NCBI GenBank assembly: GCA_010671865.1
Contig: GCA_010671865.1_4083.1
Source of the DNA: a phage
Direction: 5' to 3' (one strand)
DNA: 64,000 bases
Program-made: the position numbers and the translations under genes
Shown here: piece by piece, positions 1 to 64,000 of the stretch
How positions within the stretch are numbered: the first letter of the stretch is position 1
Layout of the letters: the number at the start of each line of letters is the position of its first letter
The notes under the pieces: generated by a model
What the model was told of the DNA's origin: nothing
Databases searched by the model: none
Seen by the model: only the letters and a program-made list of their open reading frames with translations

Positions 1-305
1 ACTGTCTGGTGGTGACCAACCCAAAAGATAGCTTTTGAGTTAATGTTATTACAACCCCATCCTTTCCCCATCTTTTGGTGAATAGCAAATACACAGGAAT
101 CATACAAATTAATGCTCAGACGTTCTTCGTCTGCATGGATAGTTACACCATCAATAGATAGTGTATATTTGAAATCCATAGCCCCCTCACTTCGTGCACG
201 AGAACTAAAGACCAGATATCGATGAATTATGGTATTGATTTTATCTGTCCATCCATCAACACATTTGGATGCACATAATGTAAAAAGATCATGATTGTAG
301 TTCAT
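1..305 (-). CDS. hypothetical protein (5' part only; gene runs off window start)
   Basis: minus-strand ATG near 305, frame open to position 1; co-directional with downstream array; hand-read, approximate. Confidence 0.4.
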   Translation of the reverse strand, partial: MNYNHDLFTLCASKCVDGWTDKINTIIHRYLVFSSRARSEGAMDFKYTLSIDGVTIHADEERLSINLYDSCVFAIHQKMGKGWGCNNINSKAIFWVGHHQT

Positions 306-366
306 AAAATTCTCCTTTAGGACAATGTATCATACAAAAATACCAGAGTCAACCCCTGGTACGAAT

Positions 367-948
367 TTAATCCATCATAAGTGGGATAATTGCCCATATC
401 TTTTTCATAATCATATCTTCAGTAAAAACAAATGTTTTAGGAGCAGTATATGATATTGACACACCAAATGGAAGTTTGATTGCATCATCAATTATATTAT
501 GAATATCAAACCATGTTTTAACATAATCATACGGTGGAAGTTCATGAATTGTACTTAACTGAAAGTAATTCTCTTCACCAAAATCACTATATTCAATTTC
601 ACAAATTTTAGTGAATTGATGATTCCATTTAGATATAATACTATTTTTATTATTGTACATAGTAGTTCTATGCATAAAACCATTTTTGCTAGTATGATTT
701 GATATTACGTTTTCTTCAATGTCAGTATCTATTTTAAAATTCATATCAAAGTTGTAGTACGGACTTGACGATTCTTTGAATTTTAAATGTAAATTGCGAT
801 TGTTATTAATTTCAATTTCAATACAAAACACATCTGAATCAAAACGATTAAACTTGTAATCGTTATCTTCCGGTAGATTCTGTATTTTTTTCATAATACT
901 AAGCATAGGGTGTACTACACTTTTAATAAAATCATTTGTTATTTTCAT
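367..948 (-). CDS. hypothetical protein, FQ-motif superfamily
   Basis: 193-aa ORF; motif ENYFQLSTIHE. Confidence 0.6.
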   Translation of the reverse strand: MKITNDFIKSVVHPMLSIMKKIQNLPEDNDYKFNRFDSDVFCIEIEINNNRNLHLKFKESSSPYYNFDMNFKIDTDIEENVISNHTSKNGFMHRTTMYNNKNSIISKWNHQFTKICEIEYSDFGEENYFQLSTIHELPPYDYVKTWFDIHNIIDDAIKLPFGVSISYTAPKTFVFTEDMIMKKIWAIIPLMMD

Positions 949-1441
949 AGTATTCCTTTAGAACTTTATATGATTCAACAATACTATCTTGTGTATAATT
1001 TGAACTATATACAACAGCACTTGTTTTAGTTGACCATAGATATGACATAAAGGTTATAACACTACTACATGGACTTAATGTATTGTTTTGAAATTCAATT
1101 TCTTCAATGTTATCAGTACTGGTATAGATGAATTGGAAAGTACCCATTGATTTATTGGACAGCGATACTATAGTAGAATCCGTACCAGGACTATACATGA
1201 ATGTCTCATTACTAATTGAACTATCATTAGTATATGATGGTTTGGGAATATAAATCAAACGCATGATATCGCGTTCAAGACCTGACTTATTACTTTCCAC
1301 CAAAGAAATCATATCTATATTTGATATATGTTCAACACTGACATGGAACTTTTTGTCGAGAATCACATCTCCATGAGAATTTTTATATGAAGACAAAATC
1401 TCATACATCTCAACTAATTCGCGTGCATTTAATAAACTCAT
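932..1441 (-). CDS. hypothetical protein (MSL-type N-terminus)
   Basis: 169-aa ORF; N-term MSLLNARELVEMYEIL resembles MSLQSALEKAK subfamily; motif degenerate. Confidence 0.55.
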   Translation of the reverse strand: MSLLNARELVEMYEILSSYKNSHGDVILDKKFHVSVEHISNIDMISLVESNKSGLERDIMRLIYIPKPSYTNDSSISNETFMYSPGTDSTIVSLSNKSMGTFQFIYTSTDNIEEIEFQNNTLSPCSSVITFMSYLWSTKTSAVVYSSNYTQDSIVESYKVLKEYYENNK

Positions 1442-1866
1442 GTTTTGTCTCTTAATGAAAGAATATCCTTAGTATAAACTGAAACAGAAATATGATTATA
1501 TTTCATCATTAATTTATACACATAAGAAGCTAGTACTAAATCGTAAATTAATTTAGTATTATACAGTACTTGGTATTGTAACGCAAGTGAATCAATATCA
1601 TCTTTACTTTCAATATCCAGAAATGTACCGAAAAATGTAGTACCGTAGAGATGAAAAGTGGAATTAATGCAATCAATGCATTCATTGTCCAATAGAGTAG
1701 ATGCTGATGCCCTCGGTGAATCCCAAATAGTCACTGCGTGTATGCCCTCAACGAACAAATCTATCCATATTTTGTGTCGTTGTCTTTTTTTTGTTTTATA
1801 ATTTTCTGGATTTGAAAGTGTAGTTTCAATTATATCCCATATGTACAAACAATCATCTCTTGTCAT
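1438..1866 (-). CDS. hypothetical protein
   Basis: 142-aa ORF, 4-nt overlap with neighbours; degenerate motif LALQYQVLYN. Confidence 0.5.
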   Translation of the reverse strand: MTRDDCLYIWDIIETTLSNPENYKTKKRQRHKIWIDLFVEGIHAVTIWDSPRASASTLLDNECIDCINSTFHLYGTTFFGTFLDIESKDDIDSLALQYQVLYNTKLIYDLVLASYVYKLMMKYNHISVSVYTKDILSLRDKT

Positions 1867-2444
1867 TGTAGCACCTTATCCATTGCTGCATTTAATGCGT
1901 TTAAACGATCAACATTCAAAGTATTGAAGATGTACGTTCCTAAAATGTGGAAATCGAATTGGTTCTTTTTGTATGTATGATAAATTAAACTACAAAAAAC
2001 AACAGTACTAAGAACCTCTTCAGGTATAACAGTGCTCATCTGGAACAGTTCTTCTTCAACTGTACTTGAATCTGGATTGATAGCTTTTAACACATACTCT
2101 TCATCACCGAATAGTACTTTAATATTATATAAAACACCAATAGTACTAATATGGAATGGGTGATGTGAAAAACTTCCATCATCCTTAATTTGTATATCGG
2201 TTCTAATCTCACACTCTTCATTACTTTTACTTTTATTTTTTACAATACAAATATTTCTGGCCCCAGAAATAGTAAGAATACCGTGGTCGTAATATTCATT
2301 TGACCAACATTTGGATGAAATTGATACATCACGGATGAGATATTGTTTTTCAATTTCTTTCGCACTACCAACAATTGATAGCATTTTTTTACTGATATCA
2401 TATAATAACTGATGGCGTTCTGTCATATAACTATAAGCGTTCAT
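1863..2444 (-). CDS. hypothetical protein, FQ-motif superfamily
   Basis: 193-aa ORF; motif EEELFQMSTVIP. Confidence 0.6.
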   Translation of the reverse strand: MNAYSYMTERHQLLYDISKKMLSIVGSAKEIEKQYLIRDVSISSKCWSNEYYDHGILTISGARNICIVKNKSKSNEECEIRTDIQIKDDGSFSHHPFHISTIGVLYNIKVLFGDEEYVLKAINPDSSTVEEELFQMSTVIPEEVLSTVVFCSLIYHTYKKNQFDFHILGTYIFNTLNVDRLNALNAAMDKVLQ

Positions 2445-3015
2445 ATTTTTCCTTAACAGATTCTATATTTTGAAGTAGTGTATTCAGAACATCAGTCTTG
2501 CAATTGATAAAATCATTGTACATAACTAGTTCACCACAATCAAGAATTTTTGCAGTATCGTAACAAAGCATTAAGTACTCGAATTCTTTGTAATTGTCCA
2601 ACAAGGATTTCTGGAAAATGAATGCATCTCGAATATCTTCACTTTGGTCTAATTCTGGTGGAACATCCAACCCAATAAAACCATCATCTTCACTGAAATT
2701 AGATTCTACAATTTTATTCATTTTTTCATGTAATGCATTCGCAAATACCATATTATAAGAAATAGAACCAATACGTTCACGATTTCTGGATGTGCGAATG
2801 TACATAGTAATCGTATCCCATGAACTTTTAATTTTTTTAGAAAATTCATAAGTTTTATATACATCCAACTGAACTGAACCAAAACGATGTTTGGATTTGT
2901 TTTCAATTTTCAGTCGATAATTATCAAATTCAACAATTTCTGTAATGTCATGAATCTCTGAAAGTTCTGCAATGTCATGCATGAGTCTCAAAATTTTAGT
3001 TCTGATATGGTTCAT
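2431..3015 (-). CDS. hypothetical protein, FQ-motif superfamily
   Basis: 194-aa ORF; motif DAFIFQKSLLD. Confidence 0.6.
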   Translation of the reverse strand: MNHIRTKILRLMHDIAELSEIHDITEIVEFDNYRLKIENKSKHRFGSVQLDVYKTYEFSKKIKSSWDTITMYIRTSRNRERIGSISYNMVFANALHEKMNKIVESNFSEDDGFIGLDVPPELDQSEDIRDAFIFQKSLLDNYKEFEYLMLCYDTAKILDCGELVMYNDFINCKTDVLNTLLQNIESVKEKYERL

Positions 3016-3590
3016 TGTGCATCCTCGAATTTAACAGGTACATGTTCATTAATGAAATTCTTAAGAGCCTGTACTAAATCCTCTAATTCTTTTGTACTGT
3101 ATTTTAAAATAGTTTTAAAGTGAATCAAATCTTTTCTTTCCATGATCTTTGGAATTTTATATGCTAACTCTAAACAGCGTACAGTACTGGCATCATACAA
3201 AAGGTTTGCGTTGAACATTAGAACATTGTATTCATCAGATGAAATTTTATAATTATATGTATCAATCACTTCATGTGTGTATAAATTCTTATACACAATT
3301 TTATTCTCACTGAAGTTTGAGCAAACACACAGATGATCGTTGTAAAATGAAGAACGATAATCTTGTTTACGTTGTACATCTGATATGATTTGTAATACTG
3401 TATATTTTTCTTCAGAATCCAACTCAATGTTAGCATAACTGCTTGCAGTTTCGGATGCAAGGATATTGATGTTATATTTCTCATTGACTTTAATGTACTG
3501 GCGGGAACCAGTATCAGGAATGAACTTAAAACAATGCTTCAGAAGTAATGTGACTTCTTTAATTAATTCAGTACTCATAGATTCCTCCAA
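3012..3590 (-). CDS. hypothetical protein
   Basis: 192-aa ORF in array; no clear family motif. Confidence 0.5.
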   Translation of the reverse strand: MEESMSTELIKEVTLLLKHCFKFIPDTGSRQYIKVNEKYNINILASETASSYANIELDSEEKYTVLQIISDVQRKQDYRSSFYNDHLCVCSNFSENKIVYKNLYTHEVIDTYNYKISSDEYNVLMFNANLLYDASTVRCLELAYKIPKIMERKDLIHFKTILKYSTKELEDLVQALKNFINEHVPVKFEDAQ

Positions 3591-3634
3591 CTCTATTTAA
3601 AATCAAGTATAACACACCTGAATGCTCTTGTAAA

Positions 3635-3667
3635 GCCATAAACACAAAAAGACCCATACGGGTCTTT
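3635..3667 (-). terminator. intrinsic terminator-like hairpin
   Basis: AAAGACCC-gtat-GGGTCTTT stem-loop overlapping stop of 3666..4232, followed on minus strand by U-rich run; approximate. Confidence 0.45.
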
Positions 3668-4232
3668 ATTTTGGTAAAACACTGTCAATGTACGCTAGAA
3701 CCTCATCTCGAAGGTACGTTCCATCTATAGTTAGGTAATAGTTCATGGGAATATCACTCCCAACCTTCTCATAAATTTTCATACATGATATCACATCTTC
3801 ATCACAAATGGTACTCAATTGAAAAAGAACTTCATCGGTTAACGGTACGATATCATGTTTAGATAGGGGATTTGTATTTTCATTCAACACAATATTAATC
3901 AAGTTAGGAGTATTCTTTGACGAAATATAACGATGCTTACTACGAATTACCATTCTCGATAGTGAAATACTGGAACTCCATCTTGGATCAACATCTTCAT
4001 ATGATAACGATATTAACATCTCGTGAAAATCTTGAAATTTCATTGACGCATAATATGTTTTATCCTCACCGTACATACCAAATGATTTAAATTCAATATC
4101 CCCTACTTTGTATGTATCGACATCATTATTTGAGAACTTTATTAAACTATTAATTAGTCTAATTAGAATATCATCTTTATCCATTCTTAAATAACTCCAA
4201 GTGCATGTCGTATAAATCTCTGAAGTCTTCAT
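3666..4232 (-). CDS. hypothetical protein, FQ-motif superfamily
   Basis: 188-aa ORF; motif EVLFQLSTICD; probable true start at internal Met near 4184 (GGAG RBS). Confidence 0.55.
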   Translation of the reverse strand: MKTSEIYTTCTWSYLRMDKDDILIRLINSLIKFSNNDVDTYKVGDIEFKSFGMYGEDKTYYASMKFQDFHEMLISLSYEDVDPRWSSSISLSRMVIRSKHRYISSKNTPNLINIVLNENTNPLSKHDIVPLTDEVLFQLSTICDEDVISCMKIYEKVGSDIPMNYYLTIDGTYLRDEVLAYIDSVLPK

Positions 4233-4740
4233 AGAAATCTTTTTCTTCCAGAATATCCTTTAAACTAGGAAACACTGCCATAATTTCTTCTATATCCGAT
4301 TCTATGAAAAACCCTGATGGATTATCGTAGTTTTGTAACAGATAACTGAAAGTAATAATGTAAAGAAGTTCATTAGGATTGTGAATTAAACTTAGCTGGA
4401 ACATAGCTGATTCTAAATCTGATTCAGTACTAAGATCAACCCAACGTGAATTTCTATAATCAATTCGCACTTGACTTGTATTTGGATTCCATGTGAAGCA
4501 ATGTGTACCAATATGACCTATACAACCAACCCTTGTACTGTCTCCGGTATCAACACTGATATCAACAAATAGTTCAATACCGATATCGGTTGATGTTACA
4601 CGACCTTTTTTCAGAAATAAATCATTATCCTTACGAAATTGTTTGGATGAAAGAGTGTCAATGATGCACATCAATGTTTTTGCAAATGCAACACAATGAC
4701 GAAATTCAAGCCTATGAAATTGGTAATCATTGATATTCAT
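4177..4740 (-). CDS. hypothetical protein, FQ-motif superfamily
   Basis: 187-aa ORF; motif ESAMFQLSLIHNP. Confidence 0.6.
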   Translation of the reverse strand: MNINDYQFHRLEFRHCVAFAKTLMCIIDTLSSKQFRKDNDLFLKKGRVTSTDIGIELFVDISVDTGDSTRVGCIGHIGTHCFTWNPNTSQVRIDYRNSRWVDLSTESDLESAMFQLSLIHNPNELLYIITFSYLLQNYDNPSGFFIESDIEEIMAVFPSLKDILEEKDFYEDFRDLYDMHLELFKNG

Positions 4741-5279
4741 AATTCAACCCTCAATATTTTATCAGCAATTGATATAACCTTATCATTGAATACATTACCA
4801 ATCTCAATCCTTATATACATAGCAGGTGGAATCTTTCCTTGTAGTGAATAATATGTTTGTATACCTAAGTACTCATTATCTGATAATGAAAATTTGATTC
4901 TCTCCATATCAATGTCTGTTACTGGTAAATCTATCATTTCATAATGGTAGTCAACGTTTTCAGTGTATATTTTATCGAAGTAATTTGAATAATCACTACT
5001 AATGTAGATGCTATCATCACGAATAATTACTTTATAATCAGAAGGTTCAAATTTATCTTTACAGGAAAAGAATGCATCATCTATTTTCTCTTCTCTTATA
5101 CCGAATAACATTTTACCATCATATTTTACATCAAGAATACTACCTAGTATATTAATGGTACAATGCTCATCAATATTATGATGTAATGAACGTTTTTTGT
5201 ATTTTGGGTTAATGAAAATTTTCATTAATTTTATACAAATGTCAGTAATGCATTTTACATTCTCATTTTCTATGTACAT
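4737..5279 (-). CDS. hypothetical protein
   Basis: 180-aa ORF, ATGA-type overlap with neighbours; no clear motif. Confidence 0.5.
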   Translation of the reverse strand: MYIENENVKCITDICIKLMKIFINPKYKKRSLHHNIDEHCTINILGSILDVKYDGKMLFGIREEKIDDAFFSCKDKFEPSDYKVIIRDDSIYISSDYSNYFDKIYTENVDYHYEMIDLPVTDIDMERIKFSLSDNEYLGIQTYYSLQGKIPPAMYIRIEIGNVFNDKVISIADKILRVEL

Positions 5280-5766
5280 TAAAAGCCCTCTTTAATTCTT
5301 TTACATTTTTAATGAATACTTTCATTGCAGAAATCTCAAAAGATAATGTATTAAATTTGCAGTACTTTTTAAAGTACGACATAATATATAACATTTTGAG
5401 TTCTTTTTCTGTATAAATTAAACTGTTTTGAAAGTAACTTTCTTCGGAAATGTCCGTAAGAAAAGAATAAAATGTATTTTGCTTGTGCACAATTTTAATA
5501 CTATCAGACCAAGATTTGTATGAAACGTAATCAGTACGTGCAAAATCATATAGTGAATTAGATGTATCTGTGTATGTTTCCGAGAACACAATCTTATATA
5601 TCTTATCTTGAATTCGAGAACATATGTACCTATGGTCATCTGTCTCACTGATTGCAATGTATCTATGGAGTAAATCTTTATGAGCATTGATGAACTCAAA
5701 CACTTCTAAACACTCCTTAGCGAACTTCATAGTTTCTCTGTACTTTCGGTTCATTAGTCTCTCCAA
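5263..5766 (-). CDS. hypothetical protein, FQ-motif superfamily
   Basis: 167-aa ORF; motif EESYFQNSLIYT. Confidence 0.6.
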   Translation of the reverse strand: MERLMNRKYRETMKFAKECLEVFEFINAHKDLLHRYIAISETDDHRYICSRIQDKIYKIVFSETYTDTSNSLYDFARTDYVSYKSWSDSIKIVHKQNTFYSFLTDISEESYFQNSLIYTEKELKMLYIMSYFKKYCKFNTLSFEISAMKVFIKNVKELKRAFNVHRK

Positions 5767-6167
5767 ACTTTACCAGGGAAGTGTTTCTCGTAGTACTCAT
5801 CATCACTTAACATATAATCAGGAGTTTCTACTTCTATGGTTTTGAAGATTGTTTCTGGAATGTGTGTGACTTTATTGGGTTGTACTTTATGTTCGCGTAA
5901 AACCTTCTGTATCGCTCCTAGACGTTGTAAATCGATACATGTAGGAAAGACTAAGCTGTACTGAAATAACTCATCAGGGGTCATTATAGACACATCTTTA
6001 GCTTGTTTGATTTGATAATTAGTACTAATGAATATATCAAATCCTTGTACAGCATTATAGCTTACATAGGTTGTTTTATTTTTGTCAATAGGAGCACTTA
6101 AACGATATCCATATATCCCGTGTTGGTCAACAAGACAGCGTTGCATAATTTTAATCATTTCTAACAT
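5754..6167 (-). CDS. hypothetical protein, FQ-motif superfamily
   Basis: 137-aa ORF; motif DELFQYSLVFP. Confidence 0.6.
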   Translation of the reverse strand: MLEMIKIMQRCLVDQHGIYGYRLSAPIDKNKTTYVSYNAVQGFDIFISTNYQIKQAKDVSIMTPDELFQYSLVFPTCIDLQRLGAIQKVLREHKVQPNKVTHIPETIFKTIEVETPDYMLSDDEYYEKHFPGKVWRD

Positions 6168-6513
6168 AATTTACCTCATATGTATTGTAACACCACGGTT
6201 TAACAATATCGATTTGTATATCATTTGCTTCATGAAAATGTTTAAGTACCTTCTGGTATTCCATTATTTCGTACACATCTTCAGTACTTATAGTGCTCTC
6301 CTGAAATAATTCCTCTTCTGATAAAGTACTATAATCAGGGATTTTTATTTCTGAATATATATCATTTATCTTTCCATTATATTGATAAATCTGGATATAA
6401 AATTGATTGTATTCTGGAATATAGGTTACATAATGGTTGTGGTTGATTACATATCTTGAAACAAAGTATTCAGTACCATCAGTCATGTACTGAATTGTTG
6501 TCGTATTTTGCAT
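6151..6513 (-). CDS. hypothetical protein, FQ-motif superfamily
   Basis: 120-aa ORF; motif EEELFQESTIST. Confidence 0.6.
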   Translation of the reverse strand: MQNTTTIQYMTDGTEYFVSRYVINHNHYVTYIPEYNQFYIQIYQYNGKINDIYSEIKIPDYSTLSEEELFQESTISTEDVYEIMEYQKVLKHFHEANDIQIDIVKPWCYNTYEVNYVRND

Positions 6514-6973
6514 TCAAATAATCCACGCATTTATAGTATACTGCTAAATCTAAAAAGAATCGTTGTTTGTATTTGTAATGATGAAGTAGTGCACCATAAA
6601 ATAACATAGCATTAAGTACTTTTGTATCATTAATCAATGATTTCTGAAAGTACATTTCCTCTGACATGAATACTAAATCATTATATGGAACTTGTACTGC
6701 TTCTCTAAATGTATCAATATTAATCTTCAAATCAGACCCAGGGCAATATGAAATGTATTCTGCTTTGTAATGAAAGTCATTATCATCAAAGTACTCCGCG
6801 TAGATTTGATTACCTCTACCATTAGTAAATGCTAGTCTTCCTTTAGATGAACTGAACTCATCGTATTGAAACATACCACCAAAAGGTTTAGGACTTCTGA
6901 ACTCCTTTGCAATGCGATAGATATTTTCTGCAAATTCTAAAACACCATCGTAATCATATTCTGTAGTAATCAT
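6479..6973 (-). CDS. hypothetical protein, FQ-motif superfamily
   Basis: 164-aa ORF; motif EEMYFQKSLIND. Confidence 0.6.
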   Translation of the reverse strand: MITTEYDYDGVLEFAENIYRIAKEFRSPKPFGGMFQYDEFSSSKGRLAFTNGRGNQIYAEYFDDNDFHYKAEYISYCPGSDLKINIDTFREAVQVPYNDLVFMSEEMYFQKSLINDTKVLNAMLFYGALLHHYKYKQRFFLDLAVYYKCVDYLNAKYDNNSVHD

Positions 6974-7446
6974 AAACCATTTTTCTCCAGGTACTCAATA
7001 ATACAATCGACATTGTTCAGGTCCAAGTAGAAATGATCACTATCGGAATTTAGTTCATTTTTAAGGGCTGTTAAAATCACTGAACTGAAAACAATCCTCT
7101 CTGGATACACAGTACTGTACTGGAAGAACTCTTCTTCAGTGTTAATTACAATCGTATCAAATGCTTCATTTATAAGAAGATGATTGTAGTATTTGAAATT
7201 ATCTGAACTTGGGAAATGGTATGAAATAAAATCACCACTTGGTACTTCATCAAGCACTCTAATACTACAAGTTGATTCATCTGAGCTATAGAGTAACCCA
7301 TCCATAAAGGAAAGATATCCATTTCGTTTAATAACTTTATTTTTATCAATTAAAAAATCTTCAGTAACATTCGCAAGGAATTTATAAACCCTGATAATGT
7401 CTTTTGCTATTTTTTGTGCATTGCTAAATGATAGGTCTTTGGACAT
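6970..7446 (-). CDS. hypothetical protein, FQ-motif superfamily
   Basis: 158-aa ORF; motif EEEFFQYSTVYP; N-term MSKDLSFSNAQKIAKDIIRVYKF. Confidence 0.6.
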   Translation of the reverse strand: MSKDLSFSNAQKIAKDIIRVYKFLANVTEDFLIDKNKVIKRNGYLSFMDGLLYSSDESTCSIRVLDEVPSGDFISYHFPSSDNFKYYNHLLINEAFDTIVINTEEEFFQYSTVYPERIVFSSVILTALKNELNSDSDHFYLDLNNVDCIIEYLEKNGL

Positions 7447-7505
7447 TGTGTTATAACCCTTTACAATTAATATAAAGGGATTATATCACAAAAAATCGGT
7501 GGGTG

Positions 7506-8090
7506 TCAAGAGTGGTTGCGAAGTTCTACCATTTCTTCCCAAACTAATTGGTAATCTTCTAAGTCCAGATAGAAGTCTTCATTCCAGTGCTCATGAAAGT
7601 ACTTATACATGAATAGAACTCCTAAATCGTATGCAGGAAACAATAATGATAGTTGAAAGTAGTATTCCTGATTTAAAACTATATCAATAAACTCTAATGT
7701 ACGTATGCCACCTTTCGATGAACGTATCTCAATGTGTGAGGTATCCTTCATACTGTAACACATGAAACCACCTCTAAATTCTGGATCATATTCACATTCG
7801 AACTGCTCACTGTTGTTATAGAAATCTCTCCCACTTTCTTGATCTTTCGGTCTACGTACTGATACATGAATATTTTTATCACGGTACATTGAACGATTTA
7901 GTATTTTCAAACATTTGAACTTATCTTCTTTAATGAACTTGATAATATCAATTATATCTTGTGCTGTACTGATAGCTGATTCGAATGTATCCAACTTAAG
8001 ATGATTATATTGGGTTCCAGAGTTCATTTTTTTATCTAACATATAAACCTCATAATTCATACATTTTTGATTTGAACTGCATATGACCAC
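7506..8090 (-). CDS. hypothetical protein, FQ-motif superfamily
   Basis: 194-aa ORF; motif QEYYFQLSLLFP; likely true start at internal Met near 8042. Confidence 0.55.
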   Translation of the reverse strand: MVICSSNQKCMNYEVYMLDKKMNSGTQYNHLKLDTFESAISTAQDIIDIIKFIKEDKFKCLKILNRSMYRDKNIHVSVRRPKDQESGRDFYNNSEQFECEYDPEFRGGFMCYSMKDTSHIEIRSSKGGIRTLEFIDIVLNQEYYFQLSLLFPAYDLGVLFMYKYFHEHWNEDFYLDLEDYQLVWEEMVELRNHS

Positions 8091-8391
8091 CTATTTCACA
8101 TGGATAACAATTCATAATTTTGTTCAATAGAATCTGGTATTTTTTAATAACTTCTATATCAATTTTTATATTACTATTAAAAACTAATGATTCTTGAAAT
8201 AATTCCCCCTCGTCAAGTGAAGTAAAATCATTTATCTTCAAGGGTATATTGTTGCATCGCAAGGAGAATGTATTTTCATCACGAATTAAAGTATAGAAAT
8301 CATTATGTTTTTTATTATAATCAAATTTAACAAGTAGTAGTTTAATATGAGTAGCGTACATTACTTTAACTAATTCAGATTCACGTCGCAT
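8050..8391 (-). CDS. hypothetical protein, FQ-motif superfamily
   Basis: 113-aa ORF; motif EGELFQESLVFN. Confidence 0.6.
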   Translation of the reverse strand: MRRESELVKVMYATHIKLLLVKFDYNKKHNDFYTLIRDENTFSLRCNNIPLKINDFTSLDEGELFQESLVFNSNIKIDIEVIKKYQILLNKIMNCYPCEIGGHMQFKSKMYEL

Positions 8392-8813
8392 ACAATACCT
8401 CTCTTATGATGCAAACATTCTTGCATAATGTGTTGTATTTTTCGTAACAGAAACACATCCAGTTCATTAAAAACAGTACTGTACTGGAACATCTCTTCTT
8501 CCCCGTACTCAGTTAAATCATCAATTTCATCTCTAGAAACAGCTACAATATTAAAACCACGTGTACTACAATAACCCTTAGTAAGATAATATATGTACTT
8601 GTACTCTCCGTTGATATCTAAGAGATCTTGTGTGATACAGAAGCTTTTGGGTGACAGTTTATCATCAGGAACCATATGCCTTGCTTGTACATAGCAACGG
8701 ATACCATCACCTATACTATATGTAATAACTTCAAATTCAATCTTCATAGGTGAATATAATCCTTTTATATTGCTCAGGTGCAGTACTGAAACGTTTGATT
8801 GGATAATTATCAA
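8370..8813 (-). CDS. hypothetical protein, FQ-motif superfamily
   Basis: 147-aa ORF; motif EEEMFQYSTVFN; likely true start near 8747. Confidence 0.55.
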   Translation of the reverse strand: MIIIQSNVSVLHLSNIKGLYSPMKIEFEVITYSIGDGIRCYVQARHMVPDDKLSPKSFCITQDLLDINGEYKYIYYLTKGYCSTRGFNIVAVSRDEIDDLTEYGEEEMFQYSTVFNELDVFLLRKIQHIMQECLHHKRGIVCDVNLN

Positions 8814-9099
8814 AGATTCTTTTCATTTCTTTCTGGATTAAACATAAGAAATCAAAGTTACAATCGTACTTATTATCCCATACTAAACTTTCTTGGAATA
8901 ACTCATCCTCTTGCATTAGTGTAGTGTCAATTACATCTTCACGGACATAGCTATATACTTCATAGCTCTTGAAGCCATCTTCTGATAATTCTAATTCATA
9001 TGCAGCCATATCAAACATATCATCATGGTTTGTCTTCAAAGATATTAAACAAGTAACTAATTTTTTAGTTGTATAGTATGTAATACTTAATGTGTTCAT
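8737..9099 (-). CDS. hypothetical protein, FQ-motif superfamily
   Basis: 120-aa ORF; motif EDELFQESLVWD. Confidence 0.6.
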   Translation of the reverse strand: MNTLSITYYTTKKLVTCLISLKTNHDDMFDMAAYELELSEDGFKSYEVYSYVREDVIDTTLMQEDELFQESLVWDNKYDCNFDFLCLIQKEMKRIFDNYPIKRFSTAPEQYKRIIFTYED

Positions 9100-9104
9100 T
9101 TGTT

Positions 9105-9641
9105 TTATACCTCAGTGTATAGCTTACAATAACTTTCATCGAAGTCACAAACACTTCTCAAGTACTGACACAGGTCATTGAAAATATTTACATTTGATAT
9201 ATATACATTATCAAATTCTGTTCGTTGAAAGAATGTATGCATAGAATTTGTAATATATCGCATTGCATCTTCACGTCCCATAGTTATATCATTTGTGAAC
9301 ATTGCATCTTCATCAGTACTGATGTGTTCTATTTTAAATGATTTCATAAATGGAATACTCTTTCCTAGGGCATAACCATCACCATATGATGCTTCTACTG
9401 CACCTTTGGAATAAAGGAATTGATATAAGTCCGAATCACGATTATAAAAAGTACGACATACGGAGGAACATAATTTATTATCTATATGAAATAAAAATCT
9501 TTTAGCATTTTTGTCTAATACTATTCGCAATGCATCACTCTCTAGAAATATATCACCATCAAGCATAAATGAGAACTGTACTAATGCTTTTTCTAAATCC
9601 GCTCGTTTGTGATAAATCATTTCCTGCATATATAATATCAT
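9105..9641 (-). CDS. hypothetical protein
   Basis: 178-aa ORF; degenerate motif DEDAMFTNDITM. Confidence 0.5.
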   Translation of the reverse strand: MILYMQEMIYHKRADLEKALVQFSFMLDGDIFLESDALRIVLDKNAKRFLFHIDNKLCSSVCRTFYNRDSDLYQFLYSKGAVEASYGDGYALGKSIPFMKSFKIEHISTDEDAMFTNDITMGREDAMRYITNSMHTFFQRTEFDNVYISNVNIFNDLCQYLRSVCDFDESYCKLYTEV

Positions 9642-9695
9642 TTGCTAATTTCTTAAAAAACAAATGCACATCTGCACTACAACATTTATTTGCAT

Positions 9696-10256
9696 TTATT
9701 GACATAATAGTTCCTTATACATATGATGTACTTTACAAATCTCATTATAGTATTTCATATCAATGTCATTTGTATTAAAAACGGAAACAGACAATACTGC
9801 TAACTTATCAATTAAGTAATTATTATCGGCGTACTGTTTTAACTTATTGAACATATAGATGCATTTTATGCTTAATTCATCATGCAACACACTGTTCTGA
9901 AAAATATTCTCTTCAGTATTAGGAGATAAGTAATCTTCAATTATATACGATAAACTACTATCGCAATCTTTATAGATTGAAATTGATGGATGTAATGTGT
10001 CATACATTACACTAAACAGAACACCGTCATATGTGGATATTAAACTATTATTGGAAACAGTAGGATGATAATATTTCAGTACTGAAAACTTTGAACAATC
10101 AGTGCAGTAAAAATGATCCATCCCTCGACGACTTTCGTATGAGAATAGTTTACTTGTATATTCAATCCCTTTGGTGCGACGGATTGTTTCATGCATTTCT
10201 GCACATTGCATTAAAATTACCATACGTTCAAACGCAATATCTAAATCATCGTACAT
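9696..10256 (-). CDS. hypothetical protein, FQ-motif superfamily
   Basis: 186-aa ORF; motif EENIFQNSVLHD. Confidence 0.6.
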   Translation of the reverse strand: MYDDLDIAFERMVILMQCAEMHETIRRTKGIEYTSKLFSYESRRGMDHFYCTDCSKFSVLKYYHPTVSNNSLISTYDGVLFSVMYDTLHPSISIYKDCDSSLSYIIEDYLSPNTEENIFQNSVLHDELSIKCIYMFNKLKQYADNNYLIDKLAVLSVSVFNTNDIDMKYYNEICKVHHMYKELLCQ

Positions 10257-10437
10257 AACGGATATCCTTCTTCAGCGAATTAATATATTCCAAAATAACT
10301 TGTTCCTGATATTGGGTTCCCAAGTACATCAGGACTTTCAACTCTTTGAATTCAGTACTATATGAGTCTGTTTGCATCATTCTAGTAGAATATATATTGA
10401 ATAGTTTAGCAATGTCATTTTGGTCTATTATTTTCAT
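10246..10437 (-). CDS. hypothetical small protein, family B (LGTNYQE-type)
   Basis: 63-aa ORF; motif LGTQYQEQV. Confidence 0.55.
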   Translation of the reverse strand: MKIIDQNDIAKLFNIYSTRMMQTDSYSTEFKELKVLMYLGTQYQEQVILEYINSLKKDIRYVR

Positions 10438-10636
10438 ATATTCTCTTCTGGATTAGTTCCTGTAAGTGCTGAATATAACCCTTCATTGCAACATCCTGTT
10501 TGTTAGAGCCAACGAAGAACAAGAGCTTAAAGTCATGGTAATCCATTTTTGGTTTAGTAGTGAACCATATGTCCCACACTGCACTCACAGTTCTCATGTA
10601 TTCAATTCGATTAAATGTTTTTGAATACTTCATCAA
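10415..10636 (-). CDS. hypothetical small protein, family B-like
   Basis: 73-aa ORF; motif VGSNKQDVA. Confidence 0.5.
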   Translation of the reverse strand: MMKYSKTFNRIEYMRTVSAVWDIWFTTKPKMDYHDFKLLFFVGSNKQDVAMKGYIQHLQELIQKRIYENNRPK

Positions 10637-11147
10637 TGTTAATCGCCAATAAGTTAATATACAAATTACTGTTAAATGCTATCTGCAATTCCATATAGAA
10701 CTGAATGATAGCATAGTCAGGGTCAGTACACGATAGTTGAAAACACTGTTCGTCAAATGCATTGTAATTGTACTTAGGGATGTGAATTTCACGCTTCAAA
10801 TCAGGTTGACCCCACTTCATCGCATACACACCAATGTTATTGTTCTTTTTCCTTTTCTTAAATGTTAATTGTTGAATATTTCCAGCGTTGTCTAGGAAAA
10901 TAGTATTATTCGACACAGGTGCACCAATAGAAAACAATGATGTATCAATTACGTGTGTCTCACGCACCTCACACTTCTGGAATGCCCCAGTACCCTGTAA
11001 TACATAATGAAAATTGTACTTCTCATTAACAACAGTACTAGGATCGATTAAACCAGTACTGCATTTTTTGAGTACTGGTACAATGGTGCGAATCTTTTTT
11101 GATAAATCTTGTAATGCATCAAAGTCATTGATGTTAACTTTCATCAC
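10611..11147 (-). CDS. hypothetical protein, FQ-motif superfamily
   Basis: 178-aa ORF; motif DEQCFQLSCTDP. Confidence 0.55.
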   Translation of the reverse strand: MMKVNINDFDALQDLSKKIRTIVPVLKKCSTGLIDPSTVVNEKYNFHYVLQGTGAFQKCEVRETHVIDTSLFSIGAPVSNNTIFLDNAGNIQQLTFKKRKKNNNIGVYAMKWGQPDLKREIHIPKYNYNAFDEQCFQLSCTDPDYAIIQFYMELQIAFNSNLYINLLAINIDEVFKNI

Positions 11148-11593
11148 TCGAATGTAGCCTCTTCAGTAGTAACAAAATTGGTTAGTGTATCCAGTTCAGC
11201 AGTGTCAAGATAAAATACATCTAGTACAGATTTCTGATATATTACACTGAATGTGCATAGATTGTCAAGTGTCCCTTGTTCATAAACAGTACTACCCTGG
11301 AAGTACCCTTCTTCAGTACTCAGGGATAAAATATCTGAAATTTTAAAAGATTCTTCAGTTGCATGTCTTTCTATATTAACTATATTGCCGTTTCGGTTCA
11401 ATGAAATATAATCGTATGCTAACTCAATTAGACTATAATTATCCGCATTAGTGTCAAATAAAGCGACAATTTTTCGTCTCAATCTCTCATCGTGATCATG
11501 GTTTTCATCAGCTAAGTATTCAGGATTTTCTTTGAAGAATTTAACGACGCGTAGAATATCATTTGCTTTCTTGATTGCACTTTCGTAACTCAT
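11144..11593 (-). CDS. hypothetical protein, FQ-motif superfamily
   Basis: 149-aa ORF; motif EEGYFQGSTVYE; MSxxSAIKKA N-terminus. Confidence 0.6.
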   Translation of the reverse strand: MSYESAIKKANDILRVVKFFKENPEYLADENHDHDERLRRKIVALFDTNADNYSLIELAYDYISLNRNGNIVNIERHATEESFKISDILSLSTEEGYFQGSTVYEQGTLDNLCTFSVIYQKSVLDVFYLDTAELDTLTNFVTTEEATFE

Positions 11594-11898
11594 AATAATT
11601 CAACCACTCCATCTCTAAAGTACATATAACTACCACCATTGGATACTGTGAATTCTATTGTCCCCAATAATATATTATATTTTTTTATTTCACATGTAGT
11701 ACTTGTAGTGTAAGGCTCACCATCTCCTAAGTACATTGACATATGACATAGAACTTTTCTACCAGCATATTTCTCTTCAAACGATTGTTCAAAACTATGC
11801 ATAATTTGATTTAAAGCTGAAATGTAATTAATAAAGTCAGGTATTTCTGTCAATGAATTATAAACCGTACAAAGTGAATCAAATTCATTTTTAGTCAT
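11590..11898 (-). CDS. hypothetical protein
   Basis: 102-aa ORF; 4-nt overlaps; no family motif. Confidence 0.5.
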   Translation of the reverse strand: MTKNEFDSLCTVYNSLTEIPDFINYISALNQIMHSFEQSFEEKYAGRKVLCHMSMYLGDGEPYTTSTTCEIKKYNILLGTIEFTVSNGGSYMYFRDGVVELL

Positions 11899-12212
11899 TA
11901 TATTTCTATCTCAATGTAATCCTGTGTGATTAAGTAATTCCAATGATACTTCACCTGCTTTTGTAATTCAATTAACGTAAAGAAGTTGATCGATTTATCC
12001 CACACGAGCGATTCCTGGAAAATAAATGATTCATGTTCATCGTAATAATCACACTCTAAAAAATCAGGTATATATTCACTATCGTGAATGTATTCAACAA
12101 ATGAACTAGCTTGGCATTTCTTTACTACTAGTAATAATGAATTATCATGATCAAACAGATACAATAAACTAATTTCACCAGGGACGTACTGAACACTGAA
12201 TAAGTTTTTCAT
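11898..12212 (-). CDS. hypothetical protein, FQ-motif superfamily
   Basis: 104-aa ORF; motif ESFIFQESLVWD. Confidence 0.6.
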   Translation of the reverse strand: MKNLFSVQYVPGEISLLYLFDHDNSLLLVVKKCQASSFVEYIHDSEYIPDFLECDYYDEHESFIFQESLVWDKSINFFTLIELQKQVKYHWNYLITQDYIEIEI

Positions 12213-12661
12213 TCTATACCTTCTGGATCTTTACGAAGTTCTTCGAAATCCAAATAAAATCGAGGACAGTTAACACTCTTTAAGTACCACATAATAACTA
12301 ATGCTTCAAGTACTTCATCATCGTAAACAGTACTGTTTTGGAAGTAATACTCTTCACTATCCCACGGACCTTCCAGTACTTCATAATTCAAAATTAATGG
12401 TTTTTTGCGATTAATAAAACGAATGCTACCATTTTCAACATAACTAATAAATTCTGCATCTCTATTGTATTCAGAAAACGATATAGGACTATTGGAATTC
12501 AACCCAAGAATAACCCTTACACCAACGGAGTTATTATACATTTCATCCTTGTAGTAGTTGCCGTTCTCGGCTTTGTACACTTCTTTGAACTTTCCTGCCT
12601 TTATATCGTCAAAGTATCCATGTAGTTCTTTTGCTTTTTCAAGAGCACTTTGTAATGACAT
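12209..12661 (-). CDS. hypothetical protein, FQ-motif superfamily, MSL subfamily
   Basis: 150-aa ORF; N-term MSLQSALEKAKELHGY; motif WDSEEYYFQNSTVYD...IMWYLK. Confidence 0.65.
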   Translation of the reverse strand: MSLQSALEKAKELHGYFDDIKAGKFKEVYKAENGNYYKDEMYNNSVGVRVILGLNSNSPISFSEYNRDAEFISYVENGSIRFINRKKPLILNYEVLEGPWDSEEYYFQNSTVYDDEVLEALVIMWYLKSVNCPRFYLDFEELRKDPEGIE

Positions 12662-13127
12662 TACCTTCTCCTACAGTATTCTCTACATATTCATAATCAA
12701 AATAGAAACTACTGGAGTCAATACTTTTGAAATACCACATAATTACAATAACATCTAATTCTTCTTCATTGTACAACGTACTATTCTGGAAGTAATATTC
12801 TTCACTATCCCACGGTCCTTCCAGTACTGAATAAGGAATGATAGTGTCATCAGCATCACTATCTGTGTTGTAGATGGTAATATCTTCATTACGACAATAA
12901 CTAATGTACTGATTGTACATATGATATTCACAGTTATCACTGTCACCAGTATCAGTGTGCAGTACTAATGTTTCTGCACATATCTCGGACTCGTCATAAT
13001 CGTCACGGTCTTTTACAAAAAATTCAGTATCAGATGTTTTATATACACCTGGTACTGAACCTTCCTGTACCATAATCATGTACTCATGAATCTTCTTTGC
13101 TTCTTTCAATGCACTTTGTAATGACAT
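12639..13127 (-). CDS. hypothetical protein, FQ-motif superfamily, MSL subfamily
   Basis: 162-aa ORF; N-term MSLQSALKEAKKIHEY; motif WDSEEYYFQNSTLYN. Confidence 0.65.
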   Translation of the reverse strand: MSLQSALKEAKKIHEYMIMVQEGSVPGVYKTSDTEFFVKDRDDYDESEICAETLVLHTDTGDSDNCEYHMYNQYISYCRNEDITIYNTDSDADDTIIPYSVLEGPWDSEEYYFQNSTLYNEEELDVIVIMWYFKSIDSSSFYFDYEYVENTVGEGNVITKCS

Positions 13128-13570
13128 TACAAATCCCCTGTACTTAAATATTCACATGCTCCCCAGTCAAGAAAGAATGGTTCAAAATTCAATTCCTTAA
13201 AGTACCACAACACAACCAAGGAATCAAGAATTTCTTGGTTAAAAATGAGACTCTGTTGGAAGTAATACTCTTCAGTACCCCACGGGCCATCAAGTACCCC
13301 GAAGTCAACAGGTGTATTTGTTGTGTCAAAAGTAATCTTAGTACCTGGAATATATACAAAAAAATTAGTATATTGACTACATGAAGAGTACTGTATAGTA
13401 TTGTCTTTATCCTGTCCCATAAGTAAAATATCATCAGAGTATGTCTTTATACCTGATAGATAATACTCATCACCAAATGCACTTACTTTATCACCATAGA
13501 ACCCACTTTTTATGTTATCGTGGAAGTGATGTATTCTGTGTGCTAGTTCAAGTGCACTTGCTAAACTCAT
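13127..13570 (-). CDS. hypothetical protein, FQ-motif superfamily, MSL subfamily
   Basis: 147-aa ORF; N-term MSLASALELAHRIHHF; motif WGTEEYYFQQSLIFN. Confidence 0.65.
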   Translation of the reverse strand: MSLASALELAHRIHHFHDNIKSGFYGDKVSAFGDEYYLSGIKTYSDDILLMGQDKDNTIQYSSCSQYTNFFVYIPGTKITFDTTNTPVDFGVLDGPWGTEEYYFQQSLIFNQEILDSLVVLWYFKELNFEPFFLDWGACEYLSTGDL

Positions 13571-14037
13571 ATATCCTCTTTAATAACTCGTAGTAGATCC
13601 AAGTCCAAATAGAAGCTAGGACAATCTGTATTATTAAAGTACCACAGAATGACAAGCTTGTCAAGTACATCTTCCTCGTAGATAGTATTCTGCTGGAAGT
13701 AGTACTCTTCACTTCCCCAGTCATTATCCAGTACTGAATACGGAAGATGTTTCTCTGCTGCACCAGATATAATGTCAGAATCTTGTATTAAAATATCAGC
13801 ATCACGACAGAAGTACATGTAATTATCTTCCAAATTAACATCACACCCATTGAGTGTTGTTTCAGAAGAATCTAAGTTTTCTTCATACATGTGAATGTAC
13901 TCACTACTGTCATCGTATCTCATTCGACAATATGATTTACCTTCCTTGAATAGATATCCATTAAGACAATTTGCTACAATTTCTTTGCTGCATAAATCAA
14001 TTAACTTCGCAATCTCTAATGCTCTTTCTAAACTCAT
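13567..14037 (-). CDS. hypothetical protein, FQ-motif superfamily, MSL subfamily
   Basis: 156-aa ORF; N-term MSLERALEIAKLIDLC; motif WGSEEYYFQQNTIYE. Confidence 0.65.
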   Translation of the reverse strand: MSLERALEIAKLIDLCSKEIVANCLNGYLFKEGKSYCRMRYDDSSEYIHMYEENLDSSETTLNGCDVNLEDNYMYFCRDADILIQDSDIISGAAEKHLPYSVLDNDWGSEEYYFQQNTIYEEDVLDKLVILWYFNNTDCPSFYLDLDLLRVIKEDI

Positions 14038-14038
14038 T

Positions 14039-14530
14039 TCAACCCCTGTTAATACCGTTATCTACAGTTTTCTTTACGTATTTGTAATCGAAATAGAAGT
14101 TCCCAGAACCAATACTTTTAAAGTACCACATAATTATAATAACATCAAGTACTTCATTATCATATACAGTACTTTGTTGGAAGTAATACTCTTCACTATC
14201 CCACGGACCTTCCAGTACTTCACTCGGAATTATAATGTCATTGGAATCGCTGTCAGTACTGTTGATGGTATCTGTATCATTAATATAGACCATGTACTCA
14301 TTATGCATATTAATGAAGCATTCATAATCATTAGGGTCGGTATCTAGTATGCACGTTTCTGTATCCAGTACACACGTTTCTGTATCTGAGTAGTCATTAT
14401 TAAGGAGGTTATCCGGCACATAATATTGAGTACTTGTGTCTTTGAAAACACCGTAAACTGAACCTTCTTTTACCATATTCATGTACTCATGAATCTTCTT
14501 TGCTTTTTCCAATGAACTCTGTAATGTCAT
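14039..14530 (-). CDS. hypothetical protein, FQ-motif superfamily, MSL subfamily
   Basis: 163-aa ORF; N-term MTLQSSLEKAKKIHEY; motif WDSEEYYFQQSTVYD; internal TETC[VI]LDT tandem repeat. Confidence 0.65.
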   Translation of the reverse strand: MTLQSSLEKAKKIHEYMNMVKEGSVYGVFKDTSTQYYVPDNLLNNDYSDTETCVLDTETCILDTDPNDYECFINMHNEYMVYINDTDTINSTDSDSNDIIIPSEVLEGPWDSEEYYFQQSTVYDNEVLDVIIIMWYFKSIGSGNFYFDYKYVKKTVDNGINRG

Positions 14531-14539
14531 TTTATAATC

Positions 14540-14899
14540 TCATATATTGAAATAATAATTATTCGTTCTTGATGGGGATGGATTAAATACGTTTTCTTTT
14601 TCAAATCTCTTCATTTCATTTTGCAAAGAAACCATTTCTTCAAATGTACAGGAGTACTTATTCTTATCAAACACTAATGCTTCCTGAAATAGTTCACCAT
14701 CGTCCAGTACTGTATAATCTATAAGACTCTCAGATTCATAGTCATAGTCGTCATGTGATACATGAATAAATTTAAAACAAGAATCTTTGTAATGCATATA
14801 TAAACTCAACTCATGTTCCGAGTCGCCCTTAATAAGATTACAGCACAAGTCCCATCCTTTAGGTAACTTATAATAGTACATAGAATAATCATATGTCAT
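14540..14899 (-). CDS. hypothetical protein, FQ-motif superfamily (LFQE-LVFDK subfamily)
   Basis: 119-aa ORF; motif DGELFQEALVFDKNKYSCTFEEMVSLQ. Confidence 0.65.
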   Translation of the reverse strand: MTYDYSMYYYKLPKGWDLCCNLIKGDSEHELSLYMHYKDSCFKFIHVSHDDYDYESESLIDYTVLDDGELFQEALVFDKNKYSCTFEEMVSLQNEMKRFEKENVFNPSPSRTNNYYFNI

Positions 14900-15252
14900 T
14901 CTTGAATTCCTAAATTGAATTTGTATTCTTGATTAATACTTGCATTGGGTTTATGCAAAGCAGCATACTCTTTCATTTCATTTTGTATTGCAATAACTTC
15001 TTCAAATGTACACAAGTACTTCTTATCAAATACTAATGATTCTTGGAATAGTTCTGCGGTATCCATTAATGTATAGTCCGGCATATCTTGGTGTGGATAC
15101 TGTAATGAACTGTAATCAATGAATGTAAATTTACCCTGAGTGTAATGAATATACTCATTTGCACTGTGCATTAAATCACCTTTGTTTAAATTACAAAAGT
15201 ACTGATAACTGTGCTTGAAAGTATGTACTGATATTAAAAAATCAAATTCCAT
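14896..15252 (-). CDS. hypothetical protein, FQ-motif superfamily (LFQE-LVFDK subfamily)
   Basis: 118-aa ORF; motif TAELFQESLVFDKKYLCTFEEVIAIQ. Confidence 0.65.
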   Translation of the reverse strand: MEFDFLISVHTFKHSYQYFCNLNKGDLMHSANEYIHYTQGKFTFIDYSSLQYPHQDMPDYTLMDTAELFQESLVFDKKYLCTFEEVIAIQNEMKEYAALHKPNASINQEYKFNLGIQE

Positions 15253-15623
15253 CAGTACTCAACCTCTACATAAATAGATTCAGGAAACTTAGTCATATAA
15301 TCTTCTGGATAGTTCTGCATTACTTTGATCATTTCTGCCTGTGTAGCACGGACGTATTCAATTGGTGCTCCTGGTAAATTCCAGACAGTACTTTCCTGAA
15401 AGAATTCCTCTTCTGACAGTACTGTCAGATTTACAAAATCATTACGGTAATTTTTTGAATCATCATATGTGAAGATTTTAAAAGACCCATTTTCATATAG
15501 TACAAGAACAAAATGGGAGAATTTTTGTAATGCACCACCAAGGCTTTCCACGACCGCATGATTCAGTGTACAGATGACCTCTCTTTTCCTCATACCGAAT
15601 TGAATTCTAATTTCTTTTTTCAT
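15252..15623 (-). CDS. hypothetical protein, FQ-motif superfamily
   Basis: 123-aa ORF; motif EEEFFQESTVWN. Confidence 0.6.
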   Translation of the reverse strand: MKKEIRIQFGMRKREVICTLNHAVVESLGGALQKFSHFVLVLYENGSFKIFTYDDSKNYRNDFVNLTVLSEEEFFQESTVWNLPGAPIEYVRATQAEMIKVMQNYPEDYMTKFPESIYVEVEY

Positions 15624-15781
15624 AAAATCTCCTTCAGATTAGTACTGAATTTGTACAGAATATTAGAACTGTATACAGCCTCTGTATCTGTATCCATAAT
15701 CAAATCACCTTTGTTTAAATTACAAAAGTACTGATAACTGTGCTTAAAAGAATGTACTGATATTAAAAAATCAAATTCCAT
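15620..15781 (-). pseudogene. truncated duplicate of the 5' end of gene 14896..15252
   Basis: ~85 bp at 15697-15781 nearly identical to 15170-15255, including start codon and ATGA junction; encodes MEFDFLISVHSFKHSYQYFCNLNKGDL then diverges to a stop. Confidence 0.55.
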
Positions 15782-16158
15782 CACACTTCCCCTAGATTGA
15801 AATGATTACAAAAATCATCTTCACCAGTACTGCACCAGATATCTATACATTCCCTGTGAATACATTTAATTCTACGCTGTAATTCAATCATCTCTTCTAA
15901 TGTACAGATGTACTTCTTATCAAATACTAATGCCGCCTGAAACAGTGCAGCATCATCAAGTACTGTATAGTCCAACATCTCGGTTGCTTTACCCCTAAAC
16001 CCAGTACTAAAATCCATCAAATAAAAGTCAGCATTCCAGTACTTTAAAATCTTGTCCCTAGCGTAGTTTAAATCACCCTTGTATAAGTTAGAGTGCGTAA
16101 CTAACTCACCAGTGTACATCCATGTCCTTGCACAAAATTCATTATATTTTATTTCCAT
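15781..16158 (-). CDS. hypothetical protein, FQ-motif superfamily (LFQE-LVFDK subfamily)
   Basis: track ORF 15781..16299 trimmed to internal Met (MEIKYNEF) matching paralog length; motif DAALFQAALVFDKKYICTLEEMIELQ. Confidence 0.5.
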   Translation of the reverse strand: MEIKYNEFCARTWMYTGELVTHSNLYKGDLNYARDKILKYWNADFYLMDFSTGFRGKATEMLDYTVLDDAALFQAALVFDKKYICTLEEMIELQRRIKCIHRECIDIWCSTGEDDFCNHFNLGEV

Positions 16159-16355
16159 CTTAATCTCTACTATAATTAATAAGGTAAACTCCAATATAAG
16201 GAGAACGTTCGGCGGCGGGGTATTTTTTGTTTCAAGAAACATGAACTGTACTCTGAAAAACACAATATAAAACTTTATATTAAACATATACCTTAGCATG
16301 TTTTTCAGCGGAAATTTTTTTGACCCCCCCTGCGGCCTGTCAAAATGAAACGTCT

Positions 16356-16580
16356 CTATTTATTCAGCCTAGAAACCTTGATTTCTTCAATCCTTTTCAT
16401 TGCACAAAGCCTTCGACTCGTCCTCTCGTATATATTCAATACTCGCTGTAATGCATTATCTGTATTATCTGCAACTGCAATCTGAACCAAATATGTATCC
16501 TTCAAAATAGAATCCATCATGAATTCAAAACCTTTCACACTAAAGCAATATGCCACTTCCGGCTCTTCAAACGTAATCAT
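16356..16580 (-). CDS. hypothetical protein
   Basis: 74-aa ORF; no family motif. Confidence 0.45.
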   Translation of the reverse strand: MITFEEPEVAYCFSVKGFEFMMDSILKDTYLVQIAVADNTDNALQRVLNIYERTSRRLCAMKRIEEIKVSRLNK

Positions 16581-16770
16581 AATTCCAATCCCCTATTCCC
16601 TCTAACCTTCTAAGATATCTTGCGTAAATTATTTCGAAATATCTGTGCAACGAAATTACGGATTGCTCATAATCATCATTCCTGTACATTGTGCATGTCA
16701 GAAAATCATTTAACCCAAAATCTAAACTGCACTTGAACTTCTCCTTAGCAACATCTCTAAAATTATTCAT
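16567..16770 (-). CDS. hypothetical protein
   Basis: 67-aa ORF overlapping 16356..16580 by 14 nt. Confidence 0.45.
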   Translation of the reverse strand: MNNFRDVAKEKFKCSLDFGLNDFLTCTMYRNDDYEQSVISLHRYFEIIYARYLRRLEGIGDWNYDYV

Positions 16771-16952
16771 AATATGTCCTCTGTACAGCGTAGGTGTACT
16801 GTGAACTCAGCACCACTAATAGGTAATCTATATTGTAAGCACGATTTCCTCGTTGACTAGCACGGCTGGAATAAAGAATATTATCCACATATGTATTGAA
16901 CTGATCTTCAAATAACTCTTTCATCAGCATTATACCATCACATAATCATACA

Positions 16953-17495
16953 TCATACATTAACAACTTTATCGATGTAATCTTCTAACATATCAATATA
17001 TCTGGTATTGGTTCTAACTAAAAGGTATGCAAATCCAGAAAACTCCTGTGTATAATGCTTTACAGCGTACATACAACGAAGCTTATCATTGTCATACATT
17101 GTACTGTACTGAAACAAACTCTCGTCTGATAGCTCTAATAACGCTTGGGCTTCACTTCTCGTGAACTTCATAGGGTCATGTACTGCATCACAAAAACAAA
17201 CCTGTGTCTCGCTATTGAAACCCTGTGATAGATATATACCTTCACACTCTGAACGCACCGATACTGCATTATAACTATGTGTTGCCCCCATCATATCTGA
17301 ACTCAAAACTAAAATCAACCCATTTTTATTTTTAATCAACAAATCTGACTTAAGGGATTTGATCTCCGTATGGGAAATATCACCAAATCTTCCTGGGACT
17401 TCAAACTTATCAACGTTGTATACAATCTTTTGTACTTGCTCTTTTAAACGCTTAATTGCACTTCTGTCTTTTTCTAATGTATCTAATAAACTCAT
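16953..17495 (-). CDS. hypothetical protein, FQ-motif superfamily
   Basis: track ORF 16953..17567 trimmed to Met with AAGGAAAG RBS (MSLLDTLEK); motif DESLFQYSTMYD. Confidence 0.55.
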   Translation of the reverse strand: MSLLDTLEKDRSAIKRLKEQVQKIVYNVDKFEVPGRFGDISHTEIKSLKSDLLIKNKNGLILVLSSDMMGATHSYNAVSVRSECEGIYLSQGFNSETQVCFCDAVHDPMKFTRSEAQALLELSDESLFQYSTMYDNDKLRCMYAVKHYTQEFSGFAYLLVRTNTRYIDMLEDYIDKVVNV

Positions 17496-17505
17496 TGTAC
17501 TTTCC

Positions 17506-17850
17506 TTACATATTTGTACCGAACAAAACGGAACTTTGAATGCCATTAATCGACACTTCATGTACATATATATTTTGTCTGAACAAAGGAACTAATTGAA
17601 CTAAACTCGTTTGCATAATAATATGCATATGTACATTGTCATATGCCGTTTCGTATTGGAATCGTGCAGCTTCATCTTCTATGAAATTCGGAACTTGGAC
17701 TGGATTCTCAAAATTTGTCCTTGTACTGAACTGTACATCATTGTCCTGTACCTTAATACCATATGAATTATCATTGTTATCAACTACATCAAATTCAATT
17801 AAACTACCATCTTTACTGACGTTTACTATATAAACCGAAAATCGACTCAT
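17506..17850 (-). CDS. hypothetical protein, FQ-motif superfamily (divergent)
   Basis: 114-aa ORF; motif DEAARFQYETAYD. Confidence 0.55.
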   Translation of the reverse strand: MSRFSVYIVNVSKDGSLIEFDVVDNNDNSYGIKVQDNDVQFSTRTNFENPVQVPNFIEDEAARFQYETAYDNVHMHIIMQTSLVQLVPLFRQNIYVHEVSINGIQSSVLFGTNM

Positions 17851-18362
17851 AAACCTATTTCCTCTAAATCTTTGACAAATGTATCATAATCCGATAATGA
17901 CAAAAATATGTCTGTACTGATGTTTTGACGTAATGTATTAAACAAATTATGTACCTGTAATAAATCAGGTGCATAAATCAGGGATTGCTGGAAATACGAT
18001 TCTTCTGTATCTAATATATCCCTGCACTCAATTTCACGAACTCGTTGGTATATTGAATTTAATAATACATTTTCATCTTTGAGCATTGGAAGGTATCGGA
18101 TGTACATGTTCTCCATCAACTCATCTTGGATTGAACCCCTGAACTGCAACACGTATTCAAAACACATCACTACATCTTGTAGGTAATTGGCACTGTACTG
18201 ATTACTATACACGATTTTATGACAACTGAACTCGGAATCATTTCTGAACCAATTGTTACCCTCTTTCCTGTACTTATGACTAAGCTTCCCATCCTCCAAC
18301 GCTCGAATGAACTTCATAATGTTAATTGCAAAATCATATGAATGATGCTTGTGTTGATGCAT
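17847..18362 (-). CDS. hypothetical protein, FQ-motif superfamily
   Basis: 171-aa ORF; motif EESYFQQSLIYA. Confidence 0.6.
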   Translation of the reverse strand: MHQHKHHSYDFAINIMKFIRALEDGKLSHKYRKEGNNWFRNDSEFSCHKIVYSNQYSANYLQDVVMCFEYVLQFRGSIQDELMENMYIRYLPMLKDENVLLNSIYQRVREIECRDILDTEESYFQQSLIYAPDLLQVHNLFNTLRQNISTDIFLSLSDYDTFVKDLEEIGL

Positions 18363-18370
18363 TTTTTACC

Positions 18371-18565
18371 TCAATTCTGTCCGAAAAAATAACCAAAATG
18401 TTTAAAGCAAGAAAGCATTACTATGTTCATCACTCTATCATCAAATTCATCTTGTGTTTCTGCACATAATGTTTCACAGATATTCAAATGTAATAATTCA
18501 AGCTGGAAACTGTCGGTGAACCAATCAAACTTACGGTATTTTTGTTTAACATCAACTGTAAGCAT
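18371..18565 (-). CDS. hypothetical protein
   Basis: 64-aa ORF; weak motif TDSFQLELLHL. Confidence 0.45.
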   Translation of the reverse strand: MLTVDVKQKYRKFDWFTDSFQLELLHLNICETLCAETQDEFDDRVMNIVMLSCFKHFGYFFGQN

Positions 18566-18566
18566 A

Positions 18567-19190
18567 CTATATATCCAACCCTTTTACAACATCTACGAAA
18601 TGTTCAAACACTTCTTTTGAAAAATAACCACCTTCACAAAAAAGCATACTAAACGGTGGCAGCATGTCCGATAACTCTTTAGCTAAATTGATTTCTGCTC
18701 TTAACTCTTGAACATCAATGATATCATGTACTAAAGATAATTGAAACATGAATGCATCTACATCTTCATTCATTTCTGAATTGTAATATAACTCTTCAGG
18801 GAATTTGTCGGTTTCGTAATAATAAAAAACTTTATTGTTGAACACACCACTAATAGGAACATCATTTTCATCTTTCTTTGAAATGTTTGTTTCCCATGAC
18901 TCTATATTATTAGGAACAAAAAAATCATAGGCTGATTTTGAACCCTGTACTGAATCCAACTTTATTCCATAATATTCCGTATCCATGTATTTCTGCTGTA
19001 ATGTAATACCACGTGTACTGACATTCACTTGGAATATATCATCTTTATCTGGAACACTAAATGGAATACATAACACTGAATTCTCAGGGTATTTGGCAAT
19101 GAATGCATCCAGCACTTTATTAAGCACTGGAATGGCAATTTTACTGTACTGCATCAAATCATACATTTTAATTCTGGTCATATCATTCAC
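18567..19190 (-). CDS. hypothetical protein, FQ-motif superfamily
   Basis: 207-aa ORF; motif DAFMFQLSLVHD. Confidence 0.6.
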   Translation of the reverse strand: MNDMTRIKMYDLMQYSKIAIPVLNKVLDAFIAKYPENSVLCIPFSVPDKDDIFQVNVSTRGITLQQKYMDTEYYGIKLDSVQGSKSAYDFFVPNNIESWETNISKKDENDVPISGVFNNKVFYYYETDKFPEELYYNSEMNEDVDAFMFQLSLVHDIIDVQELRAEINLAKELSDMLPPFSMLFCEGGYFSKEVFEHFVDVVKGLDI

Positions 19191-19710
19191 CTGTGTATGT
19201 TTTCACCCTTAGCGATTCAAAATCCCATACATCACTGATTGTACCATTGTGCCTGTAATCATAATATTCTACTAATACATTATACAATAACTTCAACGAT
19301 ACAAATTCATGATTCCACGGAGCTTTATTCTCATGAACACATTTGGTGATATAAGGTATAATATATAAACTAAACAACACTAATGGTGAATGTATACATT
19401 GCATTTGAAAATATTCTTCTTCTTGCATACAATGTTCAGGAATAATTAGATCATAATGTGTCTCAAATAAATGTAAACCTATTGTGGTTTTTTTCGTATC
19501 ACATGCGTACCATATTGTACTATCCGAAATAAATGGAATGATACCATTATTGTTTGCAATGTACATCATATGGTAAGAGCGATTTGTCTTGTTAAATATC
19601 TCGATACTTTCGATATTACTACAAATCATGTATTCAAGACAATCAATGATCTTATCTTTAAATGCACCAATTTCATTGAATGTCATTGATTTCTGCACGT
19701 CACTGCTCAT
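19183..19710 (-). CDS. hypothetical protein, FQ-motif superfamily
   Basis: 175-aa ORF; motif EEEYFQMQCIHS. Confidence 0.6.
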   Translation of the reverse strand: MSSDVQKSMTFNEIGAFKDKIIDCLEYMICSNIESIEIFNKTNRSYHMMYIANNNGIIPFISDSTIWYACDTKKTTIGLHLFETHYDLIIPEHCMQEEEYFQMQCIHSPLVLFSLYIIPYITKCVHENKAPWNHEFVSLKLLYNVLVEYYDYRHNGTISDVWDFESLRVKTYTGE

Positions 19711-20219
19711 ATGTTCTCCTTAAAAAAATTCAAATACTCTTCATTGAAAGCATATGTATCATCTTTTTTGTTATGCACCACATAATCATAAAGAGCTATG
19801 AATGCAGGGATTATGATCTTACATGATTTATTATTGTATTTGTACTGCTCCAAATCAACGGTATTCAATTTAGCAATAAGCATAGCAACAAAGATATCTT
19901 CATGGCGGTGTACTGTACTGTACTGAAAATATTCATCCTCTCCAATATCAGGATGATATAACGGTATATCCAAATTATTACGAATTGACATTTTATATTT
20001 TTGTAATGCAGCTAAATGCATGAACCACAATCTATCTTCATTGAAATATGGAAAAATAATTTGGTCTGTGCTAACAAAAATTTCCTCATTTTTATCGTAT
20101 TCCACAAGAGGTGCATACATTTTATTTTTTGCAGATCTAATAATTAAATTAAAAATATAATGAATCTTATGAACTGCACTTGATGCATCTTCGTATGTAC
20201 TTGGGATTATGAAACTCAC
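19707..20219 (-). CDS. hypothetical protein, FQ-motif superfamily
   Basis: track ORF 19707..20381 trimmed to in-frame GTG preceded by AAAGGAGAA RBS (alternative starts possible); motif EDEYFQYSTVHR. Confidence 0.45.
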   Translation of the reverse strand: MSFIIPSTYEDASSAVHKIHYIFNLIIRSAKNKMYAPLVEYDKNEEIFVSTDQIIFPYFNEDRLWFMHLAALQKYKMSIRNNLDIPLYHPDIGEDEYFQYSTVHRHEDIFVAMLIAKLNTVDLEQYKYNNKSCKIIIPAFIALYDYVVHNKKDDTYAFNEEYLNFFKENI

Positions 20220-20301
20220 TATATGTTCTCCTTTAAAATGATTACACATGATAACAGCTTTGCACTTCTTTGTCAATACCAAAACGAAAAAAGCCCATAT
20301 C

Positions 20302-20808
20302 TTACGATACAGGCGTGCTGGGCATGTTGATTTGAATTTCATTGTACAAATCATCAATATATAGACATGAAAAAAACACACTATCTTGTACTATATTGTT
20401 GTGATAAAGCATTTTAAATACTACATAAAAAAATAAATCAATATCATCGTGGACTAAATTCTGCTGGAACCACCACTCGTCTGTTAAATCTTGTGCATTA
20501 AAATCATCAGGAACTTCAATGAACGACATATCACAATCTTCTTTGTACTCAAACCACATGTCGTCATTCGGATAACGTTCATGCTTCTCTGGGTAACAAT
20601 TGCTGGGATTAAATGTTAAAATATTAAACCCCGTAGAGCAACGTTCTTTATTTAAAAATGTATTATTCCATACCTGATATTTTTCACCAACATCAAGCTC
20701 TTCTGTTACTGATTTTATTGCACATAATGTACTGTATATTGTTTCTATCTTGTGAACATATTTAAATGCAGCATCTAAGCTGAACTCTAAATCATACATG
20801 TACTGCAT
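20302..20808 (-). CDS. hypothetical protein, FQ-motif superfamily
   Basis: 168-aa ORF; motif DEWWFQQNLVHD. Confidence 0.6.
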   Translation of the reverse strand: MQYMYDLEFSLDAAFKYVHKIETIYSTLCAIKSVTEELDVGEKYQVWNNTFLNKERCSTGFNILTFNPSNCYPEKHERYPNDDMWFEYKEDCDMSFIEVPDDFNAQDLTDEWWFQQNLVHDDIDLFFYVVFKMLYHNNIVQDSVFFSCLYIDDLYNEIQINMPSTPVS

Positions 20809-21128
20809 AAAATTACCTCAACTAAAGCAAGAACTGTATTAAATTCAACTATACTTGTAATTCCTTGAAGGTACATGTACTTTGCTACTACATATTTCTG
20901 TACTAAATTATAATTATTAAATTCCTCAAAATTGTAATTTAGAACAAAATCTGTACTCAAAAATATCTTATGCATCTCTAATGCACTTTGATAATACGCG
21001 TACAACTCACGGATATCAATACTGGTTAAATTATATTGTTCATATCTATGATACGGGATGGCTTCAATTTCAATACTATAAAACCATTCTCTTAACTTAT
21101 TAATATCAAATGTATTATTCAGCTTCAT
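20787..21128 (-). CDS. hypothetical protein
   Basis: 113-aa ORF; no clear motif. Confidence 0.5.
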   Translation of the reverse strand: MKLNNTFDINKLREWFYSIEIEAIPYHRYEQYNLTSIDIRELYAYYQSALEMHKIFLSTDFVLNYNFEEFNNYNLVQKYVVAKYMYLQGITSIVEFNTVLALVEVILCSTCMI

Positions 21129-21681
21129 AACTCAATACCTCCATTAAACACTCATACACACCATCAATCGCATAAGCACAAAAATTGAAATTAATTTTGT
21201 GATTCTTGTGTAATGGACTATTGTGTACTGTACTCATTATGACATTATAAAATAACAAACGCACTGGTACAAGCATTGAACCTTGGAAAAATTCTTCCTC
21301 TGATTTATATGTATTGTACTCTATTGTTTTGTTCGTTTCTTTATCATATGTTACCATTACTAATGGGGAATTTTTATTATACCATGCGTACTCTAAATCA
21401 TTCTTTCCAATAACAGCACCAGGTGCGAAATCCAAAAGACCAATAACACTACGGGCATTTGGTATATCTGGTGTATTGAATCGTTTATCAAAATGACTCG
21501 TGCACGCAATATATGTATTGTACTTCGATGGAATAATACCAATACATTTGTGGAAATGACGCTTGTGATATTTCTGGGCATTATATAAGGATGCAACAAT
21601 ACAAGCTAACTTTTGTCCCATAAGGATTGCATTAGCGTAGGTGTACTGAATTTCATTGCTGGTACGGTACTTCGAGGTCAT
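21115..21681 (-). CDS. hypothetical protein, FQ-motif superfamily
   Basis: 188-aa ORF; motif EEEFFQGSMLVP. Confidence 0.6.
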   Translation of the reverse strand: MTSKYRTSNEIQYTYANAILMGQKLACIVASLYNAQKYHKRHFHKCIGIIPSKYNTYIACTSHFDKRFNTPDIPNARSVIGLLDFAPGAVIGKNDLEYAWYNKNSPLVMVTYDKETNKTIEYNTYKSEEEFFQGSMLVPVRLLFYNVIMSTVHNSPLHKNHKINFNFCAYAIDGVYECLMEVLSYEAE

Positions 21682-21964
21682 AATATTTCCTTTGCCATAT
21701 CATGGGCTTAAAATCAATAACAGCTTTCTGTATCTTTTTTAATAATAAGACATCATAACCACCCGTGTCAATCACTAATTGCTGTTGGAACAATTCTTCA
21801 TCGGATAATGTATTGAAATCTACAAAATAATCTGTAACTATCGAATCATTTAAATGTGCCATGTACCAACCTGAACTTCTTGAATAAATCAAATTCCACC
21901 CATCGTCATCATCTTCTAATTCAACATAAATCATATCTGGGGTATACATCATTTTATACTTCAT
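21653..21964 (-). CDS. hypothetical protein, FQ-motif superfamily
   Basis: 103-aa ORF; motif DEELFQQQLVID. Confidence 0.6.
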   Translation of the reverse strand: MKYKMMYTPDMIYVELEDDDDGWNLIYSRSSGWYMAHLNDSIVTDYFVDFNTLSDEELFQQQLVIDTGGYDVLLLKKIQKAVIDFKPMIWQRKYYDLEVPYQQ

Positions 21965-22460
21965 AACTATATCCTTGCATCAAAATATCATAAACGTTTG
22001 AAAGGTACGGAATTTTGATATAAAATTTAAAACCCTTAATTAAAGGATTCGCGTACAATGAACTGAATAACTTTAGATAATGTATTTGACGAGGACTGTA
22101 TAATAACGATTTCTGAAATAATTCAGAACTACAATCTGAACTAATATCAATTAAATCAATTCGTGCTTCTACTTCATCATTTTGTTTCAAATCATAAAAG
22201 AAATAATCGTTTGTGTTGACCCACAAATACCCTTCACTATTTTCGTATATAACAGGAGATGCTTGTTCTGGATTGCCTTGGGCAAATGCTGCAAAACAAA
22301 CTTTTGCATTACTTTCATCTTTAAACAAAAACGATAATTTATCATATCTATCTTCTATGCGTAAATCACCTATATAAATGTACTTATGCATAGAATGATT
22401 ATTCTTGAGCATAAGCATTACTGTACTAATCTTGTGTGCTAATAATTCTATCTCATTCAT
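21954..22460 (-). CDS. hypothetical protein, FQ-motif superfamily (tandem duplicate pair, copy 1)
   Basis: 168-aa ORF; N-term MNEIELLAHKIST, C-term PLIKGFKFYI...LMQGYSYEV; motif SSELFQKSLLYS. Confidence 0.65.
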   Translation of the reverse strand: MNEIELLAHKISTVMLMLKNNHSMHKYIYIGDLRIEDRYDKLSFLFKDESNAKVCFAAFAQGNPEQASPVIYENSEGYLWVNTNDYFFYDLKQNDEVEARIDLIDISSDCSSELFQKSLLYSPRQIHYLKLFSSLYANPLIKGFKFYIKIPYLSNVYDILMQGYSYEV

Positions 22461-22497
22461 ATATTATTACCTATTGATGGATGCATCATCTTCTAAT

Positions 22498-22542
22498 TCA
22501 ACATAAATCATATCTTGGGGTATACAACATTTTATACTTCAT
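22498..22542 (-). pseudogene. frameshifted duplicate of the 5' end of gene 21653..21964
   Basis: 22463-22542 duplicates 21895-21964 with a 1-nt insertion; reads MKYKMLYTPRYDLC-stop; approximate. Confidence 0.5.
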
Positions 22543-23080
22543 AACTATATCCTTGCATTAATAAATCATAAACTACATGGACTAAATTTAATTGAATATA
22601 AAATTTTAAACCTTTAATTAATGGATTCAAATGCATTGTACTGAATAACATTAGATACATCATCTCATGCGGTTTTGTGATTAATGATTTTTGAAATACT
22701 TCAGCTTCATCATAAGGGTCTATGAACTGAAATTTGTCTTCATCATAATTTGTATTGGAATGCTGATATATAAAATAATCATCATTGGTATTGTACCACA
22801 AATATCCTTCGAATCCTGTACTAACATCTTTGGTCAATGGGGATGCTGATACTGGATTTGAACTGATTAATGCACCTACATCAACAATCCCCGTTGTATC
22901 ATATTCGATTTCAACATCAATATCAATGTATTTCCTTGCGATATCTGCGTTTATGGACAAATATAAACTACCACCTGTCCTCTGACTCAGGATTCCATCT
23001 ATATGCGATATAGGATGGTTGTTATTGAGGATAAGCATTATTGTACTTATCTTGTGTGCTAATAACTCTATCTCATTCAT
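22532..23080 (-). CDS. hypothetical protein, FQ-motif superfamily (tandem duplicate pair, copy 2)
   Basis: 182-aa ORF; N-term MNEIELLAHKIST, C-term PLIKGLKFYI...LMQGYSYEV; motif EAEVFQKSLITK. Confidence 0.65.
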   Translation of the reverse strand: MNEIELLAHKISTIMLILNNNHPISHIDGILSQRTGGSLYLSINADIARKYIDIDVEIEYDTTGIVDVGALISSNPVSASPLTKDVSTGFEGYLWYNTNDDYFIYQHSNTNYDEDKFQFIDPYDEAEVFQKSLITKPHEMMYLMLFSTMHLNPLIKGLKFYIQLNLVHVVYDLLMQGYSYEV

Positions 23081-23280
23081 AATTTACCTATCGATGGATA
23101 CCTAGGATTTGTAGGATGTAAAATCCTGTCCTGTACTGAAAGGTGCTCAAATGTAATTAAACTCAAATAATAATCGTAATTATCAATACCACCCTTCAAA
23201 TGTATATTGTAATACATCTTAATACTATCTAATAATGAATCCTGTAATGCATTTAATGTTATCGTATTAATCTTTTGCAT
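23077..23280 (-). CDS. hypothetical protein
   Basis: 67-aa ORF with 4-nt overlap. Confidence 0.5.
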   Translation of the reverse strand: MQKINTITLNALQDSLLDSIKMYYNIHLKGGIDNYDYYLSLITFEHLSVQDRILHPTNPRYPSIGKL

Positions 23281-23441
23281 TAATGTTCTTCTCTTAAAAA
23301 TCGTTTGATAGCATAATCTAAATAAAATTCATAACACATGCTATCTCTGTTCTTTATCCATATTTTGTAATCGGATTTTATATTACGCAACAAATAATTT
23401 GTATTAATTGTGTAATAATCTAATCGCCCTAATCTTTCCAT
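23280..23441 (-). CDS. hypothetical small protein (53 aa)
   Basis: hand-translated MERLGRLDYYTINTNYLL...; 1-nt stop/start overlap with 23077..23280; below track cutoff; approximate. Confidence 0.35.
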   Translation of the reverse strand: MERLGRLDYYTINTNYLLRNIKSDYKIWIKNRDSMCYEFYLDYAIKRFLREEH

Positions 23442-23821
23442 TTAATAGGATACTCCTTTCCTTGTACTATATATGACAAAATCCATCCGTAATGAATAGG
23501 ATGATTTTTGTCTGAATCAGGAATAAAATATAAAGCTGTACTTGGATTATGACTGAATAAATCTTTATTGTCAAATGTAAAATGTGATAATATAATTTTC
23601 CTTGCACTTGGACGAATAACATTCTTAACACTGAACTCTGAACCTTTGTATTTCTCCGATAATTCAAATAATGCATCTGTAATTAAATCACTGATCTCTT
23701 GGATTACAAAATTCTGATAAAATGCATTAATCTCTTTTAACTCTGTATACAATTCACTTCTGGTATTCAAAAGAAATATTACTTTTTTAAGATCCTGAAC
23801 TATTTCTGGATTCATATTCAT
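23429..23821 (-). CDS. hypothetical protein
   Basis: 130-aa ORF. Confidence 0.5.
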   Translation of the reverse strand: MNMNPEIVQDLKKVIFLLNTRSELYTELKEINAFYQNFVIQEISDLITDALFELSEKYKGSEFSVKNVIRPSARKIILSHFTFDNKDLFSHNPSTALYFIPDSDKNHPIHYGWILSYIVQGKEYPIKWKD

Positions 23822-24053
23822 TTATCTCATTCTGTAACTTAAGCATCAAAATTTGCATATTAATTTTTTGTAAAAGGTGCTTGATAAATTTCTGTGCCAT
23901 TTCTTCTTGTTCTTTTGTACCAAGATAAAATAACAGATTAAATTCTGATAATCGCAAAGAAAAATCTTCATCACCACCCTTTAAACAAAAATCCCTGTAC
24001 TTTGTAGCGTACAAATATTGGTTTACCTTTTTATAATACCCTGTGTTTTGCAT
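23787..24053 (-). CDS. hypothetical small protein, family B
   Basis: 88-aa ORF; motif LGTKEQEEM. Confidence 0.55.
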   Translation of the reverse strand: MQNTGYYKKVNQYLYATKYRDFCLKGGDEDFSLRLSEFNLLFYLGTKEQEEMAQKFIKHLLQKINMQILMLKLQNEINEYESRNSSGS

Positions 24054-24241
24054 ACTATCTCCGTTCGCAACGAATTTATATAATAATGAACAAATTGTTC
24101 TTGTGAACGTGTTCCAAGAAAAATAAACATATCAAACTCTGTTGTTTTTAAATTCAATGCATCTTTTGTAAAACTCCTGTTGAATTCCCTGTACTTTTGG
24201 GTCTTCCATTCTTGATTAATTGTCTTGTATATCGATTTCAA
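24023..24241 (-). CDS. hypothetical small protein, family B
   Basis: 72-aa ORF; motif LGTRSQEQF. Confidence 0.55.
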   Translation of the reverse strand: MKSIYKTINQEWKTQKYREFNRSFTKDALNLKTTEFDMFIFLGTRSQEQFVHYYINSLRTEIVCKTQGIIKR

Positions 24242-24542
24242 TGATTCTCCCTGATGTACCTTGTATTAGCTTATCATACATATCGAGCATCACTTTTTGA
24301 ATACTAATTAGTACTGGCATCGTGCAAATATCAATGTCGTATATTAAGCTGTACTGGAATAATTCATCTTCCTGCATTTGTACTAAATTAGGTAAAGGAT
24401 AATTGTCTGCCTCTTCATCCTGGTACTTGAAATGCATAACACCATCCTTTTTGTACAAAAGAATGTCAATATCACCTAACTCTTCTGCATAACCAAAAAT
24501 ACATATACTCGATGTTTTTGCTATATTAAATTTCATCTCCAC
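24216..24542 (-). CDS. hypothetical protein, FQ-motif superfamily
   Basis: 108-aa ORF; motif EDELFQYSLIYD. Confidence 0.6.
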   Translation of the reverse strand: MEMKFNIAKTSSICIFGYAEELGDIDILLYKKDGVMHFKYQDEEADNYPLPNLVQMQEDELFQYSLIYDIDICTMPVLISIQKVMLDMYDKLIQGTSGRIIEIDIQDN

Positions 24543-24778
24543 CTCTCTCCGTCAGCACAAGAGTACTGGTACGTTGTCGTTAGGGTAGGGACCATGTTTG
24601 TAATGGGCATGTTGTTAACAATAACCGTAACAGGCATAAGAATCGTCTCTTCTCTACTCTGTCCTGTCCTTGTGCAATTCATCTTCTGCATTTCATCTGA
24701 ATCCATGAAATACAATACAAATGGTGCAATCCCAAGAACAATACACAAAACGATAAGGAAATTTAAAAAATTTAACAT
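24533..24778 (-). CDS. hypothetical small membrane protein
   Basis: 81-aa ORF; N-terminal hydrophobic helix FLNFLIVLCIVLGIAPFVLYF. Confidence 0.45.
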   Translation of the reverse strand: MLNFLNFLIVLCIVLGIAPFVLYFMDSDEMQKMNCTRTGQSREETILMPVTVIVNNMPITNMVPTLTTTYQYSCADGERWR

Positions 24779-24837
24779 AATTTTTACCCTATGATTAACG
24801 TTAGTGTACTATATCAGTAATGAAAAGTACTGTCAAG

Positions 24838-25242
24838 CTAGTATTGCACTGTTCTAATGAAAGTACCTGAACTCATGGATTTAAGCTTATGAACCTCTTC
24901 CTGCATACCCTTGATTAACCCTAAAGGTATAGGTACATCATGTACTAAGCTGTACTGAAAGTATTCTTCTTCAGATAAAGTACTAACATCTGGAACGCCA
25001 ATTTTAGTTATATAATCTTGATGTGTTGACCAATAAATTATATCTTCAGTAGAATTGTACTCCCCATATACTGAACAATATTGATGAATATCTTTCCTGT
25101 ACCCTTGAGCAATAAAGAACTTATCTACTGCATTACCAGCATTAATAGAATTCACTTCGATTGTCACAGTACTTGAGCTTGTATAACTCTTAGTATTATC
25201 AGTACTTTTAATACTCAACTGTGTGTTCTTCATAATCACCAT
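24838..25242 (-). CDS. hypothetical protein, FQ-motif superfamily
   Basis: 134-aa ORF; motif EEEYFQYSLVHD. Confidence 0.6.
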   Translation of the reverse strand: MVIMKNTQLSIKSTDNTKSYTSSSTVTIEVNSINAGNAVDKFFIAQGYRKDIHQYCSVYGEYNSTEDIIYWSTHQDYITKIGVPDVSTLSEEEYFQYSLVHDVPIPLGLIKGMQEEVHKLKSMSSGTFIRTVQY

Positions 25243-25552
25243 TAGGCTCCTGTTTAGATTCTTTCATTAGTACTATCATCTTATGTACTAATGGCATAGG
25301 AAACTCTAAATCCCATACTAATGATTCCTGAAAGTATTCCTCTGGTGATAAAGTACTTAAATCTTTAATATCAACGTGCTTGTATATTTTATTTTCGTAA
25401 TTAACAAATGATATATATAAATCACTAACATAAGAATCATAGGTAATTGTGAATGGCTTACCCTTGTAATCCATTACATCTCTACATAGACTACTTTTGA
25501 TATATGTATGTTCAAATGATTTATATACCTTGAGTTGTATATTAGTTTTCAT
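25208..25552 (-). CDS. hypothetical protein, FQ-motif superfamily
   Basis: 114-aa ORF; motif PEEYFQESLVWD. Confidence 0.6.
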   Translation of the reverse strand: MKTNIQLKVYKSFEHTYIKSSLCRDVMDYKGKPFTITYDSYVSDLYISFVNYENKIYKHVDIKDLSTLSPEEYFQESLVWDLEFPMPLVHKMIVLMKESKQEPNGDYEEHTVEY

Positions 25553-25817
25553 ATTTCTCTTTATTAGCTTGTTTGGTTTTATAGTGAATTAAATCTATTA
25601 ATGTAATCAAGTACAACGTCAAATAGTACTCTTGTTGATCTGTACCTAATGATACAAAGAACTTGTGCTCATAGATTAAAACCTGTTTCTCTTCAAATGG
25701 ACATTTAATCCTCTGTATAGGCTTAAGTAAATGATAGTACTTATTAAATCTATGATACATTTCTAGTTCTGTCAGTACTTTCATATTAAACACATACTCC
25801 ATTAGCAGTAGCATCAC
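25542..25817 (-). CDS. hypothetical small protein, family B
   Basis: 91-aa ORF; motif LGTDQQEYY. Confidence 0.55.
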   Translation of the reverse strand: MMLLLMEYVFNMKVLTELEMYHRFNKYYHLLKPIQRIKCPFEEKQVLIYEHKFFVSLGTDQQEYYLTLYLITLIDLIHYKTKQANKEKYEN

Positions 25818-26007
25818 GTAAAGCTGTCAAATACTTCTGTACGGCTTGCTCTTGCTTATTTGTACCTAAAAGTATATACATCCATAATTCACTGTAATGT
25901 ACATCTTGTGTATAAGGGTTGTTGTAACTTTTTGATAATATAGCATCAAATTCAGATGCATGAACCCTTGTGAACTTAAGAATATCTTGTTGTGTTATGA
26001 TTCTCAT
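25786..26007 (-). CDS. hypothetical small protein, family B
   Basis: 73-aa ORF; motif LGTNKQEQA. Confidence 0.6.
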   Translation of the reverse strand: MRIITQQDILKFTRVHASEFDAILSKSYNNPYTQDVHYSELWMYILLGTNKQEQAVQKYLTALRDATANGVCV

Positions 26008-26219
26008 ATCTTTTCCTGAACTATCTGCATAAGAATCCCTATGTGTGAATTAACAGTTCTCTCTTGATGCTGTGTTCCTAAGAGTGTCAGTACTATCATC
26101 TCTGAACGCAAAAGATTTTTTTCAAGTTCACTTATATCAGTTCTTGAATCAAGTGCCATATATTTGTGATTATTCTTCCTGAATAGTGCCAAGTACTCTT
26201 GGTTTGATATTATCTTCAT
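26004..26219 (-). CDS. hypothetical small protein, family B
   Basis: 71-aa ORF; motif LGTQHQERT. Confidence 0.6.
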   Translation of the reverse strand: MKIISNQEYLALFRKNNHKYMALDSRTDISELEKNLLRSEMIVLTLLGTQHQERTVNSHIGILMQIVQEKI

Positions 26220-26431
26220 AGTTTACTTTTAATTTCCATTAAAAGTGCTCTAATATGCTCATTGACAAATCTCTCTTGGGAATCTGTGTCTAGGGTGAGA
26301 AGCATTCTTAAATCGGAACCTCTGATGGTATATTCTAAATCATTCTTTGATTCTCGCATAAGTTTCTGAAAGGATGAGAAGTGTAATCCCATGAGTTCAA
26401 TGTATTCTGCTGTTCCTAGTGGTTTTGGCAT
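26216..26431 (-). CDS. hypothetical small protein, family B
   Basis: 71-aa ORF; motif LDTDSQERF. Confidence 0.6.
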   Translation of the reverse strand: MPKPLGTAEYIELMGLHFSSFQKLMRESKNDLEYTIRGSDLRMLLTLDTDSQERFVNEHIRALLMEIKSKL

Positions 26432-26649
26432 TTTAGTTCAATAGCTCGTTTAAGTGTATTAATATAATCTTTAATGTCGTGTTCTTGATAGTTCGTTCCA
26501 AGGGTAGCTAGAACATAGACTTCATTTCTCTTAATAATTTTATCCATATCTGGTATATCTGATGTGTTAATGACGAAGAGCTTCAAAAACAGTCCATTTA
26601 TGATTGTTAGGTATTCTACATCGGTAATGATTTTCATTTGCATTTGCAT
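26416..26649 (-). CDS. hypothetical small protein, family B
   Basis: 77-aa ORF; motif LGTNYQEHD. Confidence 0.6.
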   Translation of the reverse strand: MQMQMKIITDVEYLTIINGLFLKLFVINTSDIPDMDKIIKRNEVYVLATLGTNYQEHDIKDYINTLKRAIELKCQNH

Positions 26650-26855
26650 TTTCTCAGTACTGATTCTTTAAGTTCATTGATGTAGCACTCTACATATTCT
26701 TCTTGTAGGTTTGTTCCGATATGTAACAGTACTCTTAAATCTGCTCTCAGTACTTCTTTGTCATCTTCATCTATATCAGACAGTGTTATGTTTAAGAATT
26801 TACTTGAACTCTCTATAAGTAATATTACTGAATCACCTTTGCTTAAAATTTTCAT
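26634..26855 (-). CDS. hypothetical small protein, family B
   Basis: 73-aa ORF; motif IGTNLQEEY. Confidence 0.6.
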   Translation of the reverse strand: MKILSKGDSVILLIESSSKFLNITLSDIDEDDKEVLRADLRVLLHIGTNLQEEYVECYINELKESVLRKCKCK

Positions 26856-27063
26856 AATCTCTTTTTGCTTTCCTCGCCAAAAGGTACATATACGATTCTT
26901 CGTATTGTGCTTGGTAGTTTGTGTTTAAGAGTCGAAACAACTTCTGTTCTGCTAGAACGAGTTGCTTATCTTCATAACAACGATAGCGTATCAACTTTTT
27001 GTATTCGATGTTGATTACATCCATTACTATAAGCCCATGTTCATCATCTGTCAAGTGTTTCAT
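26833..27063 (-). CDS. hypothetical small protein, family B
   Basis: 76-aa ORF; motif LNTNYQAQY. Confidence 0.6.
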   Translation of the reverse strand: MKHLTDDEHGLIVMDVINIEYKKLIRYRCYEDKQLVLAEQKLFRLLNTNYQAQYEESYMYLLARKAKRDYENFKQR

Positions 27064-27302
27064 GCATTTTTTCTTTTTCTTATATGTTTAGTTAAAAGGT
27101 ATATTAGTTTTCTGATGTATTCTTCTTGATAGTTTGTTCCTAAGAGTGCAAGAAGTTTTGCTTCAACTAAAGCTAGTTGTCGTTCTTCGAATGTGTGTTC
27201 CAGTATGTACTTGGGGTTTGATTTTTTAGCGTAAGCACTATTAGTCTTCATTACAATCTTATGATATTCATTAGCTGTTAGGATTTTTAAATACTTGATC
27301 AT
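27060..27302 (-). CDS. hypothetical small protein, family B
   Basis: 80-aa ORF; motif LGTNYQEEY. Confidence 0.6.
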   Translation of the reverse strand: MIKYLKILTANEYHKIVMKTNSAYAKKSNPKYILEHTFEERQLALVEAKLLALLGTNYQEEYIRKLIYLLTKHIRKRKNA

Positions 27303-27522
27303 GTATCTTTTCCTTTATAGAGAATTTAAGATATCGAAGCATACTTTCAATGTAATACTCTTGTCTGTCAGTGCCAAGAAAGTACATGAGTTGAATGTAT
27401 AAAACTTCTGCACTCCTTTCCGCTGGAGACTTGTTTGTGTCGTTTGGAAGTTGATTTGTATGTTTTCTTGATTTAATTAGTCGTTCTTTTAACTCATCGT
27501 CTGTTAAGTATTTCATTTTCAT
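27271..27522 (-). CDS. hypothetical small protein, family B
   Basis: 83-aa ORF; motif LGTDRQEYY; close paralog of 27494..27748. Confidence 0.6.
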   Translation of the reverse strand: MKMKYLTDDELKERLIKSRKHTNQLPNDTNKSPAERSAEVLYIQLMYFLGTDRQEYYIESMLRYLKFSIKEKIHDQVFKNPNS

Positions 27523-27748
27523 TTACTTTTTCCTTAATAGTGATTTTAAGATATCTAATCATACGTGCAACATATTCCTCTTGTCTATCAGTTCCCAGAA
27601 GATATGGTAGTGATTGGAATAATACTTCTGCACTCCTTTCTGCTGGGGTTTGGTTTAGGTCAATTGGACGTTTATTGGTATATCTCTTGGCACGAACTAA
27701 TCTCTCGACGTATTCATTATAGGTTAAGTATATCATTTCATTTTGCAT
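27494..27748 (-). CDS. hypothetical small protein, family B
   Basis: 84-aa ORF; motif LGTDRQEEY. Confidence 0.6.
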   Translation of the reverse strand: MQNEMIYLTYNEYVERLVRAKRYTNKRPIDLNQTPAERSAEVLFQSLPYLLGTDRQEEYVARMIRYLKITIKEKVNENEILNRR

Positions 27749-27968
27749 TTACTTTTTCCTTAATACTCATTATAAGATGTTCAATCATATTTTGAACCAT
27801 AAATTCTTGTTTATCAGTTCCAAGAACGTATGGTAGCTTCTGAAACAATACATTTGCAGATACTTCAGATATTGATTGATTTGGAACGAACTTAAGAGTA
27901 ATGTTTTTGGTTTTTAACATCTTCTCTTGAAATTCTTCATTCGTTAAGTATATCATTTCATTTTGCAT
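27738..27968 (-). CDS. hypothetical small protein, family B
   Basis: 76-aa ORF; motif LGTDKQEFM. Confidence 0.6.
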   Translation of the reverse strand: MQNEMIYLTNEEFQEKMLKTKNITLKFVPNQSISEVSANVLFQKLPYVLGTDKQEFMVQNMIEHLIMSIKEKVNAK

Positions 27969-28184
27969 TTACATTCTCTCATATATATTTTGGGTTAAAA
28001 GGTCAATCCAGATTTCCACATATCGTTGTTGGTGTTGCGTCCCTAACAGTACACCCAACTTAGCTTCACACTCTAATAACAATCTGGTTTTGTATGGTAG
28101 ACTTTGGAATCCTATAGTAGCATCTAATTTGGTAATTGCATAGTTGATTCGGATGAATCTTTCTTGCAATGTGATGTTGATCAT
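27969..28184 (-). CDS. hypothetical small protein, family B
   Basis: 71-aa ORF; motif LGTQHQQRY. Confidence 0.6.
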   Translation of the reverse strand: MINITLQERFIRINYAITKLDATIGFQSLPYKTRLLLECEAKLGVLLGTQHQQRYVEIWIDLLTQNIYERM

Positions 28185-28471
28185 TTCTTAGTACACCTCA
28201 GTGGTTGGGTCATTTGATGAAAGTACAGCTTACCTCTGATTTCCAGTAGTAACTCCGCGATTAAGCGATTTACTTCTGTATCTTGATAGTTTGTTCCTAA
28301 GAATACACCCATCTTTAACTCACGCATCATAATCATTTTCTTACTGTGTTGAATTTCTGGGTTGTGATAGATTGTATTACGTTTGTGCGTAATTTTTGTC
28401 ATACGCTCGGTATATTCATCTTTACTTAAATTGATCATTTGCATGTTCATCAACCTCACATTTATTTTCAA
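28181..28471 (-). CDS. hypothetical small protein, family B
   Basis: 96-aa ORF; motif LGTNYQDTE. Confidence 0.6.
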   Translation of the reverse strand: MKINVRLMNMQMINLSKDEYTERMTKITHKRNTIYHNPEIQHSKKMIMMRELKMGVFLGTNYQDTEVNRLIAELLLEIRGKLYFHQMTQPLRCTKK

Positions 28472-28473
28472 TA

Positions 28474-28740
28474 CTATTCTTTAGTTTGTAGATATAGTTT
28501 TCTTCCAATATATCTCTTAAGTGCGATTATGTATTCATCTACATAATACTCCTGATAGTTTGTTCCTATGAATGCACCCACCTTTAACTCAAGTTTCATA
28601 ATCATCTTATTTCCGTGTTTAATGACTTCTCCGTGATGGATTTCATTAAGTCCAGGTGCAATTTTTACCAGGCGTTCTTTATATTTTGCTTGAGATAATT
28701 TAATCATTTTCATGTTAATTACCCTTACATTTATTTTCAA
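28474..28740 (-). CDS. hypothetical small protein, family B
   Basis: 88-aa ORF; motif IGTNYQEYY. Confidence 0.6.
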   Translation of the reverse strand: MKINVRVINMKMIKLSQAKYKERLVKIAPGLNEIHHGEVIKHGNKMIMKLELKVGAFIGTNYQEYYVDEYIIALKRYIGRKLYLQTKE

Positions 28741-28945
28741 TACTATTCATGAGTTCTATAAGATAGTTTTCTACCTTACCTTCCTGATAGTTAGTCCCTA
28801 GGAAGTTGCACAACACGGCTTCTATGATTTTGATTTTCCTGATATCAGGCTTCAATCTTTTGTTATTGAATATTTGAATCCTTATATCTCTGGATGCATT
28901 TAAACGTTTTTGATATTCATGGTAAGTTAAATGAATCATTTTCAT
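28715..28945 (-). CDS. hypothetical small protein, family B
   Basis: 76-aa ORF; motif LGTNYQEGK. Confidence 0.6.
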   Translation of the reverse strand: MKMIHLTYHEYQKRLNASRDIRIQIFNNKRLKPDIRKIKIIEAVLCNFLGTNYQEGKVENYLIELMNSIENKCKGN

Positions 28946-29160
28946 TTACGTTTAACCTCTCGCTGGAGGGCATCAATTAACATCAGTACAGCATTCTCTT
29001 GATAGTTTGTTCCTAAGACTGAAAGCATCTTTATCTCATTTACTAAAATCAACTTCTTTGAGGGTTCAATAATGTGACTATCATAAACGGCCTTACGTGC
29101 TGGATAAGTTTTCGCCAGTATAACATAAAATTCGTCTTTACTTAAATTAATCATTTGCAT
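28942..29160 (-). CDS. hypothetical small protein, family B
   Basis: 72-aa ORF; motif LGTNYQENA. Confidence 0.6.
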   Translation of the reverse strand: MQMINLSKDEFYVILAKTYPARKAVYDSHIIEPSKKLILVNEIKMLSVLGTNYQENAVLMLIDALQREVKRK

Positions 29161-29369
29161 TTACTTTTAACCTCTTTCTGTAGAGCGTCAATCCATAGAT
29201 CTACATACATTTGTTGATAGTTTGTGCCTAAGAGTGCACCTACATAGAGTTCAGTTACTAGTGCGTGCTTAAGGTTAGCTTGGATGCTCTTATCGCTTGA
29301 TATCATTCTCCTTCTGCTTCCACATGTTTTCAGGAGTCTGATGTATTCAAAGCCTTGTAAATTTCTCAT
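29151..29369 (-). CDS. hypothetical small protein, family B
   Basis: 72-aa ORF; motif LGTNYQQMY. Confidence 0.6.
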   Translation of the reverse strand: MRNLQGFEYIRLLKTCGSRRRMISSDKSIQANLKHALVTELYVGALLGTNYQQMYVDLWIDALQKEVKSKCK

Positions 29370-29581
29370 ATTTTGGATACCACCTTGTTACGTAAGGAAC
29401 TTAATAATACGTCAGTGTAGATGTTTTGATAGTTTGTCCCTACGAAAGCACCCAACTTCATTTCAGCTATTATAACACATTTGTCCTCTTGTGCAATAGA
29501 TTTGTTTAACACAATACTATACACTTTTGATTTGATAGTTTGTAACCTCCAATGATACTGATACTCATTAAGGATTATCAT
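29366..29581 (-). CDS. hypothetical small protein, family B
   Basis: 71-aa ORF; motif VGTNYQNIY. Confidence 0.6.
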   Translation of the reverse strand: MIILNEYQYHWRLQTIKSKVYSIVLNKSIAQEDKCVIIAEMKLGAFVGTNYQNIYTDVLLSSLRNKVVSKI

Positions 29582-29828
29582 TCTCTTTCCTCCAGATTTC
29601 GGTTCTCATGTGTTGGCAGTGTGCATCAATATATTGCTCTATCGATCTGGCGATTGCTGTTTTATCAGTGCCTGTCATCAGTACAAGCATCTCGGCCTCA
29701 CAGTGAAGTAAACGCATGATATCATAGGGTAATATTTCAGATACCGTGTCATAGTGTTTCTGTGCCAGTGTCTGCAATAGTTTACAATACATTTTGTGAT
29801 TTAGTCTTTGTCGCATTGTTTCTTCCAT
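29568..29828 (-). CDS. hypothetical small protein, family B (divergent)
   Basis: 86-aa ORF; degenerate motif TGTDKTAIA. Confidence 0.5.
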   Translation of the reverse strand: MEETMRQRLNHKMYCKLLQTLAQKHYDTVSEILPYDIMRLLHCEAEMLVLMTGTDKTAIARSIEQYIDAHCQHMRTEIWRKENDNP

Positions 29829-30073
29829 TCTCTTCTGGCTTGGCGGGTTTTATCTGATATTTCGTTTCTCAATGCAGAGATATATCGTAGAGTGAACAGT
29901 TCTTGATAGTTAGTCCCTATGAATTTATTAAGATATACATCAGCGTTGACGATATCAGCTTCACGGGAATTATAAAGTTTATTGTTAGTGCGAAGGGTGT
30001 TTAGAAGAGAGAAGAGGGCAGTCTGATACTCAGTGCTTGATAAAGTTTTCATATTTTTCCACAATTCGTTCAT
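29801..30073 (-). CDS. hypothetical small protein, family B
   Basis: 90-aa ORF; motif IGTNYQELF. Confidence 0.6.
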   Translation of the reverse strand: MNELWKNMKTLSSTEYQTALFSLLNTLRTNNKLYNSREADIVNADVYLNKFIGTNYQELFTLRYISALRNEISDKTRQARREWKKQCDKD

Positions 30074-30287
30074 TTAGTTTTATCTGTATAAGATCCATTA
30101 GTTGTTCAAGATAATCGGTACAATATTTCTCTTGATATTGGGTTCCCACAAAGTACAGCAACCATAGCTCATGAACTTTAACTTTCATCTCGTTCCATGA
30201 AAGTGCATCGTCATCGTAGATTACTCTTGCTTCTGGGGTGAGCTTTCGAATTCTAAGTGAATATTCATCGTCCGTCAAGTGTTTCAT
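30030..30287 (-). CDS. hypothetical small protein, family B
   Basis: 85-aa ORF; motif VGTQYQEKY. Confidence 0.6.
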   Translation of the reverse strand: MKHLTDDEYSLRIRKLTPEARVIYDDDALSWNEMKVKVHELWLLYFVGTQYQEKYCTDYLEQLMDLIQIKLNERIVEKYENFIKH

Positions 30288-30442
30288 TTACATTTATCCC
30301 TTATTAGATTTGTGAGTGCAACTATGTGTTCATGGATATAAAAATTTTGATGAGAAGTTCCAAGAAAGTACAGCATCCATCCCTCACTCTGCTCGACTTC
30401 TAGTTTAGTATCGAGTTGGTCAGATATGTTAATGAAAACCAT
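30284..30442 (-). CDS. hypothetical small protein, family B (52 aa)
   Basis: hand-translated ...LGTSHQNFYIHEHIVALTNLIRDKCK; ATGA overlaps with both neighbours; below track cutoff; approximate. Confidence 0.45.
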   Translation of the reverse strand: MVFINISDQLDTKLEVEQSEGWMLYFLGTSHQNFYIHEHIVALTNLIRDKCK

Positions 30443-30699
30443 TAGTTCTTTTCCTTTCTTTCTATTTGTTTCATAAGAACATCGATATACTCACCCGCAA
30501 ACCTATTCTGATACTGCGTCCCCATGAATTCCAACATCCATACTTCAGCAACCTTTTCTTCAATTTCAGTCCATTGTAAGTACATCATAGTGAAGTAAAT
30601 GGTGTTCTCTTTTTTTCTGGCACTCTTAGCACGGGCCTCGTATTCAAAGTTATTAATGATGTTCATTACATTTGTCCATAATGTAATTCTTGAGTGCAA
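30442..30699 (-). CDS. hypothetical small protein, family B
   Basis: 85-aa ORF; motif MGTQYQNRF. Confidence 0.6.
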   Translation of the reverse strand: MHSRITLWTNVMNIINNFEYEARAKSARKKENTIYFTMMYLQWTEIEEKVAEVWMLEFMGTQYQNRFAGEYIDVLMKQIERKEKN

Positions 30700-30880
30700 C
30701 TATGTGTGCAATAACATACTCTTCCTGGAAGTTCGTCCCCAGTACAGCCAACATGCGTACATCGGTGGTGTTTATCTTGTGTTCCAATCGAGTTAAACCT
30801 TTTATTTGTAAAAGGGTATCGTATTTGTTTAATGCATCAATGATAATTCTCATCTTCTCAATATTACTTAAATGTTTCAT
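30653..30880 (-). CDS. hypothetical small protein, family B
   Basis: 75-aa ORF; motif LGTNFQEEY. Confidence 0.6.
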   Translation of the reverse strand: MKHLSNIEKMRIIIDALNKYDTLLQIKGLTRLEHKINTTDVRMLAVLGTNFQEEYVIAHIVALKNYIMDKCNEHH

Positions 30881-31089
30881 AGTTTACTCTTAATGTAGTT
30901 CTGAAGTTCAATTAAGTATTTCCCTACATAATACTCCTGAAAGTCTGTATCCAAAAATGCACCCATAAGTAAATCCTTCTCCATTGCCCTTGATAAGTTA
31001 AGGTCTGCATTTGAAAGGTATATAAGTAATATTTCAGTCTGGACAGAATTAAAACGTTTCTTATATTCTTCAGGTGTTAATATAATCAT
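30877..31089 (-). CDS. hypothetical small protein, family B
   Basis: 70-aa ORF; motif LDTDFQEYY. Confidence 0.6.
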   Translation of the reverse strand: MIILTPEEYKKRFNSVQTEILLIYLSNADLNLSRAMEKDLLMGAFLDTDFQEYYVGKYLIELQNYIKSKL

Positions 31090-31301
31090 AATTTGCTCCT
31101 GATGTATTTCTCAAGAGATGACAAATACTTTTCCTCATAATACTCCTGATAGTCTGTTCCCAAGAATGCACCCAAAAGTATTTCATTTTCCAATACCTCG
31201 GCTAAGTTTAAATCAGACGTCTCTTCGTATATTATGAGGATTTCAAGTTGTCTGGCAGCGATGCGTTCAGTATATTGATATGAGTTTTCTATAATAATCA
31301 T
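31086..31301 (-). CDS. hypothetical small protein, family B
   Basis: 71-aa ORF; motif LGTDYQEYY. Confidence 0.6.
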   Translation of the reverse strand: MIIIENSYQYTERIAARQLEILIIYEETSDLNLAEVLENEILLGAFLGTDYQEYYEEKYLSSLEKYIRSKL

Positions 31302-31507
31302 ATTTTACTCTTAATATCTTCTATTAAAAATCGAATCCATTCTTCAACATAATCTTCCTGATGGTTTGTGTTCAGTACAGCCAACATGCGGATCTCTGCT
31401 CTTGCAACTTCAATTTCAGTTTTAGGCAGGTCTTTGCTGATATCCACCATTAAGTCCATGTATTTCAAGATAAGACCGTATGATTGGGTTCGTGTTATAG
31501 TTTTCAT
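31298..31507 (-). CDS. hypothetical small protein, family B
   Basis: 69-aa ORF; motif LNTNHQEDY. Confidence 0.6.
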   Translation of the reverse strand: MKTITRTQSYGLILKYMDLMVDISKDLPKTEIEVARAEIRMLAVLNTNHQEDYVEEWIRFLIEDIKSKI

Positions 31508-31704
31508 TGTTTCCTCGTGGACAATATTTTATTTTTCAATGTATCCATATATTGCCACACCCATCTACCCTGATAGTTTGTTCCCAATGTAATCAAAAGG
31601 TATAACTCCATTCGTTCTACGTGTGTGTCTGTGTTGTAAATCTTTACGTAGTTTTTACGTAACAGTGATTGATATTCTTCTTTATTTAAAATACGCATTT
31701 TCAT
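31504..31704 (-). CDS. hypothetical small protein, family B
   Basis: 66-aa ORF; motif LGTNYQGRW. Confidence 0.6.
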   Translation of the reverse strand: MKMRILNKEEYQSLLRKNYVKIYNTDTHVERMELYLLITLGTNYQGRWVWQYMDTLKNKILSTRKQ

Positions 31705-31898
31705 AGTTTACTCGTTATATCTTCAATTAAATACCAAATCCAATCGTTGACATACCTTTCCTGAAAGTTAGTTCCAATGAATAGTGCCATAATTAATTCA
31801 CGCTTATAGGCAATACCACGGTCATGGGACTTATACATTATCATAGCCATGTTATTGATAAGTCTTTCGTGGTGCTGTTCTTTAGTTAAAATACGCAT
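31701..31898 (-). CDS. hypothetical small protein, family B (first gene of array)
   Basis: track ORF 31701..31928 trimmed to Met preceded by AAGGGAG RBS (MRILTKEQ); motif IGTNFQERY. Confidence 0.55.
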   Translation of the reverse strand: MRILTKEQHHERLINNMAMIMYKSHDRGIAYKRELIMALFIGTNFQERYVNDWIWYLIEDITSKL

Positions 31899-31934
31899 AG
31901 GGACTCCCTTAAAATTAATATCAATCATATTTTA

Positions 31935-31965
31935 TACGATTCATATAAAAAGTCAATAACATTTT
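31935..31965 (-). promoter_or_regulatory. candidate sigma70-like promoter for the family B array
   Basis: minus strand reads TTGACT-16 nt-TAAAAT just upstream of RBS of 31701..31898; approximate. Confidence 0.35.
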
Positions 31966-32056
31966 ATTCGTAATACCCCTTTATCGAAGTCGCTAAGGTT
32001 ACCCGCCCTTTAGCCCCCTACGCATTTTGCCATAGTCCAATCCCTTTTATTTCAAA

Positions 32057-32125
32057 AAAGTCAAGGGATTACCTATGCATTTTTTTAACGCATAATTTTA
32101 AAAACGCCTTGACTTTTTTCTGAAT
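32057..32125. repeat. imperfect nested palindrome at module boundary
   Basis: GTCAAGG...TATGCAtttttttaacGCATA...CCTTGAC followed by T-run; lies between gene 32148..32357 and the family B array. Confidence 0.4.
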
Positions 32126-32147
32126 CAGTACTAGATCCCTTTACGCA

Positions 32148-32357
32148 TTAATCCTTCGTTACGCTAACGATTATCTGTGTATCCCCGTAGTCCTGCCATA
32201 CTTCCACGCCATCGGTCGCCCTGGTTAGTCGTGCTGTCATCTGCTTAATGGTCTTAGGCTTTAGTGGAACCTGTTGCAGTACTGTACGCATAGCATCATT
32301 GACGTTATCATGTACGCCTGCAATAGTACCTAGAACGCTGTATACTGTATAGAACAT
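32148..32357 (-). CDS. hypothetical protein
   Basis: 69-aa ORF; AGGAGGG RBS 7 nt upstream of ATG. Confidence 0.55.
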   Translation of the reverse strand: MFYTVYSVLGTIAGVHDNVNDAMRTVLQQVPLKPKTIKQMTARLTRATDGVEVWQDYGDTQIIVSVTKD

Positions 32358-32425
32358 ATGTATGCCCTCCTGATATAGTTAAGGCCGCTACAAGGCGGCC
32401 TATGATGTTTGGTGATGTGTAACGC

Positions 32426-32827
32426 TTACAGTCCTAAGATAGTGCGTGCTTCGTTACGTTCCGTACACAGCTGCATGATGTGAGCAAGTAAGTCCTTGCT
32501 AATGTATCCGGTGTTCATAGCTTCACGAATAGATACATCATAAGCACCGAACCCCGTGCGAACGATACGCACATCATTCAGGTTAGTATTATAGATACCG
32601 CCGAGATCAACGGCTTCGAATACTACATCAACAGAATATTCATTGTTGCCATCGTGGAAGTTTTCCAGTGCAATAGTATTGGATACCGCCCAACGTTTGC
32701 AGTTTCCAATGATGCGGCACTGTTCCGGTTGGATAGTACCATTACTTACAGCGTACTCCAGTGCATCTTTACCGAAAGTCCGAGCCAGTACTAAAACGTC
32801 AGCGAAGGAATTGATTGAGAAGGTCAT
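32426..32827 (-). CDS. hypothetical protein
   Basis: track ORF 32426..32860 trimmed to Met with AAGGAG RBS; upstream ATG lies inside the leader hairpin. Confidence 0.55.
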   Translation of the reverse strand: MTFSINSFADVLVLARTFGKDALEYAVSNGTIQPEQCRIIGNCKRWAVSNTIALENFHDGNNEYSVDVVFEAVDLGGIYNTNLNDVRIVRTGFGAYDVSIREAMNTGYISKDLLAHIMQLCTERNEARTILGL

Positions 32828-32839
32828 GATAAAACTCCT

Positions 32840-32912
32840 TAATTTAGGAGGGAGAACCATTTCCCCCTCTCTATGTAAAACATTATACTTGATTCTAAGT
32901 ACTATGCAAGTA
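32840..32912 (-). promoter_or_regulatory. promoter plus 5'-leader hairpin cassette
   Basis: minus strand: TTGCAT-16-TATAAT-GTTTTACAT then hairpin GAGGGGGAAATGGTTCTCCCTCC then AAGGAG RBS; approximate. Confidence 0.5.
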
Positions 32913-32916
32913 CTTT

Positions 32917-33249
32917 TTACATTTTAATACCTGGATTCAGGTAGCGGTGAGATCCATATTCTGGATCGGTTTCGGTCCAGTACTGTAAATCGATAGTACC
33001 TTTCGCGTTAATCTTGTCTACCAGCTTATTCATCTTAGTGTATACTACGTCAGCATCGATGCGTTTAAAGCCAGTAGCTTTAGTGAAGTAGTAGTGATTT
33101 GCTTCACTATCATTAAGGATATACCGAGCACCGTTTGCAGTCTGTGCGATAATGATTGAGTATTCTACTTCCCGATCCAGACCGTCGATGAATACAGATG
33201 AAACATTGGTACGGATGAAAGCTTTAACGATAGCGATTGAAGTACTCAT
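32917..33249 (-). CDS. hypothetical protein
   Basis: 110-aa ORF; AGGAG RBS. Confidence 0.55.
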   Translation of the reverse strand: MSTSIAIVKAFIRTNVSSVFIDGLDREVEYSIIIAQTANGARYILNDSEANHYYFTKATGFKRIDADVVYTKMNKLVDKINAKGTIDLQYWTETDPEYGSHRYLNPGIKM

Positions 33250-33332
33250 TTTGAATCTCCTAACTTTGTGGGCCGTCGCACCATTGCCGCCCTACGAGAT
33301 ACATTATTGCAGTACTGATATACTTTGTCAAT
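33250..33332 (-). promoter_or_regulatory. promoter plus leader hairpin cassette
   Basis: minus strand TTGACA-17-AATAAT then GC-rich hairpin before RBS of 32917..33249; approximate. Confidence 0.45.
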
Positions 33333-33453
33333 ACTTTTTTTATTAATAGTTTTCACCCCACCAGCAGATAGTTACTCACCGTTATTAACTATATATTTTA
33401 GATACACTCCTGCACCCAGTGGGCTAGTTTTTGTCTATGCGTATATAATAGCA

Positions 33454-33487
33454 AAGGGACTGACCGGAGTCAATCCCTTTTTTTATT
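33454..33487 (-). terminator. bidirectional intrinsic terminator (repeated element, copy 1)
   Basis: hairpin AAGGGACTGAC-CGGA-GTCAATCCCTT flanked by A-run and T-run; 17 nt downstream of stop of 33496..33696. Confidence 0.55.
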
Positions 33488-33495
33488 CTTTTTTG

Positions 33496-33696
33496 TTAGA
33501 TGATTCTCCAATCTTCTACGATCATGGTAAGATAACGGACCATCGATTCAAGTGATTCGAATTCCCGATAGTCTGCCGCTCCACCAGCGGTACAAGTACA
33601 GCCGATTAAACCATTTTGTAATTCCTTAATCTGTACATCGATAAGGTTGGCTTTAGCTTCTTTCAGTACTTCAACCAGGGCGAGAGCGATAGACAT
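33496..33696 (-). CDS. hypothetical protein
   Basis: 66-aa ORF; GGAG RBS; own promoter cassette. Confidence 0.55.
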   Translation of the reverse strand: MSIALALVEVLKEAKANLIDVQIKELQNGLIGCTCTAGGAADYREFESLESMVRYLTMIVEDWRII

Positions 33697-33699
33697 AAT

Positions 33700-33780
33700 G
33701 TTTTACTCCAAACTATTGGCGGGAGAACTATTCCCCCGCTCTATGTAAAACATTATACATTACTGGTTAGTACTGTCAAA
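33700..33780 (-). promoter_or_regulatory. promoter plus leader hairpin cassette
   Basis: minus strand TTGACA-16-TATAAT-GTTTTACAT, hairpin GAGCGGGGGAATAGTTCTCCCGCC; approximate. Confidence 0.5.
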
Positions 33781-33786
33781 TAGTTT

Positions 33787-34044
33787 TTATGAAATATCTT
33801 CGATGTAGTCGGCCCATTTCATTTTTTCAGTACTGTCAATGGCTACCGGATTATTTGGATCAAACCATTCACCATTACCGCAATACATACCAACGGCTAC
33901 GGTTTTATAGCCATCCTGGGCAGTACACCACGACATTGCACGATAGATATGGCCTTTAACTGGTTGCAGTACTGGTAACGTTTTATGGTCTTCTACGTAG
34001 GCCATAGCTTGAGGATTTACCCGATATTGTGTGAACTGTTCCAT
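33787..34044 (-). CDS. hypothetical protein
   Basis: 85-aa ORF; AAGGGG RBS. Confidence 0.55.
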   Translation of the reverse strand: MEQFTQYRVNPQAMAYVEDHKTLPVLQPVKGHIYRAMSWCTAQDGYKTVAVGMYCGNGEWFDPNNPVAIDSTEKMKWADYIEDIS

Positions 34045-34120
34045 TATGTTTCCCCTTGTAGTTAGTAAAGTTATTACATCAGTACTATCAAGCTATGTCA
34101 ATAGTACTGAAATAAAACTT

Positions 34121-34345
34121 TTAGATTAGATTATTGAGGCCGTCAATGGTAGACTCACTTTCTTCTTTCTCCCATTGTCGGTAGTACTTCCATGCTTCAT
34201 GATAGGTGGCGATTAGTTCATCTTTTTGATCCTGGTTACATGCCAGTACTGAATCACGGTGAGCGGTGTTATAGATAGAATCGAATGATTTCTTCTCTTC
34301 TGCCAGGTTAGCTACTTCCCGCATCAGTTCATCAAAGTTAGCCAT
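34121..34345 (-). CDS. hypothetical protein
   Basis: 74-aa ORF; AAGGAG RBS. Confidence 0.55.
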   Translation of the reverse strand: MANFDELMREVANLAEEKKSFDSIYNTAHRDSVLACNQDQKDELIATYHEAWKYYRQWEKEESESTIDGLNNLI

Positions 34346-34422
34346 TTTATTACTCCTTTTAGTGGGGGAGGATATATCCCCCTATGCAAAACATTATACT
34401 TTGTTTTAGTTATTATGCAAGT
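34346..34422 (-). promoter_or_regulatory. promoter plus leader hairpin cassette
   Basis: minus strand TTGCAT-16-TATAAT-GTTTTGCAT, hairpin GGGGGATATATCCTCCCCC; approximate. Confidence 0.5.
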
Positions 34423-34676
34423 ACTTTTTTCATATAAACATTATATTCTACACCGCCGTAACCTTCCACGATGATATGTTTTGCGTTATCACGTTTGCAC
34501 ATAGTGAAACCATCGTTTACGTGTTTTGCATTTTCCAGGGCGACATCACCGATAGCGGCACATACTGAACTAATAACGATATTCCGCAAAGTACTGGTAT
34601 CATTAGCGGTCATAGTAGTTTGCAGTACTACGTTGTCGTATACGTGTGCATTGATAGTGATTTCGATAGTGTTCAT
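34413..34676 (-). CDS. hypothetical protein
   Basis: track ORF 34413..34730 trimmed to MNTIEIT; the upstream MFYIERGKWFPL is a translation of the promoter/hairpin cassette. Confidence 0.55.
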   Translation of the reverse strand: MNTIEITINAHVYDNVVLQTTMTANDTSTLRNIVISSVCAAIGDVALENAKHVNDGFTMCKRDNAKHIIVEGYGGVEYNVYMKKVLA

Positions 34677-34758
34677 GGTGTATCTCCTGGACTTGAGGGG
34701 AAACCATTTCCCCCTCTCGATATAAAACATTATACGTTAATCTAACTACAATGCAAGT
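34677..34758 (-). promoter_or_regulatory. promoter plus leader hairpin cassette
   Basis: TTGCAT-16-TATAAT-GTTTTATATC, hairpin GGGGAAATGGTTTCCCC; approximate. Confidence 0.5.
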
Positions 34759-34763
34759 ACTTT

Positions 34764-34955
34764 TTAAATTTTATTTCCGATATAGTCCGGCCTATTCTTT
34801 TCGGTCATACGCTTTGCTAATGTTTGCATATAGCTTATCGCGTTTAAGGTGTCTTCCTCCAGGGATGAATCAACATAATCAGGATCATTCTTCACCTTGC
34901 AATGATTATGATAGCGTAGTACTGCCAGTACTTTTTTAACTTCTTCAACTGTCAT
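34764..34955 (-). CDS. hypothetical protein
   Basis: 63-aa ORF; ATGA overlap with upstream gene. Confidence 0.5.
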   Translation of the reverse strand: MTVEEVKKVLAVLRYHNHCKVKNDPDYVDSSLEEDTLNAISYMQTLAKRMTEKNRPDYIGNKI

Positions 34956-35224
34956 AATAAGTATTCCACTTCGTTAGCTTTCAGGTTAGTATCAATCATC
35001 AGTGGTTTTTTGTAGTCCACAAAACGATTAGTTTTCTCGATAGCGAAGCCCATATAATCCAGCTTGCTTACAGTACATTCATTCTTAAAAACTTCTTTCG
35101 CGGCATTGATGGCTGATTCAATTGATAACCGACCATCTAAGTTAATGTTACCAAATGATCCACCAGCAGAAGTAGGATTACCGTTCATATCTTTAATAAT
35201 CATAGTAGCGGAGTAGCTGGACAT
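34952..35224 (-). CDS. hypothetical protein
   Basis: 90-aa ORF; AAGGAAAC RBS. Confidence 0.55.
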   Translation of the reverse strand: MSSYSATMIIKDMNGNPTSAGGSFGNINLDGRLSIESAINAAKEVFKNECTVSKLDYMGFAIEKTNRFVDYKKPLMIDTNLKANEVEYLL

Positions 35225-35308
35225 AATTTTGTTTCCTTTTATTGGTGGGGAGAACTATTCTCCCCCTTGATGTAAACTATTATACAGTACTGATATACTT
35301 TGTCAATA
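35225..35308 (-). promoter_or_regulatory. promoter plus leader hairpin cassette
   Basis: TTGACA-16-TATAAT, hairpin GGGGGAGAATAGTTCTCCCCACC; approximate. Confidence 0.5.
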
Positions 35309-35309
35309 C

Positions 35310-35531
35310 TTAATTACGGATAAAGTGATAAAGACCATTATCATCATTAACGCCCCATACTGATTTACCATTTAAACCAGTGAAGCCGGATTGCAATTCA
35401 ATATGGAAACCGTTAGCATCAACGACGAAAACTTTTTTATTTTCATCCCGATAGCATTGATATTCTTCACCTGCTTTAAATGCTGCATCATTCAGAAGAT
35501 TTGAAGCGTGAACGCAGGTCATAGTAGCCAT
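35310..35531 (-). CDS. hypothetical protein
   Basis: track ORF 35310..35588 trimmed to MATMTCVHAS (AAGGAA RBS); upstream part is cassette read-through. Confidence 0.55.
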   Translation of the reverse strand: MATMTCVHASNLLNDAAFKAGEEYQCYRDENKKVFVVDANGFHIELQSGFTGLNGKSVWGVNDDNGLYHFIRN

Positions 35532-35616
35532 CGTCTTGATTCCTTTTAGTACCAGGGGGAACCATTTCCCCCTCTCGATATAAAACATTATACGCTCATT
35601 GAGATAGTTTGCAAGT
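35532..35616 (-). promoter_or_regulatory. promoter plus leader hairpin cassette
   Basis: TTGCAA-17-TATAAT-GTTTTATATC, hairpin GGGGGAAATGGTTCCCCC; approximate. Confidence 0.5.
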
Positions 35617-35717
35617 ACTTTTTATCAAATAGTTTTCAGTACTGAATACTTATATAATAGATACACTTCCGCACCCTATGGGTCAGTGAGTTATCTCTCA
35701 ATGAATATATAATAGCA

Positions 35718-35748
35718 AAGGGACTGACTGGAGTCAATCCCTTTTTTA
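35718..35748 (-). terminator. bidirectional intrinsic terminator (repeated element, copy 2)
   Basis: hairpin AAGGGACTGACTGGAGTCAATCCCTT plus T-run; just downstream of stop of 35756..36340. Confidence 0.55.
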
Positions 35749-35755
35749 ATCTTTT

Positions 35756-36340
35756 TTATCGTGTTATAGTTATCGCGTTAACATCACGTTTTTTATAGTA
35801 CTGATTCCAGATATTGCGGGTTAAACCGTAATCAAGTACTTTAATCAAGCCGTTGCGATCCTGGCCGATATTCTGTTTTCTGATATCTCTTATCGTTAGT
35901 GTGGATAATGTATCATCAACGTGATTGAGAGCATCAGCGAAATGGTGTTGGCGTTCTACCGTATTACGTTTAATATTGTACTTTAACTCATTGCACGCGT
36001 TTACATGCTTTACACTGCCTTTGCTTGCAGTACTCAAACGATCCATAACAATAAACAGATTATCAGGATCGCATAAATGCATATGCACCTTGGCAAAGAA
36101 CTGTTTAAGGTGCGGACGGTCATAATCTAAAAAATTCCATACCTTACATTCAGTTTCATTTTGTTCTACACCCGCATCACAATTCGCGACCTTAATCACT
36201 AACCGATCATTTAAAGCGAATACAATACGGGAAGAACCCGCACCGACGATCTCCAGTCCAGCTAACCGACAAGCTGAAAGGATCTCTTTGTTGGTTTCCA
36301 TTGCATGAAGTGAACGGATGAATTTAGTATAGTTACGCAT
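35756..36340 (-). CDS. putative protein kinase-like protein
   Basis: trimmed to MRNYTKF (AAGGAG RBS); motifs in canonical order: Gly-rich GAGSSRIVF, VIKV, catalytic-loop-like IRDIRKQN, DFG-like LDYG. Confidence 0.4.
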   Translation of the reverse strand: MRNYTKFIRSLHAMETNKEILSACRLAGLEIVGAGSSRIVFALNDRLVIKVANCDAGVEQNETECKVWNFLDYDRPHLKQFFAKVHMHLCDPDNLFIVMDRLSTASKGSVKHVNACNELKYNIKRNTVERQHHFADALNHVDDTLSTLTIRDIRKQNIGQDRNGLIKVLDYGLTRNIWNQYYKKRDVNAITITR

Positions 36341-36371
36341 TGTGTTGACTCCTTGAGTTAATGAAACTATA

Positions 36372-36614
36372 TTACAGTACTTTACTATCAATGGCAACTA
36401 CTTTTTTTACTTGAACTGCGTGGAATACTTCACGCGTATTTTTAGTACTGAATACTTTTGCCGTACCTTGTTCGACCGCAATACGATATCGACCGTTAAC
36501 GTCCACCATGTTGATAAAGTCCGGTGTACTGAATGGAGTTACCCGGCATTTAAGAACGGTTAACAGTTCCACCAGCGTTGTAGTCTCTTTGATACGTTTT
36601 TCTAAAGTAATCAT
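36372..36614 (-). CDS. hypothetical protein
   Basis: track ORF 36372..36671 trimmed to MITLEKR; upstream MTVLKCFSTMYAYQ is promoter read-through. Confidence 0.5.
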   Translation of the reverse strand: MITLEKRIKETTTLVELLTVLKCRVTPFSTPDFINMVDVNGRYRIAVEQGTAKVFSTKNTREVFHAVQVKKVVAIDSKVL

Positions 36615-36671
36615 TTTGTTTTCCCCGTGTTGGTATGCGTACATAGTACTAAAACATTTGAGTACTGTCAA

Positions 36672-36890
36672 TTAGATAATAGAATATTTCTTTAGTGATA
36701 ATGCGTCTTCTGTCGGTTGATATTCTACACCGTTCCCGTTATCAACCTTAGTGAGTAAACCTTTATCAATGAGTTTTTTGATGGTACGGTTTCCCTGTTG
36801 AAAACTGGTGAAGTGTGAATCATTACGAAAGGTATAACCGTGCTTCACTGCTTCATCAATAGTTTTCTTTTCGATTTTAGATAATTTCAT
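36672..36890 (-). CDS. hypothetical protein
   Basis: track ORF 36672..36950 trimmed to MKLSKIEK; same promoter type as 36372..36614. Confidence 0.5.
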   Translation of the reverse strand: MKLSKIEKKTIDEAVKHGYTFRNDSHFTSFQQGNRTIKKLIDKGLLTKVDNGNGVEYQPTEDALSLKKYSII

Positions 36891-36946
36891 TTTGTTTCTC
36901 TCTCTGTGTTGGTATAGATACATAATACTAAAACAATTGAGTACTG

Positions 36947-37201
36947 TCAACGTGATATTAGTTTTATTTTTTTATTGTATTGTTGGTGTTCATATAGATT
37001 AATTTTTCCAGTACTCTCAATTACTATTCTATTGTTAGTGTCTACATCGATAACACGTAGTTTCCCGTTGCTTAACTTCCTGGGTAATAGACTACCATTA
37101 ATAAACTCATTAGCAAGCTGTACGGCCTTTGTGATGATTCTCTGTGGTGCTTTATAGTGTACCCGCAAGATATTATCTTTAGATAGTTGTACCTTCATCA
37201 T
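36947..37201 (-). CDS. hypothetical protein
   Basis: 84-aa ORF. Confidence 0.5.
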   Translation of the reverse strand: MMKVQLSKDNILRVHYKAPQRIITKAVQLANEFINGSLLPRKLSNGKLRVIDVDTNNRIVIESTGKINLYEHQQYNKKIKLISR

Positions 37202-37214
37202 TTTAGTTTATCCT

Positions 37215-37243
37215 ATAAAAAAAGGCGGGAACTGAACCCGCCG
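37215..37243 (-). terminator. intrinsic terminator
   Basis: minus strand GGCGGGTTCAGTTCCCGCC hairpin followed by TTTTTTT; downstream of 37266..37661. Confidence 0.6.
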
Positions 37244-37265
37244 TGTTGTTAGTACTGCAAAGTTT

Positions 37266-37661
37266 TTAGATAACCTGGCGGCGTTTACTGTATACTGTTA
37301 CACGGTTTCCTTTACGGTCATGACGGATCTCTTTCTGGTTACGAATCAGTTCACTTGGACGCTTAAGGTTTGCCAGGTGATCCGCGTGAGTCCATGCATT
37401 TGCGTTAACTGTAACTTCAATATCAGAACCTTTCAAAAAGTCATCTTGAGCGTTCAGTACTTCAGCCAGTTCTTGAGCTTGCTTTAGTTCTGCTTCAGTA
37501 AGTACAGGCTCAGGTGAATTCACAATATCAGAGATCTCTTTGAACTGTACCGCCCAGCGTTGTCCTTTCGGTGCATCTTTGCCCATGTCTTTAAATGTTT
37601 CACCTTCTTCACGAGCAACGATGCGAGCTTGTTCACGGGTAGCGAAGAATTTAGTAATCAT
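37266..37661 (-). CDS. hypothetical protein (paralog of 49170..49436)
   Basis: track ORF trimmed to MITKFFATREQ; shares FATREQARI...FKDMG...DRKGNRVTVY with 49170..49436. Confidence 0.55.
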   Translation of the reverse strand: MITKFFATREQARIVAREEGETFKDMGKDAPKGQRWAVQFKEISDIVNSPEPVLTEAELKQAQELAEVLNAQDDFLKGSDIEVTVNANAWTHADHLANLKRPSELIRNQKEIRHDRKGNRVTVYSKRRQVI

Positions 37662-37760
37662 GGTGTACATCCTATTAGTTAAGTTAATTAGTACTACAAG
37701 TTAGAGTCTATTATAAAGTACTATCTGGGCAATGTCAAATAGTACTTTAAATGGATTCTA

Positions 37761-38084
37761 TTACATGTCTTTTTTACGTTTTACATCGTAGTAACGAACT
37801 GTAATTTCTTTGTTGATCTCATCCTCAATTCTGTGTAGTACTTTCTCTTTCGGGTTGAAACCTATTACAGTTTCTTTAATGATCTCCAAGCCCGTGTATT
37901 CGCCTTGTGTACCGTAACCGTAAGTAAAGGTTTCATGTCCCAGGTCTTCCCAGCGGTCACCAATCAATGCAGACACGTAGCATGAGTGGTAAGTATTGCC
38001 GTGGCTATCAGTCCACCGATTAACTTTAATGTCAAAGGAAGTTACAATTTTCATTTCTACTTTCTGGGCAAGGATCATAGTCAT
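37761..38084 (-). CDS. hypothetical protein (paralog of 43890..44213)
   Basis: 107-aa ORF; shares RWTDSHGNTYHSC...FTYGY...RKKD with 43890..44213. Confidence 0.6.
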   Translation of the reverse strand: MTMILAQKVEMKIVTSFDIKVNRWTDSHGNTYHSCYVSALIGDRWEDLGHETFTYGYGTQGEYTGLEIIKETVIGFNPKEKVLHRIEDEINKEITVRYYDVKRKKDM

Positions 38085-38170
38085 TTTAATTTCTCTCTTT
38101 TTGTTAGGAAGGGAACCATTCCCCTCACTTGATGTAAACTATTATACAGTACTAAGATACTTTGTCAATA
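38085..38170 (-). promoter_or_regulatory. promoter plus leader hairpin cassette
   Basis: TTGACA-16-TATAAT, hairpin GGGGAATGGTTCCC; approximate. Confidence 0.5.
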
Positions 38171-38171
38171 C

Positions 38172-38447
38172 TTAAGTATTGTAAATGTCGTGAATAGTGA
38201 TAAAGTTTTTACGACCGTAAACATGTAAATCAGTATCAATGTAGTGCTTATCAAGTACATCCTCGACGCTTAAAGCCGTGTCGTGAATATCTTCATAGAA
38301 TTGTGGATCTACAATCTTACTTAAATCATCCGGCGTTAACTTATCATTGAGCCATTGCACCGCCTGGATATCTGCATCACGTTTCCAGTCTTCCAGGTTA
38401 GTAGTCAGTACTTGCTCGATTTCGTTAGCTGTCAGTAGAATCCGCAT
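38172..38447 (-). CDS. hypothetical protein
   Basis: 91-aa ORF. Confidence 0.55.
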   Translation of the reverse strand: MRILLTANEIEQVLTTNLEDWKRDADIQAVQWLNDKLTPDDLSKIVDPQFYEDIHDTALSVEDVLDKHYIDTDLHVYGRKNFITIHDIYNT

Positions 38448-38528
38448 TTTAATTTCTCTCTTTGTTAGGTGGGGAACTATTCCCCACTTGATGTAAAATA
38501 TTATACAGTACTAAAAACTATTGTCAAA
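38448..38528 (-). promoter_or_regulatory. promoter plus leader hairpin cassette
   Basis: TTGACA-16-TATAAT, hairpin GTGGGGAATAGTTCCCCAC; approximate. Confidence 0.5.
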
Positions 38529-38536
38529 CTATTTTA

Positions 38537-38737
38537 TCAAATTGTTTCCCATTTCATGTTACCCGCTTTACGCTGTGAAACAGGAATAAACATGTTATTA
38601 ATGTTACTAATATAACCGACCTGTAAGTCACGCTGTGAACCATACGCCCGACTTGCTGCATTTTTAGCACCGCGTTCTGATTTATAAACGCCGCTGGATA
38701 CTGTAAAGCCTACTACACCGAAAGTAAAATGTTTCAT
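38537..38737 (-). CDS. hypothetical protein
   Basis: 66-aa ORF; long leader with tandem promoters. Confidence 0.5.
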   Translation of the reverse strand: MKHFTFGVVGFTVSSGVYKSERGAKNAASRAYGSQRDLQVGYISNINNMFIPVSQRKAGNMKWETI

Positions 38738-39020
38738 TTTGTATTCCTCTTTGTGGTTGATGTAAGTATTATACTCGTTTAATTTCTATTGTCAAACTAT
38801 TTTATCAGGGGAGGTTTTCGTATGTCTTACTCCTGGACTACTTAACGGGGTTACTTATTTCGTTCCCCGTCCTGATGTAAAACATTATACTTGATTCTAA
38901 GTACAATGCAAGTACTTTTTAAAAATAGTTTTCAGTACTTGATAGTACTAGCCACCAGCAAACAATAGATACATTTATGCACCCTGTGGGCTGATTTGTT
39001 TCTATGCGTATATAATAGCA

Positions 39021-39049
39021 AAGGGACTGACCGGAGTCAATCCCTTTTT
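39021..39049 (-). terminator. bidirectional intrinsic terminator (repeated element, copy 3)
   Basis: hairpin AAGGGACTGACCGGAGTCAATCCCTT plus T-run. Confidence 0.55.
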
Positions 39050-39058
39050 CAATTATTT

Positions 39059-39208
39059 TTAAACTTGTTTCGGGTTGCGATAGGTGATAGCGTTCGGGTA
39101 CATTTGTTTAATGTTATTCCATGCCTGGTTAACATTGTAACCACTTGAGCGAATCAGTTGGTTACTACCGACACCTTGAAACACTACTTCGAATAAGAAT
39201 TCTTTCAT
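39059..39208 (-). CDS. hypothetical small protein (49 aa)
   Basis: hand-translated MKEFLFEVVFQGVGSNQLIRSSGYNVNQAWNNIKQMYPNAITYRNPKQV; GAGGTG RBS; approximate. Confidence 0.4.
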   Translation of the reverse strand: MKEFLFEVVFQGVGSNQLIRSSGYNVNQAWNNIKQMYPNAITYRNPKQV

Positions 39209-39378
39209 GCTTTCACCTCGCTATCTGCTTTACCTTTACGCCAGGACATTACTAATTGTTCGCGTTGCCATAAGTCGAGTGATACAAAAAGTTTTGCGGT
39301 ATCACTTTTAGGATACTCGCCAGTAGTACCTAACCGATAAAACAGATCTTTCAGTACTGATAATTCTACTTGAATCAT
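39205..39378 (-). CDS. hypothetical small protein (57 aa)
   Basis: hand-translated MIQVELSVLKDLFYRLGTTGEYPKSDTAKLFVSLDLWQREQLVMSWRKGKADSEVKA; AGGAG RBS; ATGA overlap downstream; approximate. Confidence 0.4.
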   Translation of the reverse strand: MIQVELSVLKDLFYRLGTTGEYPKSDTAKLFVSLDLWQREQLVMSWRKGKADSEVKA

Positions 39379-39467
39379 TTTATTACTCCTGATTGCGTTA
39401 ATACTTCTACTATTGCATGAATGATCATAAGTACAGCTAAAACAATAATCATCGGATTCATTTGCAT
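39375..39467 (-). CDS. hypothetical small hydrophobic peptide (~30 aa)
   Basis: rough hand translation MQMNPMIIVLAVLMIIHAIVEVLTQSGVIK; AGGAG RBS; coordinates and sequence approximate. Confidence 0.3.
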   Translation of the reverse strand: MQMNPMIIVLAVLMIIHAIVEVLTQSGVIK

Positions 39468-39484
39468 AAGCTGTACTCCTTATA

Positions 39485-39697
39485 TTAATCTTTCAGCCAA
39501 TGATCCTGAATGAATTTTTCGCCGGAACCTTGCTGCATTGATTGTAACAGACGTTCACGATGAGCGGCGGCGAATTGCTCAGTACTATGCGTTACGCCAG
39601 GCTGATAACGTGATACCCCATCCGGTCCGATGTATTGTACATCCCACGGTTTTTCGTTAGTATCAGACCATTTACGAACGATTAGTTGACCTTGCAT
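39485..39697 (-). CDS. hypothetical protein
   Basis: 70-aa ORF; GAGGAAAG RBS. Confidence 0.55.
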   Translation of the reverse strand: MQGQLIVRKWSDTNEKPWDVQYIGPDGVSRYQPGVTHSTEQFAAAHRERLLQSMQQGSGEKFIQDHWLKD

Positions 39698-39775
39698 TTT
39701 TCTTTCCTCTCAGTGGGGAGAATCATTTCTCCCCTTCATGTAACTTATTATACAGTACTAGATTATCTTGTCAAT
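39698..39775 (-). promoter_or_regulatory. promoter plus leader hairpin cassette
   Basis: TTGACA-16-TATAAT, hairpin GGGGAGAAATGATTCTCCCC; approximate. Confidence 0.5.
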
Positions 39776-39780
39776 AGTTT

Positions 39781-40104
39781 TTATTCACCTTGTTTGAATT
39801 TAGTTTTCTCCATTGATTCCATGATTGCAACCAATACGCTGTGGATCTCGCTTAACGCGGAATCACTGAAAGCATTAATGAATAGTCGATCATTCTCGCG
39901 AATATTTTTAATGTACTTTTCAGCAGTAGTTGCGAATTCATTCAACGGTAGATCAAATGCTTTATCCCATGATGGATGGCGTAATTGTAACAGTACTGGA
40001 TTATCACGATCACCAGGGGAAAACGTACCAGTGATGAAACATACGCCCGGAATACTTTCGAACTGGCAACGGACTTCCTTTGTGATAGTAGTATGAATGT
40101 ACAT
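39781..40104 (-). CDS. hypothetical protein
   Basis: 107-aa ORF; GAGGA RBS. Confidence 0.55.
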   Translation of the reverse strand: MYIHTTITKEVRCQFESIPGVCFITGTFSPGDRDNPVLLQLRHPSWDKAFDLPLNEFATTAEKYIKNIRENDRLFINAFSDSALSEIHSVLVAIMESMEKTKFKQGE

Positions 40105-40131
40105 TTATTGTTATCCTCTATTAAATTAATA

Positions 40132-40326
40132 TTACAGTTTATGAATCAATTCTTTATCTAAGCGATAGCGTACATTATTAATAGTAACGGCATTGTTTTT
40201 AATGCTACGCTGTACAGGTCCACCAGCAATAACAAATGTTGCTTTATTACCCCGAACAATGATAGCACTTCCAGGATTACCGAAATCATCTTGTACTAAA
40301 ATACTTGATAAGTTTTCCATTTTCAT
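40132..40326 (-). CDS. hypothetical protein
   Basis: 64-aa ORF; true start may be the second Met (MENLSS) by RBS spacing. Confidence 0.5.
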   Translation of the reverse strand: MKMENLSSILVQDDFGNPGSAIIVRGNKATFVIAGGPVQRSIKNNAVTINNVRYRLDKELIHKL

Positions 40327-40401
40327 TTCCTCTTAGTAGGGGAAGATGTTTCCCCTTGATGTAAGTACTATAACACTACTGGATAGTACTGTCAATACTT
40401 T

Positions 40402-40659
40402 TTATCTCATAGATCTATGCCAACAATTACGCGGGGGACGTTTAAAAGTACTATCATGATCCTCCTGGCAAGTTATGCAGTACTTACATCCCTTAACAGC
40501 CCGGCGGCGATTCTCAGGGATTTTATCGCCACAGTCGAGGCAATGTATCAGTGATTCTATTTGTGCGTTAATTTGCTTTCTAGCGTGGTTTACGGCGGCC
40601 TGAATCACTGCGTTAATCTCGTCTTGTTCGGCCCCGTCTTTCGCGAATCCTACAGCCAT
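40402..40659 (-). CDS. DksA/TraR-family C4 zinc-finger protein
   Basis: 85-aa ORF with C-x2-C-x17-C-x2-C and hallmark CLDCGDKIPENRRRAVKG...CITCQ. Confidence 0.6.
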   Translation of the reverse strand: MAVGFAKDGAEQDEINAVIQAAVNHARKQINAQIESLIHCLDCGDKIPENRRRAVKGCKYCITCQEDHDSTFKRPPRNCWHRSMR

Positions 40660-40856
40660 TATTTTAACCTTTTTCTATCATTAATTAATGCTTTCAGTAC
40701 TATACTAATAACTTGCAATGATTCATCAATGACTATAAAATTATTTTCTTTCATTAGATGATAGTTACCATTGATATTATATTCTAACGAGTACTGTTTA
40801 CGTTTAATTTTTGATAATGTTTCTATTTGTTTTTGTACTGATTTCATGCTAATCAT
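40659..40856 (-). CDS. hypothetical protein
   Basis: 65-aa ORF; 1-nt stop/start overlap with 40402..40659. Confidence 0.5.
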   Translation of the reverse strand: MISMKSVQKQIETLSKIKRKQYSLEYNINGNYHLMKENNFIVIDESLQVISIVLKALINDRKRLK

Positions 40857-40961
40857 TGTTAAACGTCCTGTAACGCATTCTAACGAGATAAACGGTTTAG
40901 TACTGGCATTGTATAGGGTAATGAATTAAAGCCCACCAGCGTTAACCAGTGGGCTATAATC

Positions 40962-41105
40962 TTACATCTTGCGGATAATCTTAACAGTATCTTTCACCGA
41001 TTTACCGTTTTGCTGACATTGTTCGATCATCGCGTATTGTTCTGCGGTCAGATCCTCGCCAGTTTTTGCCAGTACTGCATCGATGAATGAATCTAGTGCG
41101 ATCAT
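40962..41105 (-). CDS. hypothetical small protein (~47 aa)
   Basis: rough hand translation MIALDSFIDAVLAKTGEDLTAEQYAMIEQCQQNGKSVKDTVKIIRKM; approximate. Confidence 0.3.
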   Translation of the reverse strand: MIALDSFIDAVLAKTGEDLTAEQYAMIEQCQQNGKSVKDTVKIIRKM

Positions 41106-41204
41106 TTTGTTTCTCTCTTAGGTTAAGTTAACTACTGTTTATAAAACTTATTATACAGTACTATCAAACTATGTCAATATCTTTAATAGTACTGGTAATA
41201 TATT

Positions 41205-41447
41205 TTAGCGGTAGTCGTCGTATGCTTTATTCACCTGTCGAATGTAACTTTCAAAGGCTTCGTCTACCGTTTCATACTCCCGAACATAATCACCATAGGA
41301 AACTACATACATCCCTTTTTGATCTTCAAACGTCATGATGATAGAATCCAGGCCGATGATTTCAGTTTTTGCGATGATAGCCATTTTTAATTCCTTAGTA
41401 GTGTAGTTGATAAAACTTATTATGCCAGTACTATCAATCTTTGTCAA
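41205..41447 (-). CDS. hypothetical protein
   Basis: 80-aa ORF; promoter TTGACA-17-CATAAT without hairpin. Confidence 0.55.
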   Translation of the reverse strand: MTKIDSTGIISFINYTTKELKMAIIAKTEIIGLDSIIMTFEDQKGMYVVSYGDYVREYETVDEAFESYIRQVNKAYDDYR

Positions 41448-41466
41448 TAGTACTGTGATAATATTT

Positions 41467-41679
41467 TTAGTTAATGATAGTCAGTGTAAAATTGTAATCC
41501 CCTGCCTGGTATAGTACTTTGTCGCCGAACGTACCAACACGTTTCATATTGCAATAGATACCCATAACACTTTTTACATCTTTGATATTCCGAACGCCAG
41601 TGATATCCTTGTTGAAATTTTCATGATCAGAAAATAAAACTTGTTTTGCATTTTTCAGTACAGTGCAGATATTAGCCAT
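41467..41679 (-). CDS. hypothetical protein
   Basis: 70-aa ORF. Confidence 0.55.
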   Translation of the reverse strand: MANICTVLKNAKQVLFSDHENFNKDITGVRNIKDVKSVMGIYCNMKRVGTFGDKVLYQAGDYNFTLTIIN

Positions 41680-41762
41680 TTTGTTTTCTCTTTGTTAGTG
41701 GGGAGAATCATTTCTCCCCTTCATGTAACTTATTATACAGTACTATAATCTATTGTCAAACT
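41680..41762 (-). promoter_or_regulatory. promoter plus leader hairpin cassette
   Basis: TTGACA-16-TATAAT, hairpin GGGGAGAAATGATTCTCCCC; approximate. Confidence 0.5.
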
Positions 41763-41773
41763 ATTTTTTAATA

Positions 41774-42115
41774 TTATTCAAAATCTTCTGGACCGGACTG
41801 ATAATCATCTTCACCGTATGCACTTTCTAACTTCTCGCCAGTGTGATCATCAGTTAGTGAGTCATCCTCATAGTTCACGTCTACGCCTACAATGTAAAAC
41901 TGGCTATCGTCTGGATCATTGAAATTAATTTTCTGAATGTTTACAATAACGGTATTGATGCCCAGGACACCGCCATCAGCAGTTACAAAGTACTGATAGT
42001 TTTCACAACCGCCTGAATTGAAACCGTAATTAATTTCGGCCCGACCATCATTTAAACGCAGTACCTGGGCGATGATTTCGTTTTCAAAGTTAGATTGAGC
42101 AATTGAGATAGTCAT
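41774..42115 (-). CDS. hypothetical protein (acidic C-terminus)
   Basis: 113-aa ORF; C-terminal DDHTGEKLESAYGEDDYQSGPEDFE. Confidence 0.55.
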   Translation of the reverse strand: MTISIAQSNFENEIIAQVLRLNDGRAEINYGFNSGGCENYQYFVTADGGVLGINTVIVNIQKINFNDPDDSQFYIVGVDVNYEDDSLTDDHTGEKLESAYGEDDYQSGPEDFE

Positions 42116-42200
42116 GATTCGTTTCCTTATTACCAGGGGAAACCATTTCCCCTTGCGATGTAAAACATTATACGCTTATTGAGATAGTTTGCAAGTACTT
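42116..42200 (-). promoter_or_regulatory. promoter plus leader hairpin cassette
   Basis: TTGCAA-16-TATAAT-GTTTTACATC, hairpin GGGGAAATGGTTTCCCC, then TGGTAATAAGGAAAC RBS; approximate. Confidence 0.5.
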
Positions 42201-42296
42201 TTTAAAAATAGTTTTCAGTACTCAATACTTATATAATAGATACACTTATGCACCCTGTGGGCTAGTGAGCTATCTCTCAATGAATATATAATAGCA

Positions 42297-42327
42297 AAAT
42301 GGCTGACCGGAGTCAACCACTTTTTTT
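42297..42327 (-). terminator. bidirectional intrinsic terminator (repeated element, copy 4, with compensatory stem changes)
   Basis: hairpin TGGCTGAC-CGGA-GTCAACCA plus T-run; stem differs from copies 1-3 by paired substitutions. Confidence 0.55.
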
Positions 42328-42464
42328 CATTTATTTTTAGCTTTTAGAATCGCCGCCTTTCGTGTCATTCCTTGTTTGATGTACTCCTTTACTTTCGCTT
42401 TACGTGCTTTCGCTTTATCTGCTTTCGTTTTAGGAGTACTGTAAATTATACCGTTAGGATTCAT
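42327..42464 (-). CDS. hypothetical small lysine-rich basic protein (45 aa)
   Basis: hand-translated codon by codon: MNPNGIIYSTPKTKADKAKARKAKVKEYIKQGMTRKAAILKAKNK; approximate coordinates. Confidence 0.4.
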   Translation of the reverse strand: MNPNGIIYSTPKTKADKAKARKAKVKEYIKQGMTRKAAILKAKNK

Positions 42465-42554
42465 TTAAATCACCATAAAGAATAGATAGGTTACTAACAA
42501 TGCCGCGATCAATGCACCGACCAGGGCCGAACTGTAATAAGCCAATGATTTCAT
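42465..42554 (-). CDS. hypothetical small hydrophobic peptide (~29 aa)
   Basis: rough hand translation MKSLAYYSSALVGALIAALLVTYLFFMVI; ATGA overlap with upstream ORF; approximate. Confidence 0.3.
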   Translation of the reverse strand: MKSLAYYSSALVGALIAALLVTYLFFMVI

Positions 42555-42703
42555 TTTTTAGCCTGAAAATAGTGTTTAATTTGAGCGGCGGTCAGTGCAC
42601 AATTACGCAGGAAGTTTTCTGTATAACTGCGTCGAGTACTGAAAGAAAATTGACCTTTGCCGTTACCGATAGTAACATCAAACCGAGCATTATATTGTTT
42701 CAT
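42551..42703 (-). CDS. hypothetical small protein (~50 aa)
   Basis: rough hand translation MKQYNARFDVTIGNGKGQFSF...; AGGAG RBS; approximate. Confidence 0.35.
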   Translation of the reverse strand: MKQYNARFDVTIGNGKGQFSFSTRRSYTENFLRNCALTAAQIKHYFQAKK

Positions 42704-42817
42704 TTTGTTTCTCCTGATAGTGGGGAGTACTATTTCTCCCCTTCATGTAAAACATTATACAGTACTGAAAACTAATTGCAAGTATTATTTTTTAGATTTA
42801 CGCAAACTTTCTACCAT

Positions 42818-42931
42818 CTCAGGAGTAAGGCCCGGCGGGTAGGAAACCACTTCATCAACGAAACGTAAAGGGAATACCCCAGCGAAAGGTGAACATGCTT
42901 TCTTAGTATTACTCTTTTTTGATGCTTTCAT
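42818..42931 (-). CDS. hypothetical small protein (~37 aa)
   Basis: hand-translated MKASKKSNTKKACSPFAGVFPLRFVDEVVSLPAGPYS; AAGGAA RBS; own promoter/hairpin; approximate. Confidence 0.3.
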
Positions 42932-43000
42932 TTCATATTCCTTAATTAGTGGGGAGTACTATTTCTCCCCTTCATGTAAAACATTATACAGTACTGAAAA

Positions 43001-43210
43001 CTAATTGCAAGTACTATTTGAAAGTAAATGCTCATACGCTGCATTAACTACATTTTCAATAACCGACTGTACAGAAAGATCCCCCACGTCCTGGCTATAG
43101 TAGAAATTGCTTACAGTGGTGTCATCGTATGCAAATACTTTACCAGGTACGGCATCAATCACATACATATTAACCTTTAAGATGTCGATCTTATCCTGTA
43201 CAGTAAGCAT
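43001..43210 (-). CDS. hypothetical protein
   Basis: 69-aa ORF. Confidence 0.55.
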   Translation of the reverse strand: MLTVQDKIDILKVNMYVIDAVPGKVFAYDDTTVSNFYYSQDVGDLSVQSVIENVVNAAYEHLLSNSTCN

Positions 43211-43215
43211 ATTAA

Positions 43216-43488
43216 TTAACCTTTTAAGTACTGGCTTAAGTAGTCTTTTTGTTCTTCGGTGATTGCAGTCATCTTCCCTAGTACTGGATTGATGATATAA
43301 TCCCCTGTAACGTCCTGTACTGCGTTTTCAGGCTGTTTAACGGCAGGGGTAGCCATAGCCATAGCCTGGACTTGTTCCACACTGTAACGCTCATAAAGGC
43401 GGCATTCTTCCGGTGTTAACATAGCATCAGTACGCTTCATCGGTTTAATGATGCTTTCGATCTCATTCAGTACTTGATTAACGTTCAT
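43216..43488 (-). CDS. hypothetical protein
   Basis: 90-aa ORF. Confidence 0.55.
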   Translation of the reverse strand: MNVNQVLNEIESIIKPMKRTDAMLTPEECRLYERYSVEQVQAMAMATPAVKQPENAVQDVTGDYIINPVLGKMTAITEEQKDYLSQYLKG

Positions 43489-43539
43489 GGTATAATCCCC
43501 AATATAAGCGGCCTAAATCGACCGCTAACGATGTTTTGA

Positions 43540-43809
43540 TTAATAGGTGTATGGTTGACGCTCAAACAATGATTGTACGCTGTACGCCCCGCTAATGGGC
43601 TTCGCTGGTAAATCAATTTTATATTGCTCACGCTTAAAGATAATAAAACGGCAATTGTTTTTAACATCAAAATTGATTGAACGTTCCAGGAGTTTACCAT
43701 CGTGAACAAATACAAGATAACCACTTGGTACTTGTTTTGTAGTACTGGTTGCAACCATAGACCGACGAACATGTGTACCTGCATCGATTAAAGTACTGAT
43801 ATTTTTCAT
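43540..43809 (-). CDS. hypothetical protein
   Basis: 89-aa ORF; preferred over overlapping alternative frame 43485..43784. Confidence 0.5.
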   Translation of the reverse strand: MKNISTLIDAGTHVRRSMVATSTTKQVPSGYLVFVHDGKLLERSINFDVKNNCRFIIFKREQYKIDLPAKPISGAYSVQSLFERQPYTY

Positions 43810-43889
43810 TTTACTTTCCTCTTAAGTTGATTTAATTTCTTTCCCCTATGCAGACACTATATCAAAGTATCTGCATAAAGTAAAGCTAA

Positions 43890-44213
43890 TTAAAGATCTT
43901 TTTTGCGTTTAACATTCTGTACAGTACAATGCAACGGGATATTAAGATCATTGCACAAACGATAGAGGGAGGTTTCAACAGTATCAAGCCCGTCTACTGA
44001 TTCCTTTAAGAGTGATACCGCCGTTTGTTGATATGCATCCTCATAGCCATAAGTAAATGATTCAACCGCCAGATCATTCAAGCCGTTATCCAGTTCAACG
44101 CTTACATGACAAGAATGATAAGTATTGCCATATGAATCAGTCCAACGTTTACCGTCAACATTGATTGCATGGATTGCAGCCAGGGAAACGGTGTTGATGA
44201 TAGTTTTAGCCAT
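43890..44213 (-). CDS. hypothetical protein (paralog of 37761..38084)
   Basis: 107-aa ORF; shares RWTDSYGNTYHSC...FTYGY...KRKKDL. Confidence 0.6.
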   Translation of the reverse strand: MAKTIINTVSLAAIHAINVDGKRWTDSYGNTYHSCHVSVELDNGLNDLAVESFTYGYEDAYQQTAVSLLKESVDGLDTVETSLYRLCNDLNIPLHCTVQNVKRKKDL

Positions 44214-44299
44214 TTTAGTATTCCTTAAATTAATATGTGTCGTCTTGATAAAATCTATTATGCCAGTACTATCAAACTATGTCAATAGTACTGTGATAA

Positions 44300-44448
44300 T
44301 ATTTTTTACTTACTTTTTGCTTTCTTTGCTGCTTCCACCTGGTCGGCCCATTCTTTACCCCATACTTGTAAATTATAATGGTACTGGCAAAGTGCAACGC
44401 CCCGCTTTAAACCCGTAATAGATTTCTGACCACATTGACAAGTTTTCA
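44300..44448 (-). CDS. hypothetical small Cys-containing protein (~47 aa)
   Basis: rough hand translation MKTCQCGQKSITGLKRGVALCQYHYNLQVWGKEWADQVEAAKKAKSK; approximate. Confidence 0.3.
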
Positions 44449-44534
44449 TATTAGTTTCCTTGTAGTGGGGAGAATCATTTCTCCCCTTGATGTAATGTAT
44501 TATACTTTATTCGATTTACTTTGCAAGTACTTTT

Positions 44535-44762
44535 TTAATTTAATTCATCCAGGCAAAGGATACGTTCCACACCAAGATCCGTTAAACTAATGGTCGGTAC
44601 TTGATAGGTTTCAATGTATGCTACACTTGCCCACTGACCGAACTCATTAACGGCCCAGGTATTCATTGCATTTTGCAATTCCACACCTTCCTTGTTGGTA
44701 ATGACTGCAACTACTTGTTCGTTGCCAGTAGTACCAGATACGCGAGTAATGATAATAGCCAT
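44535..44762 (-). CDS. hypothetical protein
   Basis: 75-aa ORF; promoter TTGACA-17-CATAAT. Confidence 0.55.
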   Translation of the reverse strand: MAIIITRVSGTTGNEQVVAVITNKEGVELQNAMNTWAVNEFGQWASVAYIETYQVPTISLTDLGVERILCLDELN

Positions 44763-44837
44763 TTTTTAATTCCTATTCAGTAGTTGATGTATGTATTATG
44801 TCAGTACTTAAAACTATTGTCAAACTATTTTTTAAAG

Positions 44838-44985
44838 TTTATCAATGATTGATGCCGTTTCATTGATAGTCTTGCCGTGTTTTGCACACGCGATAACTGC
44901 TTTAAATTCCTTTGATGACCAATCTTTCTTGCTGCATACTGACATTACTTGTAAAGTAAAACAATCCAGTTCATAAGTATTCATC
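44838..44985 (-). CDS. hypothetical small protein (~49 aa)
   Basis: rough hand translation MNTYELDCFTLQVMSVCSKKDWSSKEFKAVIACAKHGKTINETASIIDKL; approximate. Confidence 0.3.
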
Positions 44986-45209
44986 TTTAAATCCTCAGTT
45001 AGTTAAGGTGTCTCGCCTTGATGTAATTAATTATACGCTAATCTCTTAATCGTGCAAGTACTTTTTATTACTTTTTGCAAAATACTTTAAACGCTCTCAA
45101 TCGCATTCTAACGGCCTTCACGCCACCAGCTAGGGCAATGCATCAGATAATCAGTTTAATGCGTTAGAATCGATTCTATCGGGTGCTAGTGGACTGGTAA
45201 ACGATAGAT

Positions 45210-45238
45210 ACAAAAAAGCCCACTGTTTAAGGTGGGCT
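45210..45238 (-). terminator. intrinsic terminator
   Basis: minus strand AGCCCACCTTAAACAGTGGGCT hairpin followed by TTTTTTG; downstream of 45260..45742. Confidence 0.6.
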
Positions 45239-45259
45239 AGTGATTCAGTACTTTAATTG

Positions 45260-45742
45260 TTATGCTTCAACTTTGCGATGAGCTTCGATCCATTCCTCGC
45301 GAGTCATACCGCTTTCTTTGATAGCGTCCAGTACTACCGCAATGCAGTTACCGCGTACAGGAATCATATGTTCTTCCCCGTTATCAAGTACTACAGTAAC
45401 ACGTTCTTGAATCCATTTTTTAGGTTTAGATTCTGGCTTATCTTCACCATACTTAACCGCCAGGGCTTTATGTGCCATTTCTACAACTACTTCCAGATCC
45501 AATCCAGACACCGCCGCCTGGATACTTTCGATTGTTGCTTGTAGTTCTGCTTCACGGGCTTTTTTCTGTTCTTCCAGTTCTGCTACCTTTTTGGCTTGCA
45601 GTTCTTTAGCTTCACTGTACGCAATGTTAAAATTGTTGCGTACTGCTTTCATGGTATCGTTATCCAGGTCAGCCAACAATTCAGCAGCAATAACAGTATC
45701 GTTTGAAATCAGTGCTTTCAGGAATGATTTTACATTAGCCAT
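45260..45742 (-). CDS. hypothetical protein with predicted coiled-coil segment
   Basis: track ORF trimmed to MANVKSF (GAGGA RBS); heptad-like KELQAKKVAELEEQKKAREAELQATIESIQAA. Confidence 0.55.
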   Translation of the reverse strand: MANVKSFLKALISNDTVIAAELLADLDNDTMKAVRNNFNIAYSEAKELQAKKVAELEEQKKAREAELQATIESIQAAVSGLDLEVVVEMAHKALAVKYGEDKPESKPKKWIQERVTVVLDNGEEHMIPVRGNCIAVVLDAIKESGMTREEWIEAHRKVEA

Positions 45743-45939
45743 TTTATAAATCCTCAATTAAAGTTTAGTTTACGTTTATTAGTGTATCAAAGTTTTATCG
45801 ACGTGTCCAGTTTTTCGTTCGACTTACTGGCGGTCTACTTAGTGCTCCCCGTCTTGATGTAATACATTCTACGCCTTTTTGTGGTAATGTCAACTACTAT
45901 TTTAAAACTATTTTTAAAGTATGCAGTACTACGATACTA

Positions 45940-45973
45940 CAAAAACAAAAAAGCCCACTGTTTAAGGTGGGCT
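45940..45973 (-). terminator. intrinsic terminator (same hairpin sequence as 45210..45238)
   Basis: identical AGCCCACtgtttaaGGTGGGCT hairpin with A/T runs; downstream of 45991..46290. Confidence 0.6.
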
Positions 45974-45990
45974 AGTGATTCAGTACTATA

Positions 45991-46290
45991 TTATAAACAG
46001 TTAATTACTCCGGTGTGCGTTACTTTCTCAGTATCCATAACAGTGACCGAACCGCGTTTAGTACTTGCATCGTAATAAATTGTCGTGCTACCTTTTTCGT
46101 CTTCTTCATGGAACGGCCCGTTTTTAAATGCTTCTGGCTGGATCTCTAAATCCTTTAAAACAATCTCGCCAGTACTTTCATTGGTCATCGCTACAGTGCA
46201 CTGAATGAATTTTTCACTACTTACATCTAACGACGCATTAACAGCGAAAGAGGAAACAGATAAAGCCAGGGCGATGATTGCAACTTTCAT
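45991..46290 (-). CDS. hypothetical secreted/periplasmic protein
   Basis: 99-aa ORF; N-terminal signal-peptide-like MKVAIIALALSVSSFAVNA with A-x-A cleavage context. Confidence 0.5.
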   Translation of the reverse strand: MKVAIIALALSVSSFAVNASLDVSSEKFIQCTVAMTNESTGEIVLKDLEIQPEAFKNGPFHEEDEKGSTTIYYDASTKRGSVTVMDTEKVTHTGVINCL

Positions 46291-46375
46291 TAGTATATCC
46301 TTAGTTACCAGGGGGGAACCGCTCCCCCTTGCGATGTAAAATATTGTACAGTACTAAAAACTAATTGCAAGTACT
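46291..46375 (-). promoter_or_regulatory. promoter plus leader hairpin cassette
   Basis: TTGCAA-16-TGTACAATAT, hairpin GGGGGAGCGGTTCCCCCC then TGGTAACTAAGGA RBS; approximate. Confidence 0.45.
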
Positions 46376-46612
46376 TTATGATTTTTTATAAAACATTTCG
46401 GCAGTGATATTTTTACCCGTTGGTTGTACTTTATCCAGAATTTTTTGATGCCCTGGCCGTCCAAATGAATATGATCCGTAAACCGTAAACCAGTAGTTAC
46501 CCTCAGTGTTTACATGTACAGCACAATAGGGAACGCCCCGCGATTCATCACTAGTAAAGTGTGCTACCGTTCCCGTTACATTCGAAGACGTTGATTTGAT
46601 TTGTTCGACCAT
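46376..46612 (-). CDS. hypothetical protein
   Basis: 78-aa ORF. Confidence 0.55.
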   Translation of the reverse strand: MVEQIKSTSSNVTGTVAHFTSDESRGVPYCAVHVNTEGNYWFTVYGSYSFGRPGHQKILDKVQPTGKNITAEMFYKKS

Positions 46613-46720
46613 TTTCTTATTCCTTAGTTACCAGGGGAACCGCTCCCCCTATGCAAAACATTATACGCGTTTAAAAACTAATTGCAAGTATTTTAATAAA
46701 AAGTATTTGAAAAATAATTG

Positions 46721-46749
46721 TTGACAAGTGCATCCAGTACTGGCATAAT
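46721..46749 (+). promoter_or_regulatory. candidate plus-strand promoter (antisense or small-RNA transcript)
   Basis: TTGACA-17 nt-CATAAT on plus strand in a minus-strand gene region; a palindromic hairpin lies ~80 nt downstream. Confidence 0.4.
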
Positions 46750-46819
46750 TACTACATCAAGACGAAACAGTCACTAACCCACCGGGTGCCGAGATCCGTC
46801 TATTAAATGATTCAGTACT

Positions 46820-46848
46820 GAAAAAAGAAAGGGGATCAATTGATCCCC
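46820..46848. terminator. bidirectional terminator (perfect palindrome)
   Basis: GGGGATCAATTGATCCCC flanked by A-run and T-rich run; downstream of minus gene 46855..47076. Confidence 0.55.
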
Positions 46849-46854
46849 TCGTTG

Positions 46855-47076
46855 TTATTTTGTAAGGTATAAACAGAAGTCACCTTTATTTGCTACGCCG
46901 CCAGTGTAACGCGAGGAATAGTTAGAAACGTCCTGGACTTCTGCTATTACCAGGGTATCATCATTCAATTCGTCGCAGAAGCAAACGGCTGGATCTTGTA
47001 CGCCGATTTTGTCGGCATGTTCCCGCATAGATTTAACCAGTGCTTCCAGTTGGGAAAGAGTAGTGATATTAGCCAT
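46855..47076 (-). CDS. hypothetical protein
   Basis: track ORF trimmed to MANITTL (GAGGAAA RBS). Confidence 0.55.
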   Translation of the reverse strand: MANITTLSQLEALVKSMREHADKIGVQDPAVCFCDELNDDTLVIAEVQDVSNYSSRYTGGVANKGDFCLYLTK

Positions 47077-47160
47077 TTTATTTTCCTCATTACCAGGGAG
47101 AACCATTTCTCCCTTGATGTAAACTATTATACAGTACTGAAAACTAATTGCAAGTACTTT
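47077..47160 (-). promoter_or_regulatory. promoter plus leader hairpin cassette
   Basis: TTGCAA-16-TATAAT, hairpin GGGAGAAATGGTTCTCCC then TGGTAATGAGGAAA RBS; approximate. Confidence 0.5.
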
Positions 47161-47161
47161 T

Positions 47162-47422
47162 TCAATATTGTTTGTCGTCGTCTTCCTCGATGAATTGACC
47201 GACGAAATGATCTACTTTCGCTTTGAGGCTTTTATAATCTTCTTCTACTTCCGTTAAACGTTCCTGGTAGTATTCCAGTGCCTCAAGATACGCCGCCTCA
47301 GCAGTTTTTGCACGCATAGCTAAATTCATTCCACGCGTTTCATCAAATAGCCAATAACCATCGGTGCAATGACTGATAGATAATGACTTGCTTAGTACTG
47401 TATAGTTAATTACTTTACTCAT
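47162..47422 (-). CDS. hypothetical protein
   Basis: track ORF trimmed to MSKVINY; upstream part reads through the leader hairpin. Confidence 0.5.
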   Translation of the reverse strand: MSKVINYTVLSKSLSISHCTDGYWLFDETRGMNLAMRAKTAEAAYLEALEYYQERLTEVEEDYKSLKAKVDHFVGQFIEEDDDKQY

Positions 47423-47480
47423 TAGATAAACCCTCAATAAAGGCGGGAACCATTCCCCGCCATTGTTACAGTACTGAATA

Positions 47481-47720
47481 TTACATTCCAACCATTGCAG
47501 CACGGATCGCAGTAGTGCTATACTTAAAGCCGTCCGGCGTTGTAGTAGTACCGTTGGCTTTTAATCTGCGGTACATGCATTCCGCTGCAATATCTTTAGT
47601 TCTACTTTGTGCGATACAACTTTGTGCAAGCCGATACAATGACTCACCGTTATTAATCCATAAGGAAACATTCCAATGAGTTTTGTTTTTGTGCCCGTTG
47701 TAAGTTTTAGTACTAGCCAT
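47481..47720 (-). CDS. hypothetical protein (mosaic paralog of 49523..49762)
   Basis: 79-aa ORF; conserved GHKNKTHWNVSLWINN and TPDGFKYSTTAIRAAMVGM termini, divergent centre. Confidence 0.6.
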   Translation of the reverse strand: MASTKTYNGHKNKTHWNVSLWINNGESLYRLAQSCIAQSRTKDIAAECMYRRLKANGTTTTPDGFKYSTTAIRAAMVGM

Positions 47721-47812
47721 TTTTTTTAATCCTCGTTTGAGCGGGGAACCATTCCCCGCCTCGATATAAAGTATTATACGCTTTTAAACTTAGTTTGCAA
47801 GTACTTTTTAAA

Positions 47813-48424
47813 TTAATATTCGATTGATTCTACTACACCATCAATGACATTGAATTGATATTCGTTACCCTCAATCAGTGCCGTAATGTTTTCAGTAGTG
47901 AATTGATCCTCATATGCATTCTCTAAATCACGGTACAACTTGCGGGATAATTCACGAATAGTTTCAGTGAGTAGTTCCTCAAGCTCATTAACTAACGTTT
48001 CTTGTTTTGCGGTTAAATCAGTGTAAGCCGATTCAATGTACCCGCTTACAGTATTCTCATGCGAGTAGTGGGAGTGAGAACGCTTTACACTCATCGGCAA
48101 ATCATCTTCATTCAGCAGGTGACGGATTGAGCGATACTTAGTTAATGCTCTTACCTTGCGTAAAAACTTCACTGCGTCAACGTGGTCAGTACTGATTGAT
48201 GCACCGTCACCCTGGGACCAAAAACCACTGAATTGTATTTCAGCGTCATTAATGCCATATTCCGGCAATACTGTTTCTTTATAGTGTTCAATTTCACTTT
48301 CAGAAAAATAATCGTCGTTTGAGTTTTTTTCACGTTCCCGAACTAGTTCGATAGCTGACGTTTTTTGTTCTGCGTTCAATTCAGAAAAAGCCATAACATA
48401 AGTAGTAGTAGTGATAGTTTTCAT
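47813..48424 (-). CDS. hypothetical protein
   Basis: 203-aa ORF; GAGGG RBS; long leader with tandem promoters. Confidence 0.55.
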   Translation of the reverse strand: MKTITTTTYVMAFSELNAEQKTSAIELVREREKNSNDDYFSESEIEHYKETVLPEYGINDAEIQFSGFWSQGDGASISTDHVDAVKFLRKVRALTKYRSIRHLLNEDDLPMSVKRSHSHYSHENTVSGYIESAYTDLTAKQETLVNELEELLTETIRELSRKLYRDLENAYEDQFTTENITALIEGNEYQFNVIDGVVESIEY

Positions 48425-48647
48425 TTTGTAACCCTCATTCAGTAGTTTATGTAAGTATTATACGCTTTTAAAAACAATTGTCAAACTATTTTATCAGGGG
48501 AGTTTTTCGTGTGCCTTACTCCTGGGCTACTTAACGGGAAGTTACTTATTTCGTTCCCCGTCCTGATGTAAAACATTATACGCCTTTAAACATAGTTTGC
48601 AAGTACTTTTTAAAAATAGTTTTCAGTACTGAATAGTAAAAAAAAGT

Positions 48648-48676
48648 ATTGACAGCATTATCAAGTACTGGCATAA
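48648..48676 (+). promoter_or_regulatory. candidate plus-strand promoter
   Basis: TTGACA-17 nt-CATAAT on plus strand; same AGTACTGGCATAAT core as 46721..46749. Confidence 0.4.
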
Positions 48677-48851
48677 TATACCCCATGACAACAGCTAACC
48701 CACCGGGTGCACAATTGTAACTATACTAAACTACTTTTTCTATAGATACACTCCCGCACCCTATGGGCTACGGCTTATCTGCCAATGAATACATTATGCC
48801 AGTACTGACAAAATAAGTCAATACCGGCAATTGTAAAGATTTGTAAACTGC

Positions 48852-49082
48852 TTATACTGCAATCGCGTCCAGGCTATAATAATAATAAGTGCCGTATTGG
48901 TGTACTTTATTACCTTTTATTTCAGTACTGAATGAATCCGAACGGTTTGCATATGATGTTAATTTAAAGTACTTTGATTTGCTGATACGTTGCCATACAC
49001 CGCAGATCCGCTGTAAGTAAGTAGTTTTATTCGTGGTAGTATCTTTTACGGTTTTAACTTCAGTCATATACATATTAGTCAT
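48852..49082 (-). CDS. hypothetical protein
   Basis: 76-aa ORF. Confidence 0.5.
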   Translation of the reverse strand: MTNMYMTEVKTVKDTTTNKTTYLQRICGVWQRISKSKYFKLTSYANRSDSFSTEIKGNKVHQYGTYYYYSLDAIAV

Positions 49083-49169
49083 TTTTATTACTCCAGGTTA
49101 TAGGCGGGAAGTGTTCCCGCTCTCGATGTAAAACATTATACGCCATTAAACATAGTTTGCAAGTACTTT

Positions 49170-49436
49170 TTATTCAAGTACTGCAATCTTTTTAGTACGG
49201 TACACGGTCACGCGGTTGCCCTTTCGGTCGAGCTTTATTTCTACCACTCGACGCGATACACTATCGGGACTTTTTAACGCCGCTAACCAGTACTGTAATG
49301 ATCTGGCGGTACTACGCTTTACAATGGCCCAACGTTCACCACTTGCCGATCCCGCTCCCATATCTTTAAACGTTGCCCCGTCCTGGCGTGCGGCGATCCG
49401 AGCTTGTTCACGCGTCGCAAAATACTTAATATTCAT
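49170..49436 (-). CDS. hypothetical protein (paralog of 37266..37661)
   Basis: track ORF trimmed to MNIKYFATREQ; shares FATREQARI...FKDMG...DRKGNRVTVY. Confidence 0.55.
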   Translation of the reverse strand: MNIKYFATREQARIAARQDGATFKDMGAGSASGERWAIVKRSTARSLQYWLAALKSPDSVSRRVVEIKLDRKGNRVTVYRTKKIAVLE

Positions 49437-49522
49437 GCTGTTACCCTTATCGTTGGTGTATGAATAAAACACTATTATAAAGTACTATCGCAAAAAAATG
49501 ATAGTACTTTAAATAAATTCTA

Positions 49523-49762
49523 TTACATTCCAACCATCGCCGCACGGATCGCAGTAGTGCTATATTTGAATCCGTCCGGTGTTTTATCTTGTCCAGTCTG
49601 TTCTAAAAATAGCATCATATGACGGGCCGCATCATTGCGATTTGTGCTATCGTTAATAAAGTCCTGGGCCAACCGGTATAATGATTCATCGTTATTAATC
49701 CAAAGGCTTACATTCCAATGAGTTTTGTTTTTGTGACCTAAGAACATTTTTGATTTAGCCAT
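49523..49762 (-). CDS. hypothetical protein (mosaic paralog of 47481..47720)
   Basis: 79-aa ORF; identical C-terminal 19 aa and conserved N-terminal block. Confidence 0.6.
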   Translation of the reverse strand: MAKSKMFLGHKNKTHWNVSLWINNDESLYRLAQDFINDSTNRNDAARHMMLFLEQTGQDKTPDGFKYSTTAIRAAMVGM

Positions 49763-49857
49763 TTTTTTTTAATCCTCTTATATAGTGGGGAACTATTCCC
49801 CACCTGATAGAAAGTATTATACGCCTTTAAACTTACTTTGCAAGTACTTTATTAAAC

Positions 49858-50220
49858 TTATTCGTAAATCTTGCCACTGTCAGCCCATACCAGGAAACGA
49901 GGCATATTATCCCATGCATCTTGTTTTAAGTTTAAGCCGTGCAATACTTCTGTACTTTCCATTCCTGGTACTGGCTTGCTATACACTGCAAACATTTCGC
50001 CCATGTACTGATAAGCCATCGTTAAATCAGTCTGGATCATCTTATGGATCATTGCATCCAGCATTGCAGTAGCGGCGTACTGTTCACGCTTAAGCGGCAA
50101 CATTGCAATAAGTTCCCGATAAGCTGAAATGTGAATTTTTACCGTTTCTGCCGGAAGATCTTTCATCTCGTCGCGGAAGTTAACCAGGTTAGCAATAATT
50201 TTATTGATTTGAGTCGCCAT
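49858..50220 (-). CDS. hypothetical protein
   Basis: track ORF trimmed to MATQINK; upstream MFYIESG is promoter/hairpin read-through. Confidence 0.55.
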   Translation of the reverse strand: MATQINKIIANLVNFRDEMKDLPAETVKIHISAYRELIAMLPLKREQYAATAMLDAMIHKMIQTDLTMAYQYMGEMFAVYSKPVPGMESTEVLHGLNLKQDAWDNMPRFLVWADSGKIYE

Positions 50221-50300
50221 CGTTTTAATCTCTCTTAATGTGTAGCGGGAAGTGTTCCCGCTCTCGATGTAAAACATTATACGCTTTTAAACATAGTTTG
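50221..50300 (-). promoter_or_regulatory. promoter plus leader hairpin cassette
   Basis: TTGCAA-16-TATAAT-GTTTTACATC, hairpin GAGCGGGAACACTTCCCGC; approximate. Confidence 0.5.
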
Positions 50301-50557
50301 CAAGTACTTTCTACATGTACTTTTAAAATAGTTTTCTTTCTATATAGGAGTACTATTATTCAGTACTACCAACAACCAGGGGAACTATCTTTCAGTACTG
50401 AATCAACCAAATCACTACTACACCCCATAAAACGGCCTCAGACGCATTCTAACGCATTAATACACCTAAGCTATACATTTGCACCGCCACCAGCTAACCA
50501 GGGCTTTACAGACCGTTTAAACGCGTTAAATTATTTTCAATTATTTTGTTTTTAGCT

Positions 50558-50586
50558 ATTGACTCAGTACTAAAAAAGCGTATAAT
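50558..50586 (+). promoter_or_regulatory. candidate plus-strand promoter
   Basis: TTGACT-17 nt-TATAAT; downstream transcript start resembles that after 46721..46749 (TACTACAT-GACG-GA-AG...CCGAGATCCGTC). Confidence 0.4.
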
Positions 50587-51022
50587 TACTACATAGACGC
50601 GAGAAAGCGGATACCCCAGGGGGTGCCGAGATCCGTCCAAAATTCATAAAATTTAAAAAGAATACACTCCCGCACCCTAGCAGGTCAACGCACTTTCTCA
50701 GTACTGAATTATAGTACCATAGTACGGCCCAGGATAGCAAGCAAATTAATTAAAACTTTTTTCATCCAGGGTATTGCTTTATTTTTCCAGTACTGTATAA
50801 TAGTTCCATCAAGTCGAGAAAGACTCCAGCCCACCGGGTGCATAGTTACGCCCAAAATTCAGTACTGAAAAAATTTTTAAAAATATCCGTCCAGGCCGTT
50901 GACATTGCCCCCAGTTTATAAGATAATGATTCCAGATTCAGAAAAATCTAACTCCAGATACTGCGGGGAAACTATCCCCACGCGGTAGGGGAACTATTGG
51001 AAAAAACAAAATAAAATTTTGA

Positions 51023-51097
51023 TTTAGCCGTTTAGCCGTCCAAACGTCTAGCCATCCAGAAATCTAGCCGTTTAGCCGTCTAGATGGATAGCCATCT
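51023..51097. repeat. tandem octamer direct repeats (iteron-like), unit yTAGCCrT
   Basis: TTAGCCGT TTAGCCGT CCAAACGT CTAGCCAT CCAGAAAT CTAGCCGT TTAGCCGT CTAGATGG ATAGCCAT in strict 8-bp register. Confidence 0.6.
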
Positions 51098-51722
51098 TTA
51101 CTTCCAGACTTCTGGAGGGCTAGACATATCTACGTCCAAAATCCATCCAGGGTAACTACGCCCAAAATCCGTCAGTACTATACCATAGATCTATCTTTTG
51201 AAAGGGAGTATTCAGTACTGCCATCATAGCCCTCACTATGTTACCCTAGGAGGATGAAGACTATCATGTAGTACTGAATACTGTTAGAGGGAACCCACCA
51301 GCACAAGCTGGTGGCATAATGATTTAGATTAAAATCAGTACTGACACCATTCTGTTAATATCAGTACTGTTATTACGATTTTCATATGAGGTTCAAAAAG
51401 ATGTACCACCACAGGAGGAACTATCTTTTCTGTACTGTCTCACGACAGGAGGTAGAGTAAATGAATTGTTCGCAGCAACTCATCACCCTATGTAGAACAT
51501 TATACAGTACTGAATCATAATGTCAATAGCTTTCTTTCATTATTCAGTACTGATATTCTTGAGAACTACCCGACTACAAACATCATTATATCCCACAAAT
51601 CATAAACGTCCCAACGTAAATTTCAACTTTCGAAGATCCAACTTTTATTTCATAGGTACTCCAAAATTTTTAGGATCGAGATTTAGGATGGAGTACTAAC
51701 CAACTTTTTGCTGGAGCCTCAA

Positions 51723-51743
51723 GGGGTAATGGAATTTTACCCC
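51723..51743. repeat. hairpin GGGGTAA-tggaatt-TTACCCC followed by GGGTAA repeats
   Basis: 7-bp perfect inverted repeat; GGGTAAAGGGGTAATTGAAATT downstream. Confidence 0.45.
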
Positions 51744-51949
51744 GAAGGGTAAAGGGGTAATTGAAATTAAGGTGAAAGTAATAATTCAGTACTAATCATT
51801 GCGTGATTACTTTTGATTACATTTGATGTAATTTGCAAAATGGAAAAGGAGCTTGGAAACTACAAAGTACGGCAGACTTCCTCTGCCTACTTAGTGGCAT
51901 ATCAGTACTGCTACGTTCTTGATTAAACGTGAACATTCCTGTACTCTAG

Positions 51950-52040
51950 TACTCACTACTGTTCACTACTGATCACTACAGTGATTATAAATGATTACTT
52001 AAATGTTTATATATGATTACTTATGACTACCTATGATTAC
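51950..52040. repeat. tandem short direct repeats (CACTACTG x3 and ATGATTAC x4)
   Basis: cACTACTGttCACTACTGatCACTACagtg then ATGATTACttaaatgtttatatATGATTACttATGAcTACctATGATTAC. Confidence 0.55.
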
Positions 52041-52154
52041 GGGGTTTAGCCTGGGGAGAATCCTAGTGATCGCATTTGTCCAGGCTGAATTTTAACAATT
52101 CGCCTGTACATAAAGGTTGTTCACTAGGAGCTTCCCCTGTCTCTATGTGTTTAA

Positions 52155-52346
52155 TTACTTTCTATATATAAGCATTAAGATATAGTAGTACTGATTATAC
52201 TGTACATTCTCTTTAATATTATAAGGGTCTATAGCAATCTCGGTACATCTGTTAAATGCATATCTATTAAATGCCAGTGGAATTATAGATCTAATCCATA
52301 CTTGTTCATTTTCTTTTAGTTTACTTATATAGAAGTTTTTATACAT
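52155..52346 (-). CDS. hypothetical small protein, family C
   Basis: 63-aa ORF; C-term YYYILMLIYRK. Confidence 0.55.
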   Translation of the reverse strand: MYKNFYISKLKENEQVWIRSIIPLAFNRYAFNRCTEIAIDPYNIKENVQYNQYYYILMLIYRK

Positions 52347-52361
52347 AGTATTCTCTATTAA

Positions 52362-52544
52362 TTAATATGATAGTACTAGTGTTAGTACTGAGCACAATTG
52401 TTCTTTATAGTTCTTAGGGTATATAGAATCTTTTATGCACTCATTGAAGTGCCATAGGTATAATCTTGGGTCGCATTCTTTATATATTCTTACGGGGACG
52501 AATGTTAGTTTTCGTATATAGAATTCTTTATGTTCTTTATTCAT
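52362..52544 (-). CDS. hypothetical small protein, family C
   Basis: 60-aa ORF; N-term MNKEHKEFYIRKL, C-term VLTLVLSY. Confidence 0.55.
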   Translation of the reverse strand: MNKEHKEFYIRKLTFVPVRIYKECDPRLYLWHFNECIKDSIYPKNYKEQLCSVLTLVLSY

Positions 52545-52549
52545 ATTAG

Positions 52550-52735
52550 TTAGTGTCTGTATATAAGTAATAGTAAGAATACGTATTGCACATCTTCATC
52601 TTTAGTATTGAGTACTGTACGTATTGCGTCATTAAACAAGAATATAGTACTTGGGTCATGAGAATTTAAAGGGGTTCTGGGTACGGCATGTTTGTAGTTC
52701 CCTTTAACAAATTGTGTGTAGTATTCTCTATGCAT
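52550..52735 (-). CDS. hypothetical small protein, family C
   Basis: 61-aa ORF; N-term MHREYYTQF, C-term FLLLLIYRH. Confidence 0.6.
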   Translation of the reverse strand: MHREYYTQFVKGNYKHAVPRTPLNSHDPSTIFLFNDAIRTVLNTKDEDVQYVFLLLLIYRH

Positions 52736-52736
52736 A

Positions 52737-52922
52737 TTAGTACCTATATATTAGGGCGAGAATGTAGTACAATTCATATGGAATGTAATTTGGGGTGATC
52801 GCACACTGTGTATGGTAAATGAATTGTTCGGTATTTTTCTTATCCTTGATATCTATTGGGATTTGTGGTATAAGCATTTGGGAGTTTAGATCGAGATGGC
52901 TTAAGTAGAATTCTTTATGCAT
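52737..52922 (-). CDS. hypothetical small protein, family C
   Basis: 61-aa ORF; N-term MHKEFYLSHL, C-term YILALIYRY. Confidence 0.6.
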   Translation of the reverse strand: MHKEFYLSHLDLNSQMLIPQIPIDIKDKKNTEQFIYHTQCAITPNYIPYELYYILALIYRY

Positions 52923-52931
52923 ATTGTTCTT

Positions 52932-61508: not shown

Positions 61509-62657
61509 ATGTTACCTTTTGTAAGAATGATGAATTATGGGAATATTGCCCCTGGTAAGGATAGGCGTTTTAAAATATATTCAAGTGATTCTATGTATCT
61601 TCATGATACTTATACTAATAAGTTGTATGCATCTTCTTCGACGAATTGGGGTACTGGTACAGGTGTAGCATCGAGTAAATTTATTCTTTGTGCGGAGAAT
61701 GTTAAACGAGTTCTATTGGAAGATAACAGTAGTAGGTGTCAATTGTATGAAGAGAAAGGTACTGGAAAAGTTTTTATCACTGGTAACACGAAGGCATTCA
61801 CTGGTGTAACTGATACAAAAACTTTGTGGACGGACTGTACTACGTGGATAACATCAGGTGGTATTAATGTTTCTGATATAAAATACATGAGTAGTTTTAA
61901 TGATATGAAGGTGAATTTGATAACAAACGATGGTACGTTGTATTGTTGTGGAGTTAACAATAACTCGAACCTATCATCATTTGGTGATGGTACAAACATT
62001 AATTCTTTTAACACATTCAAAAGGGTAGATACTATAACTTCGGTTAAAAAGGCAGTTGGTAACATATACCTAAAAGAAGATAATACTTTATGGGGTTGTG
62101 GTTTTAACTATTACTATCAGTTAGGTACAGGTAATCAAACTTCTATTACTGGGGTGACGATGATTGCTTCGGATGTTATAGATTTTGATGTAAGTTATCA
62201 AAGTACATTTTTTATTAAATCGGATAATAATTTGTACGCTTGTGGTAAACAGTTCGGTGCACAATACGGGAACGAATTTGGCACAGGTGGTACTTCTTCA
62301 TCTACCGATATACAATACAAAACTCCGACATTATTGAGTTCAGGAGTTTATACTCTATATACGTGTGTTAGTAACATGGCATCACATATAGCTAAAGGTG
62401 ATGAAGTTCTATACGCATCTGGGTCGAATGGATTTGGTCAATTAGGTGTTGGTAATAATATTAATCAGTACTCATATACTCCTTCGTATACTTCGTTTAA
62501 TAGTTCGTGTAATTTGGTACGCACTCCATCTGGTTCACTTATACTTACGGACACTGAGCAATTATATTATTGTGGGTATGCTATGGTAGTAATGGGGGGA
62601 ATTGCTGGACAAAACATTCTTAGTTATACAGAAGTTGATATGTCATTTATACAATGA
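61509..62657 (+). CDS. RCC1-like repeat (beta-propeller) protein, paralog 5
   Basis: 382-aa ORF; N-term MLPFVRMMNYGNIAPG. Confidence 0.65.
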   Translation: MLPFVRMMNYGNIAPGKDRRFKIYSSDSMYLHDTYTNKLYASSSTNWGTGTGVASSKFILCAENVKRVLLEDNSSRCQLYEEKGTGKVFITGNTKAFTGVTDTKTLWTDCTTWITSGGINVSDIKYMSSFNDMKVNLITNDGTLYCCGVNNNSNLSSFGDGTNINSFNTFKRVDTITSVKKAVGNIYLKEDNTLWGCGFNYYYQLGTGNQTSITGVTMIASDVIDFDVSYQSTFFIKSDNNLYACGKQFGAQYGNEFGTGGTSSSTDIQYKTPTLLSSGVYTLYTCVSNMASHIAKGDEVLYASGSNGFGQLGVGNNINQYSYTPSYTSFNSSCNLVRTPSGSLILTDTEQLYYCGYAMVVMGGIAGQNILSYTEVDMSFIQ

Positions 62658-62663
62658 TTTAAT

Positions 62664-62693
62664 GCCAGTACTTGATACTGGCTTTCTTATTTG
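62664..62693 (+). terminator. intrinsic terminator between RCC1-like paralogs
   Basis: GCCAGTActtgaTACTGGC hairpin then TTTCTTATTTG. Confidence 0.6.
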
Positions 62694-62728
62694 TATTAAA
62701 TATAGTATAATGAATAAAGGAGGAATTT

Positions 62729-63916
62729 ATGTTACCTTTTGCAAGAATGATGAATTATGGGAATATTGCCCCAGTACCACTTCAAATTAAGAAAATAATC
62801 CCAACTGATTTAGATGTTGTGGTTCTGTATACGGATGGTCAACTATATGCACGTGGGAATAATAGTTTTGGGAAATTCGGTAGAGGAAACAACACTGCAT
62901 TAAAATCATGGACATTAATTAGAGAAAACGTTAACGATTGCTGGCTTACACAAGGAACTTTATTAGTAAAAGACAATGACTCAAATTATTATTACTGTGG
63001 ATATGGTAGTCATATTGGTTTATCAACTAGTACTACTACGTTTTTAAGTTATAACCAATATATTCAAAATTTGTACACACAAAGTTCAAGTACTTCAATT
63101 AAACAGATGTATGGAGGTACTACGTGGTTTACTTTCTTAATGGACAATAATACAATATGGAGTACAGGGTGGAACAGTGCTAGACAATTCGCCGATGGAA
63201 CGGGAACTACTTATGAAATAACCGATGGTTCATTTGTAAAAGCGGTCACACCTAATGTTGATATTGCACAAATACAGTCAACAAATAACTGTGTATTGTT
63301 GTTTGATAAACAAAATAATTTATATATTGGTGGTGTTACATCCGGTATAAGTTCCGCGACTACATGGACTTCATATAATCAATATACTTTATATCAACCA
63401 AATACAACATACACAAAAACGTTACAATACACAGGATGCTCAACTGGTGCAGTAAGTGCTTTAGTTGAAAATCCAAATACAGGAGCACGTCAGTTCCTTG
63501 TCGGTGGGTTAGCTAATAATGGGGCATGGGGAAATAACACTACATCTAGCTCTGTTAATGGAGTTTTAGGAAATAACAGTACGACGTTACCACCCGGTAC
63601 TTTGTATTCAATTCATACTGGATACCCACCACAATCTAGTATACTAATTACGAGTACTGGTGTATATGCAACTGGTTTAAATGCCAGTAGTTATGCTGGT
63701 TCATTGGGTATTGGTACTAGTGCAACTGTTGGTAAGTTTACTGCATGTCCAATGCCTACACAAATAACATATTCTATGTATGATAAAATAAAAATATATA
63801 GAGGTTCATATCGTACATTTCTAACTGATATGAAAAATATATATTCAACCGGAACTTATGATGATGGTGGTCCTAGTACAACTAGATATGTACTAGATAC
63901 ACCCCGACAATTATAA
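62729..63916 (+). CDS. RCC1-like repeat (beta-propeller) protein, paralog 6
   Basis: 395-aa ORF; N-term MLPFARMMNYGNIAPV. Confidence 0.65.
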   Translation: MLPFARMMNYGNIAPVPLQIKKIIPTDLDVVVLYTDGQLYARGNNSFGKFGRGNNTALKSWTLIRENVNDCWLTQGTLLVKDNDSNYYYCGYGSHIGLSTSTTTFLSYNQYIQNLYTQSSSTSIKQMYGGTTWFTFLMDNNTIWSTGWNSARQFADGTGTTYEITDGSFVKAVTPNVDIAQIQSTNNCVLLFDKQNNLYIGGVTSGISSATTWTSYNQYTLYQPNTTYTKTLQYTGCSTGAVSALVENPNTGARQFLVGGLANNGAWGNNTTSSSVNGVLGNNSTTLPPGTLYSIHTGYPPQSSILITSTGVYATGLNASSYAGSLGIGTSATVGKFTACPMPTQITYSMYDKIKIYRGSYRTFLTDMKNIYSTGTYDDGGPSTTRYVLDTPRQL

Positions 63917-63923
63917 TATAATA

Positions 63924-63953
63924 GCCAGTACTTTGTACTGGCTTTCTTATTTG
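63924..63953 (+). terminator. intrinsic terminator between RCC1-like paralogs
   Basis: GCCAGTACtttGTACTGGC hairpin then TTTCTTATTTG; approximate. Confidence 0.55.
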
Positions 63954-63987
63954 TATTAAATATAGTATAATGAATAAAGGAGGAATT

Positions 63988-64000
63988 ATGTTACCTTTTG
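63988..64000 (+). CDS. RCC1-like paralog 7 (first 4 codons only; runs off window end)
   Basis: identical cassette then ATGTTACCTTTTG (MLPF...). Confidence 0.5.

Follow-up and report, generated by a model that had tools for sequence, protein, structure and literature searches.

Bacterial Rho-independent terminators of the bidirectional type consist of a hairpin that is followed by a U-tract and preceded by a complementary A-tract. They are found on the sense strand of intergenic regions after a stop codon, and their loop comprises 3-10 nt. Other described elements with related features are located near the ends of phage genomes. [quoted passage not shown] At the concatemer junction of phages T7 and T3, a transcription stop or pause occurs inside the terminal repeat near the right end, beside specific cut sites. 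T7 uses its own polymerase, a class II signal without a hairpin and a repeat of 160 bp, and the polymerase paused in the terminal repeat recruits packaging proteins (PMC3276506). The cos site of phage lambda (cosQ-cosN-cosB) generates 12-nt cohesive ends and is a conserved region across the cut which contains blocks at fixed spacing.

The window analysed here, a DNA stretch of 64,000 nt, belongs to an Asteriusvirus jumbo coliphage of the G17/Sharanji/PBECO4 group. It is 99.9% identical to G17 and Sharanji over 2.5 kb and is also related to PBECO4 and 121Q. A preliminary description had pointed to a long nested palindrome, GTCAAGG..CCTTGAC followed by a T-run, and had placed it between the stop of the gene at 32148..32357 and the promoter of an array of paralogous genes. 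The palindrome could be confirmed, with the T-run being part of its right arm. Its position was also correct, but the first gene of the array has its annotated start at 31898, not at 31928. The features around the palindrome, which is close to one end of a direct terminal repeat (DTR), are as follows, with coordinates referring to the window.

32148..32357, minus strand: last gene of the DTR, an ORF of 69 aa (phrog_17833; annotated as G17_00614/G17_00001)
32127..32132, minus strand: AGTACT motif, 8 nt upstream of the A-run that opens the extended stem
32107..32119, minus strand: 5′ arm of the RNA hairpin (AAAAAAGUCAAGG on the transcript), from repeat search and fold
32073..32095, minus strand: nested inner hairpin (UUAUGCGUU-AAAAA-AAUGCAUAG on the transcript, 9 pairs including G-U), from the fold
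32065..32081, minus strand: conserved block AAUGCAUAGGUAAUCCC, just 5′ of box 2, from cross-lineage alignment
32054..32066, minus strand: 3′ arm and U-tract (CCUUGAC UUUUUU), which is box 2 of the DTR-end module, from repeat search and fold
32030..32043, minus strand: conserved block GGAUUGGACUAUGG, found as (T/A)TGGACTATG, with a constant distance to the cut, in nearly all lineages
31996..32013, minus strand: cut-proximal block CUAAAGGGCGGGUAACCU, the last bases of the DTR (majority fraction 0.79)
31991..31996, no strand: inner DTR boundary, predicted physical genome end, with the cut between 31995 and 31996 as placed by the ends of six records
31956..31929, minus strand: sigma-70-like promoter of the paralogue array (TTGACT-16-TAAAAT), 40-67 nt outside the DTR
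51887..51896, no strand: other DTR boundary, predicted left end of the genome, with the cut between 51891 and 51892

The palindrome is formed by two inverted arms at 32054-32066 (AAAAAAGTCAAGG) and 32107-32119 (CCTTGACTTTTTT; both given for the plus strand), which were found by a repeat search, have 13 nt each and are 100% complementary. They are separated by 40 nt, the whole element comprising 66 nt (32054-32119). The T-run of the right arm is matched by an A-run in the left arm (A6/T6 inside the 13-nt arms). The inner pair TATGC/GCATA was also confirmed (32074-32078 and 32090-32094, with 11 nt between). Perfect inverted repeats with arms of at least 13 nt, at most 60 nt apart, occur twice in the window versus an expectation of 0.1 (first-order Markov random sequences, n=100, maximum 1). 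When the window was searched for the arm motif, the two arms were the only matches. All genes near the palindrome are on the minus strand and thus the relevant transcript reads from 32119 to 32054. On this transcript, the outer stem GUCAAGG/CCUUGAC is extended by A6/U6, and the inner stem pairs 32073-32081 with 32087-32095. The minus-strand RNA of the palindrome folds with -23.8 kcal/mol (z = -4.1; equalled by none of 200 shuffles) and its core hairpin of 54 nt with -15.9 kcal/mol, while the plus-strand fold is less stable (-17.6 kcal/mol, z = -3.05).

Ranked by strength, the palindrome is third among the minus-strand candidates of the window that have a hairpin plus U-tract and are fully intergenic. 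It was missed by a simple terminator scan of the window and by the ARNold annotations of G17 and GAP32. None of the 4227 Rfam families, all of which were searched, reached its gathering threshold, the best match being bglG-cis-reg with 28.4 bits versus 80. The palindrome begins 29 nt after the stop codon of the 69-aa gene (TAA, 32148-32150), and the non-coding stretch from this gene to the DTR end has 152 nt. The promoter of the paralogue array follows about 100 nt downstream of the palindrome on the transcript. It is kept in all Asteriusvirus relatives, including PBECO4 and BF17 with their different downstream gene. Pfam and PHROGs assign the flanking genes only to families without assigned function, and thus do not provide a candidate for a binding protein. 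The TTGACT of either arm was considered as a promoter element and rejected, as an acceptable -10 box at 16-18 nt is absent on both strands; the sole promoter-scan match near the arms is weak (9/12, 32124..32095). A G+C-rich hairpin without U-run, GGCCGCC..GGCGGCC, is located between the last two DTR genes (32382-32401), and the annotation of GAP32 has a terminator at the equivalent place.

The element shares with bidirectional Rho-independent terminators the hairpin on the sense strand, the complementary 5′ A-tract and the intergenic location after a stop codon. Its U-rich tract is flush with the stem (CCUUGAC then UUUUUUG). However, it does not have a compact G+C-rich stem with a short loop: the 7-bp core contains 4 G-C pairs, and the interior of 40 nt contains the nested hairpin where other terminators have a loop of 3-10 nt. 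It also differs from them in that the sequence of its 3′ arm is conserved across phage genera at a near-fixed distance from a cut site.

Terminators and promoters of recurrent design are found throughout the DTR. It is full of sigma-70-type promoters of two repeated designs, TTGACA-N9-AGTACTG-TATAAT and AAAAAGTAC-TTGCAA-N16-TATAAT. The core of the second design (AAGTACTTGCA) occurs in 15 copies between 32905 and 50309 (0.04 expected), all of them on the minus strand and inside the DTR. Where examined, the full early-promoter repeat has about 45 nt (AAAAAGTACTTGCAAACTATGTTTAAAGGCGTATAATGTTTTAC). The last core copy, at about 32915, heads the unit that ends at the palindrome. Four terminators (47461, 45973, 45238, 37242) are compact, GC-rich and have AGTACT exactly 8 nt before the stem. 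In addition, there are four terminator-promoter cassettes A7-GGGATTGACTCCGGTCAGTCCC-TTTGCTATTAT on the minus strand (33456-33477, 35720-35741, 39023-39044, 42299-42320). Located between early DTR genes, they follow the pattern of an A-run, GGGATTGAC..GTCAGTCCC and a T-run (A7-GGGATTGACTCCGGTCAGTCCC-TTT), and one of them has been annotated as a terminator in G17 via ARNold. The 5′ arm of the cassettes doubles as the -35 box (TTGACT) of a promoter with TATTAT as -10 box, the terminator thus overlapping the next promoter. The palindrome joins the traits of both terminator types, as it has AGTACT 8 nt before its A-run and GTCAA/TTGAC arms that are flanked by an A-run and a T-run. While the cassettes are compact, with a 9-bp stem, a 4-nt loop and TTGAC in the 5′ arm, the palindrome has TTGAC in its 3′ arm and no usable -10 box after it.

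The palindromic hexamer AGTACT occurs 258 times in the window, compared to about 22 from a rough composition estimate, and TCAGTACT occurs 94 times (2.7 expected). AGTACT is dense at 32000-58000 and is also found at 1-16000 and 24000-27000, but there are no copies in 18000-24000 or 28000-32000. ORFs contain 63% of the sites, while the paralogue arrays have none. Intergenic copies are associated with early promoters, either beside the -35 box or just before the -10 box, and are found 8 nt before terminators. Relatives from other genera also have AGTACT, both behind the last gene of the DTR and at the left end of the genome.

The ends of the DTR could be placed with the help of related genomes. 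Six records (G17, WPEC3, CRJP21, E9.1, vB_Ec-M-J and fEgEco12) have coinciding ends, AGGTTACCCGCC..., which correspond to position 31996 of the window, and the annotated DTR end of vB_Ec-M-J falls inside the intergenic region of the palindrome. The termini of fEgEco12 have been established by PhageTerm and restriction digests (PMC13070987), the terminal repeat of G17 was recognized by doubled read coverage (PMC6563267), and that of Sharanji was called by PhageTerm (PMC11895373). On the other side, the ends of the vB_Ec-M-J, CRJP21 and G17 records map to position 51891, with a mirrored TAG(T/C)GG just outside. Judged by its sequence identity to these relatives with coincident record ends, the window probably carries one collapsed copy of a DTR of about 19.9 kb (31996..51891), the left end reading inward on the minus strand. 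The palindrome is located 58-123 nt inside the inner DTR boundary, and in the virion it would be at the same distance from the right physical DNA end. It is this location, 58 bases from the predicted physical end of the genome and within a conserved end module, that makes the palindrome matter.

Immediately outside the DTR at the inner boundary, there is a conserved TAGCG (CGCTA on the plus strand). The outside flanks of the two boundaries mirror each other, with ..C(G/A)CTA^ on the left and ^TAGC(G/C) on the right (^ denoting the cut), and this was found in the window, in Klebsiella phage fENko-Kae01 (Kae01) and in Pectobacterium phage CBB, three genera for which the ends have been determined independently. 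In the relatives' loci, the mirrored flanks are at about 795-805 (L019), 1058-1068 (L024), 195-205 (L045) and 196-206 (L046). Such flanks would fit a single site-specific nuclease that cuts both boundaries in opposite orientation. They would also fit staggered nicks followed by fill-in synthesis.

A few further observations concern the genome ends. An ORF-poor stretch (50300-52150) spans the left end and contains many copies of AGTACT and short repeats of the TGATTAC type. A small hairpin, GGCAGA..TCTGCC (51871-51887), is only 4 nt from the left end, and in Kae01 there is a hairpin at the extreme left end (TATCTTCT..AGAAGATA). In vB_Ec-M-J and BF17, an extra A is found at the internal junction (CGCTAAAGG versus CGCTAAGG; L008 at about 663-675, L006 at about 653-665); the right-end copy in vB_Ec-M-J still begins with AGG.

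Homologues of the 69-aa gene were detected by tblastn in 69 phage records. Many of them are about 17-25 kb from the record start, which fits the position of a last DTR gene. In most of the related genera that were sampled, the homologue marks the inner DTR end, and in most of the sampled lineages it is followed by a non-coding tail of 145-165 nt which ends with ..CT^TAGC. For Kae01 this junction is the repeat end determined by PhageTerm, and for CBB the repeat was defined by read depth, with its end at 22456. The record of Erwinia phage Hallingskeid begins 152 nt from the gene, as does that of G17. In GAP32, XbC2, Serratia phage BF, Yersinia phage fHe-Yen9-03 and eight IMG/VR contigs, the tail was read from the sequence. 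RaK2 is an exception, as its homologue directly abuts another ORF and the module is missing. Sampling of IMG/VR yielded 3 loci in a protein-anchored scan and 14 loci with a DNA pattern across the cut site, two of the latter (L035, L036) being chance matches in coding sequence.

Relative to the cut, the alignment of the tails is gapless from about -125 to +5, a fixed spacing of blocks as expected of a cos- or pac-like site. Box 2 (TTGAC/TTAAC plus T-run) begins 68-71 nt before the cut in 20 of 20 lineages from at least five genera, with 69 nt in most of them, and its mean majority fraction is 0.78. The majority fraction is 0.72-0.79 in the non-coding tail, 0.65 at the position of the 5′ arm and only 0.52 at the end of the adjacent gene. 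A string of 21 nt (AAAATGCATAGGTAATCCCTT) is identical between the window and CBB. Conservation runs past the cut, through TAGCG and then GGGGTAT..TATTAC. Altogether, the DTR-end module extends from about 125 nt inside the cut to 35 nt beyond it, with near-fixed spacing. Asteriusvirus, Mimasvirus, Eneladusvirus and unclassified relatives have in common the hairpin, box 2, TTGGACTATG and AAGGCCAGTAAyGCT^TAGCG. In Mimasvirus and Eneladusvirus there is a second, direct copy of the box (box 1, CTTGACTTTT) 28 nt upstream of box 2, and in most related lineages AGTACT follows the stop codon of the homologous gene. A G-quadruplex was considered for the G-rich terminal block and rejected, as the G-runs are absent in Kae01 and other genera. 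At the sequence level, the module resembles the lambda cos site in being a conserved region of about 160-200 bp across the cut, with internal blocks at fixed spacing. The differences are that no IHF site was found and that there are long direct repeats instead of 12-nt cohesive ends. In the papers on these phages that were consulted, we found no description of the DTR-end module.

Within Asteriusvirus, the cut site and the palindrome do not have the same distribution. The boundary sequence CGAAGTCGCT^AAGGTTACCCGC is retained even in Turkey5 and EJP2 (about 70% identity overall). It is also retained in PBECO4 and BF17, in which the DNA farther out than about 10 nt from the cut is unrelated, the -35 region of the promoter excepted. 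These two phages have an unrelated 366-nt gene outside the DTR boundary and no paralogue array (L005, L006 at about 530-660), and thus the repeat boundary is a breakpoint of gene content as well. The arms of the palindrome are present in most Asteriusvirus genomes but absent in Turkey5 and EJP2. EJP2 carries a different hairpin instead of the palindrome (AAGUACUGUA..UGCAGUACUU, then UUUAAUUUGU). In Turkey5, a tandem duplication contains two weak AUGCAU hairpins, each followed by U6. The duplication comprises about 70 nt in the tail after the last DTR gene (L003, about 662-890); a second cut-site core (CCTTAGCG) is located 64 nt upstream of the conserved one and replaces the palindrome and box 2. 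In the MJ/TH47/WPEC3 group, the inner hairpin is reduced to 5 pairs and the U-tract to 4 U.

Relatives from at least five genera keep a hairpin on the sense strand; its 5′ arms differ in sequence and are nevertheless complementary to their own 3′ halves, and the other genera have different inner hairpins. As their registers differ between genera, the helices could not be counted in one column-wise consensus structure. Selection on the hairpin was therefore approached by a comparison of sense and antisense folds and by chimeras with swapped halves. The sense fold is better than the antisense fold in 15 of 20 lineages (mean z -3.17 versus -2.02). This difference is due to the use of G-U pairs and is large where there are many of them. 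Native combinations of 5′ and 3′ halves have a mean of -17.7 kcal/mol, versus -11.3 kcal/mol in chimeras with a swapped 5′ half (Wilcoxon p = 0.001). At most one chimera, usually that with the closest relative, equals the native pair in 12 of 18 lineages, and a thirteenth (L041) has three such chimeras. As the lineages are related and not independent, these fold and chimera statistics are only indicative. A significant hairpin is lacking in 5 of the 18-20 lineages (CBB, Yen9-03, L031, L038 and L044), and in several others the main stem stops 6-12 nt short of the U-run. In most lineages, the variable 5′ half is adapted to the 3′ half with which it occurs, which points to a hairpin that acts as a folded single strand, most simply as RNA.

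We consider it fairly probable that the palindrome is an intrinsic, factor-independent terminator of the last early transcription unit of the DTR. This reading is favoured by the geometry of the element, its strand asymmetry, the co-adapted arms, the terminator grammar of the phage itself and the replacement hairpins, as Turkey5 and EJP2 have other hairpin-plus-U-run elements at the same place. A sense-strand hairpin, a U-tract, an intergenic location after a stop codon and a position ahead of the next promoter are all present while the compact stem is not, and thus the palindrome most likely works as a terminator of unusual shape, a function that would be an ordinary one. The non-canonical hairpin and the possibility that the U-tract pairs with the A-run are counterpoints to this. 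For the related jumbo phage PA5oct, DTR genes have been described as early and dependent on the host polymerase (PMC7318152). In the phage analysed here, host RNA polymerase, which presumably transcribes the unit, would initiate at the last early promoter core (about 32915) and would transcribe a 144-aa gene and then the 69-aa gene. The long nested hairpin would form 29 nt past the stop codon and the RNA would be released at the U-tract directly after it. Early DTR transcription would thereby be prevented, in the left DTR copy, from running into the paralogue array, whose own promoter is 100 nt further on, and in the right copy the polymerase would be halted 58 nt before the DNA end.

The preliminary description had left a choice between a complex terminator, an attenuator and an operator that controls entry into the array. 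The terminator is best supported among these, though indirectly, by geometry, by the phage's own terminator grammar and by the co-adapted hairpins of relatives. Attenuation finds no support, as the alternative pairings that were found (32135-32144 with 32060-32069; 32039-32046 with 32063-32070) end at the same U-run or need later sequence and lack conservation beyond the genus. An operator or activator site, by which a phage early protein would control the promoter of the paralogue array, is very unlikely even though the element has dyad symmetry and is upstream of this promoter. The arms are 53 bp apart from centre to centre, the centre of the palindrome is about 130-165 bp upstream of the start site, and the arm sequence has no further copy in the window. 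Moreover, the promoter is conserved in Turkey5, EJP2, PBECO4 and BF17, while the arms are missing in Turkey5 and EJP2, the latter having an unrelated hairpin instead, and other genera keep the module despite an unrelated downstream gene.

Termination alone leaves unexplained why the sequence of the 3′ arm is conserved and has a near-fixed distance to the cut, and we thus infer an overlapping role at the DNA level which is related to the terminus. The DNA sequence of the 3′ arm is probably constrained by this second function, with the 5′ arm evolving to stay complementary. It is a tentative proposal that the nested hairpin and its conserved 3′ arm take part in the machinery by which Rak2-like jumbo phages make their 20-kb terminal repeats. 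They would be either a protein recognition block or a mark for pausing or termination of transcription, and the cut would occur about 69 nt downstream at ..CT^TAGCG, mirrored as CGCTA^.. at the other repeat boundary. The recognition block could take the form of two inverted TTGACTTTT boxes for a terminase small subunit or a partner of it, comparable to repeated binding sites in lambda cosB or T7/T3 pacB; the boxes would position the enzyme to cut 58-69 nt away, and any RNA hairpin would be a by-product. We regard this as doubtful. It would account for the gapless spacing of 68-71 nt from box 2 to the cut across 20 lineages and at least five genera, for a non-coding tail that is more conserved than the adjacent gene end (0.72-0.79 versus 0.52), for the direct second copy (box 1) in Mimasvirus and Eneladusvirus and for conservation across the cut, and the spacer holds A-tracts. 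However, Turkey5 keeps the cut-site block without having the arms and box 2, which hints that the boxes may not be required, and box 2 drifts (TTAAC, TTACA, TTCAT). Divergent but co-adapted 5′ arms with G-U pairs on the sense strand are not predicted by recognition of double-stranded DNA, and no consensus sites for IHF (WATCARNNNNTTR), DnaA or Fis are found in 31940-32160.

Coupling of transcription and terminus formation as in T7, where a polymerase that pauses or terminates at the hairpin would mark the DTR end for cleavage, is improbable. It would bring together the sense-strand RNA structure and the near-fixed distance to the cut, and the recruitment of packaging proteins by a paused T7 polymerase is a precedent, the resemblance being that of a candidate transcription stop or pause inside the terminal repeat near the right end, beside specific cut sites. 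The evidence is purely positional, though, and five lineages are without a strong hairpin. T7 has its own polymerase and a signal without a hairpin, whereas here the repeat has 20 kb and host polymerase is presumed. The early promoters would need to be active at the time of packaging. We give hardly any credence to a T5-like injection stop, by which the DNA would stop entering at the inner end of the left repeat until the early proteins of the DTR have been made. The element does share with the T5 iss its relative position, near the inner end of the left terminal repeat, and is likewise palindromic, conserved and non-coding, and the DTR is packed with sigma-70-type early promoters. However, it has 66 nt within a non-coding tail of 152 nt, versus the T5 region of >1 kb, and lacks a large repeat region. 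No DnaA box (TTWTNCACA or relaxed) occurs in 31940-32160, compared to eight in T5, and there is no report of a two-step transfer for these phages. For T7 concatemer processing, hairpin-primed duplication of the repeat has been proposed. By analogy, the palindrome might be a hairpin primer or processing intermediate for duplication of the terminal repeat, which we consider similarly remote. It is near the repeat boundary and the mirrored CGCTA^..^TAGCG would fit staggered nicks and fill-in, but it is inside the repeat, 58 nt from the cut, has an interior of 40 nt, and no equivalent element is found at the same distance inside the other boundary.

In summary, the element itself is likely ordinary in function, and it is located in a conserved DTR-end module for which the consulted papers give no description. 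If the palindrome is a terminator, it shows annotators where the last early unit of the DTR ends, by an element whose shape is missed by standard finders. The conserved module allows the exact repeat boundary to be read from the sequence alone, and thus the true ends could be placed on the many records which have arbitrary starts. For the jumbo phages which share it, the module provides a concrete target for mutation if one asks how phages cut and duplicate direct terminal repeats of such great length.

Follow-up and report, generated by a model that had tools for sequence, protein, structure and literature searches.

Putatively PeSL-like promoter-hairpin cassettes in the direct terminal repeat of a jumbo phage (Asteriusvirus)

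The closest described systems are the PeSLs, which Arbiol et al. (2010) characterized by a sigma70-like promoter whose upstream region is AT-rich, together with a GGGG..CCCC stem-loop, SD and ATG (PMC2839356). Five variable hairpin placements are described for RB49 (PMC2839356), and direct reading of the RB49 sequences locates the stem-loop between the -35 and -10 elements or spanning the -10, while PST and nt-1 carry it upstream of the promoter (PMC4122927). In these three phages the promoter's own transcript therefore does not include the stem-loop, which has been described as a terminator (PMC2839356; PMC4122927).

The DNA analysed here (the window) is a stretch of 64,000 nucleotides whose cassettes the original prediction had likened to those described in T4-type phages. 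The window does not come from a T4-type phage: it is 91-95% identical to the Asteriusvirus genomes JP4, phAPEC6 and 121Q, and by sequence identity its source is a jumbo E. coli phage of that genus (121Q/phAPEC6 group). In the JP4 record, window position 51891 abuts 31996 directly, and the annotated direct terminal repeat (DTR) of vB_Ec-M-J (1-21525) maps onto the window from 51891 down to about 31997, with the physical genome end at 51891; predicted DTR transcription runs inward from this end. Asteriusvirus DTRs measure about 20-21.5 kb (PMC13070987; PMC11895373). The cassette block coincides with the ~19.9-kb DTR: 25 leader-hairpin cassettes (deltaG <= -9) were identified, all on the minus strand within 32909-51526, and none was found in the remaining 44 kb of the window. 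Likewise, in vB_Ec-M-J and fENko-Kae01 all leader-hairpin cassettes fall inside the annotated DTRs. The density of perfect GC-rich hairpins is 1.0 per kb within the DTR versus 0.14 per kb outside. The unusually high cassette density first remarked upon has a structural explanation that was not visible at the outset: the block is a direct terminal repeat of about 20 kb.

About 40 promoters of the host sigma70 type serve the roughly 50 small DTR genes. The count is 22 canonical cassettes, three long-leader variants and about 17 hairpin-less promoters; cassettes and genes are all on the minus strand. The canonical order is an A-rich UP region, TTGCAA/TTGACA, 16 bp, TATAAT, GTTTTACAT, a GC-rich hairpin (stem 6-9 bp), a 5-10 nt spacer, SD and ATG, and upstream stop codons lie in or adjoin the UP region. 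The features are as follows; the canonical rows, except 40321..40407, rest on a promoter regex plus leader folding (energies in kcal/mol).

31997..51891, minus: direct terminal repeat, ~19.9 kb, holding every cassette
32828..32921, minus: cassette TTGCAT-N16-TATAAT-GTTTTACAT, hairpin GAGGGGGAA/TTCTCCCTC, SD, ATG 32827 (-15.9, z -2.7)
33697..33791, minus: cassette TTGACA-N16-TATAAT, hairpin GCGGGGGAA/TTCTCCCGC with one G·U pair, ATG 33696 (-14.4, z -3.5)
34346..34432, minus: cassette TTGCAT-N16-TATAAT, hairpin GGGGGA/TCCCCC, ATG 34345 (-11.4, z -0.4)
34677..34768, minus: cassette, hairpin GAGGGGGAA/TTTCCCCTC, ATG 34676, false ORF MFYIERGKWFPL from TATAATG
35225..35318, minus: cassette TTGACA-N16-TATAAT, hairpin GGGGAGAA/TTCTCCCC, ATG 35224
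35532..35626, minus: cassette, hairpin AGGGGGAA/TTCCCCCT, ATG 35531, false ORF MFYIERGKWFPL
38085..38180, minus: cassette, hairpin GAGGGGAA/TTCCCTTC (a G·U pair in the window, G-C in 121Q and JP4), ATG 38084
38448..38539, minus: cassette, hairpin GTGGGGAA/TTCCCCAC, ATG 38447
38738..38923, minus: long-leader variant, cassette promoter (-35 at 38911), ~75-nt structured leader, ATG 38737 (z -2.05); a second, hairpin-less promoter (-35 at 38795) follows the leader
39698..39786, minus: cassette, hairpin GGGGAGAA/TTCTCCCC, ATG 39697
40321..40407, minus: variant cassette TTGACA-N17-TATAGT, hairpin AGGGGAA/TTCCCCT, ATG 40320
41680..41771, minus: cassette, hairpin GGGGAGAA/TTCTCCCC, ATG 41679
42116..42206, minus: cassette, hairpin AGGGGAAA/TTTCCCCT then GGTAA, ATG 42115
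42704..42793, minus: cassette, hairpin GGGGAG/CTCCCC, 8-nt loop, ATG 42703
42932..43022, minus: cassette, 99% identical to 42704..42793 (repeat finder), ATG 42931
44450..44538, minus: cassette, hairpin GGGGAGAA/TTCTCCCC, ATG 44449
45743..45905, minus: third long-leader promoter, TTGACA-N16-TAGAAT at 45893, ATG 45742 (z -0.35)
46291..46382, minus: cassette TTGCAA-N16-TACAAT, hairpin GGGGGA/TCCCCC, ATG 46290
46613..46699, minus: cassette, hairpin AGGGGGAG/(G)TTCCCCT, ATG 46612
47077..47165, minus: cassette, hairpin AGGGAGAA/TTCTCCCT, ATG 47076, loop ATG giving false start MVLPG
47442..47461, minus: sole promoter-less cassette-type hairpin, GGCGGGGAATGGTTCCCGCC plus TTTATT, scored terminator-like
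47721..47812, minus: cassette, hairpin GCGGGGAA/TTCCCCGC, ATG 47720
48425..48614, minus: long-leader variant, promoters at 48602 and 48484, ATG 48424; paralogue of 38738..38923 (repeat finder D14, 88%)
49083..49174, minus: cassette, hairpin GCGGGAA/TTCCCGC, ATG 49082
49763..49855, minus: cassette, hairpin GTGGGGAA/TTCCCCAC, ATG 49762
50221..50315, minus: cassette, hairpin AGCGGGAA/TTCCCGCT, ATG 50220, false ORF MFYIESGNTSR (z -5.3)

These 22 canonical copies, each ~90 bp long, form one repeat family and bear out the expectation that at least 20 genes would be preceded by cassettes. The predicted promoter, TTGCAA or TTGACA, a spacer and TATAAT, was recovered by the strict regex at 29 minus-strand sites (32909-51526), nearly all with a 16-bp spacer, and a consensus scan located 11 perfect (12/12) TTGACA-N16/17-TATAAT sites. 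The motif TATAATGTTTTACAT (<=2 mismatches) has 22 matches versus 1.44 expected, a number reached in 0 of 100 shuffles; 20 of the 22 are on the minus strand between 32873 and 51504. A repeat finder returned a 73-nt unit in 18 copies and a 57-nt unit in 17. Following TATAAT, the discriminator/start region is conserved and AT-rich (GTTTTAC-AUC(A/G)A...). Cassette-type hairpins stand behind a promoter in 22 of 23 cases, at a constant distance of 11-14 nt past the -10, and begin 0-6 nt (about 5) past the predicted start site. Leader folding, proposed at the outset as a check, gave 21 leaders with a hairpin of -11.2 to -15.9 kcal/mol (z-scores against dinucleotide shuffles -0.4 to -5.3, mostly -2 to -3.7); one further cassette has a weaker -10 (-35 at 40395). 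Of the leader sequence first described, the GC-rich stems stand, though they are more varied than GGGG(A)GAAA (GGGGAGAA, GGGGGAA, GCGGGAA, GTGGGGAA, GAGGGGAA and others), and the TGGTAA after the hairpin holds for four or five cassettes only, most having an ACTAAC-like sequence.

Like PeSLs, the Asteriusvirus units combine a promoter with an AT-rich upstream region, a stem-loop, SD and ATG. Unlike in RB49, PST and nt-1, the hairpin is always downstream of the predicted start, within the 5′ leader. No T-run follows it, and its distance from the -10 is constant, whereas the placement in RB49 varies. The proposed likeness to PeSLs extends to the composite make-up, the hyperplastic block of small ORFs and the indel/replacement breakpoints in cassettes, but not to the hairpin position or a T4-type host phage. 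An identical architecture with unrelated stem sequences is found in K64-1, which belongs to another genus. From these comparisons, the cassettes appear to extend PeSL-like systems to a new lineage, in which the geometry differs.

The hairpin is under selection as a structure. Watson-Crick pairs fill 398 of the 426 positions in 53 unique stems, and sense-strand G·U outnumbers A·C (17 positions versus 5), a modest excess that derives from related copies and might be due to mutation bias. Across 19 aligned hairpins, 97.4% of cells form pairs and covariation scores 0.478 versus 0.178 in shuffles (0/500 reach 0.478) and <=0.175 in slid controls; at the outer stem pairs, which lay outside the selection criteria, GC, AU, CG and UA all occur. 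Orthologous cassettes differ by 1.4-1.8% in the stem arms versus 8.6% in the spacer and 11.2% in the loop, the figures being 1% for the -35, 0% for the -10 and 0.8% for the first transcribed bases. Six of nine stem-arm substitutions keep a sense-strand G·U or G-C pair, and the other three hit peripheral predicted pairs.

With a like structure at a like position in more than 20 mRNAs, conserved across genera, with first transcribed bases conserved like the -10, and with a nearly invariant stem top (GAA/TTC closing pairs), the hairpin RNA might be a shared element recognised by a phage or host protein (an endoribonuclease, translational repressor or RNA-binding factor) that switches the entire immediate-early regulon off or on in concert. 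We consider this quite unlikely: stems differ freely in sequence and length (6-9 bp), as do the loops (3-8 nt, 11% divergent), and the K64-1 stems are unrelated, which argues against sequence-specific recognition, and no candidate was found among the DTR proteins, mostly of unknown function. Folding energies are nearly equal for the sense and antisense strands (means -13.1 versus -12.6 kcal/mol) because most stems are perfect palindromes. Such symmetry would suit an inverted repeat acting in DNA, as an operator for a dimeric regulator just past the start site, or as a cruciform or a signal for recombination that directs gene exchange. A recombination-protein target is what Arbiol et al. speculated GGGG..CCCC to be (PMC2839356), and crossovers map in or near the hairpins. 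This reading is nevertheless very improbable, as half-site sequence and spacing vary (GGG-to-CCC about 9-14 nt), the bias of single changes to sense-strand G·U is a misfit for a symmetric DNA site, and the promoter and SD segments contain crossovers too, as plain homology predicts.

No T-run lies behind the 22 cassette hairpins on either strand, and a terminator scan of the DTR called none of them, though it found about nine genuine terminators elsewhere in the repeat; the cassette hairpin is not a canonical terminator. It might still terminate or attenuate transcription from upstream, a role proposed for PeSLs, insulating the cassettes and letting the genes be expressed singly. Since upstream genes have their stop codons inside or beside the UP region, each upstream transcript must cross the hairpin, and the promoter-less copy at 47442-47461 has a T-rich tail. 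PeSL stem-loops are reported to terminate transcription effectively, and RB49 hairpins, which on direct reading also have no T-runs, include one that lowered downstream expression in a lacZ reporter (PMC2839356), so that, judged by sequence, the cassette hairpins may likewise act as attenuators. However, a hairpin after the promoter would hit the cassette's own transcript too, and its fixed position contrasts with the five RB49 placements; overall we think this explanation unlikely.

The explanation that we favour, and as a whole hold to be fairly probable, is that the cassette block is the immediate-early gene region and that the hairpin is a 5′-leader element, an mRNA stabiliser or insulator; start sites and timing are predicted from the promoter consensus only. 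Host RNA polymerase would fire the cassette promoters once the repeat enters the cell, and the hairpin would be transcribed as the 5′-proximal structure of each mRNA, acting as RNA on the sense strand. There it would probably shield the 5′ end against 5′-end-dependent decay and give each downstream ORF a uniform folded context before the ribosome-binding site; where transcripts read through, it may also guard the upstream message on its 3′ side. Emory et al. reportedly found in 1992 that stabilising hairpins need <= about 2-4 unpaired 5′ nt; with 0-6 at the predicted start, several cassettes would be borderline for this role. About 17 DTR promoters have no hairpin, and it is dispensable for at least one gene (38447), where a hairpin-less chimeric cassette replaces the hairpin cassette in JP4 and vB_Ec-M-J.

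Such loss, the membership of the cassettes in one repeat family and the tie of the hairpin to one promoter type (about 20/29 N16-TATAAT promoters versus 1-2/13 N17 promoters) would also fit a functionless passenger in a duplicated promoter unit spread by recombination. This is extremely improbable, given that the stems show covariation and 5-8 times the conservation of loops and spacers, and that K64-1 has unrelated stems at a like position.

Comparison of cassette flanks across related phages, suggested in the original prediction, revealed module exchange, with indel breakpoints inside cassettes and, by explicit alignment, chimeric cassettes. Fifteen indel/replacement events relative to four relatives yield 30 breakpoints, about half of them inside cassettes; 29 of the 30 are intergenic or <=12 nt from a gene end, a gene-boundary pattern equally expected from purifying selection alone. 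Whole hairpin variants are swapped at orthologous sites, phAPEC6 and JP4 carrying another variant at 34677..34768. At 40321..40407 the window is missing a ~410-bp stretch present in four relatives, a region where L001, L004 and L005 have an annotated GNAT acetyltransferase. The 47-aa ORF downstream of 44450..44538 is replaced in JP4 (one breakpoint is 2 nt from the ATG, the other 10 nt from the stop), and the 46612 gene with its cassette is missing in 121Q, the junction lying within the cassette. Nine DTR genes have homologues (35-95% protein identity, scrambled order) in 6 kb of the phi92-like JLBYU50, where three similar promoter-hairpin cassettes precede several of the shared genes; the 49082 gene protein is 95% identical to its JLBYU50 counterpart, which has a similar cassette. 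Cassette-plus-gene modules in scrambled order thus appear common to Asteriusvirus and phi92-like phages. Recurring as direct repeats every 0.2-1 kb, with about 60-100% identity across 70-100 bp, the cassettes may double as homologous recombination sites through which such modules are deleted, inserted or swapped within the genus and with phi92-like phages.

As first noticed, three ORFs translate the cassette itself. They begin at the ATG within TATAATG (two as MFYIERGKWFPL, the third as MFYIESGNTSR) and are annotation artefacts, the true starts being the downstream SD-ATG. Further false starts arise from an ATG within the hairpin loop (MVLPP..., MVLPG...).

The cassettes described in the original prediction exist, all of them on the minus strand, and are reiterated before small genes, a point on which motif, promoter, folding and repeat searches agree. 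The core motif TATAATGTTTTACAT, with two mismatches or fewer allowed, occurs 22 times where 1.44 matches are expected, a count attained by none of 100 dinucleotide-preserving shuffles, and 20 of the 22 matches are on the minus strand between 32873 and 51504. The repeat finder independently returned a 73-nt unit present 18 times and a 57-nt unit present 17 times. Each unit opens with a near-consensus sigma70-type promoter possessing an AT-rich upstream region (TTGACA or TTGCAA, N16 and TATAAT, after AAAAAGTAC). The strict pattern TTG[AC][AC][AT]-N16-18-TA[TCG]AAT identifies 29 promoters on the minus strand, located between 32909 and 51526, which with few exceptions have a 16-bp spacer and a preceding AAAAAGTAC; a consensus scan reveals 11 perfect (12/12) TTGACA-N16/17-TATAAT sites on the same strand. 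The 19.9-kb direct terminal repeat (DTR) contains approximately 40 promoters, if matches of at least 10/12 are counted together with the TTGCAT class.

The promoter is followed by a GC-rich hairpin, with a covarying stem of 6-9 bp and a folding energy of -11 to -16 kcal/mol, which starts 11-14 nt after the -10 in 22/22 cassettes and lies downstream of the predicted transcript start. Folding of the leaders, which had been proposed as a check, reveals this hairpin in 21 of them at -11.2 to -15.9 kcal/mol, beginning 0-6 nt past the assumed start; the start is taken to be 8 nt after the -10, which leaves an unpaired 5′ end of 0-6 nt. For 20 of the 21 leaders the z-scores against dinucleotide shuffles range from -0.4 to -5.3, mostly -2 to -3.7. 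This hairpin also occurs in one further cassette, whose -10 is weaker (-35 at 40395). The distance from hairpin to Shine-Dalgarno sequence (SD) is 5-10 nt and from hairpin to ATG 17-24 nt, the unit closing with the SD and ATG of the downstream gene; the TGGTAA said to follow the hairpin is found in only 4-5 cassettes. A link of the hairpin to the cassette's own transcript is supported by its fixed distance of 11-14 nt from the -10 and by the promoter that precedes 22 of 23 cassette-type hairpins. The cassettes form a family of repeated, self-contained expression units, whose anatomy and whose location in the terminal repeat are almost certain.

In three further minus-strand units, with the -35 at 38911, 48602 and 45893, a long leader replaces the short hairpin. 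Their folds are only marginally better than those of shuffles, and in two of the three a second, hairpin-less promoter follows the leader.

Long-leader variants
38738-38923, minus strand, 75-110-nt leader, z-score -2.05
48425-48614, minus strand, 75-110-nt leader, z-score -1.62
45743-45905, minus strand, 75-110-nt leader, z-score -0.35

The cassettes also mislead gene prediction. Three ORFs that had been noticed as translations of the cassette itself are real reading frames from the ATG of TATAATG, two reading MFYIERGKWFPL and one MFYIESGNTSR; they are artefacts, running in frame into the true SD-ATG starts. Mechanical ORF starts fall within cassettes at 32860, 47106, 34730, 35588 and 50277 (minus strand), either at TATAATG or at a hairpin-loop ATGG after GGAGAA, and lengthen five proteins by 10-19 residues. 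Correcting ORFs begun in TATAATG or in a hairpin loop is of wider use, the same start errors being likely in public annotations of related phages. The JP4 annotation has numerous tiny ORFs within cassettes.

The phage belongs to the jumbo coliphages of the genus Asteriusvirus (class Caudoviricetes, with no assigned family), the window being 91-95% identical to JP4, CRJP21, slurp01, phAPEC6 and 121Q. It is not a T4-type phage, its nearest records being Asteriusvirus rather than a T4-like myovirus. The cassette block is almost certainly the direct terminal repeat of this phage. In the JP4 record window 51891 joins window 31996 directly, as a tandem copy; position 1 of the vB_Ec-M-J record aligns to window 51891, and its annotated “Direct Terminal Repeats” of 21,525 bp stop at the equivalent of window ~31997. 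DTRs of 20-21.5 kb have been established in the genus by PhageTerm and restriction mapping (PMC13070987; PMC11895373). In the JP4 GenBank record (L001, PQ330092.1, locus 1-35000) two tandem copies of the ~20-kb terminal repeat stand in mid-record; the record seems to be permuted at a concatemer junction and not to represent a genome that has its repeats at the ends.

Within the DTR the cassette genes are transcribed inward from the genome end, and the gaps between genes, of ~85-100 nt, are filled by cassettes; genes just outside it (window <31996; vB_Ec-M-J >21,600) abut or overlap. Promoter-plus-hairpin units (ΔG of -9 or lower) number 25 on the window minus strand, all within 32909-51526; the 30 of vB_Ec-M-J and the 10 of the distant Klebsiella phage fENko-Kae01 are likewise all within the annotated DTRs. 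Perfect GC-rich hairpins occur at 1.0 per kb in the DTR versus 0.14 per kb outside, approximately a seven-fold difference. All cassettes lie among the ~50 DTR genes, which encode proteins of 38-203 aa, mostly without assigned function; Pfam and PHROGs searches with ten of these proteins revealed nothing beyond a DksA/TraR zinc finger, one DUF7247 and a kinase-like match below threshold, and the tRNA scan found no tRNA. Small proteins mostly lacking an annotated function fit an immediate-early block for host takeover. The terminal ~1.6 kb at the physical genome end (50316-51891) has no convincing ORF, and the first CDS of vB_Ec-M-J begins at the equivalent of window 50220; this stretch possesses a consensus promoter at 51526, whose leader hairpin is longer and of another type, as well as two plus-strand promoters and repeated elements.

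The evolution of the hairpin was followed in 92 unique leaders from the window and six relatives, which yield 53 unique stems. The analysis was anchored on the loop, as whole-cassette MAFFT alignment with RNAalifold misplaced the hairpins and gave a meaningless consensus. Watson-Crick pairs occupy 398 of 426 stem positions; among the others are 17 G·U on the sense strand versus five A·C, which would wobble only on the antisense strand. In a gap-free alignment of 19 distinct hairpins with 3-nt loops, 97.4% of cells are paired, five of eight pairs change on both sides, and the covariation score is 0.478 versus 0.178 in shuffles (0/500 as high), slid-partner controls giving 0.175 or less. The five inner pairs fall within the selection rule for this set; the three outer pairs fall outside it, and in these GC, AU, CG and UA all occur. 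Comparison of 32 orthologue pairs of cassettes reveals that the -35 and -10 boxes, the start region and the stem are all strongly constrained.

Substitution frequency by cassette part (32 orthologue comparisons)
-35: 1%
Spacer: 8.6%
-10: 0%
Discriminator: 3.6%
First transcribed bases: 0.8%
Stem arms: 1.4-1.8%
Loop: 11.2%
3′ flank: 3.2%

Of nine substitutions in the stem arms, six (C/T opposite G, or A-to-G opposite T) preserve pairing in the sense RNA and three lie at peripheral predicted pairs. The Klebsiella phage K64-1 (Alcyoneusvirus) has the same promoter-hairpin-SD layout with unrelated stems, for example GGAGATTCC/GGAATCTCC and GGGAATGAA/TTCATTCCC. Covariation, the low substitution frequency of the stems and the unrelated stems of K64-1 together mean that structure, not sequence, is conserved.

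These data bear on three alternatives to a stabiliser or insulator role. The hairpin could be a functionless passenger of the promoter, as its absence from one orthologous site might suggest; constraint on the stem arms close to that on the -35 speaks against this. A common element recognized by one protein, controlling the whole regulon, would accord with the reiteration of one layout before so many genes, and less well with stems of exchangeable sequence. Finally, the palindrome could act in the DNA, as an operator or a recombination signal. Most stems, being perfect palindromes, fold equally well on either strand, and the difference in folding energy (-13.1 versus -12.6 kcal/mol) is uninformative as to strand; the copies are moreover related, a caveat on hairpin selection. 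The G·U excess and the pairing-preserving substitutions point to conservation with a modest bias towards the sense RNA, although mutation bias could add to the sense-strand G·U excess.

The cassette hairpins do not have the form of an intrinsic (rho-independent) terminator, as no U-tract directly follows the GC-rich stem-loop. No T-run was found after the cassette hairpins on either strand, their tails reading ACTAAC, GGTAAT, CTAACA, TCAAAC and the like, and a terminator scan of the DTR called none of them. It did call genuine terminators with T-runs, four hairpins containing TTGACT, and a promoter-less cassette-type hairpin (47442-47461).

Genuine terminators with T-runs in the DTR (terminator scan)
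37224-37242
45217-45238
45952-45973
46829-46850

No Rfam family matched anywhere in the window at the gathering score, and an E-value search of the DTR returned nothing beyond two chance-level matches at E ≤1.

The cassettes bear the footprints of recombination. Chained BLAST alignments against JP4, phAPEC6, vB_Ec-M-J and 121Q, from which jumps due to repeated cassettes and to the tandem DTR of the JP4 record had been removed, reveal 15 distinct indel or replacement events (30 breakpoints). Coding sequence makes up 65% of the DTR; 29 of the 30 breakpoints fall between genes or no more than 12 nt from a start or stop codon, and about half map within a cassette, from its -35 to its ATG. Breakpoints at gene boundaries would also be expected from selection acting only against gene disruption, and chimeric cassettes are the stronger argument for exchange. 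In vB_Ec-M-J, which lacks the gene 38737..38537, such a chimera (38453|38753) joins the promoter and leader of the window 38795 unit to the SD-ATG side of the 38527 unit (units are named by their -35 positions). Both phAPEC6 and JP4 lack the gene 44984..44832, and there the 45057 promoter is joined via a hairpin leader to the 44762 gene (44774|45017). A stretch of ~410 bp absent from the window (40381-40385) is present in JP4, phAPEC6, vB_Ec-M-J and 121Q, its junction lying inside the 40395 cassette; the L001, L004 and L005 annotations give a GNAT acetyltransferase in this region. Phage 121Q lacks the gene 46612..46376, with a homology overlap of 45 nt at the junction, and in JP4 a 47-aa ORF is replaced exactly between ATG and stop. 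At the orthologous sites 34756, 49162 and 42781 whole hairpin variants have been swapped, the pattern expected of conversion among cassettes, and at 38527 the hairpin is missing. Gene content also differs at 39781-40131, where a DUF7247 gene (107 aa, 39781-40104) without a cassette of its own is found only in the window and JP4.

Beyond the genus, a 97-nt cassette query has matches of ~75-81% identity in phi92-like and other ~140-kb coliphages. Six kilobases of the Justusliebigvirus JLBYU50 encode homologues of nine window DTR genes (35-95% protein identity) in scrambled order, with three similar cassettes before several of them, e.g. TTGCAA-N16-TATAAT-GTTTTGC-AUAGAGAGCGGGAAUAGUUCCCGCC; gene order relative to K64-1 and fENko-Kae01 is also partly scrambled. 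A search of 5,426 complete E. coli genomes gave no match, and the cassettes are therefore not host or prophage elements. Breakpoints and chimeric cassettes, found by comparing cassette flanks across related phages, are consistent with the exchange of modules that had been envisaged. It is quite probable that the cassettes have a role in recombination, and their exchange is best explained by homologous recombination between repeated copies.

The likeness to promoter-early stem-loop units (PeSLs), asserted in the original prediction, is partial. PeSLs are defined by a sigma70-like promoter with an AT-rich upstream region, a GGGG..CCCC stem-loop and a closing SD and ATG, and are concentrated in hyperplastic regions; their recombination with one another yields indels and mini-circles.(PMC2839356) Like the PeSLs of the T4-like phages RB49/phi1, PST/T4 and nt-1/KVP40 (Arbiol et al. 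2010; Comeau et al. 2014), the cassettes are composite intergenic units (promoter, G/C stem-loop, SD-ATG), cluster among small ORFs in a hyperplastic region and have indel or replacement breakpoints in or beside them. These five shared features (promoter, stem-loop, SD-ATG end, location and breakpoints) stand against two differences, the placement of the stem-loop and the lineage, which is Asteriusvirus here and Straboviridae for the PeSL phages. The cassettes here are moreover confined to the terminal repeat. The PeSL stem-loop can occupy the space between the -35 and -10, overlap one of the boxes, lie in the AT-rich upstream region or immediately precede the start (PMC2839356); in PST and nt-1 it directly precedes the promoter (PMC4122927). 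Here it is always in the cassette's own 5′ leader. RB49 PeSLs, read directly, have a hairpin between the -35 and -10 or spanning the -10, and no T-runs; in both TTGACAGCATGAAAC-GGGGGTAgtaataTACCCCC-ATCGAAACG and TTGACG-CGGGGAGAAATCCCCG-CTATAAT it is inside the promoter. The cassette search found no nucleotide homology to RB49 PeSLs. The window gene 32827..32426 has a 37%-identical RB49 homologue, ORF225c, which is itself preceded by one of the PeSLs read here, and we therefore regard these as one gene family with lineage-specific cassette “dialects.” The cassettes are filed as PeSL-like: the same kind of system, and not the same family by descent or geometry. In PeSLs the stem-loop has been interpreted as a terminator or attenuator of transcription from upstream (PMC2839356). 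The cassette hairpins may have an attenuator role of that kind, their lack of T-runs being shared by RB49 PeSLs. The PeSL placement ensures that the stem-loop meets only transcripts derived from upstream, a placement that the cassettes do not have.

As the best explanation of the cassette block we favour, with moderate confidence, a composite in which promoter, leader hairpin and exchange each have a part. Host sigma70 RNA polymerase would fire the cassette promoters at once on DNA entry. The hairpin would fold at the 5′ end of each mRNA and limit 5′-end-dependent decay, and, 5-10 nt upstream of the SD, would provide a constant folded context for each ORF; in read-through transcripts it may block 3′ exonucleases, shielding the upstream message. 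This role as mRNA stabiliser or insulator is the most tentative part of the composite, and we would put it slightly short of an even chance. A 5′-terminal stem-loop of the ompA 5′ UTR type reportedly stabilises E. coli mRNA (work attributed to Emory, Bouvet and Belasco, 1992). As in that type, a stable hairpin a few nucleotides from the (here predicted) 5′ end precedes an unstructured ribosome-binding region; unlike it, the hairpin here belongs to a mobile promoter unit that is reiterated before upwards of 20 phage genes, and the predicted unpaired 5′ tail (0-6 nt) is sometimes above the classical limit. Coliphage T5 also has a long DTR, with small pre-early genes for host takeover and very strong sigma70 promoters used by unmodified host RNA polymerase. 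As in the T5 pre-early region, the terminal repeat is the first DNA available in the cell; the T5 lineage is unrelated, and T5 is not known to have a reiterated promoter-hairpin cassette.

Closer in lineage, the Rak2-like phage vB_PcaM_CBB has RpoD-like promoters with UP elements both in its early region and in its terminal repeat (Buttimer et al. 2017, PMC5259590). As here, consensus sigma70 promoters with UP-like elements are concentrated before short hypothetical ORFs, the terminal repeat included; the CBB report lists only 18 promoters and mentions neither a leader hairpin nor a repeat family of cassettes nor a part in gene exchange (PMC5259590). The analogy of PeSLs to morons and integron gene cassettes was made by Arbiol et al. 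(PMC2839356), and here as well single genes travel with, or into, their own expression signals; unlike integrons, the cassettes have no integrase and no attC-type site. PeSLs, the consensus promoters of CBB with UP elements (PMC5259590) and the ~20-kb DTR are already known. The literature searched contains no promoter-hairpin cassette family, leader hairpin or cassette-mediated exchange in Asteriusvirus, RaK2-like, rV5-like or phi92-like phages, and no leader hairpins, PeSLs or AGTACT excess in Asteriusvirus, RaK2, CBB, rV5, fEgEco12 or Sharanji. The present analysis takes the view of promoter cassettes as places where genes are shuffled, developed for PeSLs, to phages outside the T4-like group, and provides a concrete map of first-gene expression in a 350-kb jumbo phage, with ~40 host-type promoters and ~9 terminators in the terminal repeat. 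The different geometry, with the hairpin in the mRNA leader, leads to testable predictions on mRNA stability and context-independent translation. Immediate-early genes are the expected site of anti-defence and host-takeover functions, and a cassette system moving them between phage families would help explain the turnover of the repertoire. As compact, very strong and naturally insulated expression units, the cassettes may also be of use in engineering.

A second promoter-proximal family comprises TTGAC(T/A)-N16/17-(TATTAT/CATAAT/TATAAT) and an invariant CCC-N3/4-GGGTGC at a distance of 21-29 nt downstream of the -10; after this comes ..TGTATCTAT or ..CCGTCTAT.

CCC motif positions of the second family
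33423, 35682, 38990, 42261 and 48767, minus strand
46778, 48699, 50614 and 50830, plus strand

The DTR loci of seven phages in three groups contain 59 unique copies, 57 of them behind a promoter-like site. A small hairpin is present in 35 copies, in 23 versions with purine-rich loops (GAGAAA, AGATAA, AGAACAA); all four of its pairs change on both sides, and its covariation is 0.184 versus 0.104 in shuffles (0/500), with slid controls at 0.058 or less. The family could be a nut/boxB-like or other cis-acting RNA signal. It is headed, ~60 nt upstream of ordinary cassettes, by hairpins AAAGGGATTGACTCCGGTCAGTCCCTTT that have the -35 (TTGACT) in loop and stem and are followed by TATTAT, which is the geometry of RB49 PeSLs.

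TTGACT-containing hairpins
33453-33480, minus strand
35717-35744, minus strand
39020-39047, minus strand
42296-42323, minus strand

These hairpins score as terminator-like on the minus strand and have a clean T-run on the plus strand, and may therefore be bidirectional. A broader reading would make the leader hairpin and the CCC-N3-GGGUGC element, which follows a covarying purine-loop hairpin, a set of RNA signals that phage or host factors recognise once transcription has begun; the factors could control mRNA fate or act by nut-like antitermination. Such signals would rule the entire immediate-early regulon carried in Rak2-like jumbo phage terminal repeats, and the cassettes would at the same time be the exchange sites of an immediate-early gene pool shared across families (Asteriusvirus, Alcyoneusvirus, phi92-like, T4-like). 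We consider this reading unlikely.

On the plus strand, promoters drive short non-coding stretches and point towards the genome end, opposite to the early genes.

Plus-strand promoter units
46721-46860, plus strand
48649-48800, plus strand
50559-50700, plus strand
50780-50900, plus strand

The promoter at 46721 is followed after ~95 nt by a bidirectional terminator (46830-46849) and therefore defines a candidate small RNA; that at 48649 converges with the minus-strand promoter at 48821. The candidate plus-strand RNAs span 46757-46857, ~48685-48800 and ~50595-50700. Similar opposite-strand units are found in K64-1.

The commonest hexamer of the window is AGTACT (often CAGTACTG), with 258 copies versus 21.6 expected from composition (12-fold). 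It is densest at 32000-56000, nearly absent at 16-24 kb and absent at 28-32 kb. The DTR contains 131 copies, at 11.4 per kb in intergenic versus 4.0 per kb in coding sequence; as the coding copies occur in all three reading frames, selection is on the DNA. AGTACT flanks both promoter boxes (aAGTAC-TTGCAA; cAGTACTG-TATAAT), a position kept in K64-1. The literature searched offers no explanation of this excess, which, with the second element family and the plus-strand small RNA candidates, may be more novel than the cassettes. Beyond the DTR, terminator-like hairpins composed of an AGTACT-related motif (GCCAGTAC-loop-GTACTGGC) recur every ~1.2 kb with a T-rich tail (TTTCTTAT or similar).

Terminator-like hairpins beyond the DTR
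57840-57862, plus strand
60234-60252, plus strand
61444-61462, plus strand
62664-62682, plus strand
63923-63943, plus strand

In the JP4 and 121Q records, annotation places paralogous RCC1-like “regulator of chromosome condensation” genes in an array in this neighbourhood.

Follow-up and report, generated by a model that had tools for sequence, protein, structure and literature searches.

A repeated intergenic element of an Asteriusvirus jumbo coliphage with a predicted terminator hairpin, an overlapping predicted extended -10 promoter and a conserved leader

In T4-type phages, promoter-early stem-loops (PeSLs) are repeated cassettes between genes, in which a terminator stem-loop and an AT-rich tract are joined to a sigma-70-like promoter of high strength (Arbiol et al. 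2010, PMC2839356; Comeau et al. 2014, PMC4122927). They cluster in hyperplastic regions and have been linked to the shuffling of ORFans; recombination between PeSL copies yields mini-circles, and lacZ fusions have been used to assay them. In the jumbo phage PA5oct, abundant non-coding RNAs of 236-451 nt, defined by RNA-seq, were described in the terminal repeat (Lood et al. 2020, PMC7318152). The promoters of the jumbo phage CBB were given by its authors only as RpoD-like with UP elements, and in the GAP32 record the hairpin of the family analysed here is annotated merely as an ARNold stem-loop. A literature search found no paper on the leader described below or on a transcript map of Rak2-like jumbo phages. 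The T4-type PeSL terminator/promoter cassette is the described kind closest to the element reported here, a repeat of about 100 bp located in a 64,000-nucleotide stretch of phage DNA (the window).

The 4-kb stretch around the element was 92-94% identical to Asteriusvirus jumbo coliphages (phAPEC6, CRJP21, PBECO4 and others), and copy 2 of the element was 100% identical to phage 121Q; judged by these identities, the window is DNA of an Asteriusvirus (121Q/PBECO4-like) jumbo coliphage. From approximately 32 to 52 kb of the window, the ORFs were small and located on the minus strand; the GC skew was negative up to approximately 52 kb, and the genes left of the cassette sites were likewise minus-strand (negative GC skew). 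The proteins flanking the copies were all ORFans, with the sole exception of 35756..36397, which had a sub-threshold kinase-like match. Dozens of near-consensus sigma-70 promoters were detected on the minus strand of this region by a consensus scan that covered window positions from 32500 on. The homologous region of CBB, with 7 copies of the element, is part of an annotated terminal repeat of 22.5 kb, and Asteriusvirus records of 366-384 kb had 10 copies, those of 348 kb only 5. From the CBB repeat and this record-dependent copy number, the early region with the window copies probably lies in the terminal repeat.

Four full copies had been reported in the initial annotation and were confirmed at their positions on the minus strand: copy 1 (33391..33487; cmsearch 33391-33452, E = 3.7e-11), copy 2 (35650..35748; E = 1.8e-11), copy 3 (38957..39049) and copy 4 (42229..42327). 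Their pairwise identity was 76-86%, and the core box, ATACAYTNNNGCACCCNNNGGG, had 8 matches in the window vs. 0.01 expected. Of the two partial copies also reported, the one at 48733-48800 proved to be a family member (cmsearch E = 8e-10; copy 5 below), and the one at 50655-50700 was a degenerate remnant, not called by the model and faced by a good plus-strand copy (50585-50647). Four further promoter-leader copies, in the opposite (plus) orientation, had gone unreported (46721-46810, 48649-48731, 50559-50647 and 50774-50862). A minus-strand stop codon was indeed located close upstream of each full copy, at 8-16 nt (ORFs 33496..33696, 35756..36397, 39059..39208 and 42327..42464), and in the independent annotation of CRJP21 all four orthologous copies were intergenic.

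The hairpin of copy 1, AAAGGGAUUGAC-UCCG-GUCAGUCCCUUU (33453..33480, minus strand), had 12 pairs and began 16 nt past the stop codon of ORF 33496..33696; its folding energy was -19.5 kcal/mol on the minus strand vs. -13.2 on the plus strand. The equivalent hairpins were located at 35717-35744, 39020-39047 and 42296-42323 in copies 2, 3 and 4 respectively. The stem difference already noticed between copies 1-3 (GGGACTGAC/GTCAATCCC) and copy 4 (TGGCTGAC/GTCAACCA; covarying stem GUGGUUGAC/GUCAGCCAU) was confirmed: two of the changes were fully compensatory (A-T to G-C and G-C to T-A), and a third paired only on the minus strand, as G.U. The covariation extended well beyond the window, with 21 distinct 5' arms in related phages and outer stem variants such as GGGA/UCCC, GUGG/CCAU, GGGG/CCCY, GUAC/GUAC and GAGG/CCUU, among others. 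Energies of the window hairpins ranged from -16.9 to -19.5 kcal/mol on the minus strand vs. -6.4 to -13.2 on the plus strand, a difference of 4-10 kcal/mol in favour of the minus strand, and each window copy had a plus-strand C.A mismatch that was a U.G wobble on the minus strand. In the family as a whole, G.U accounted for 72 of the 447 stem pairs of 38 hairpins on the sense strand (A.C mismatches on the plus strand), and C(UNCG)G tetraloops (UUCG, UCCG or UACG), found on the sense strand only, made up 26 of the 38 loops. Since wobbles, UNCG loops and stability were all gene-sense, the proposal of a functional RNA structure was right as to a selected helix at a terminator position, but for the minus strand only, and the bidirectional terminator was unsupported in the form originally put forward.

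A hairpin of this kind (9-14 bp, around the -35 box) was present in 38 of 91 distinct family copies and absent from the other 53. In the window it was found only where an ORF on the same strand ended close upstream (five minus-strand copies, none of the four plus-strand ones); going by this distribution, it is an add-on where a gene ends just upstream. The sense strand had a 12-pair stem (-17 to -19.5 kcal/mol) and an interrupted tail, UUUGCUAUUAU, and the antisense strand a U5-7 run and a mismatched stem. Judging from this anatomy, the hairpin would terminate or attenuate the transcript of the upstream gene; termination may be partial, since the sense-strand U-tract is short and interrupted.

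Not seen in the initial annotation, the TTGAC of the stem and the TATTAT of the tail together came close to the consensus of an extended -10 promoter. TTGAC(T) made up the inner half of the hairpin's 5' arm, and 17 bp downstream the U-rich tail contained TGcTATTAT; the consensus scan scored TTGACT-17-TATTAT with a TG extension at all four full copies, and also a promoter at copy 5. In copy 1 the promoter occupied 33445..33473 (-35 TTGACT, 33468-33473; 17-bp spacer; TGc followed by the -10 TATTAT, 33445-33450), and the U-rich tail after the hairpin, UUUGCUAUU, approximately 33444-33452, as likewise in the paralogues; the predicted start was at about 33438, the A of CATAG. The -35 and -10 boxes and the predicted starts of the other full copies were at 35732-35737, 35709-35714 and ~35702 (copy 2), 39035-39040, 39012-39017 and ~39005 (copy 3), and 42311-42316, 42288-42293 and ~42281 (copy 4), all on the minus strand. 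Among the 91 distinct family copies, TTGAC was 99-100% conserved, the spacer was 17 bp in 74, TGn preceded the -10 box in 65, and CA was found at the predicted start in 84%. The 20 nt upstream of the -35 box were 78% A+T, with an A-tract of 70-84% A over the 91 copies, including the 53 without a hairpin. More than half of the copies thus lacked the hairpin yet kept TTGAC, the spacing, TGn and the A-tract, which argues for the promoter as the invariant object. The A- and T-runs described at the flanks were present, but for the T-run of the plus strand the better reading is the UP-like A-tract of the promoter, since it was equally present in hairpin-less copies. Promoter activity, start sites and termination are predictions throughout.

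The other ~55 nt of the repeat, reported as ATAGATACAC...GCACCC...GGG, correspond after reverse complementing to the predicted conserved, transcribed leader of this promoter: after the predicted start, CAU(U/A)G was followed by CCC-NNN-GGGUGC-N6-GUAUCUAU (the reverse complement of ATAGATACAC...GCACCC-nnn-GGG). The leader, of about 50 nt, comprised a first hairpin (hairpin 1), YUAR, the mini-hairpin R-CCC-NNN-GGGU followed by GC, and GYRUCY. In copy 1 (33400..33438) it had an A-rich stretch, AUAGACAAAAACUAG, without hairpin 1, the box CCCACUGGGUGC (33412-33423) and GUAUCU (33400-33405), and copy 3 was of the same short-leader variant (box 38979-38990). Copy 2 had hairpin 1 (UGAG-AGAUAA-CUCA, 35687-35700), the box at 35671-35682 and GUAUCU at 35659-35664; in copy 4, hairpin 1 was at 42266-42279 and the box at 42250-42261.

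Leader statistics were obtained from a covariance-model alignment of 108 copies (99 distinct), which was fitted to our own structure, so that its pair counts are biased towards that structure. With this reading, the mini-hairpin (R-CCC-NNN-GGG-U) was 97% paired. Its closing pair was G.U in 47 copies and A-U in 42, so that the mini-hairpin can form only in sense RNA; its inner pairs hardly varied (two double changes, C-G to U-A) and so offered little true covariation. Hairpin 1 was located four nt upstream, with a stem of 3-5 bp and loops of 6-8 nt (for instance GAGAAA, GCGAAA, AGAUAA or AGAACAA; consensus RNGAWAA). A generic best-hairpin count upstream of the box was uninformative because AT-rich sequence pairs easily, and it was replaced by a position-restricted test with an arm-swap control: of 102 copies, 78 had hairpin 1, in 30 stem versions, whereas with 5' arms exchanged among copies only 35.5 +/- 3.6 kept a hairpin (maximum 43, 300 trials). 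It is the strongest covariation signal of the leader. The 24 copies without it, including window copies 1 and 3, were 5 nt shorter and had only an A-rich stretch at this place. GYRUCY, six nt after GGGUGC, varied by transitions that kept the pairing with GGGUGC, mostly as G.U; this alternative helix was pairable in 90.7% vs. 33-66% with the partner columns slid, with variation on one side only, by transitions. Since this helix and the mini-hairpin cannot form together, the leader might switch from one fold to the other, for which the data are suggestive only.

Covariation and wobble asymmetry together showed the leader to be structured at the RNA level, as judged by comparison of the copies. 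In thermodynamic terms it was unremarkable (mean MFE z-score -0.97 sense vs. -0.58 antisense), and RNAalifold kept only the 4-bp mini-hairpin (-3.8 kcal/mol). A closing stem or pseudoknot between AGAUA (in the hairpin 1 loop or at the 5' end) and UAUCU, visible by eye in some subgroups, was discarded as it had no consistent covariation with the GAGAAA or GCGAAA loops. The whole window had no match in Rfam 15 at the gathering threshold, E-value scans of two copies against Rfam gave only terminator-driven matches far under threshold, and no tRNA or tmRNA was found in the window. Host mimicry was dismissed after blastn gave no match in 5,426 E. coli genomes, and so were small ORFs across the element, which were spurious TTG-started frames with stops within the conserved box on either strand.

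Related copies were gathered with an nhmmer profile and then with the covariance model, which found 108 copies at E <= 1e-3 in 22 sources across the Rak2-like jumbo phages; nine of these were in the window, on both strands. About 100 related copies came from CBB, GAP32, RaK2, K64-1, Munch, Serratia BF, Yersinia fHe-Yen9-04 and metagenomic contigs. As a sign of constraint, the element, of 113 nt, was at least 99% identical in 16 records, the surrounding 4 kb being mostly 80-95% identical, and it was recognisable at 73-81% identity in CBB, GAP32, RaK2, K64-1, Munch, Serratia BF and Erwinia and Yersinia jumbo phages. A pattern scan of metagenomes gave true copies at about seven loci among the 120 stretches listed, the rest being chance matches.

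The first feature downstream was scored for 102 distinct copies. It was an inverted copy of the element (a face-to-face pair) in 31, another sigma-70 promoter in 19 (among them window copies 1 and 4; copies 2 and 3 were likewise so arranged by reading), a terminator in 12 and a Shine-Dalgarno sequence with a start codon in 11; none was recognised in 29. In the window, the second (class I) early promoter, TTGCAA-16-TATAAT, was located between the copy 2 leader and the downstream gene (35587..35614, minus strand), with equivalents at 33303-33331 and 42167-42194 and a further promoter-like repeat at 38873-38929. Copies 1-4 had no terminator after the leader. By anatomy, a unit with its own promoter and terminator was found at 46721..46860 on the plus strand, as in the 12 copies mentioned above: this free-standing unit had a promoter (46721-46749), a predicted start at ~46756, hairpin 1 (GAC-GAAACA-GUC), a box (46778-46789) and a terminator (46830-46849) followed by a U-rich tail, with a predicted RNA of ~105 nt and a predicted 3' end near 46855-46862, and was convergent with the minus-strand ORF 46855..47106.

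Copy 5 (48735..48821, minus strand) was one half of a face-to-face pair. Its promoter, TTGACT-17-TGgCATAAT (48793-48821), was contained in a hairpin of 13 bp with a 7-nt loop, its predicted start was at ~48786, and its leader had hairpin 1 UGGC-AGAUAA-GCCG (48771-48784) and the box at 48756-48767; the convergent promoter-leader (48649..48731, plus strand) had TTGACA-17-CATAAT, a predicted start at ~48684 and the box at 48699-48710. Read-through RNA of this pair (48649-48821) had a folding energy of -23 to -31 kcal/mol (z ~ -6), and that of face-to-face pairs in general folded into a long hairpin (mean z = -6.3; predicted stems of 16-30 bp), the spacings within pairs being discrete (50, 61 or 68 nt). 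Two more promoter-leaders were located on the plus strand: one facing the remnant 50655-50700 (50559..50647; TTGACT-16-TATAAT; predicted start ~50593; hairpin 1 CGC-GAGAAA-GCG; box 50614-50626), the other at 50774..50862 (TTGCTT-16-TATAAT; predicted start ~50808; hairpin 1 GUC-GAGAAA-GAC, 50813-50824; box 50830-50841). In Munch-like relatives, clear Fur-box-like palindromes were observed between the face-to-face pairs; a Fur box was also considered for the window and rejected, none adjoining its elements. These arrangements show that the use of the promoter-leader unit goes beyond that of a plain 5' UTR.

We consider it rather probable that the element is a minus-strand cassette made of a terminator hairpin, an overlapping extended -10 promoter and a conserved leader. 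The GC-rich hairpin with its UNCG tetraloop, together with the U-rich tail past the stop codon of the upstream small gene, would end or attenuate the transcript of that gene. The same bases would contain a host sigma-70 promoter whose -35 TTGACT belongs to the 5' arm and whose extended -10 TGcTATTAT, after 17 bp, belongs to the tail, and the upstream A-tract, the T-run of the initial annotation, may act as a UP-like element. Transcription would restart some 7 nt past the -10 box, at the A of the conserved CAT as expected from the consensus, and the new transcript would open with the leader of ~50 nt (optional hairpin 1, YUAR, mini-hairpin, GC and GYRUCY), crossing, in the window, the second early promoter into the next small gene. 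The leader would be a cis-acting RNA signal marking one class of early transcripts, and could serve in protein recognition, processing, stability or as a folding switch. A broader reading, which we think less likely than not, is that it is an undescribed structured RNA motif marking extended -10 early promoters across the Rak2-like jumbo phages and regulating the fate of the polymerase or the transcript (for instance by antitermination, processing or a stability switch), with the free-standing copies as small RNAs and the face-to-face pairs as long dsRNA hairpins.

An intrinsic terminator working on both strands, the remainder of the repeat being an unspecified conserved spacer, would agree with the A's on one flank of the hairpin and the 5-7 T's on the other, with a plus-strand fold that still reached -13.2 kcal/mol before U5-7 in copies 1-3, and with the existence of plus-strand promoters of the same family in the window. 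It is nevertheless unlikely: every window copy had the C.A mismatch on the plus strand, where copy 4 fell to -6.4 kcal/mol, 16% of the family pairs were mismatches on that strand, the A-tract belongs to the promoter by its presence in hairpin-less copies, and the known plus-strand promoters were right of the sites and pointed away from them (scan from 32500). This explanation also leaves the invariant TTGAC-17-TATTAT and the conserved leader without a reason. The same asymmetry weighs against a plus-strand gene for a small RNA of ~85 nt, antisense to the early genes and running from a TATAAT just 5' of ATAGATACAC to the hairpin and T-run. A TATAAT was located 2 nt before AGATACAC in copies 2 and 4, and the U-run after the plus-strand hairpin was perfect; however, this -10 box was absent from copy 3, not conserved in relatives and had no -35 box, the G.U pairs of all three helices were A.C on the plus strand, only a minus-strand reading accounts for the UNCG loops and the invariant TTGAC, and the supposed terminator end had no hairpin in many relatives. 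On the wobble asymmetry, the UNCG loops and the non-conserved -10 box, the small RNA gene was rejected as highly improbable.

The two other alternatives concern the conserved part of the element. The box might be a DNA operator, with a phage or host protein bound to the palindromic CCCNNNGGG(TGC) at ~+22 to +34 repressing or blocking this class of promoters and the RNA pairing incidental. Its core, CCCNNNGGG, is a perfect DNA palindrome, nearly invariant as in a typical protein site; two double changes (CCT...AGG) preserved the palindrome, and two boxes were found at discrete distances (50, 61 or 68 bp) in face-to-face pairs. We think this improbable, because the palindrome spacer varied in length (3 or 4 nt) and the box was located at a bimodal distance from the -10 box (21 vs. 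26-27 nt), both ill-suited to a DNA site but harmless to an RNA hairpin, the flanking pair alternated between G.U and A-U, the variation of GYRUCY always kept wobble pairing, and the adjoining hairpin 1 covaried strongly. Even less probable is a selfish or recombinogenic repeat (a MITE-like or PeSL-like linker) conserved by spread and gene conversion. The many copies per genome in a hyperplastic region, the frequent inverted pairs (31 of 102 copies) and the 320-bp CRJP21/121Q insertion, which carries a copy and has TTAAAATAA repeats on either side of the inserted segment, speak for it, but the orientation was tied to gene direction and stop codons, the solo copies had no terminal inverted repeats, the motifs were kept at 73-81% identity across genera whose copies cannot homogenise, the stems covaried while loops and box were fixed, and most indel breakpoints used another promoter family.

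Relative to CRJP21, about 10 segments over 15 kb were inserted, deleted or replaced. Most of the breakpoints were located in the other early-promoter repeat, which has more copies (TTGCAA/TTGACA-16-TATAAT and then a GGGG...CCCC hairpin); one insertion, the 320 bp present in CRJP21 and 121Q and absent from the window at 40659-40670, carried a promoter-leader copy. From these breakpoints and the one copy-bearing insertion, the element would join in cassette shuffling without being a special boundary marker, and the suggestion that it marks module boundaries holds only loosely. Being repeated, the terminator-promoter-leader cassette can serve as a homology patch for shuffling, a role also put forward for the PeSLs of T4-type phages.

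In jumbo phages, nearly all genes of the early regions are unannotated ORFans, and the reading preferred here would turn an anonymous repeat into a testable regulatory grammar, with predicted starts, stops and two promoter classes over ~20 kb of early genes. With more than 100 copies in phages of at least eight host genera, stems that covary and no match in Rfam, the leader motif is a concrete candidate for a new phage regulatory RNA, and its covariance model allows further genomes to be annotated for it.

The hairpin resembles an intrinsic terminator in its GC-rich stem, its stable tetraloop directly past a stop codon, its U-rich tail and the A-tract on the other side, and differs in the interrupted sense U-tract, the mismatched antisense stem and the flanking runs, which double as -10 region and UP-like element. 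Among the lambdoid early signals are the nut boxA/boxB, the put sites of HK022 and the short PR' 6S transcript ending at tR'. The leader likewise places a conserved sequence and a short hairpin, its loop rich in purines, at the start of an early transcript in a terminator-crowded region, and some copies are promoter-leader-terminator units, like PR'-6S-tR'. A boxA search (YGCTCTTTAAC, up to 2 mismatches) gave 27 matches vs. 30.9 expected, none of them in a leader, and lambda boxB has a 5-bp stem and a GNRA-like pentaloop, unlike hairpin 1 (3-5 bp, loops of 6-8 nt); the resemblance to nut and put is a lead only. With PA5oct, a phage placed in the Rak2-like clade, the likeness is in non-coding transcripts of the terminal-repeat region, which here are predicted.

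Similarity to the PeSLs is the most extensive. Each is a small cassette repeated between the genes of a hyperplastic early region with many small ORFans, each combines a terminator-type stem-loop (often A3-4G3-loop-C3T3-4) with a strong sigma-70-like promoter, whose spacer is 17 bp and which an AT-rich tract precedes, and insertions and deletions between close relatives occur in the surroundings of both. In the element described here, however, the stem-loop overlaps the promoter (-35 in the 5' arm, -10 in the U-tail), whereas that of PeSLs directly precedes it; the -10 box is extended; some copies have the promoter-leader core but no stem-loop; and a conserved leader of ~50 nt and, in the window, a second promoter follow, instead of the Shine-Dalgarno sequence and start codon that come first in only 11 of 102 copies. 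The phage belongs to Asteriusvirus (Rak2-like jumbo phages) and not to the Tevenvirinae. On the preferred reading, a distant lineage of jumbo phages shares the terminator/promoter cassette logic of T4-type phages, with the parts overlapping and more tightly packed.

The second early-promoter cassette was present in at least 18 copies on the minus strand of the window (32846-51535; repeat families D1-D3, D5 and D7), each with the same layout: an A/T-rich tract, TTGCAA or TTGACA, 16 bp, TATAAT, a GGGG-loop-CCCC hairpin at approximately +8 to +30, and a ribosome-binding site. When the window was compared with CRJP21, an Asteriusvirus relative, the majority of the indel breakpoints fell within these cassettes. 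One CRJP21 insertion adjoined the second of two identical minus-strand terminator hairpins, AGCCCACCTTAAACAGTGGGCT (45217-45238 and 45952-45973), which lie 735 bp apart and are each followed by a T-run.

Another insertion, of 320 bp, was found in CRJP21 (L139 coordinates 17049-17370) and in the related phage 121Q with respect to window positions 40659-40670. It had TTAAAATAA at each end and carried a copy of the promoter-leader (a predicted sigma-70 extended -10 promoter with its conserved leader of ~50 nt), a second promoter and ~200 nt without an obvious ORF. Because this promoter-leader copy was present in 121Q and absent from the window, the two differ at 40659-40670; copy 2, one of the four full promoter-leader cassettes, was identical in both.

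The promoter-leader also occurred in other arrangements. A free-standing promoter-leader-terminator unit on the plus strand (46721-46860; predicted RNA of ~105 nt) was convergent with a minus-strand ORF (46855..47106), and its predicted terminator (46829-46850) scored well on both strands. Two face-to-face pairs, in which plus- and minus-strand copies converge, were located at 48649-48821 and 50559-50700, with predicted start sites ~100 bp apart. Across the family, the spacing of such pairs was discrete (50, 61 or 68 nt), and their read-through RNAs were predicted to fold into long hairpins, down to -41 kcal/mol.

The palindromic octamer CAGTACTG was counted 55 times over the whole window (0.75 expected), for instance at 33310, 35637, 46735, 46813, 48624, 48800, 50699, 50788 and 50860. 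Some copies lay in promoter spacers, directly 5' of the -10, and some in A/T tracts upstream; others occurred elsewhere, including in the 1-16 kb region. The octamer is probably a site for protein binding or modification; no description of it was found.

Several further repeats were observed in the window. Two copies, ~87% identical, of a conserved transcribed spacer of ~95 nt (family D10) were located between tandem promoters on the minus strand (38768-38870 and 48457-48561); with its pairings CGGGGAAC...CCCCG and CAGGAG...CUCCCCUG, this spacer may be another structured leader. Plus-strand units were arrayed in tandem, one every ~1.2 kb (56593-64000; families D8, D11, D12 and D15); each carried a GCCAGTACnnnnGTACTGGC hairpin and a promoter of the TATAAT type, together with a ribosome-binding site and an ORF beginning MLPFARMVKYGNI. 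Diverged direct-repeat arrays on the minus strand (12242-14270 and 26053-31192; families D4, D6, D13, D14, D17, D18 and D20), with periods of ~450 bp and ~215-270 bp, most likely correspond to tandem paralogous small genes.

In Munch-like relatives, the spacer of face-to-face pairs contained a near-perfect Fur-box-like palindrome, AATGATAATCATT / AAATGATTATCATTATC (L003, ~8040-8065; L014, ~3120-3145; Salmonella phage Munch, L018, ~12050-12075 and 18455-18480); a search of the window revealed no such site beside its elements. At one locus in Munch (L018, 3594-4176), a family copy is predicted to drive the annotated HNH endonuclease gene CPT_Munch_039 directly, and from the sequence the leader would constitute the 5' UTR of this gene.

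Follow-up and report, generated by a model that had tools for sequence, protein, structure and literature searches.

A predicted RNA element common to the early regions of a jumbo coliphage and of phage T7

We have identified three copies of a small structured RNA in the window (the whole 64,000 nt stretch of phage DNA analysed here), and their conserved sequence and pairing indicate that they are homologous to the RNA made between promoters A1 and A2 of phage T7. As read from the sequence, each site is a self-contained cassette without a gene, consisting of a sigma70-type early promoter and an RNA of 62-75 nt. The pattern of covariation argues that the conserved structure is that of the sense-strand RNA, and that selection acts on this RNA and not on the neighbouring gene. 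The element was found undescribed in the literature on T7 leaders, phage small RNAs, phAPEC6 and Asteriusvirus, our coverage of which was incomplete, so an older description is possible; the RNA family is thus apparently undescribed so far.

Three copies among the early genes

Asteriusvirus jumbo coliphages (121Q, phAPEC6, PBECO4 and G17) match the window at 89-97% identity, and it can be assigned to the early region of a jumbo coliphage of the 121Q/phAPEC6 type. The element is surrounded by a minus-strand array of small early genes, the function of all of which is unassigned. In relatives of the Asteriusvirus group, RpoD-like early promoters and UP-like elements have been described before short hypothetical ORFs (PMC5259590). 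The copies and their promoters are as follows:

38876-38804, minus strand: RNA element A, 73 nt, covariance model score 59 bits
48567-48493, minus strand: RNA element B, 75 nt, 55.8 bits
45858-45797, minus strand: RNA element C, short form without helix P2, 62 nt, 47.7 bits
38911..38884, minus strand: distal promoter of A, TTGCAT-16-TATAAT (-35 at 38911-38906, -10 at 38889-38884)
48602..48575, minus strand: distal promoter of B, TTGCAA-16-TATAAT, 10/12 match
45893..45866, minus strand: distal promoter of C, TTGACA-16-TAGAAT, 11/12 match
38795..38768, minus strand: proximal promoter of gene 38537..38737, TTGACA-16-TATAAT, 12/12
48484..48457, minus strand: proximal promoter of gene 47813..48424, TTGACA-16-TATAAT, 12/12

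An earlier note on this DNA had proposed a long leader present in at least three copies, diverged at gene 45260..45742. A covariance model built from relatives of the element does find exactly these three sites in the window (E 1e-12 to 5e-10), the next-best match scoring 8 bits, and a strict core pattern gives three matches against 0.00 expected from 100 shuffles. Copies A and B are 93% identical across ~83 nt, with C a shorter, diverged relative. Measured from the inferred +1 to the ATG, the leaders are 139 nt (A), 143 nt (B) and 116 nt (C), against the ~150 nt first estimated. The conserved segment had been put at ~100 nt; the transcribed unit is in fact 73-75 nt, and 62 nt in C, which lacks the first hairpin.

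The segment was correctly described as having no ORF. Neither ATG, GTG nor TTG occurs inside the element in the copies as read, and the copies differ in length by amounts that are not divisible by three; a small peptide was rejected on these grounds. A gene on the opposite strand was likewise rejected, as the plus strand across A, B and C contains no ORF that reaches 40 aa, and the 'hypothetical proteins' annotated across the element in some relatives are not conserved.

All three copies have a sigma70-type promoter directly upstream in the sense orientation, with the +1 positions inferred by homology with the annotated T7 A1 start (nt 498); for copy A the annotated start AUCGAGAGGG places +1 at A38876. 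The distal promoter of A, which lies downstream of an A/T-rich stretch, was missing from the promoter scan because its -35 matches at only 3/6 positions, and it aligns with the distal promoters of B and C. An intrinsic terminator-like site (45973-45952) directly precedes the promoter of copy C. The tandem arrangement claimed in the note holds for A and B, where the proximal promoter is a perfect TTGACA-16-TATAAT; that of C is weak (9/12). A terminator scan found no intrinsic terminator in or after A, B or C, and the element contains no U tract, so a discrete small RNA would need processing.

The surroundings contain further features. The stop codon of gene 38537..38737 belongs to a generic promoter cassette, TGATAAAATAGTTTGACAAT (38527-38540 and 38796-38809, minus strand), so that cassette transcripts begin AUCA and the next promoter region begins UGAU. 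A strong promoter-like site on the plus strand at 48649-48677 (TTGACA-17-CATAAT, 11/12, with an upstream TG) opposes the early genes from inside the long non-coding stretch upstream of copy B. Copies A and B are each closely preceded on the minus strand by another non-coding unit that is itself conserved (38925-39040 and 48625-48821), with promoters TTGACT-17-TATTAT (39040..39012) and TTGACT-17-CATAAT (48821..48793) and the common motif AGCCCAYAGGGTGC-N5-TGTATCTAT. The transcript of this unit at B is predicted to fold into one long, imperfect hairpin (-53.8 kcal/mol, z -3.95) with a U8 run behind it. RaK2, phiKp_21, CBB and Hallingskeid match the first 51 nt at 80-92%, and a single jumbo-phage record can contain up to 8 places that match the unit. 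Elsewhere, a hairpin-containing repeat, UUAAUACAAAUAAGAAAGCCAGUA...CUGGCAUUA, known only from weak covariance-model hits, occurs three times on the minus strand at intervals of ~1.2 kb (60229-60269, 61439-61479 and 62659-62699).

Fold and covariation

The family core is UAAGUAG-N4 followed by a stem of 4-5 bp (P3), whose hairpin loop of 16-17 nt carries the conserved sequence UAAGNCNNAYGAAAA; an outer helix encloses all of this. In the window the helices are:

Copy A, P1 (outer helix): AUCAGG 38876-71 / CCUGAU 38809-04
Copy A, P2: ACGGGG 38870-65 / CCCCGU 38850-45
Copy A, internal loop: UAAGUAG 38844-38 and UCCA
Copy A, P3: GGAG 38833-30 / CUCC 38813-10, loop UAAGACAUACGAAAAC
Copy B, P1: AUCAGG 48567-62 / CCUGAU 48498-93
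Copy B, P2: ACGGGGA / UUCCCGU, with one G-U pair
Copy B, UAAGUAG 48533-27 and P3: GGAG 48522-19 / CUCC 48502-499
Copy C, P1: AUC..GACG 45858-50 / CGUC-GAU 45803-797
Copy C, UAAGUAG 45841-35 and P3: CCAG 45830-27 / CUGG 45810-07

The minimum-energy fold of A is a three-way junction of P1, P2 and P3 (z -2.1), and B folds in the same way (z -2.07); z-scores for single copies are modest, at -2 to -3.3, and -0.4 for copy C. Among twelve long-form sequences, variation falls mostly in the P2 loop. In A and B the first nucleotide of P1 is the inferred +1 itself, and in the other non-T7 variants P1 starts no more than a few nucleotides away. In A and B part of P1 (AUCA / UGAU) is sequence generic to every cassette promoter in the window, which weakens the independent support for P1 in these two copies.

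A conserved structure in the leader, on which the earlier note had made its reading depend, was found: the fold is kept and is backed by compensatory changes. In copy C both strands of P3 differ from those of A and B, and across the family four types of P3 stem occur (CCUG/CAGG, CUUG/CAAG, CCAG/CUGG and GGAG/CUCC), with changes on both sides at three of the four core pairs. All four pairs are kept in each of 42 distinct covariance-model hits, none of 500 shuffles reached the P3 score and no slid register comes close. The first P3 alignment had been filtered for a paired stem, yet no hit with family-like flanks was lost by this, and pairing is also seen in four sequences obtained later by BLAST.

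The outer helix of the T7-like phages gives a second line of evidence. Among 27 distinct sequences, in whose selection outer-helix pairing played no part, 99.3% of cells are paired and all five pairs change on both sides (variants GUCAUC/GAUGAC, GAUUAG/CUAAUC, GUCGGU/ACCGAC, GCUAA/UUAGC and GUGAA/UUCAC). Pairing persists in contigs L022, L030, L068, L102 and L103, where the 3' strand is not a -35 hexamer. The non-T7 lineages form this helix with the RNA 5' end, and its sequence is lineage-specific (AUCAGG/CCUGAU, GACGG/CCGUC, CGGC/GCCG and CAUC..CGG/CCG..GAUG); between phage Hallingskeid and contig L082 a C-to-G change is compensated by G-to-C. The 5' domain of T7-like leaders could not be aligned and stood outside the MAFFT alignment and its evaluation, and the T7-like hairpin before UAAGUAG was left unscored because its register shifts between sequences.

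The G-U pairs (9/27 at one P3 pair, for example) are compatible with the sense strand only. The RNA core forms a near-invariant island in the alignment, with flanking protein 29-32% identical between jumbo phages; ~31 of 35 core nucleotides, counted by eye, are common to the window and phage 7t3, and ~25 unpaired nucleotides are nearly invariant across phage families with few common proteins.

None of this corresponds to a family in Rfam 15, which gave no match at the gathering threshold in the window, chance-level matches only on 38700-39100 at E up to 10, and nothing on the T7, jumbo or rV5-like loci. A resemblance in sequence to hammerhead and pistol ribozymes and to the guanidine-II riboswitch received no support from these scans, and the window contains no tRNA or tmRNA. 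A resemblance to the E. coli rrn leader (GUCGCAAGACGAAAAA) was also rejected: only ACGAAAAA fits the model (4.7 bits), and the rrnB leader of E. coli is not matched by the covariance model. In A and B, GGAG/CUCC and CAGGA could be read as anti-Shine-Dalgarno or CsrA sites, but these are not features of the family, because the stem elsewhere is CCAG/CUGG or CCUG/CAGG.

Relatives in T7 and other phages, and cassette shuffling

Relatives of the kind that the earlier note proposed to look for with a covariance model do occur in other phages. Copy C as query led to Yersinia phage phiA1122, and the equivalent sequence in T7 (nt 551-586) is UAAGUAG-ACAG-CCUG-AUAAGUCGCACGAAAAA-CAGG, which lies on the A1 transcript directly before the A2 -35 and scores 71.6 bits with the covariance model (R1) that was used on the window. 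The 5' ends are alike (AUCGAGAGGGA in T7, AUCAAGACGGGG in copy C and AUCAGGACGGGG in A and B). Taken as a whole, the T7 A1-A2 RNA (NC_001604 nt 498-594) shares with the element a similar start (AUCGAGAGGG against AUCAGGACGGGG), the UAAGUAG and P3 segments, a position between tandem sigma70 early promoters, and an enclosing helix with an inner hairpin. It differs in copy number, one in T7 against three in this phage, and in topology. The T7 outer helix pairs GUCAA (nt 541-545) with UUGAC (nt 589-593), which is also the A2 -35 hexamer, and in T7-like phages the 5' strand of this helix sits in the loop of the preceding hairpin to give a pseudoknot topology, whereas in this phage it is the RNA 5' end, giving the three-way junction of A and B. 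The literature that we searched contained no description of the T7 A1-A2 segment as an RNA element.

The core is present in 488 T7-like records, in one copy each and only on the A1 transcript, from phages of Escherichia, Klebsiella, Salmonella, Yersinia and other hosts and including one Cronosvirus. It also occurs in the jumbo phages 7t3, fENko-Kae01 and Hallingskeid, in the rV5-like phage LTH01 and on viral and metagenome contigs, whilst the long form is found at 88-95% identity in some Vequintavirinae (A73, W70, A7_1 and A5-4) and in the phi92-like Justusliebigvirus phages EmilieFrey, outra and muut. The element is shared by at least four unrelated lineages of virulent enterobacterial phages. 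No host or prophage copy was found in 5,426 E. coli genomes, and in 185,579 species genomes the sole real match was a mis-binned T7-like contig. In the phages examined, the next promoter begins 0-50 nt downstream of the element.

The earlier note suggested a riboregulatory leader or a small RNA processed from it. A leader specific to its gene is not supported by the comparison, since the downstream gene differs in nearly every carrier. At least eight unrelated genes, encoding unrelated proteins, follow the element in different phages. In G17 the homologue of gene 38537..38737 is absent, and the element with both promoters is kept, now before the next gene; most other Asteriusvirus genomes show 70% query coverage, which suggests that the gene is absent from most of these likewise (G17 alone was inspected). 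In Vequintavirinae and Justusliebigvirus the sigma70 promoter ahead of the element is different in each case, as are the promoter and gene that come after it, and conservation runs from the inferred +1 to the next promoter. The reading as a leader is thus supported only in part: the structure is conserved, but the element is an independent RNA module and not the leader of these genes. In jumbo phages (copy C, 7t3 and Hallingskeid) the gene behind the short form is a homologue in every case. After copy C this gene (45260-45742, minus strand) belongs to phrog_27871, of unassigned function; its C-terminal ~65 residues can be aligned with the H-NS DNA-binding domain of E. coli at 27% identity (pairwise E 0.001, with an H-NS sequence entered by hand).

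The junctions between cassettes point to the way in which they move. The A73 element is fused to a promoter and 5' UTR which, in this window, are those of the following gene, a junction that suggests crossovers at shared promoter sequence shuffle the cassettes. Gene 301, present in 121Q and not in G17, also lies at shared promoter sequence, and the A73 junction differs from it. The PeSL cassettes of T4-like phages are short conserved promoter modules that flank small early ORFs and act as crossover points, and they are composite terminator/promoter motifs defined at the DNA level (PMC2839356, PMC4122927). Gene shuffling around our element is equivalent, and like a PeSL it marks the boundaries of gene insertion, deletion or replacement between related phages. 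It differs from PeSLs in that it is not a terminator, lacking a U tract, in that it takes the place of an ORF, and in having conserved unpaired nucleotides and covarying helices.

Possible roles of the RNA

Our preferred reading, which we hold tentatively and at something short of even confidence, is that the element would give a stable early RNA whose conserved loops are displayed to a host factor. Host RNA polymerase would make the RNA very early in infection, and the conserved internal loop and hairpin loop would serve as a recognition surface for a component common to enterobacterial hosts, for which the RNA would act as a decoy or sequestering RNA. Release from read-through transcripts would depend on processing, which in T7 would be cleavage by RNase III at the R0.3 site and in this phage possibly by RNase E at the AU-rich GAUAAAAUAGUUU. 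With its 5' end locked in P1 the RNA should be long-lived, and it would not regulate whichever gene happens to follow. This reading is favoured by the near invariance of the unpaired nucleotides across families with few common proteins, by the retention of the element without its neighbour gene, and by the presence of several copies in the jumbo phage. It is also favoured by the arrangement in T7-like phages, where the element is on the A1 transcript only, whereas the boxA-like GCTCTTTAACAA follows promoter A3 (L011 445-460, T7 nt ~795-808) and is common to all three transcripts. Two observations temper these arguments. The 3' part of the T7-like element overlaps the A2 upstream region and -35, so conservation there could reflect promoter constraint, and the constant position of the short form before a homologous gene in jumbo phages would fit a role in cis too.

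A bolder proposal, which we consider rather unlikely, is that the element moves horizontally and yields a decoy RNA aimed at the host, which would serve anti-defence or host take-over and be among the first molecules made in infection. In T7-like phages its promoter is the first of the genome to enter the cell, and in the jumbo relatives the element is found close to the end of the genome, within the terminal repeats if the record annotates them. The pseudo-ToxI of phage phiTE is an RNA decoy, a tandem repeat that mimics a known antitoxin. The element would resemble it in being a phage RNA that is non-coding, horizontally acquired and, as proposed, directed at a component of the host; it differs in having no host counterpart in E. 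coli genomes.

The strongest competitor to a stable RNA product is a cis-acting co-transcriptional element whose structure, while still nascent, would remain with the host RNA polymerase that transcribed it, or act on it, in the manner of put, and we regard this as possible though doubtful. It would suppress backtracking, pausing or Rho-dependent or intrinsic termination, or aid passage through an occupied downstream promoter. Such a role fits the position of the element, always in the sense orientation right after an early sigma70 promoter with the next promoter 0-50 nt on, and its lack of a terminator of its own; furthermore, the outer helix of T7-like phages closes exactly when polymerase enters A2, and host transcription of the early region must run without interruption for the T7 genome to enter the cell. 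The putL and putR sites of phage HK022, which bring about antitermination, are two adjacent stem-loops that act on the polymerase that made them. The element resembles them as a structured non-coding RNA of ~70 nt directly downstream of early promoters read by host polymerase, but there is no match in sequence or architecture, the element being one enclosing helix with an inner hairpin in place of two adjacent stem-loops. With lambda nut and the rrn boxA-boxB it shares a promoter-proximal hairpin with an A-rich loop, and an rrn-type boxA does lie further downstream in T7 and some T7-like contigs, and immediately after the element (GCTCTTTAACAA) in two T7-unlike viral contigs (L042 and L035). 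However, lambda boxB is a 15-nt hairpin with a loop of 5 nt, against 16-17 nt here, and the window shows no boxA partner above chance (TGCTCTTTAACAA has 5 matches at two mismatches against 3.3 expected, none near the elements). The restriction of the element to A1 transcripts in T7-like phages, at one copy per genome, also speaks against a role in cis, and since the cassettes of the window have their own promoters and few terminators there is no obvious need for such help.

That P1 buries the 5' triphosphate, and so protects the distal-promoter transcript from 5'-end-dependent decay as in ompA, is a further interpretation, in which the element would be a 5'-end stabiliser or processing module. 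The start of P1 at or within a few nucleotides of the inferred +1 outside T7, and the presence of a hairpin near the 5' end in other cassettes of the window (38490-38470, for example), agree with this, but we think it quite unlikely: it leaves the near-invariant unpaired nucleotides unexplained, most mRNAs would come from the proximal promoter and lack the element, and in T7 RNase III cuts the leader off the 0.3 mRNA.

The idea of a riboregulatory leader that controls translation or stability of the next gene has little left in its favour beyond the short form with its homologous genes, and copy C, where the absence of a strong proximal promoter makes the element a real 5' UTR. Given the variety of unrelated downstream genes, the deletion of the gene in G17, the strong promoter that usually separates element and gene, and the lack of conserved complementarity to ribosome-binding sites (in sequences read by eye), it is very improbable. 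Least probable of all is a feature of the DNA only, either promoter architecture (a UP-like A-tract or duplicated promoter pieces) or a recombination scar carried by horizontal transfer: the T7-like ACGAAAAACAGG does lie at about -40 to -50 of A2, the 3' strand of the T7-like outer helix is the A2 -35, and shuffling at shared promoter sequence is visible in A73 and has a precedent in the PeSLs of T4-like phages (PMC2839356, PMC4122927), but compensatory changes in two helices and strand-specific G-U pairs are unexpected for a duplex DNA site, outer pairing is kept in the contigs named above where the 3' strand is not a -35 hexamer, and a fixed promoter register is lacking, the downstream -35 lying anywhere from 2 to about 50 nt from the element.

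In conclusion, the A1 region of T7 is among the most used of transcription templates, and it contains a covarying RNA that apparently has no name and that is common to jumbo, rV5-like and phi92-like phages. For annotation, this means that long intergenic regions with tandem promoters would be better read as RNA cassettes than as leaders of the next gene, and a covariance model is now available for finding the element. If the proposed host target is real, the RNA would represent a new class of very early phage effector, one that is directly testable in T7.
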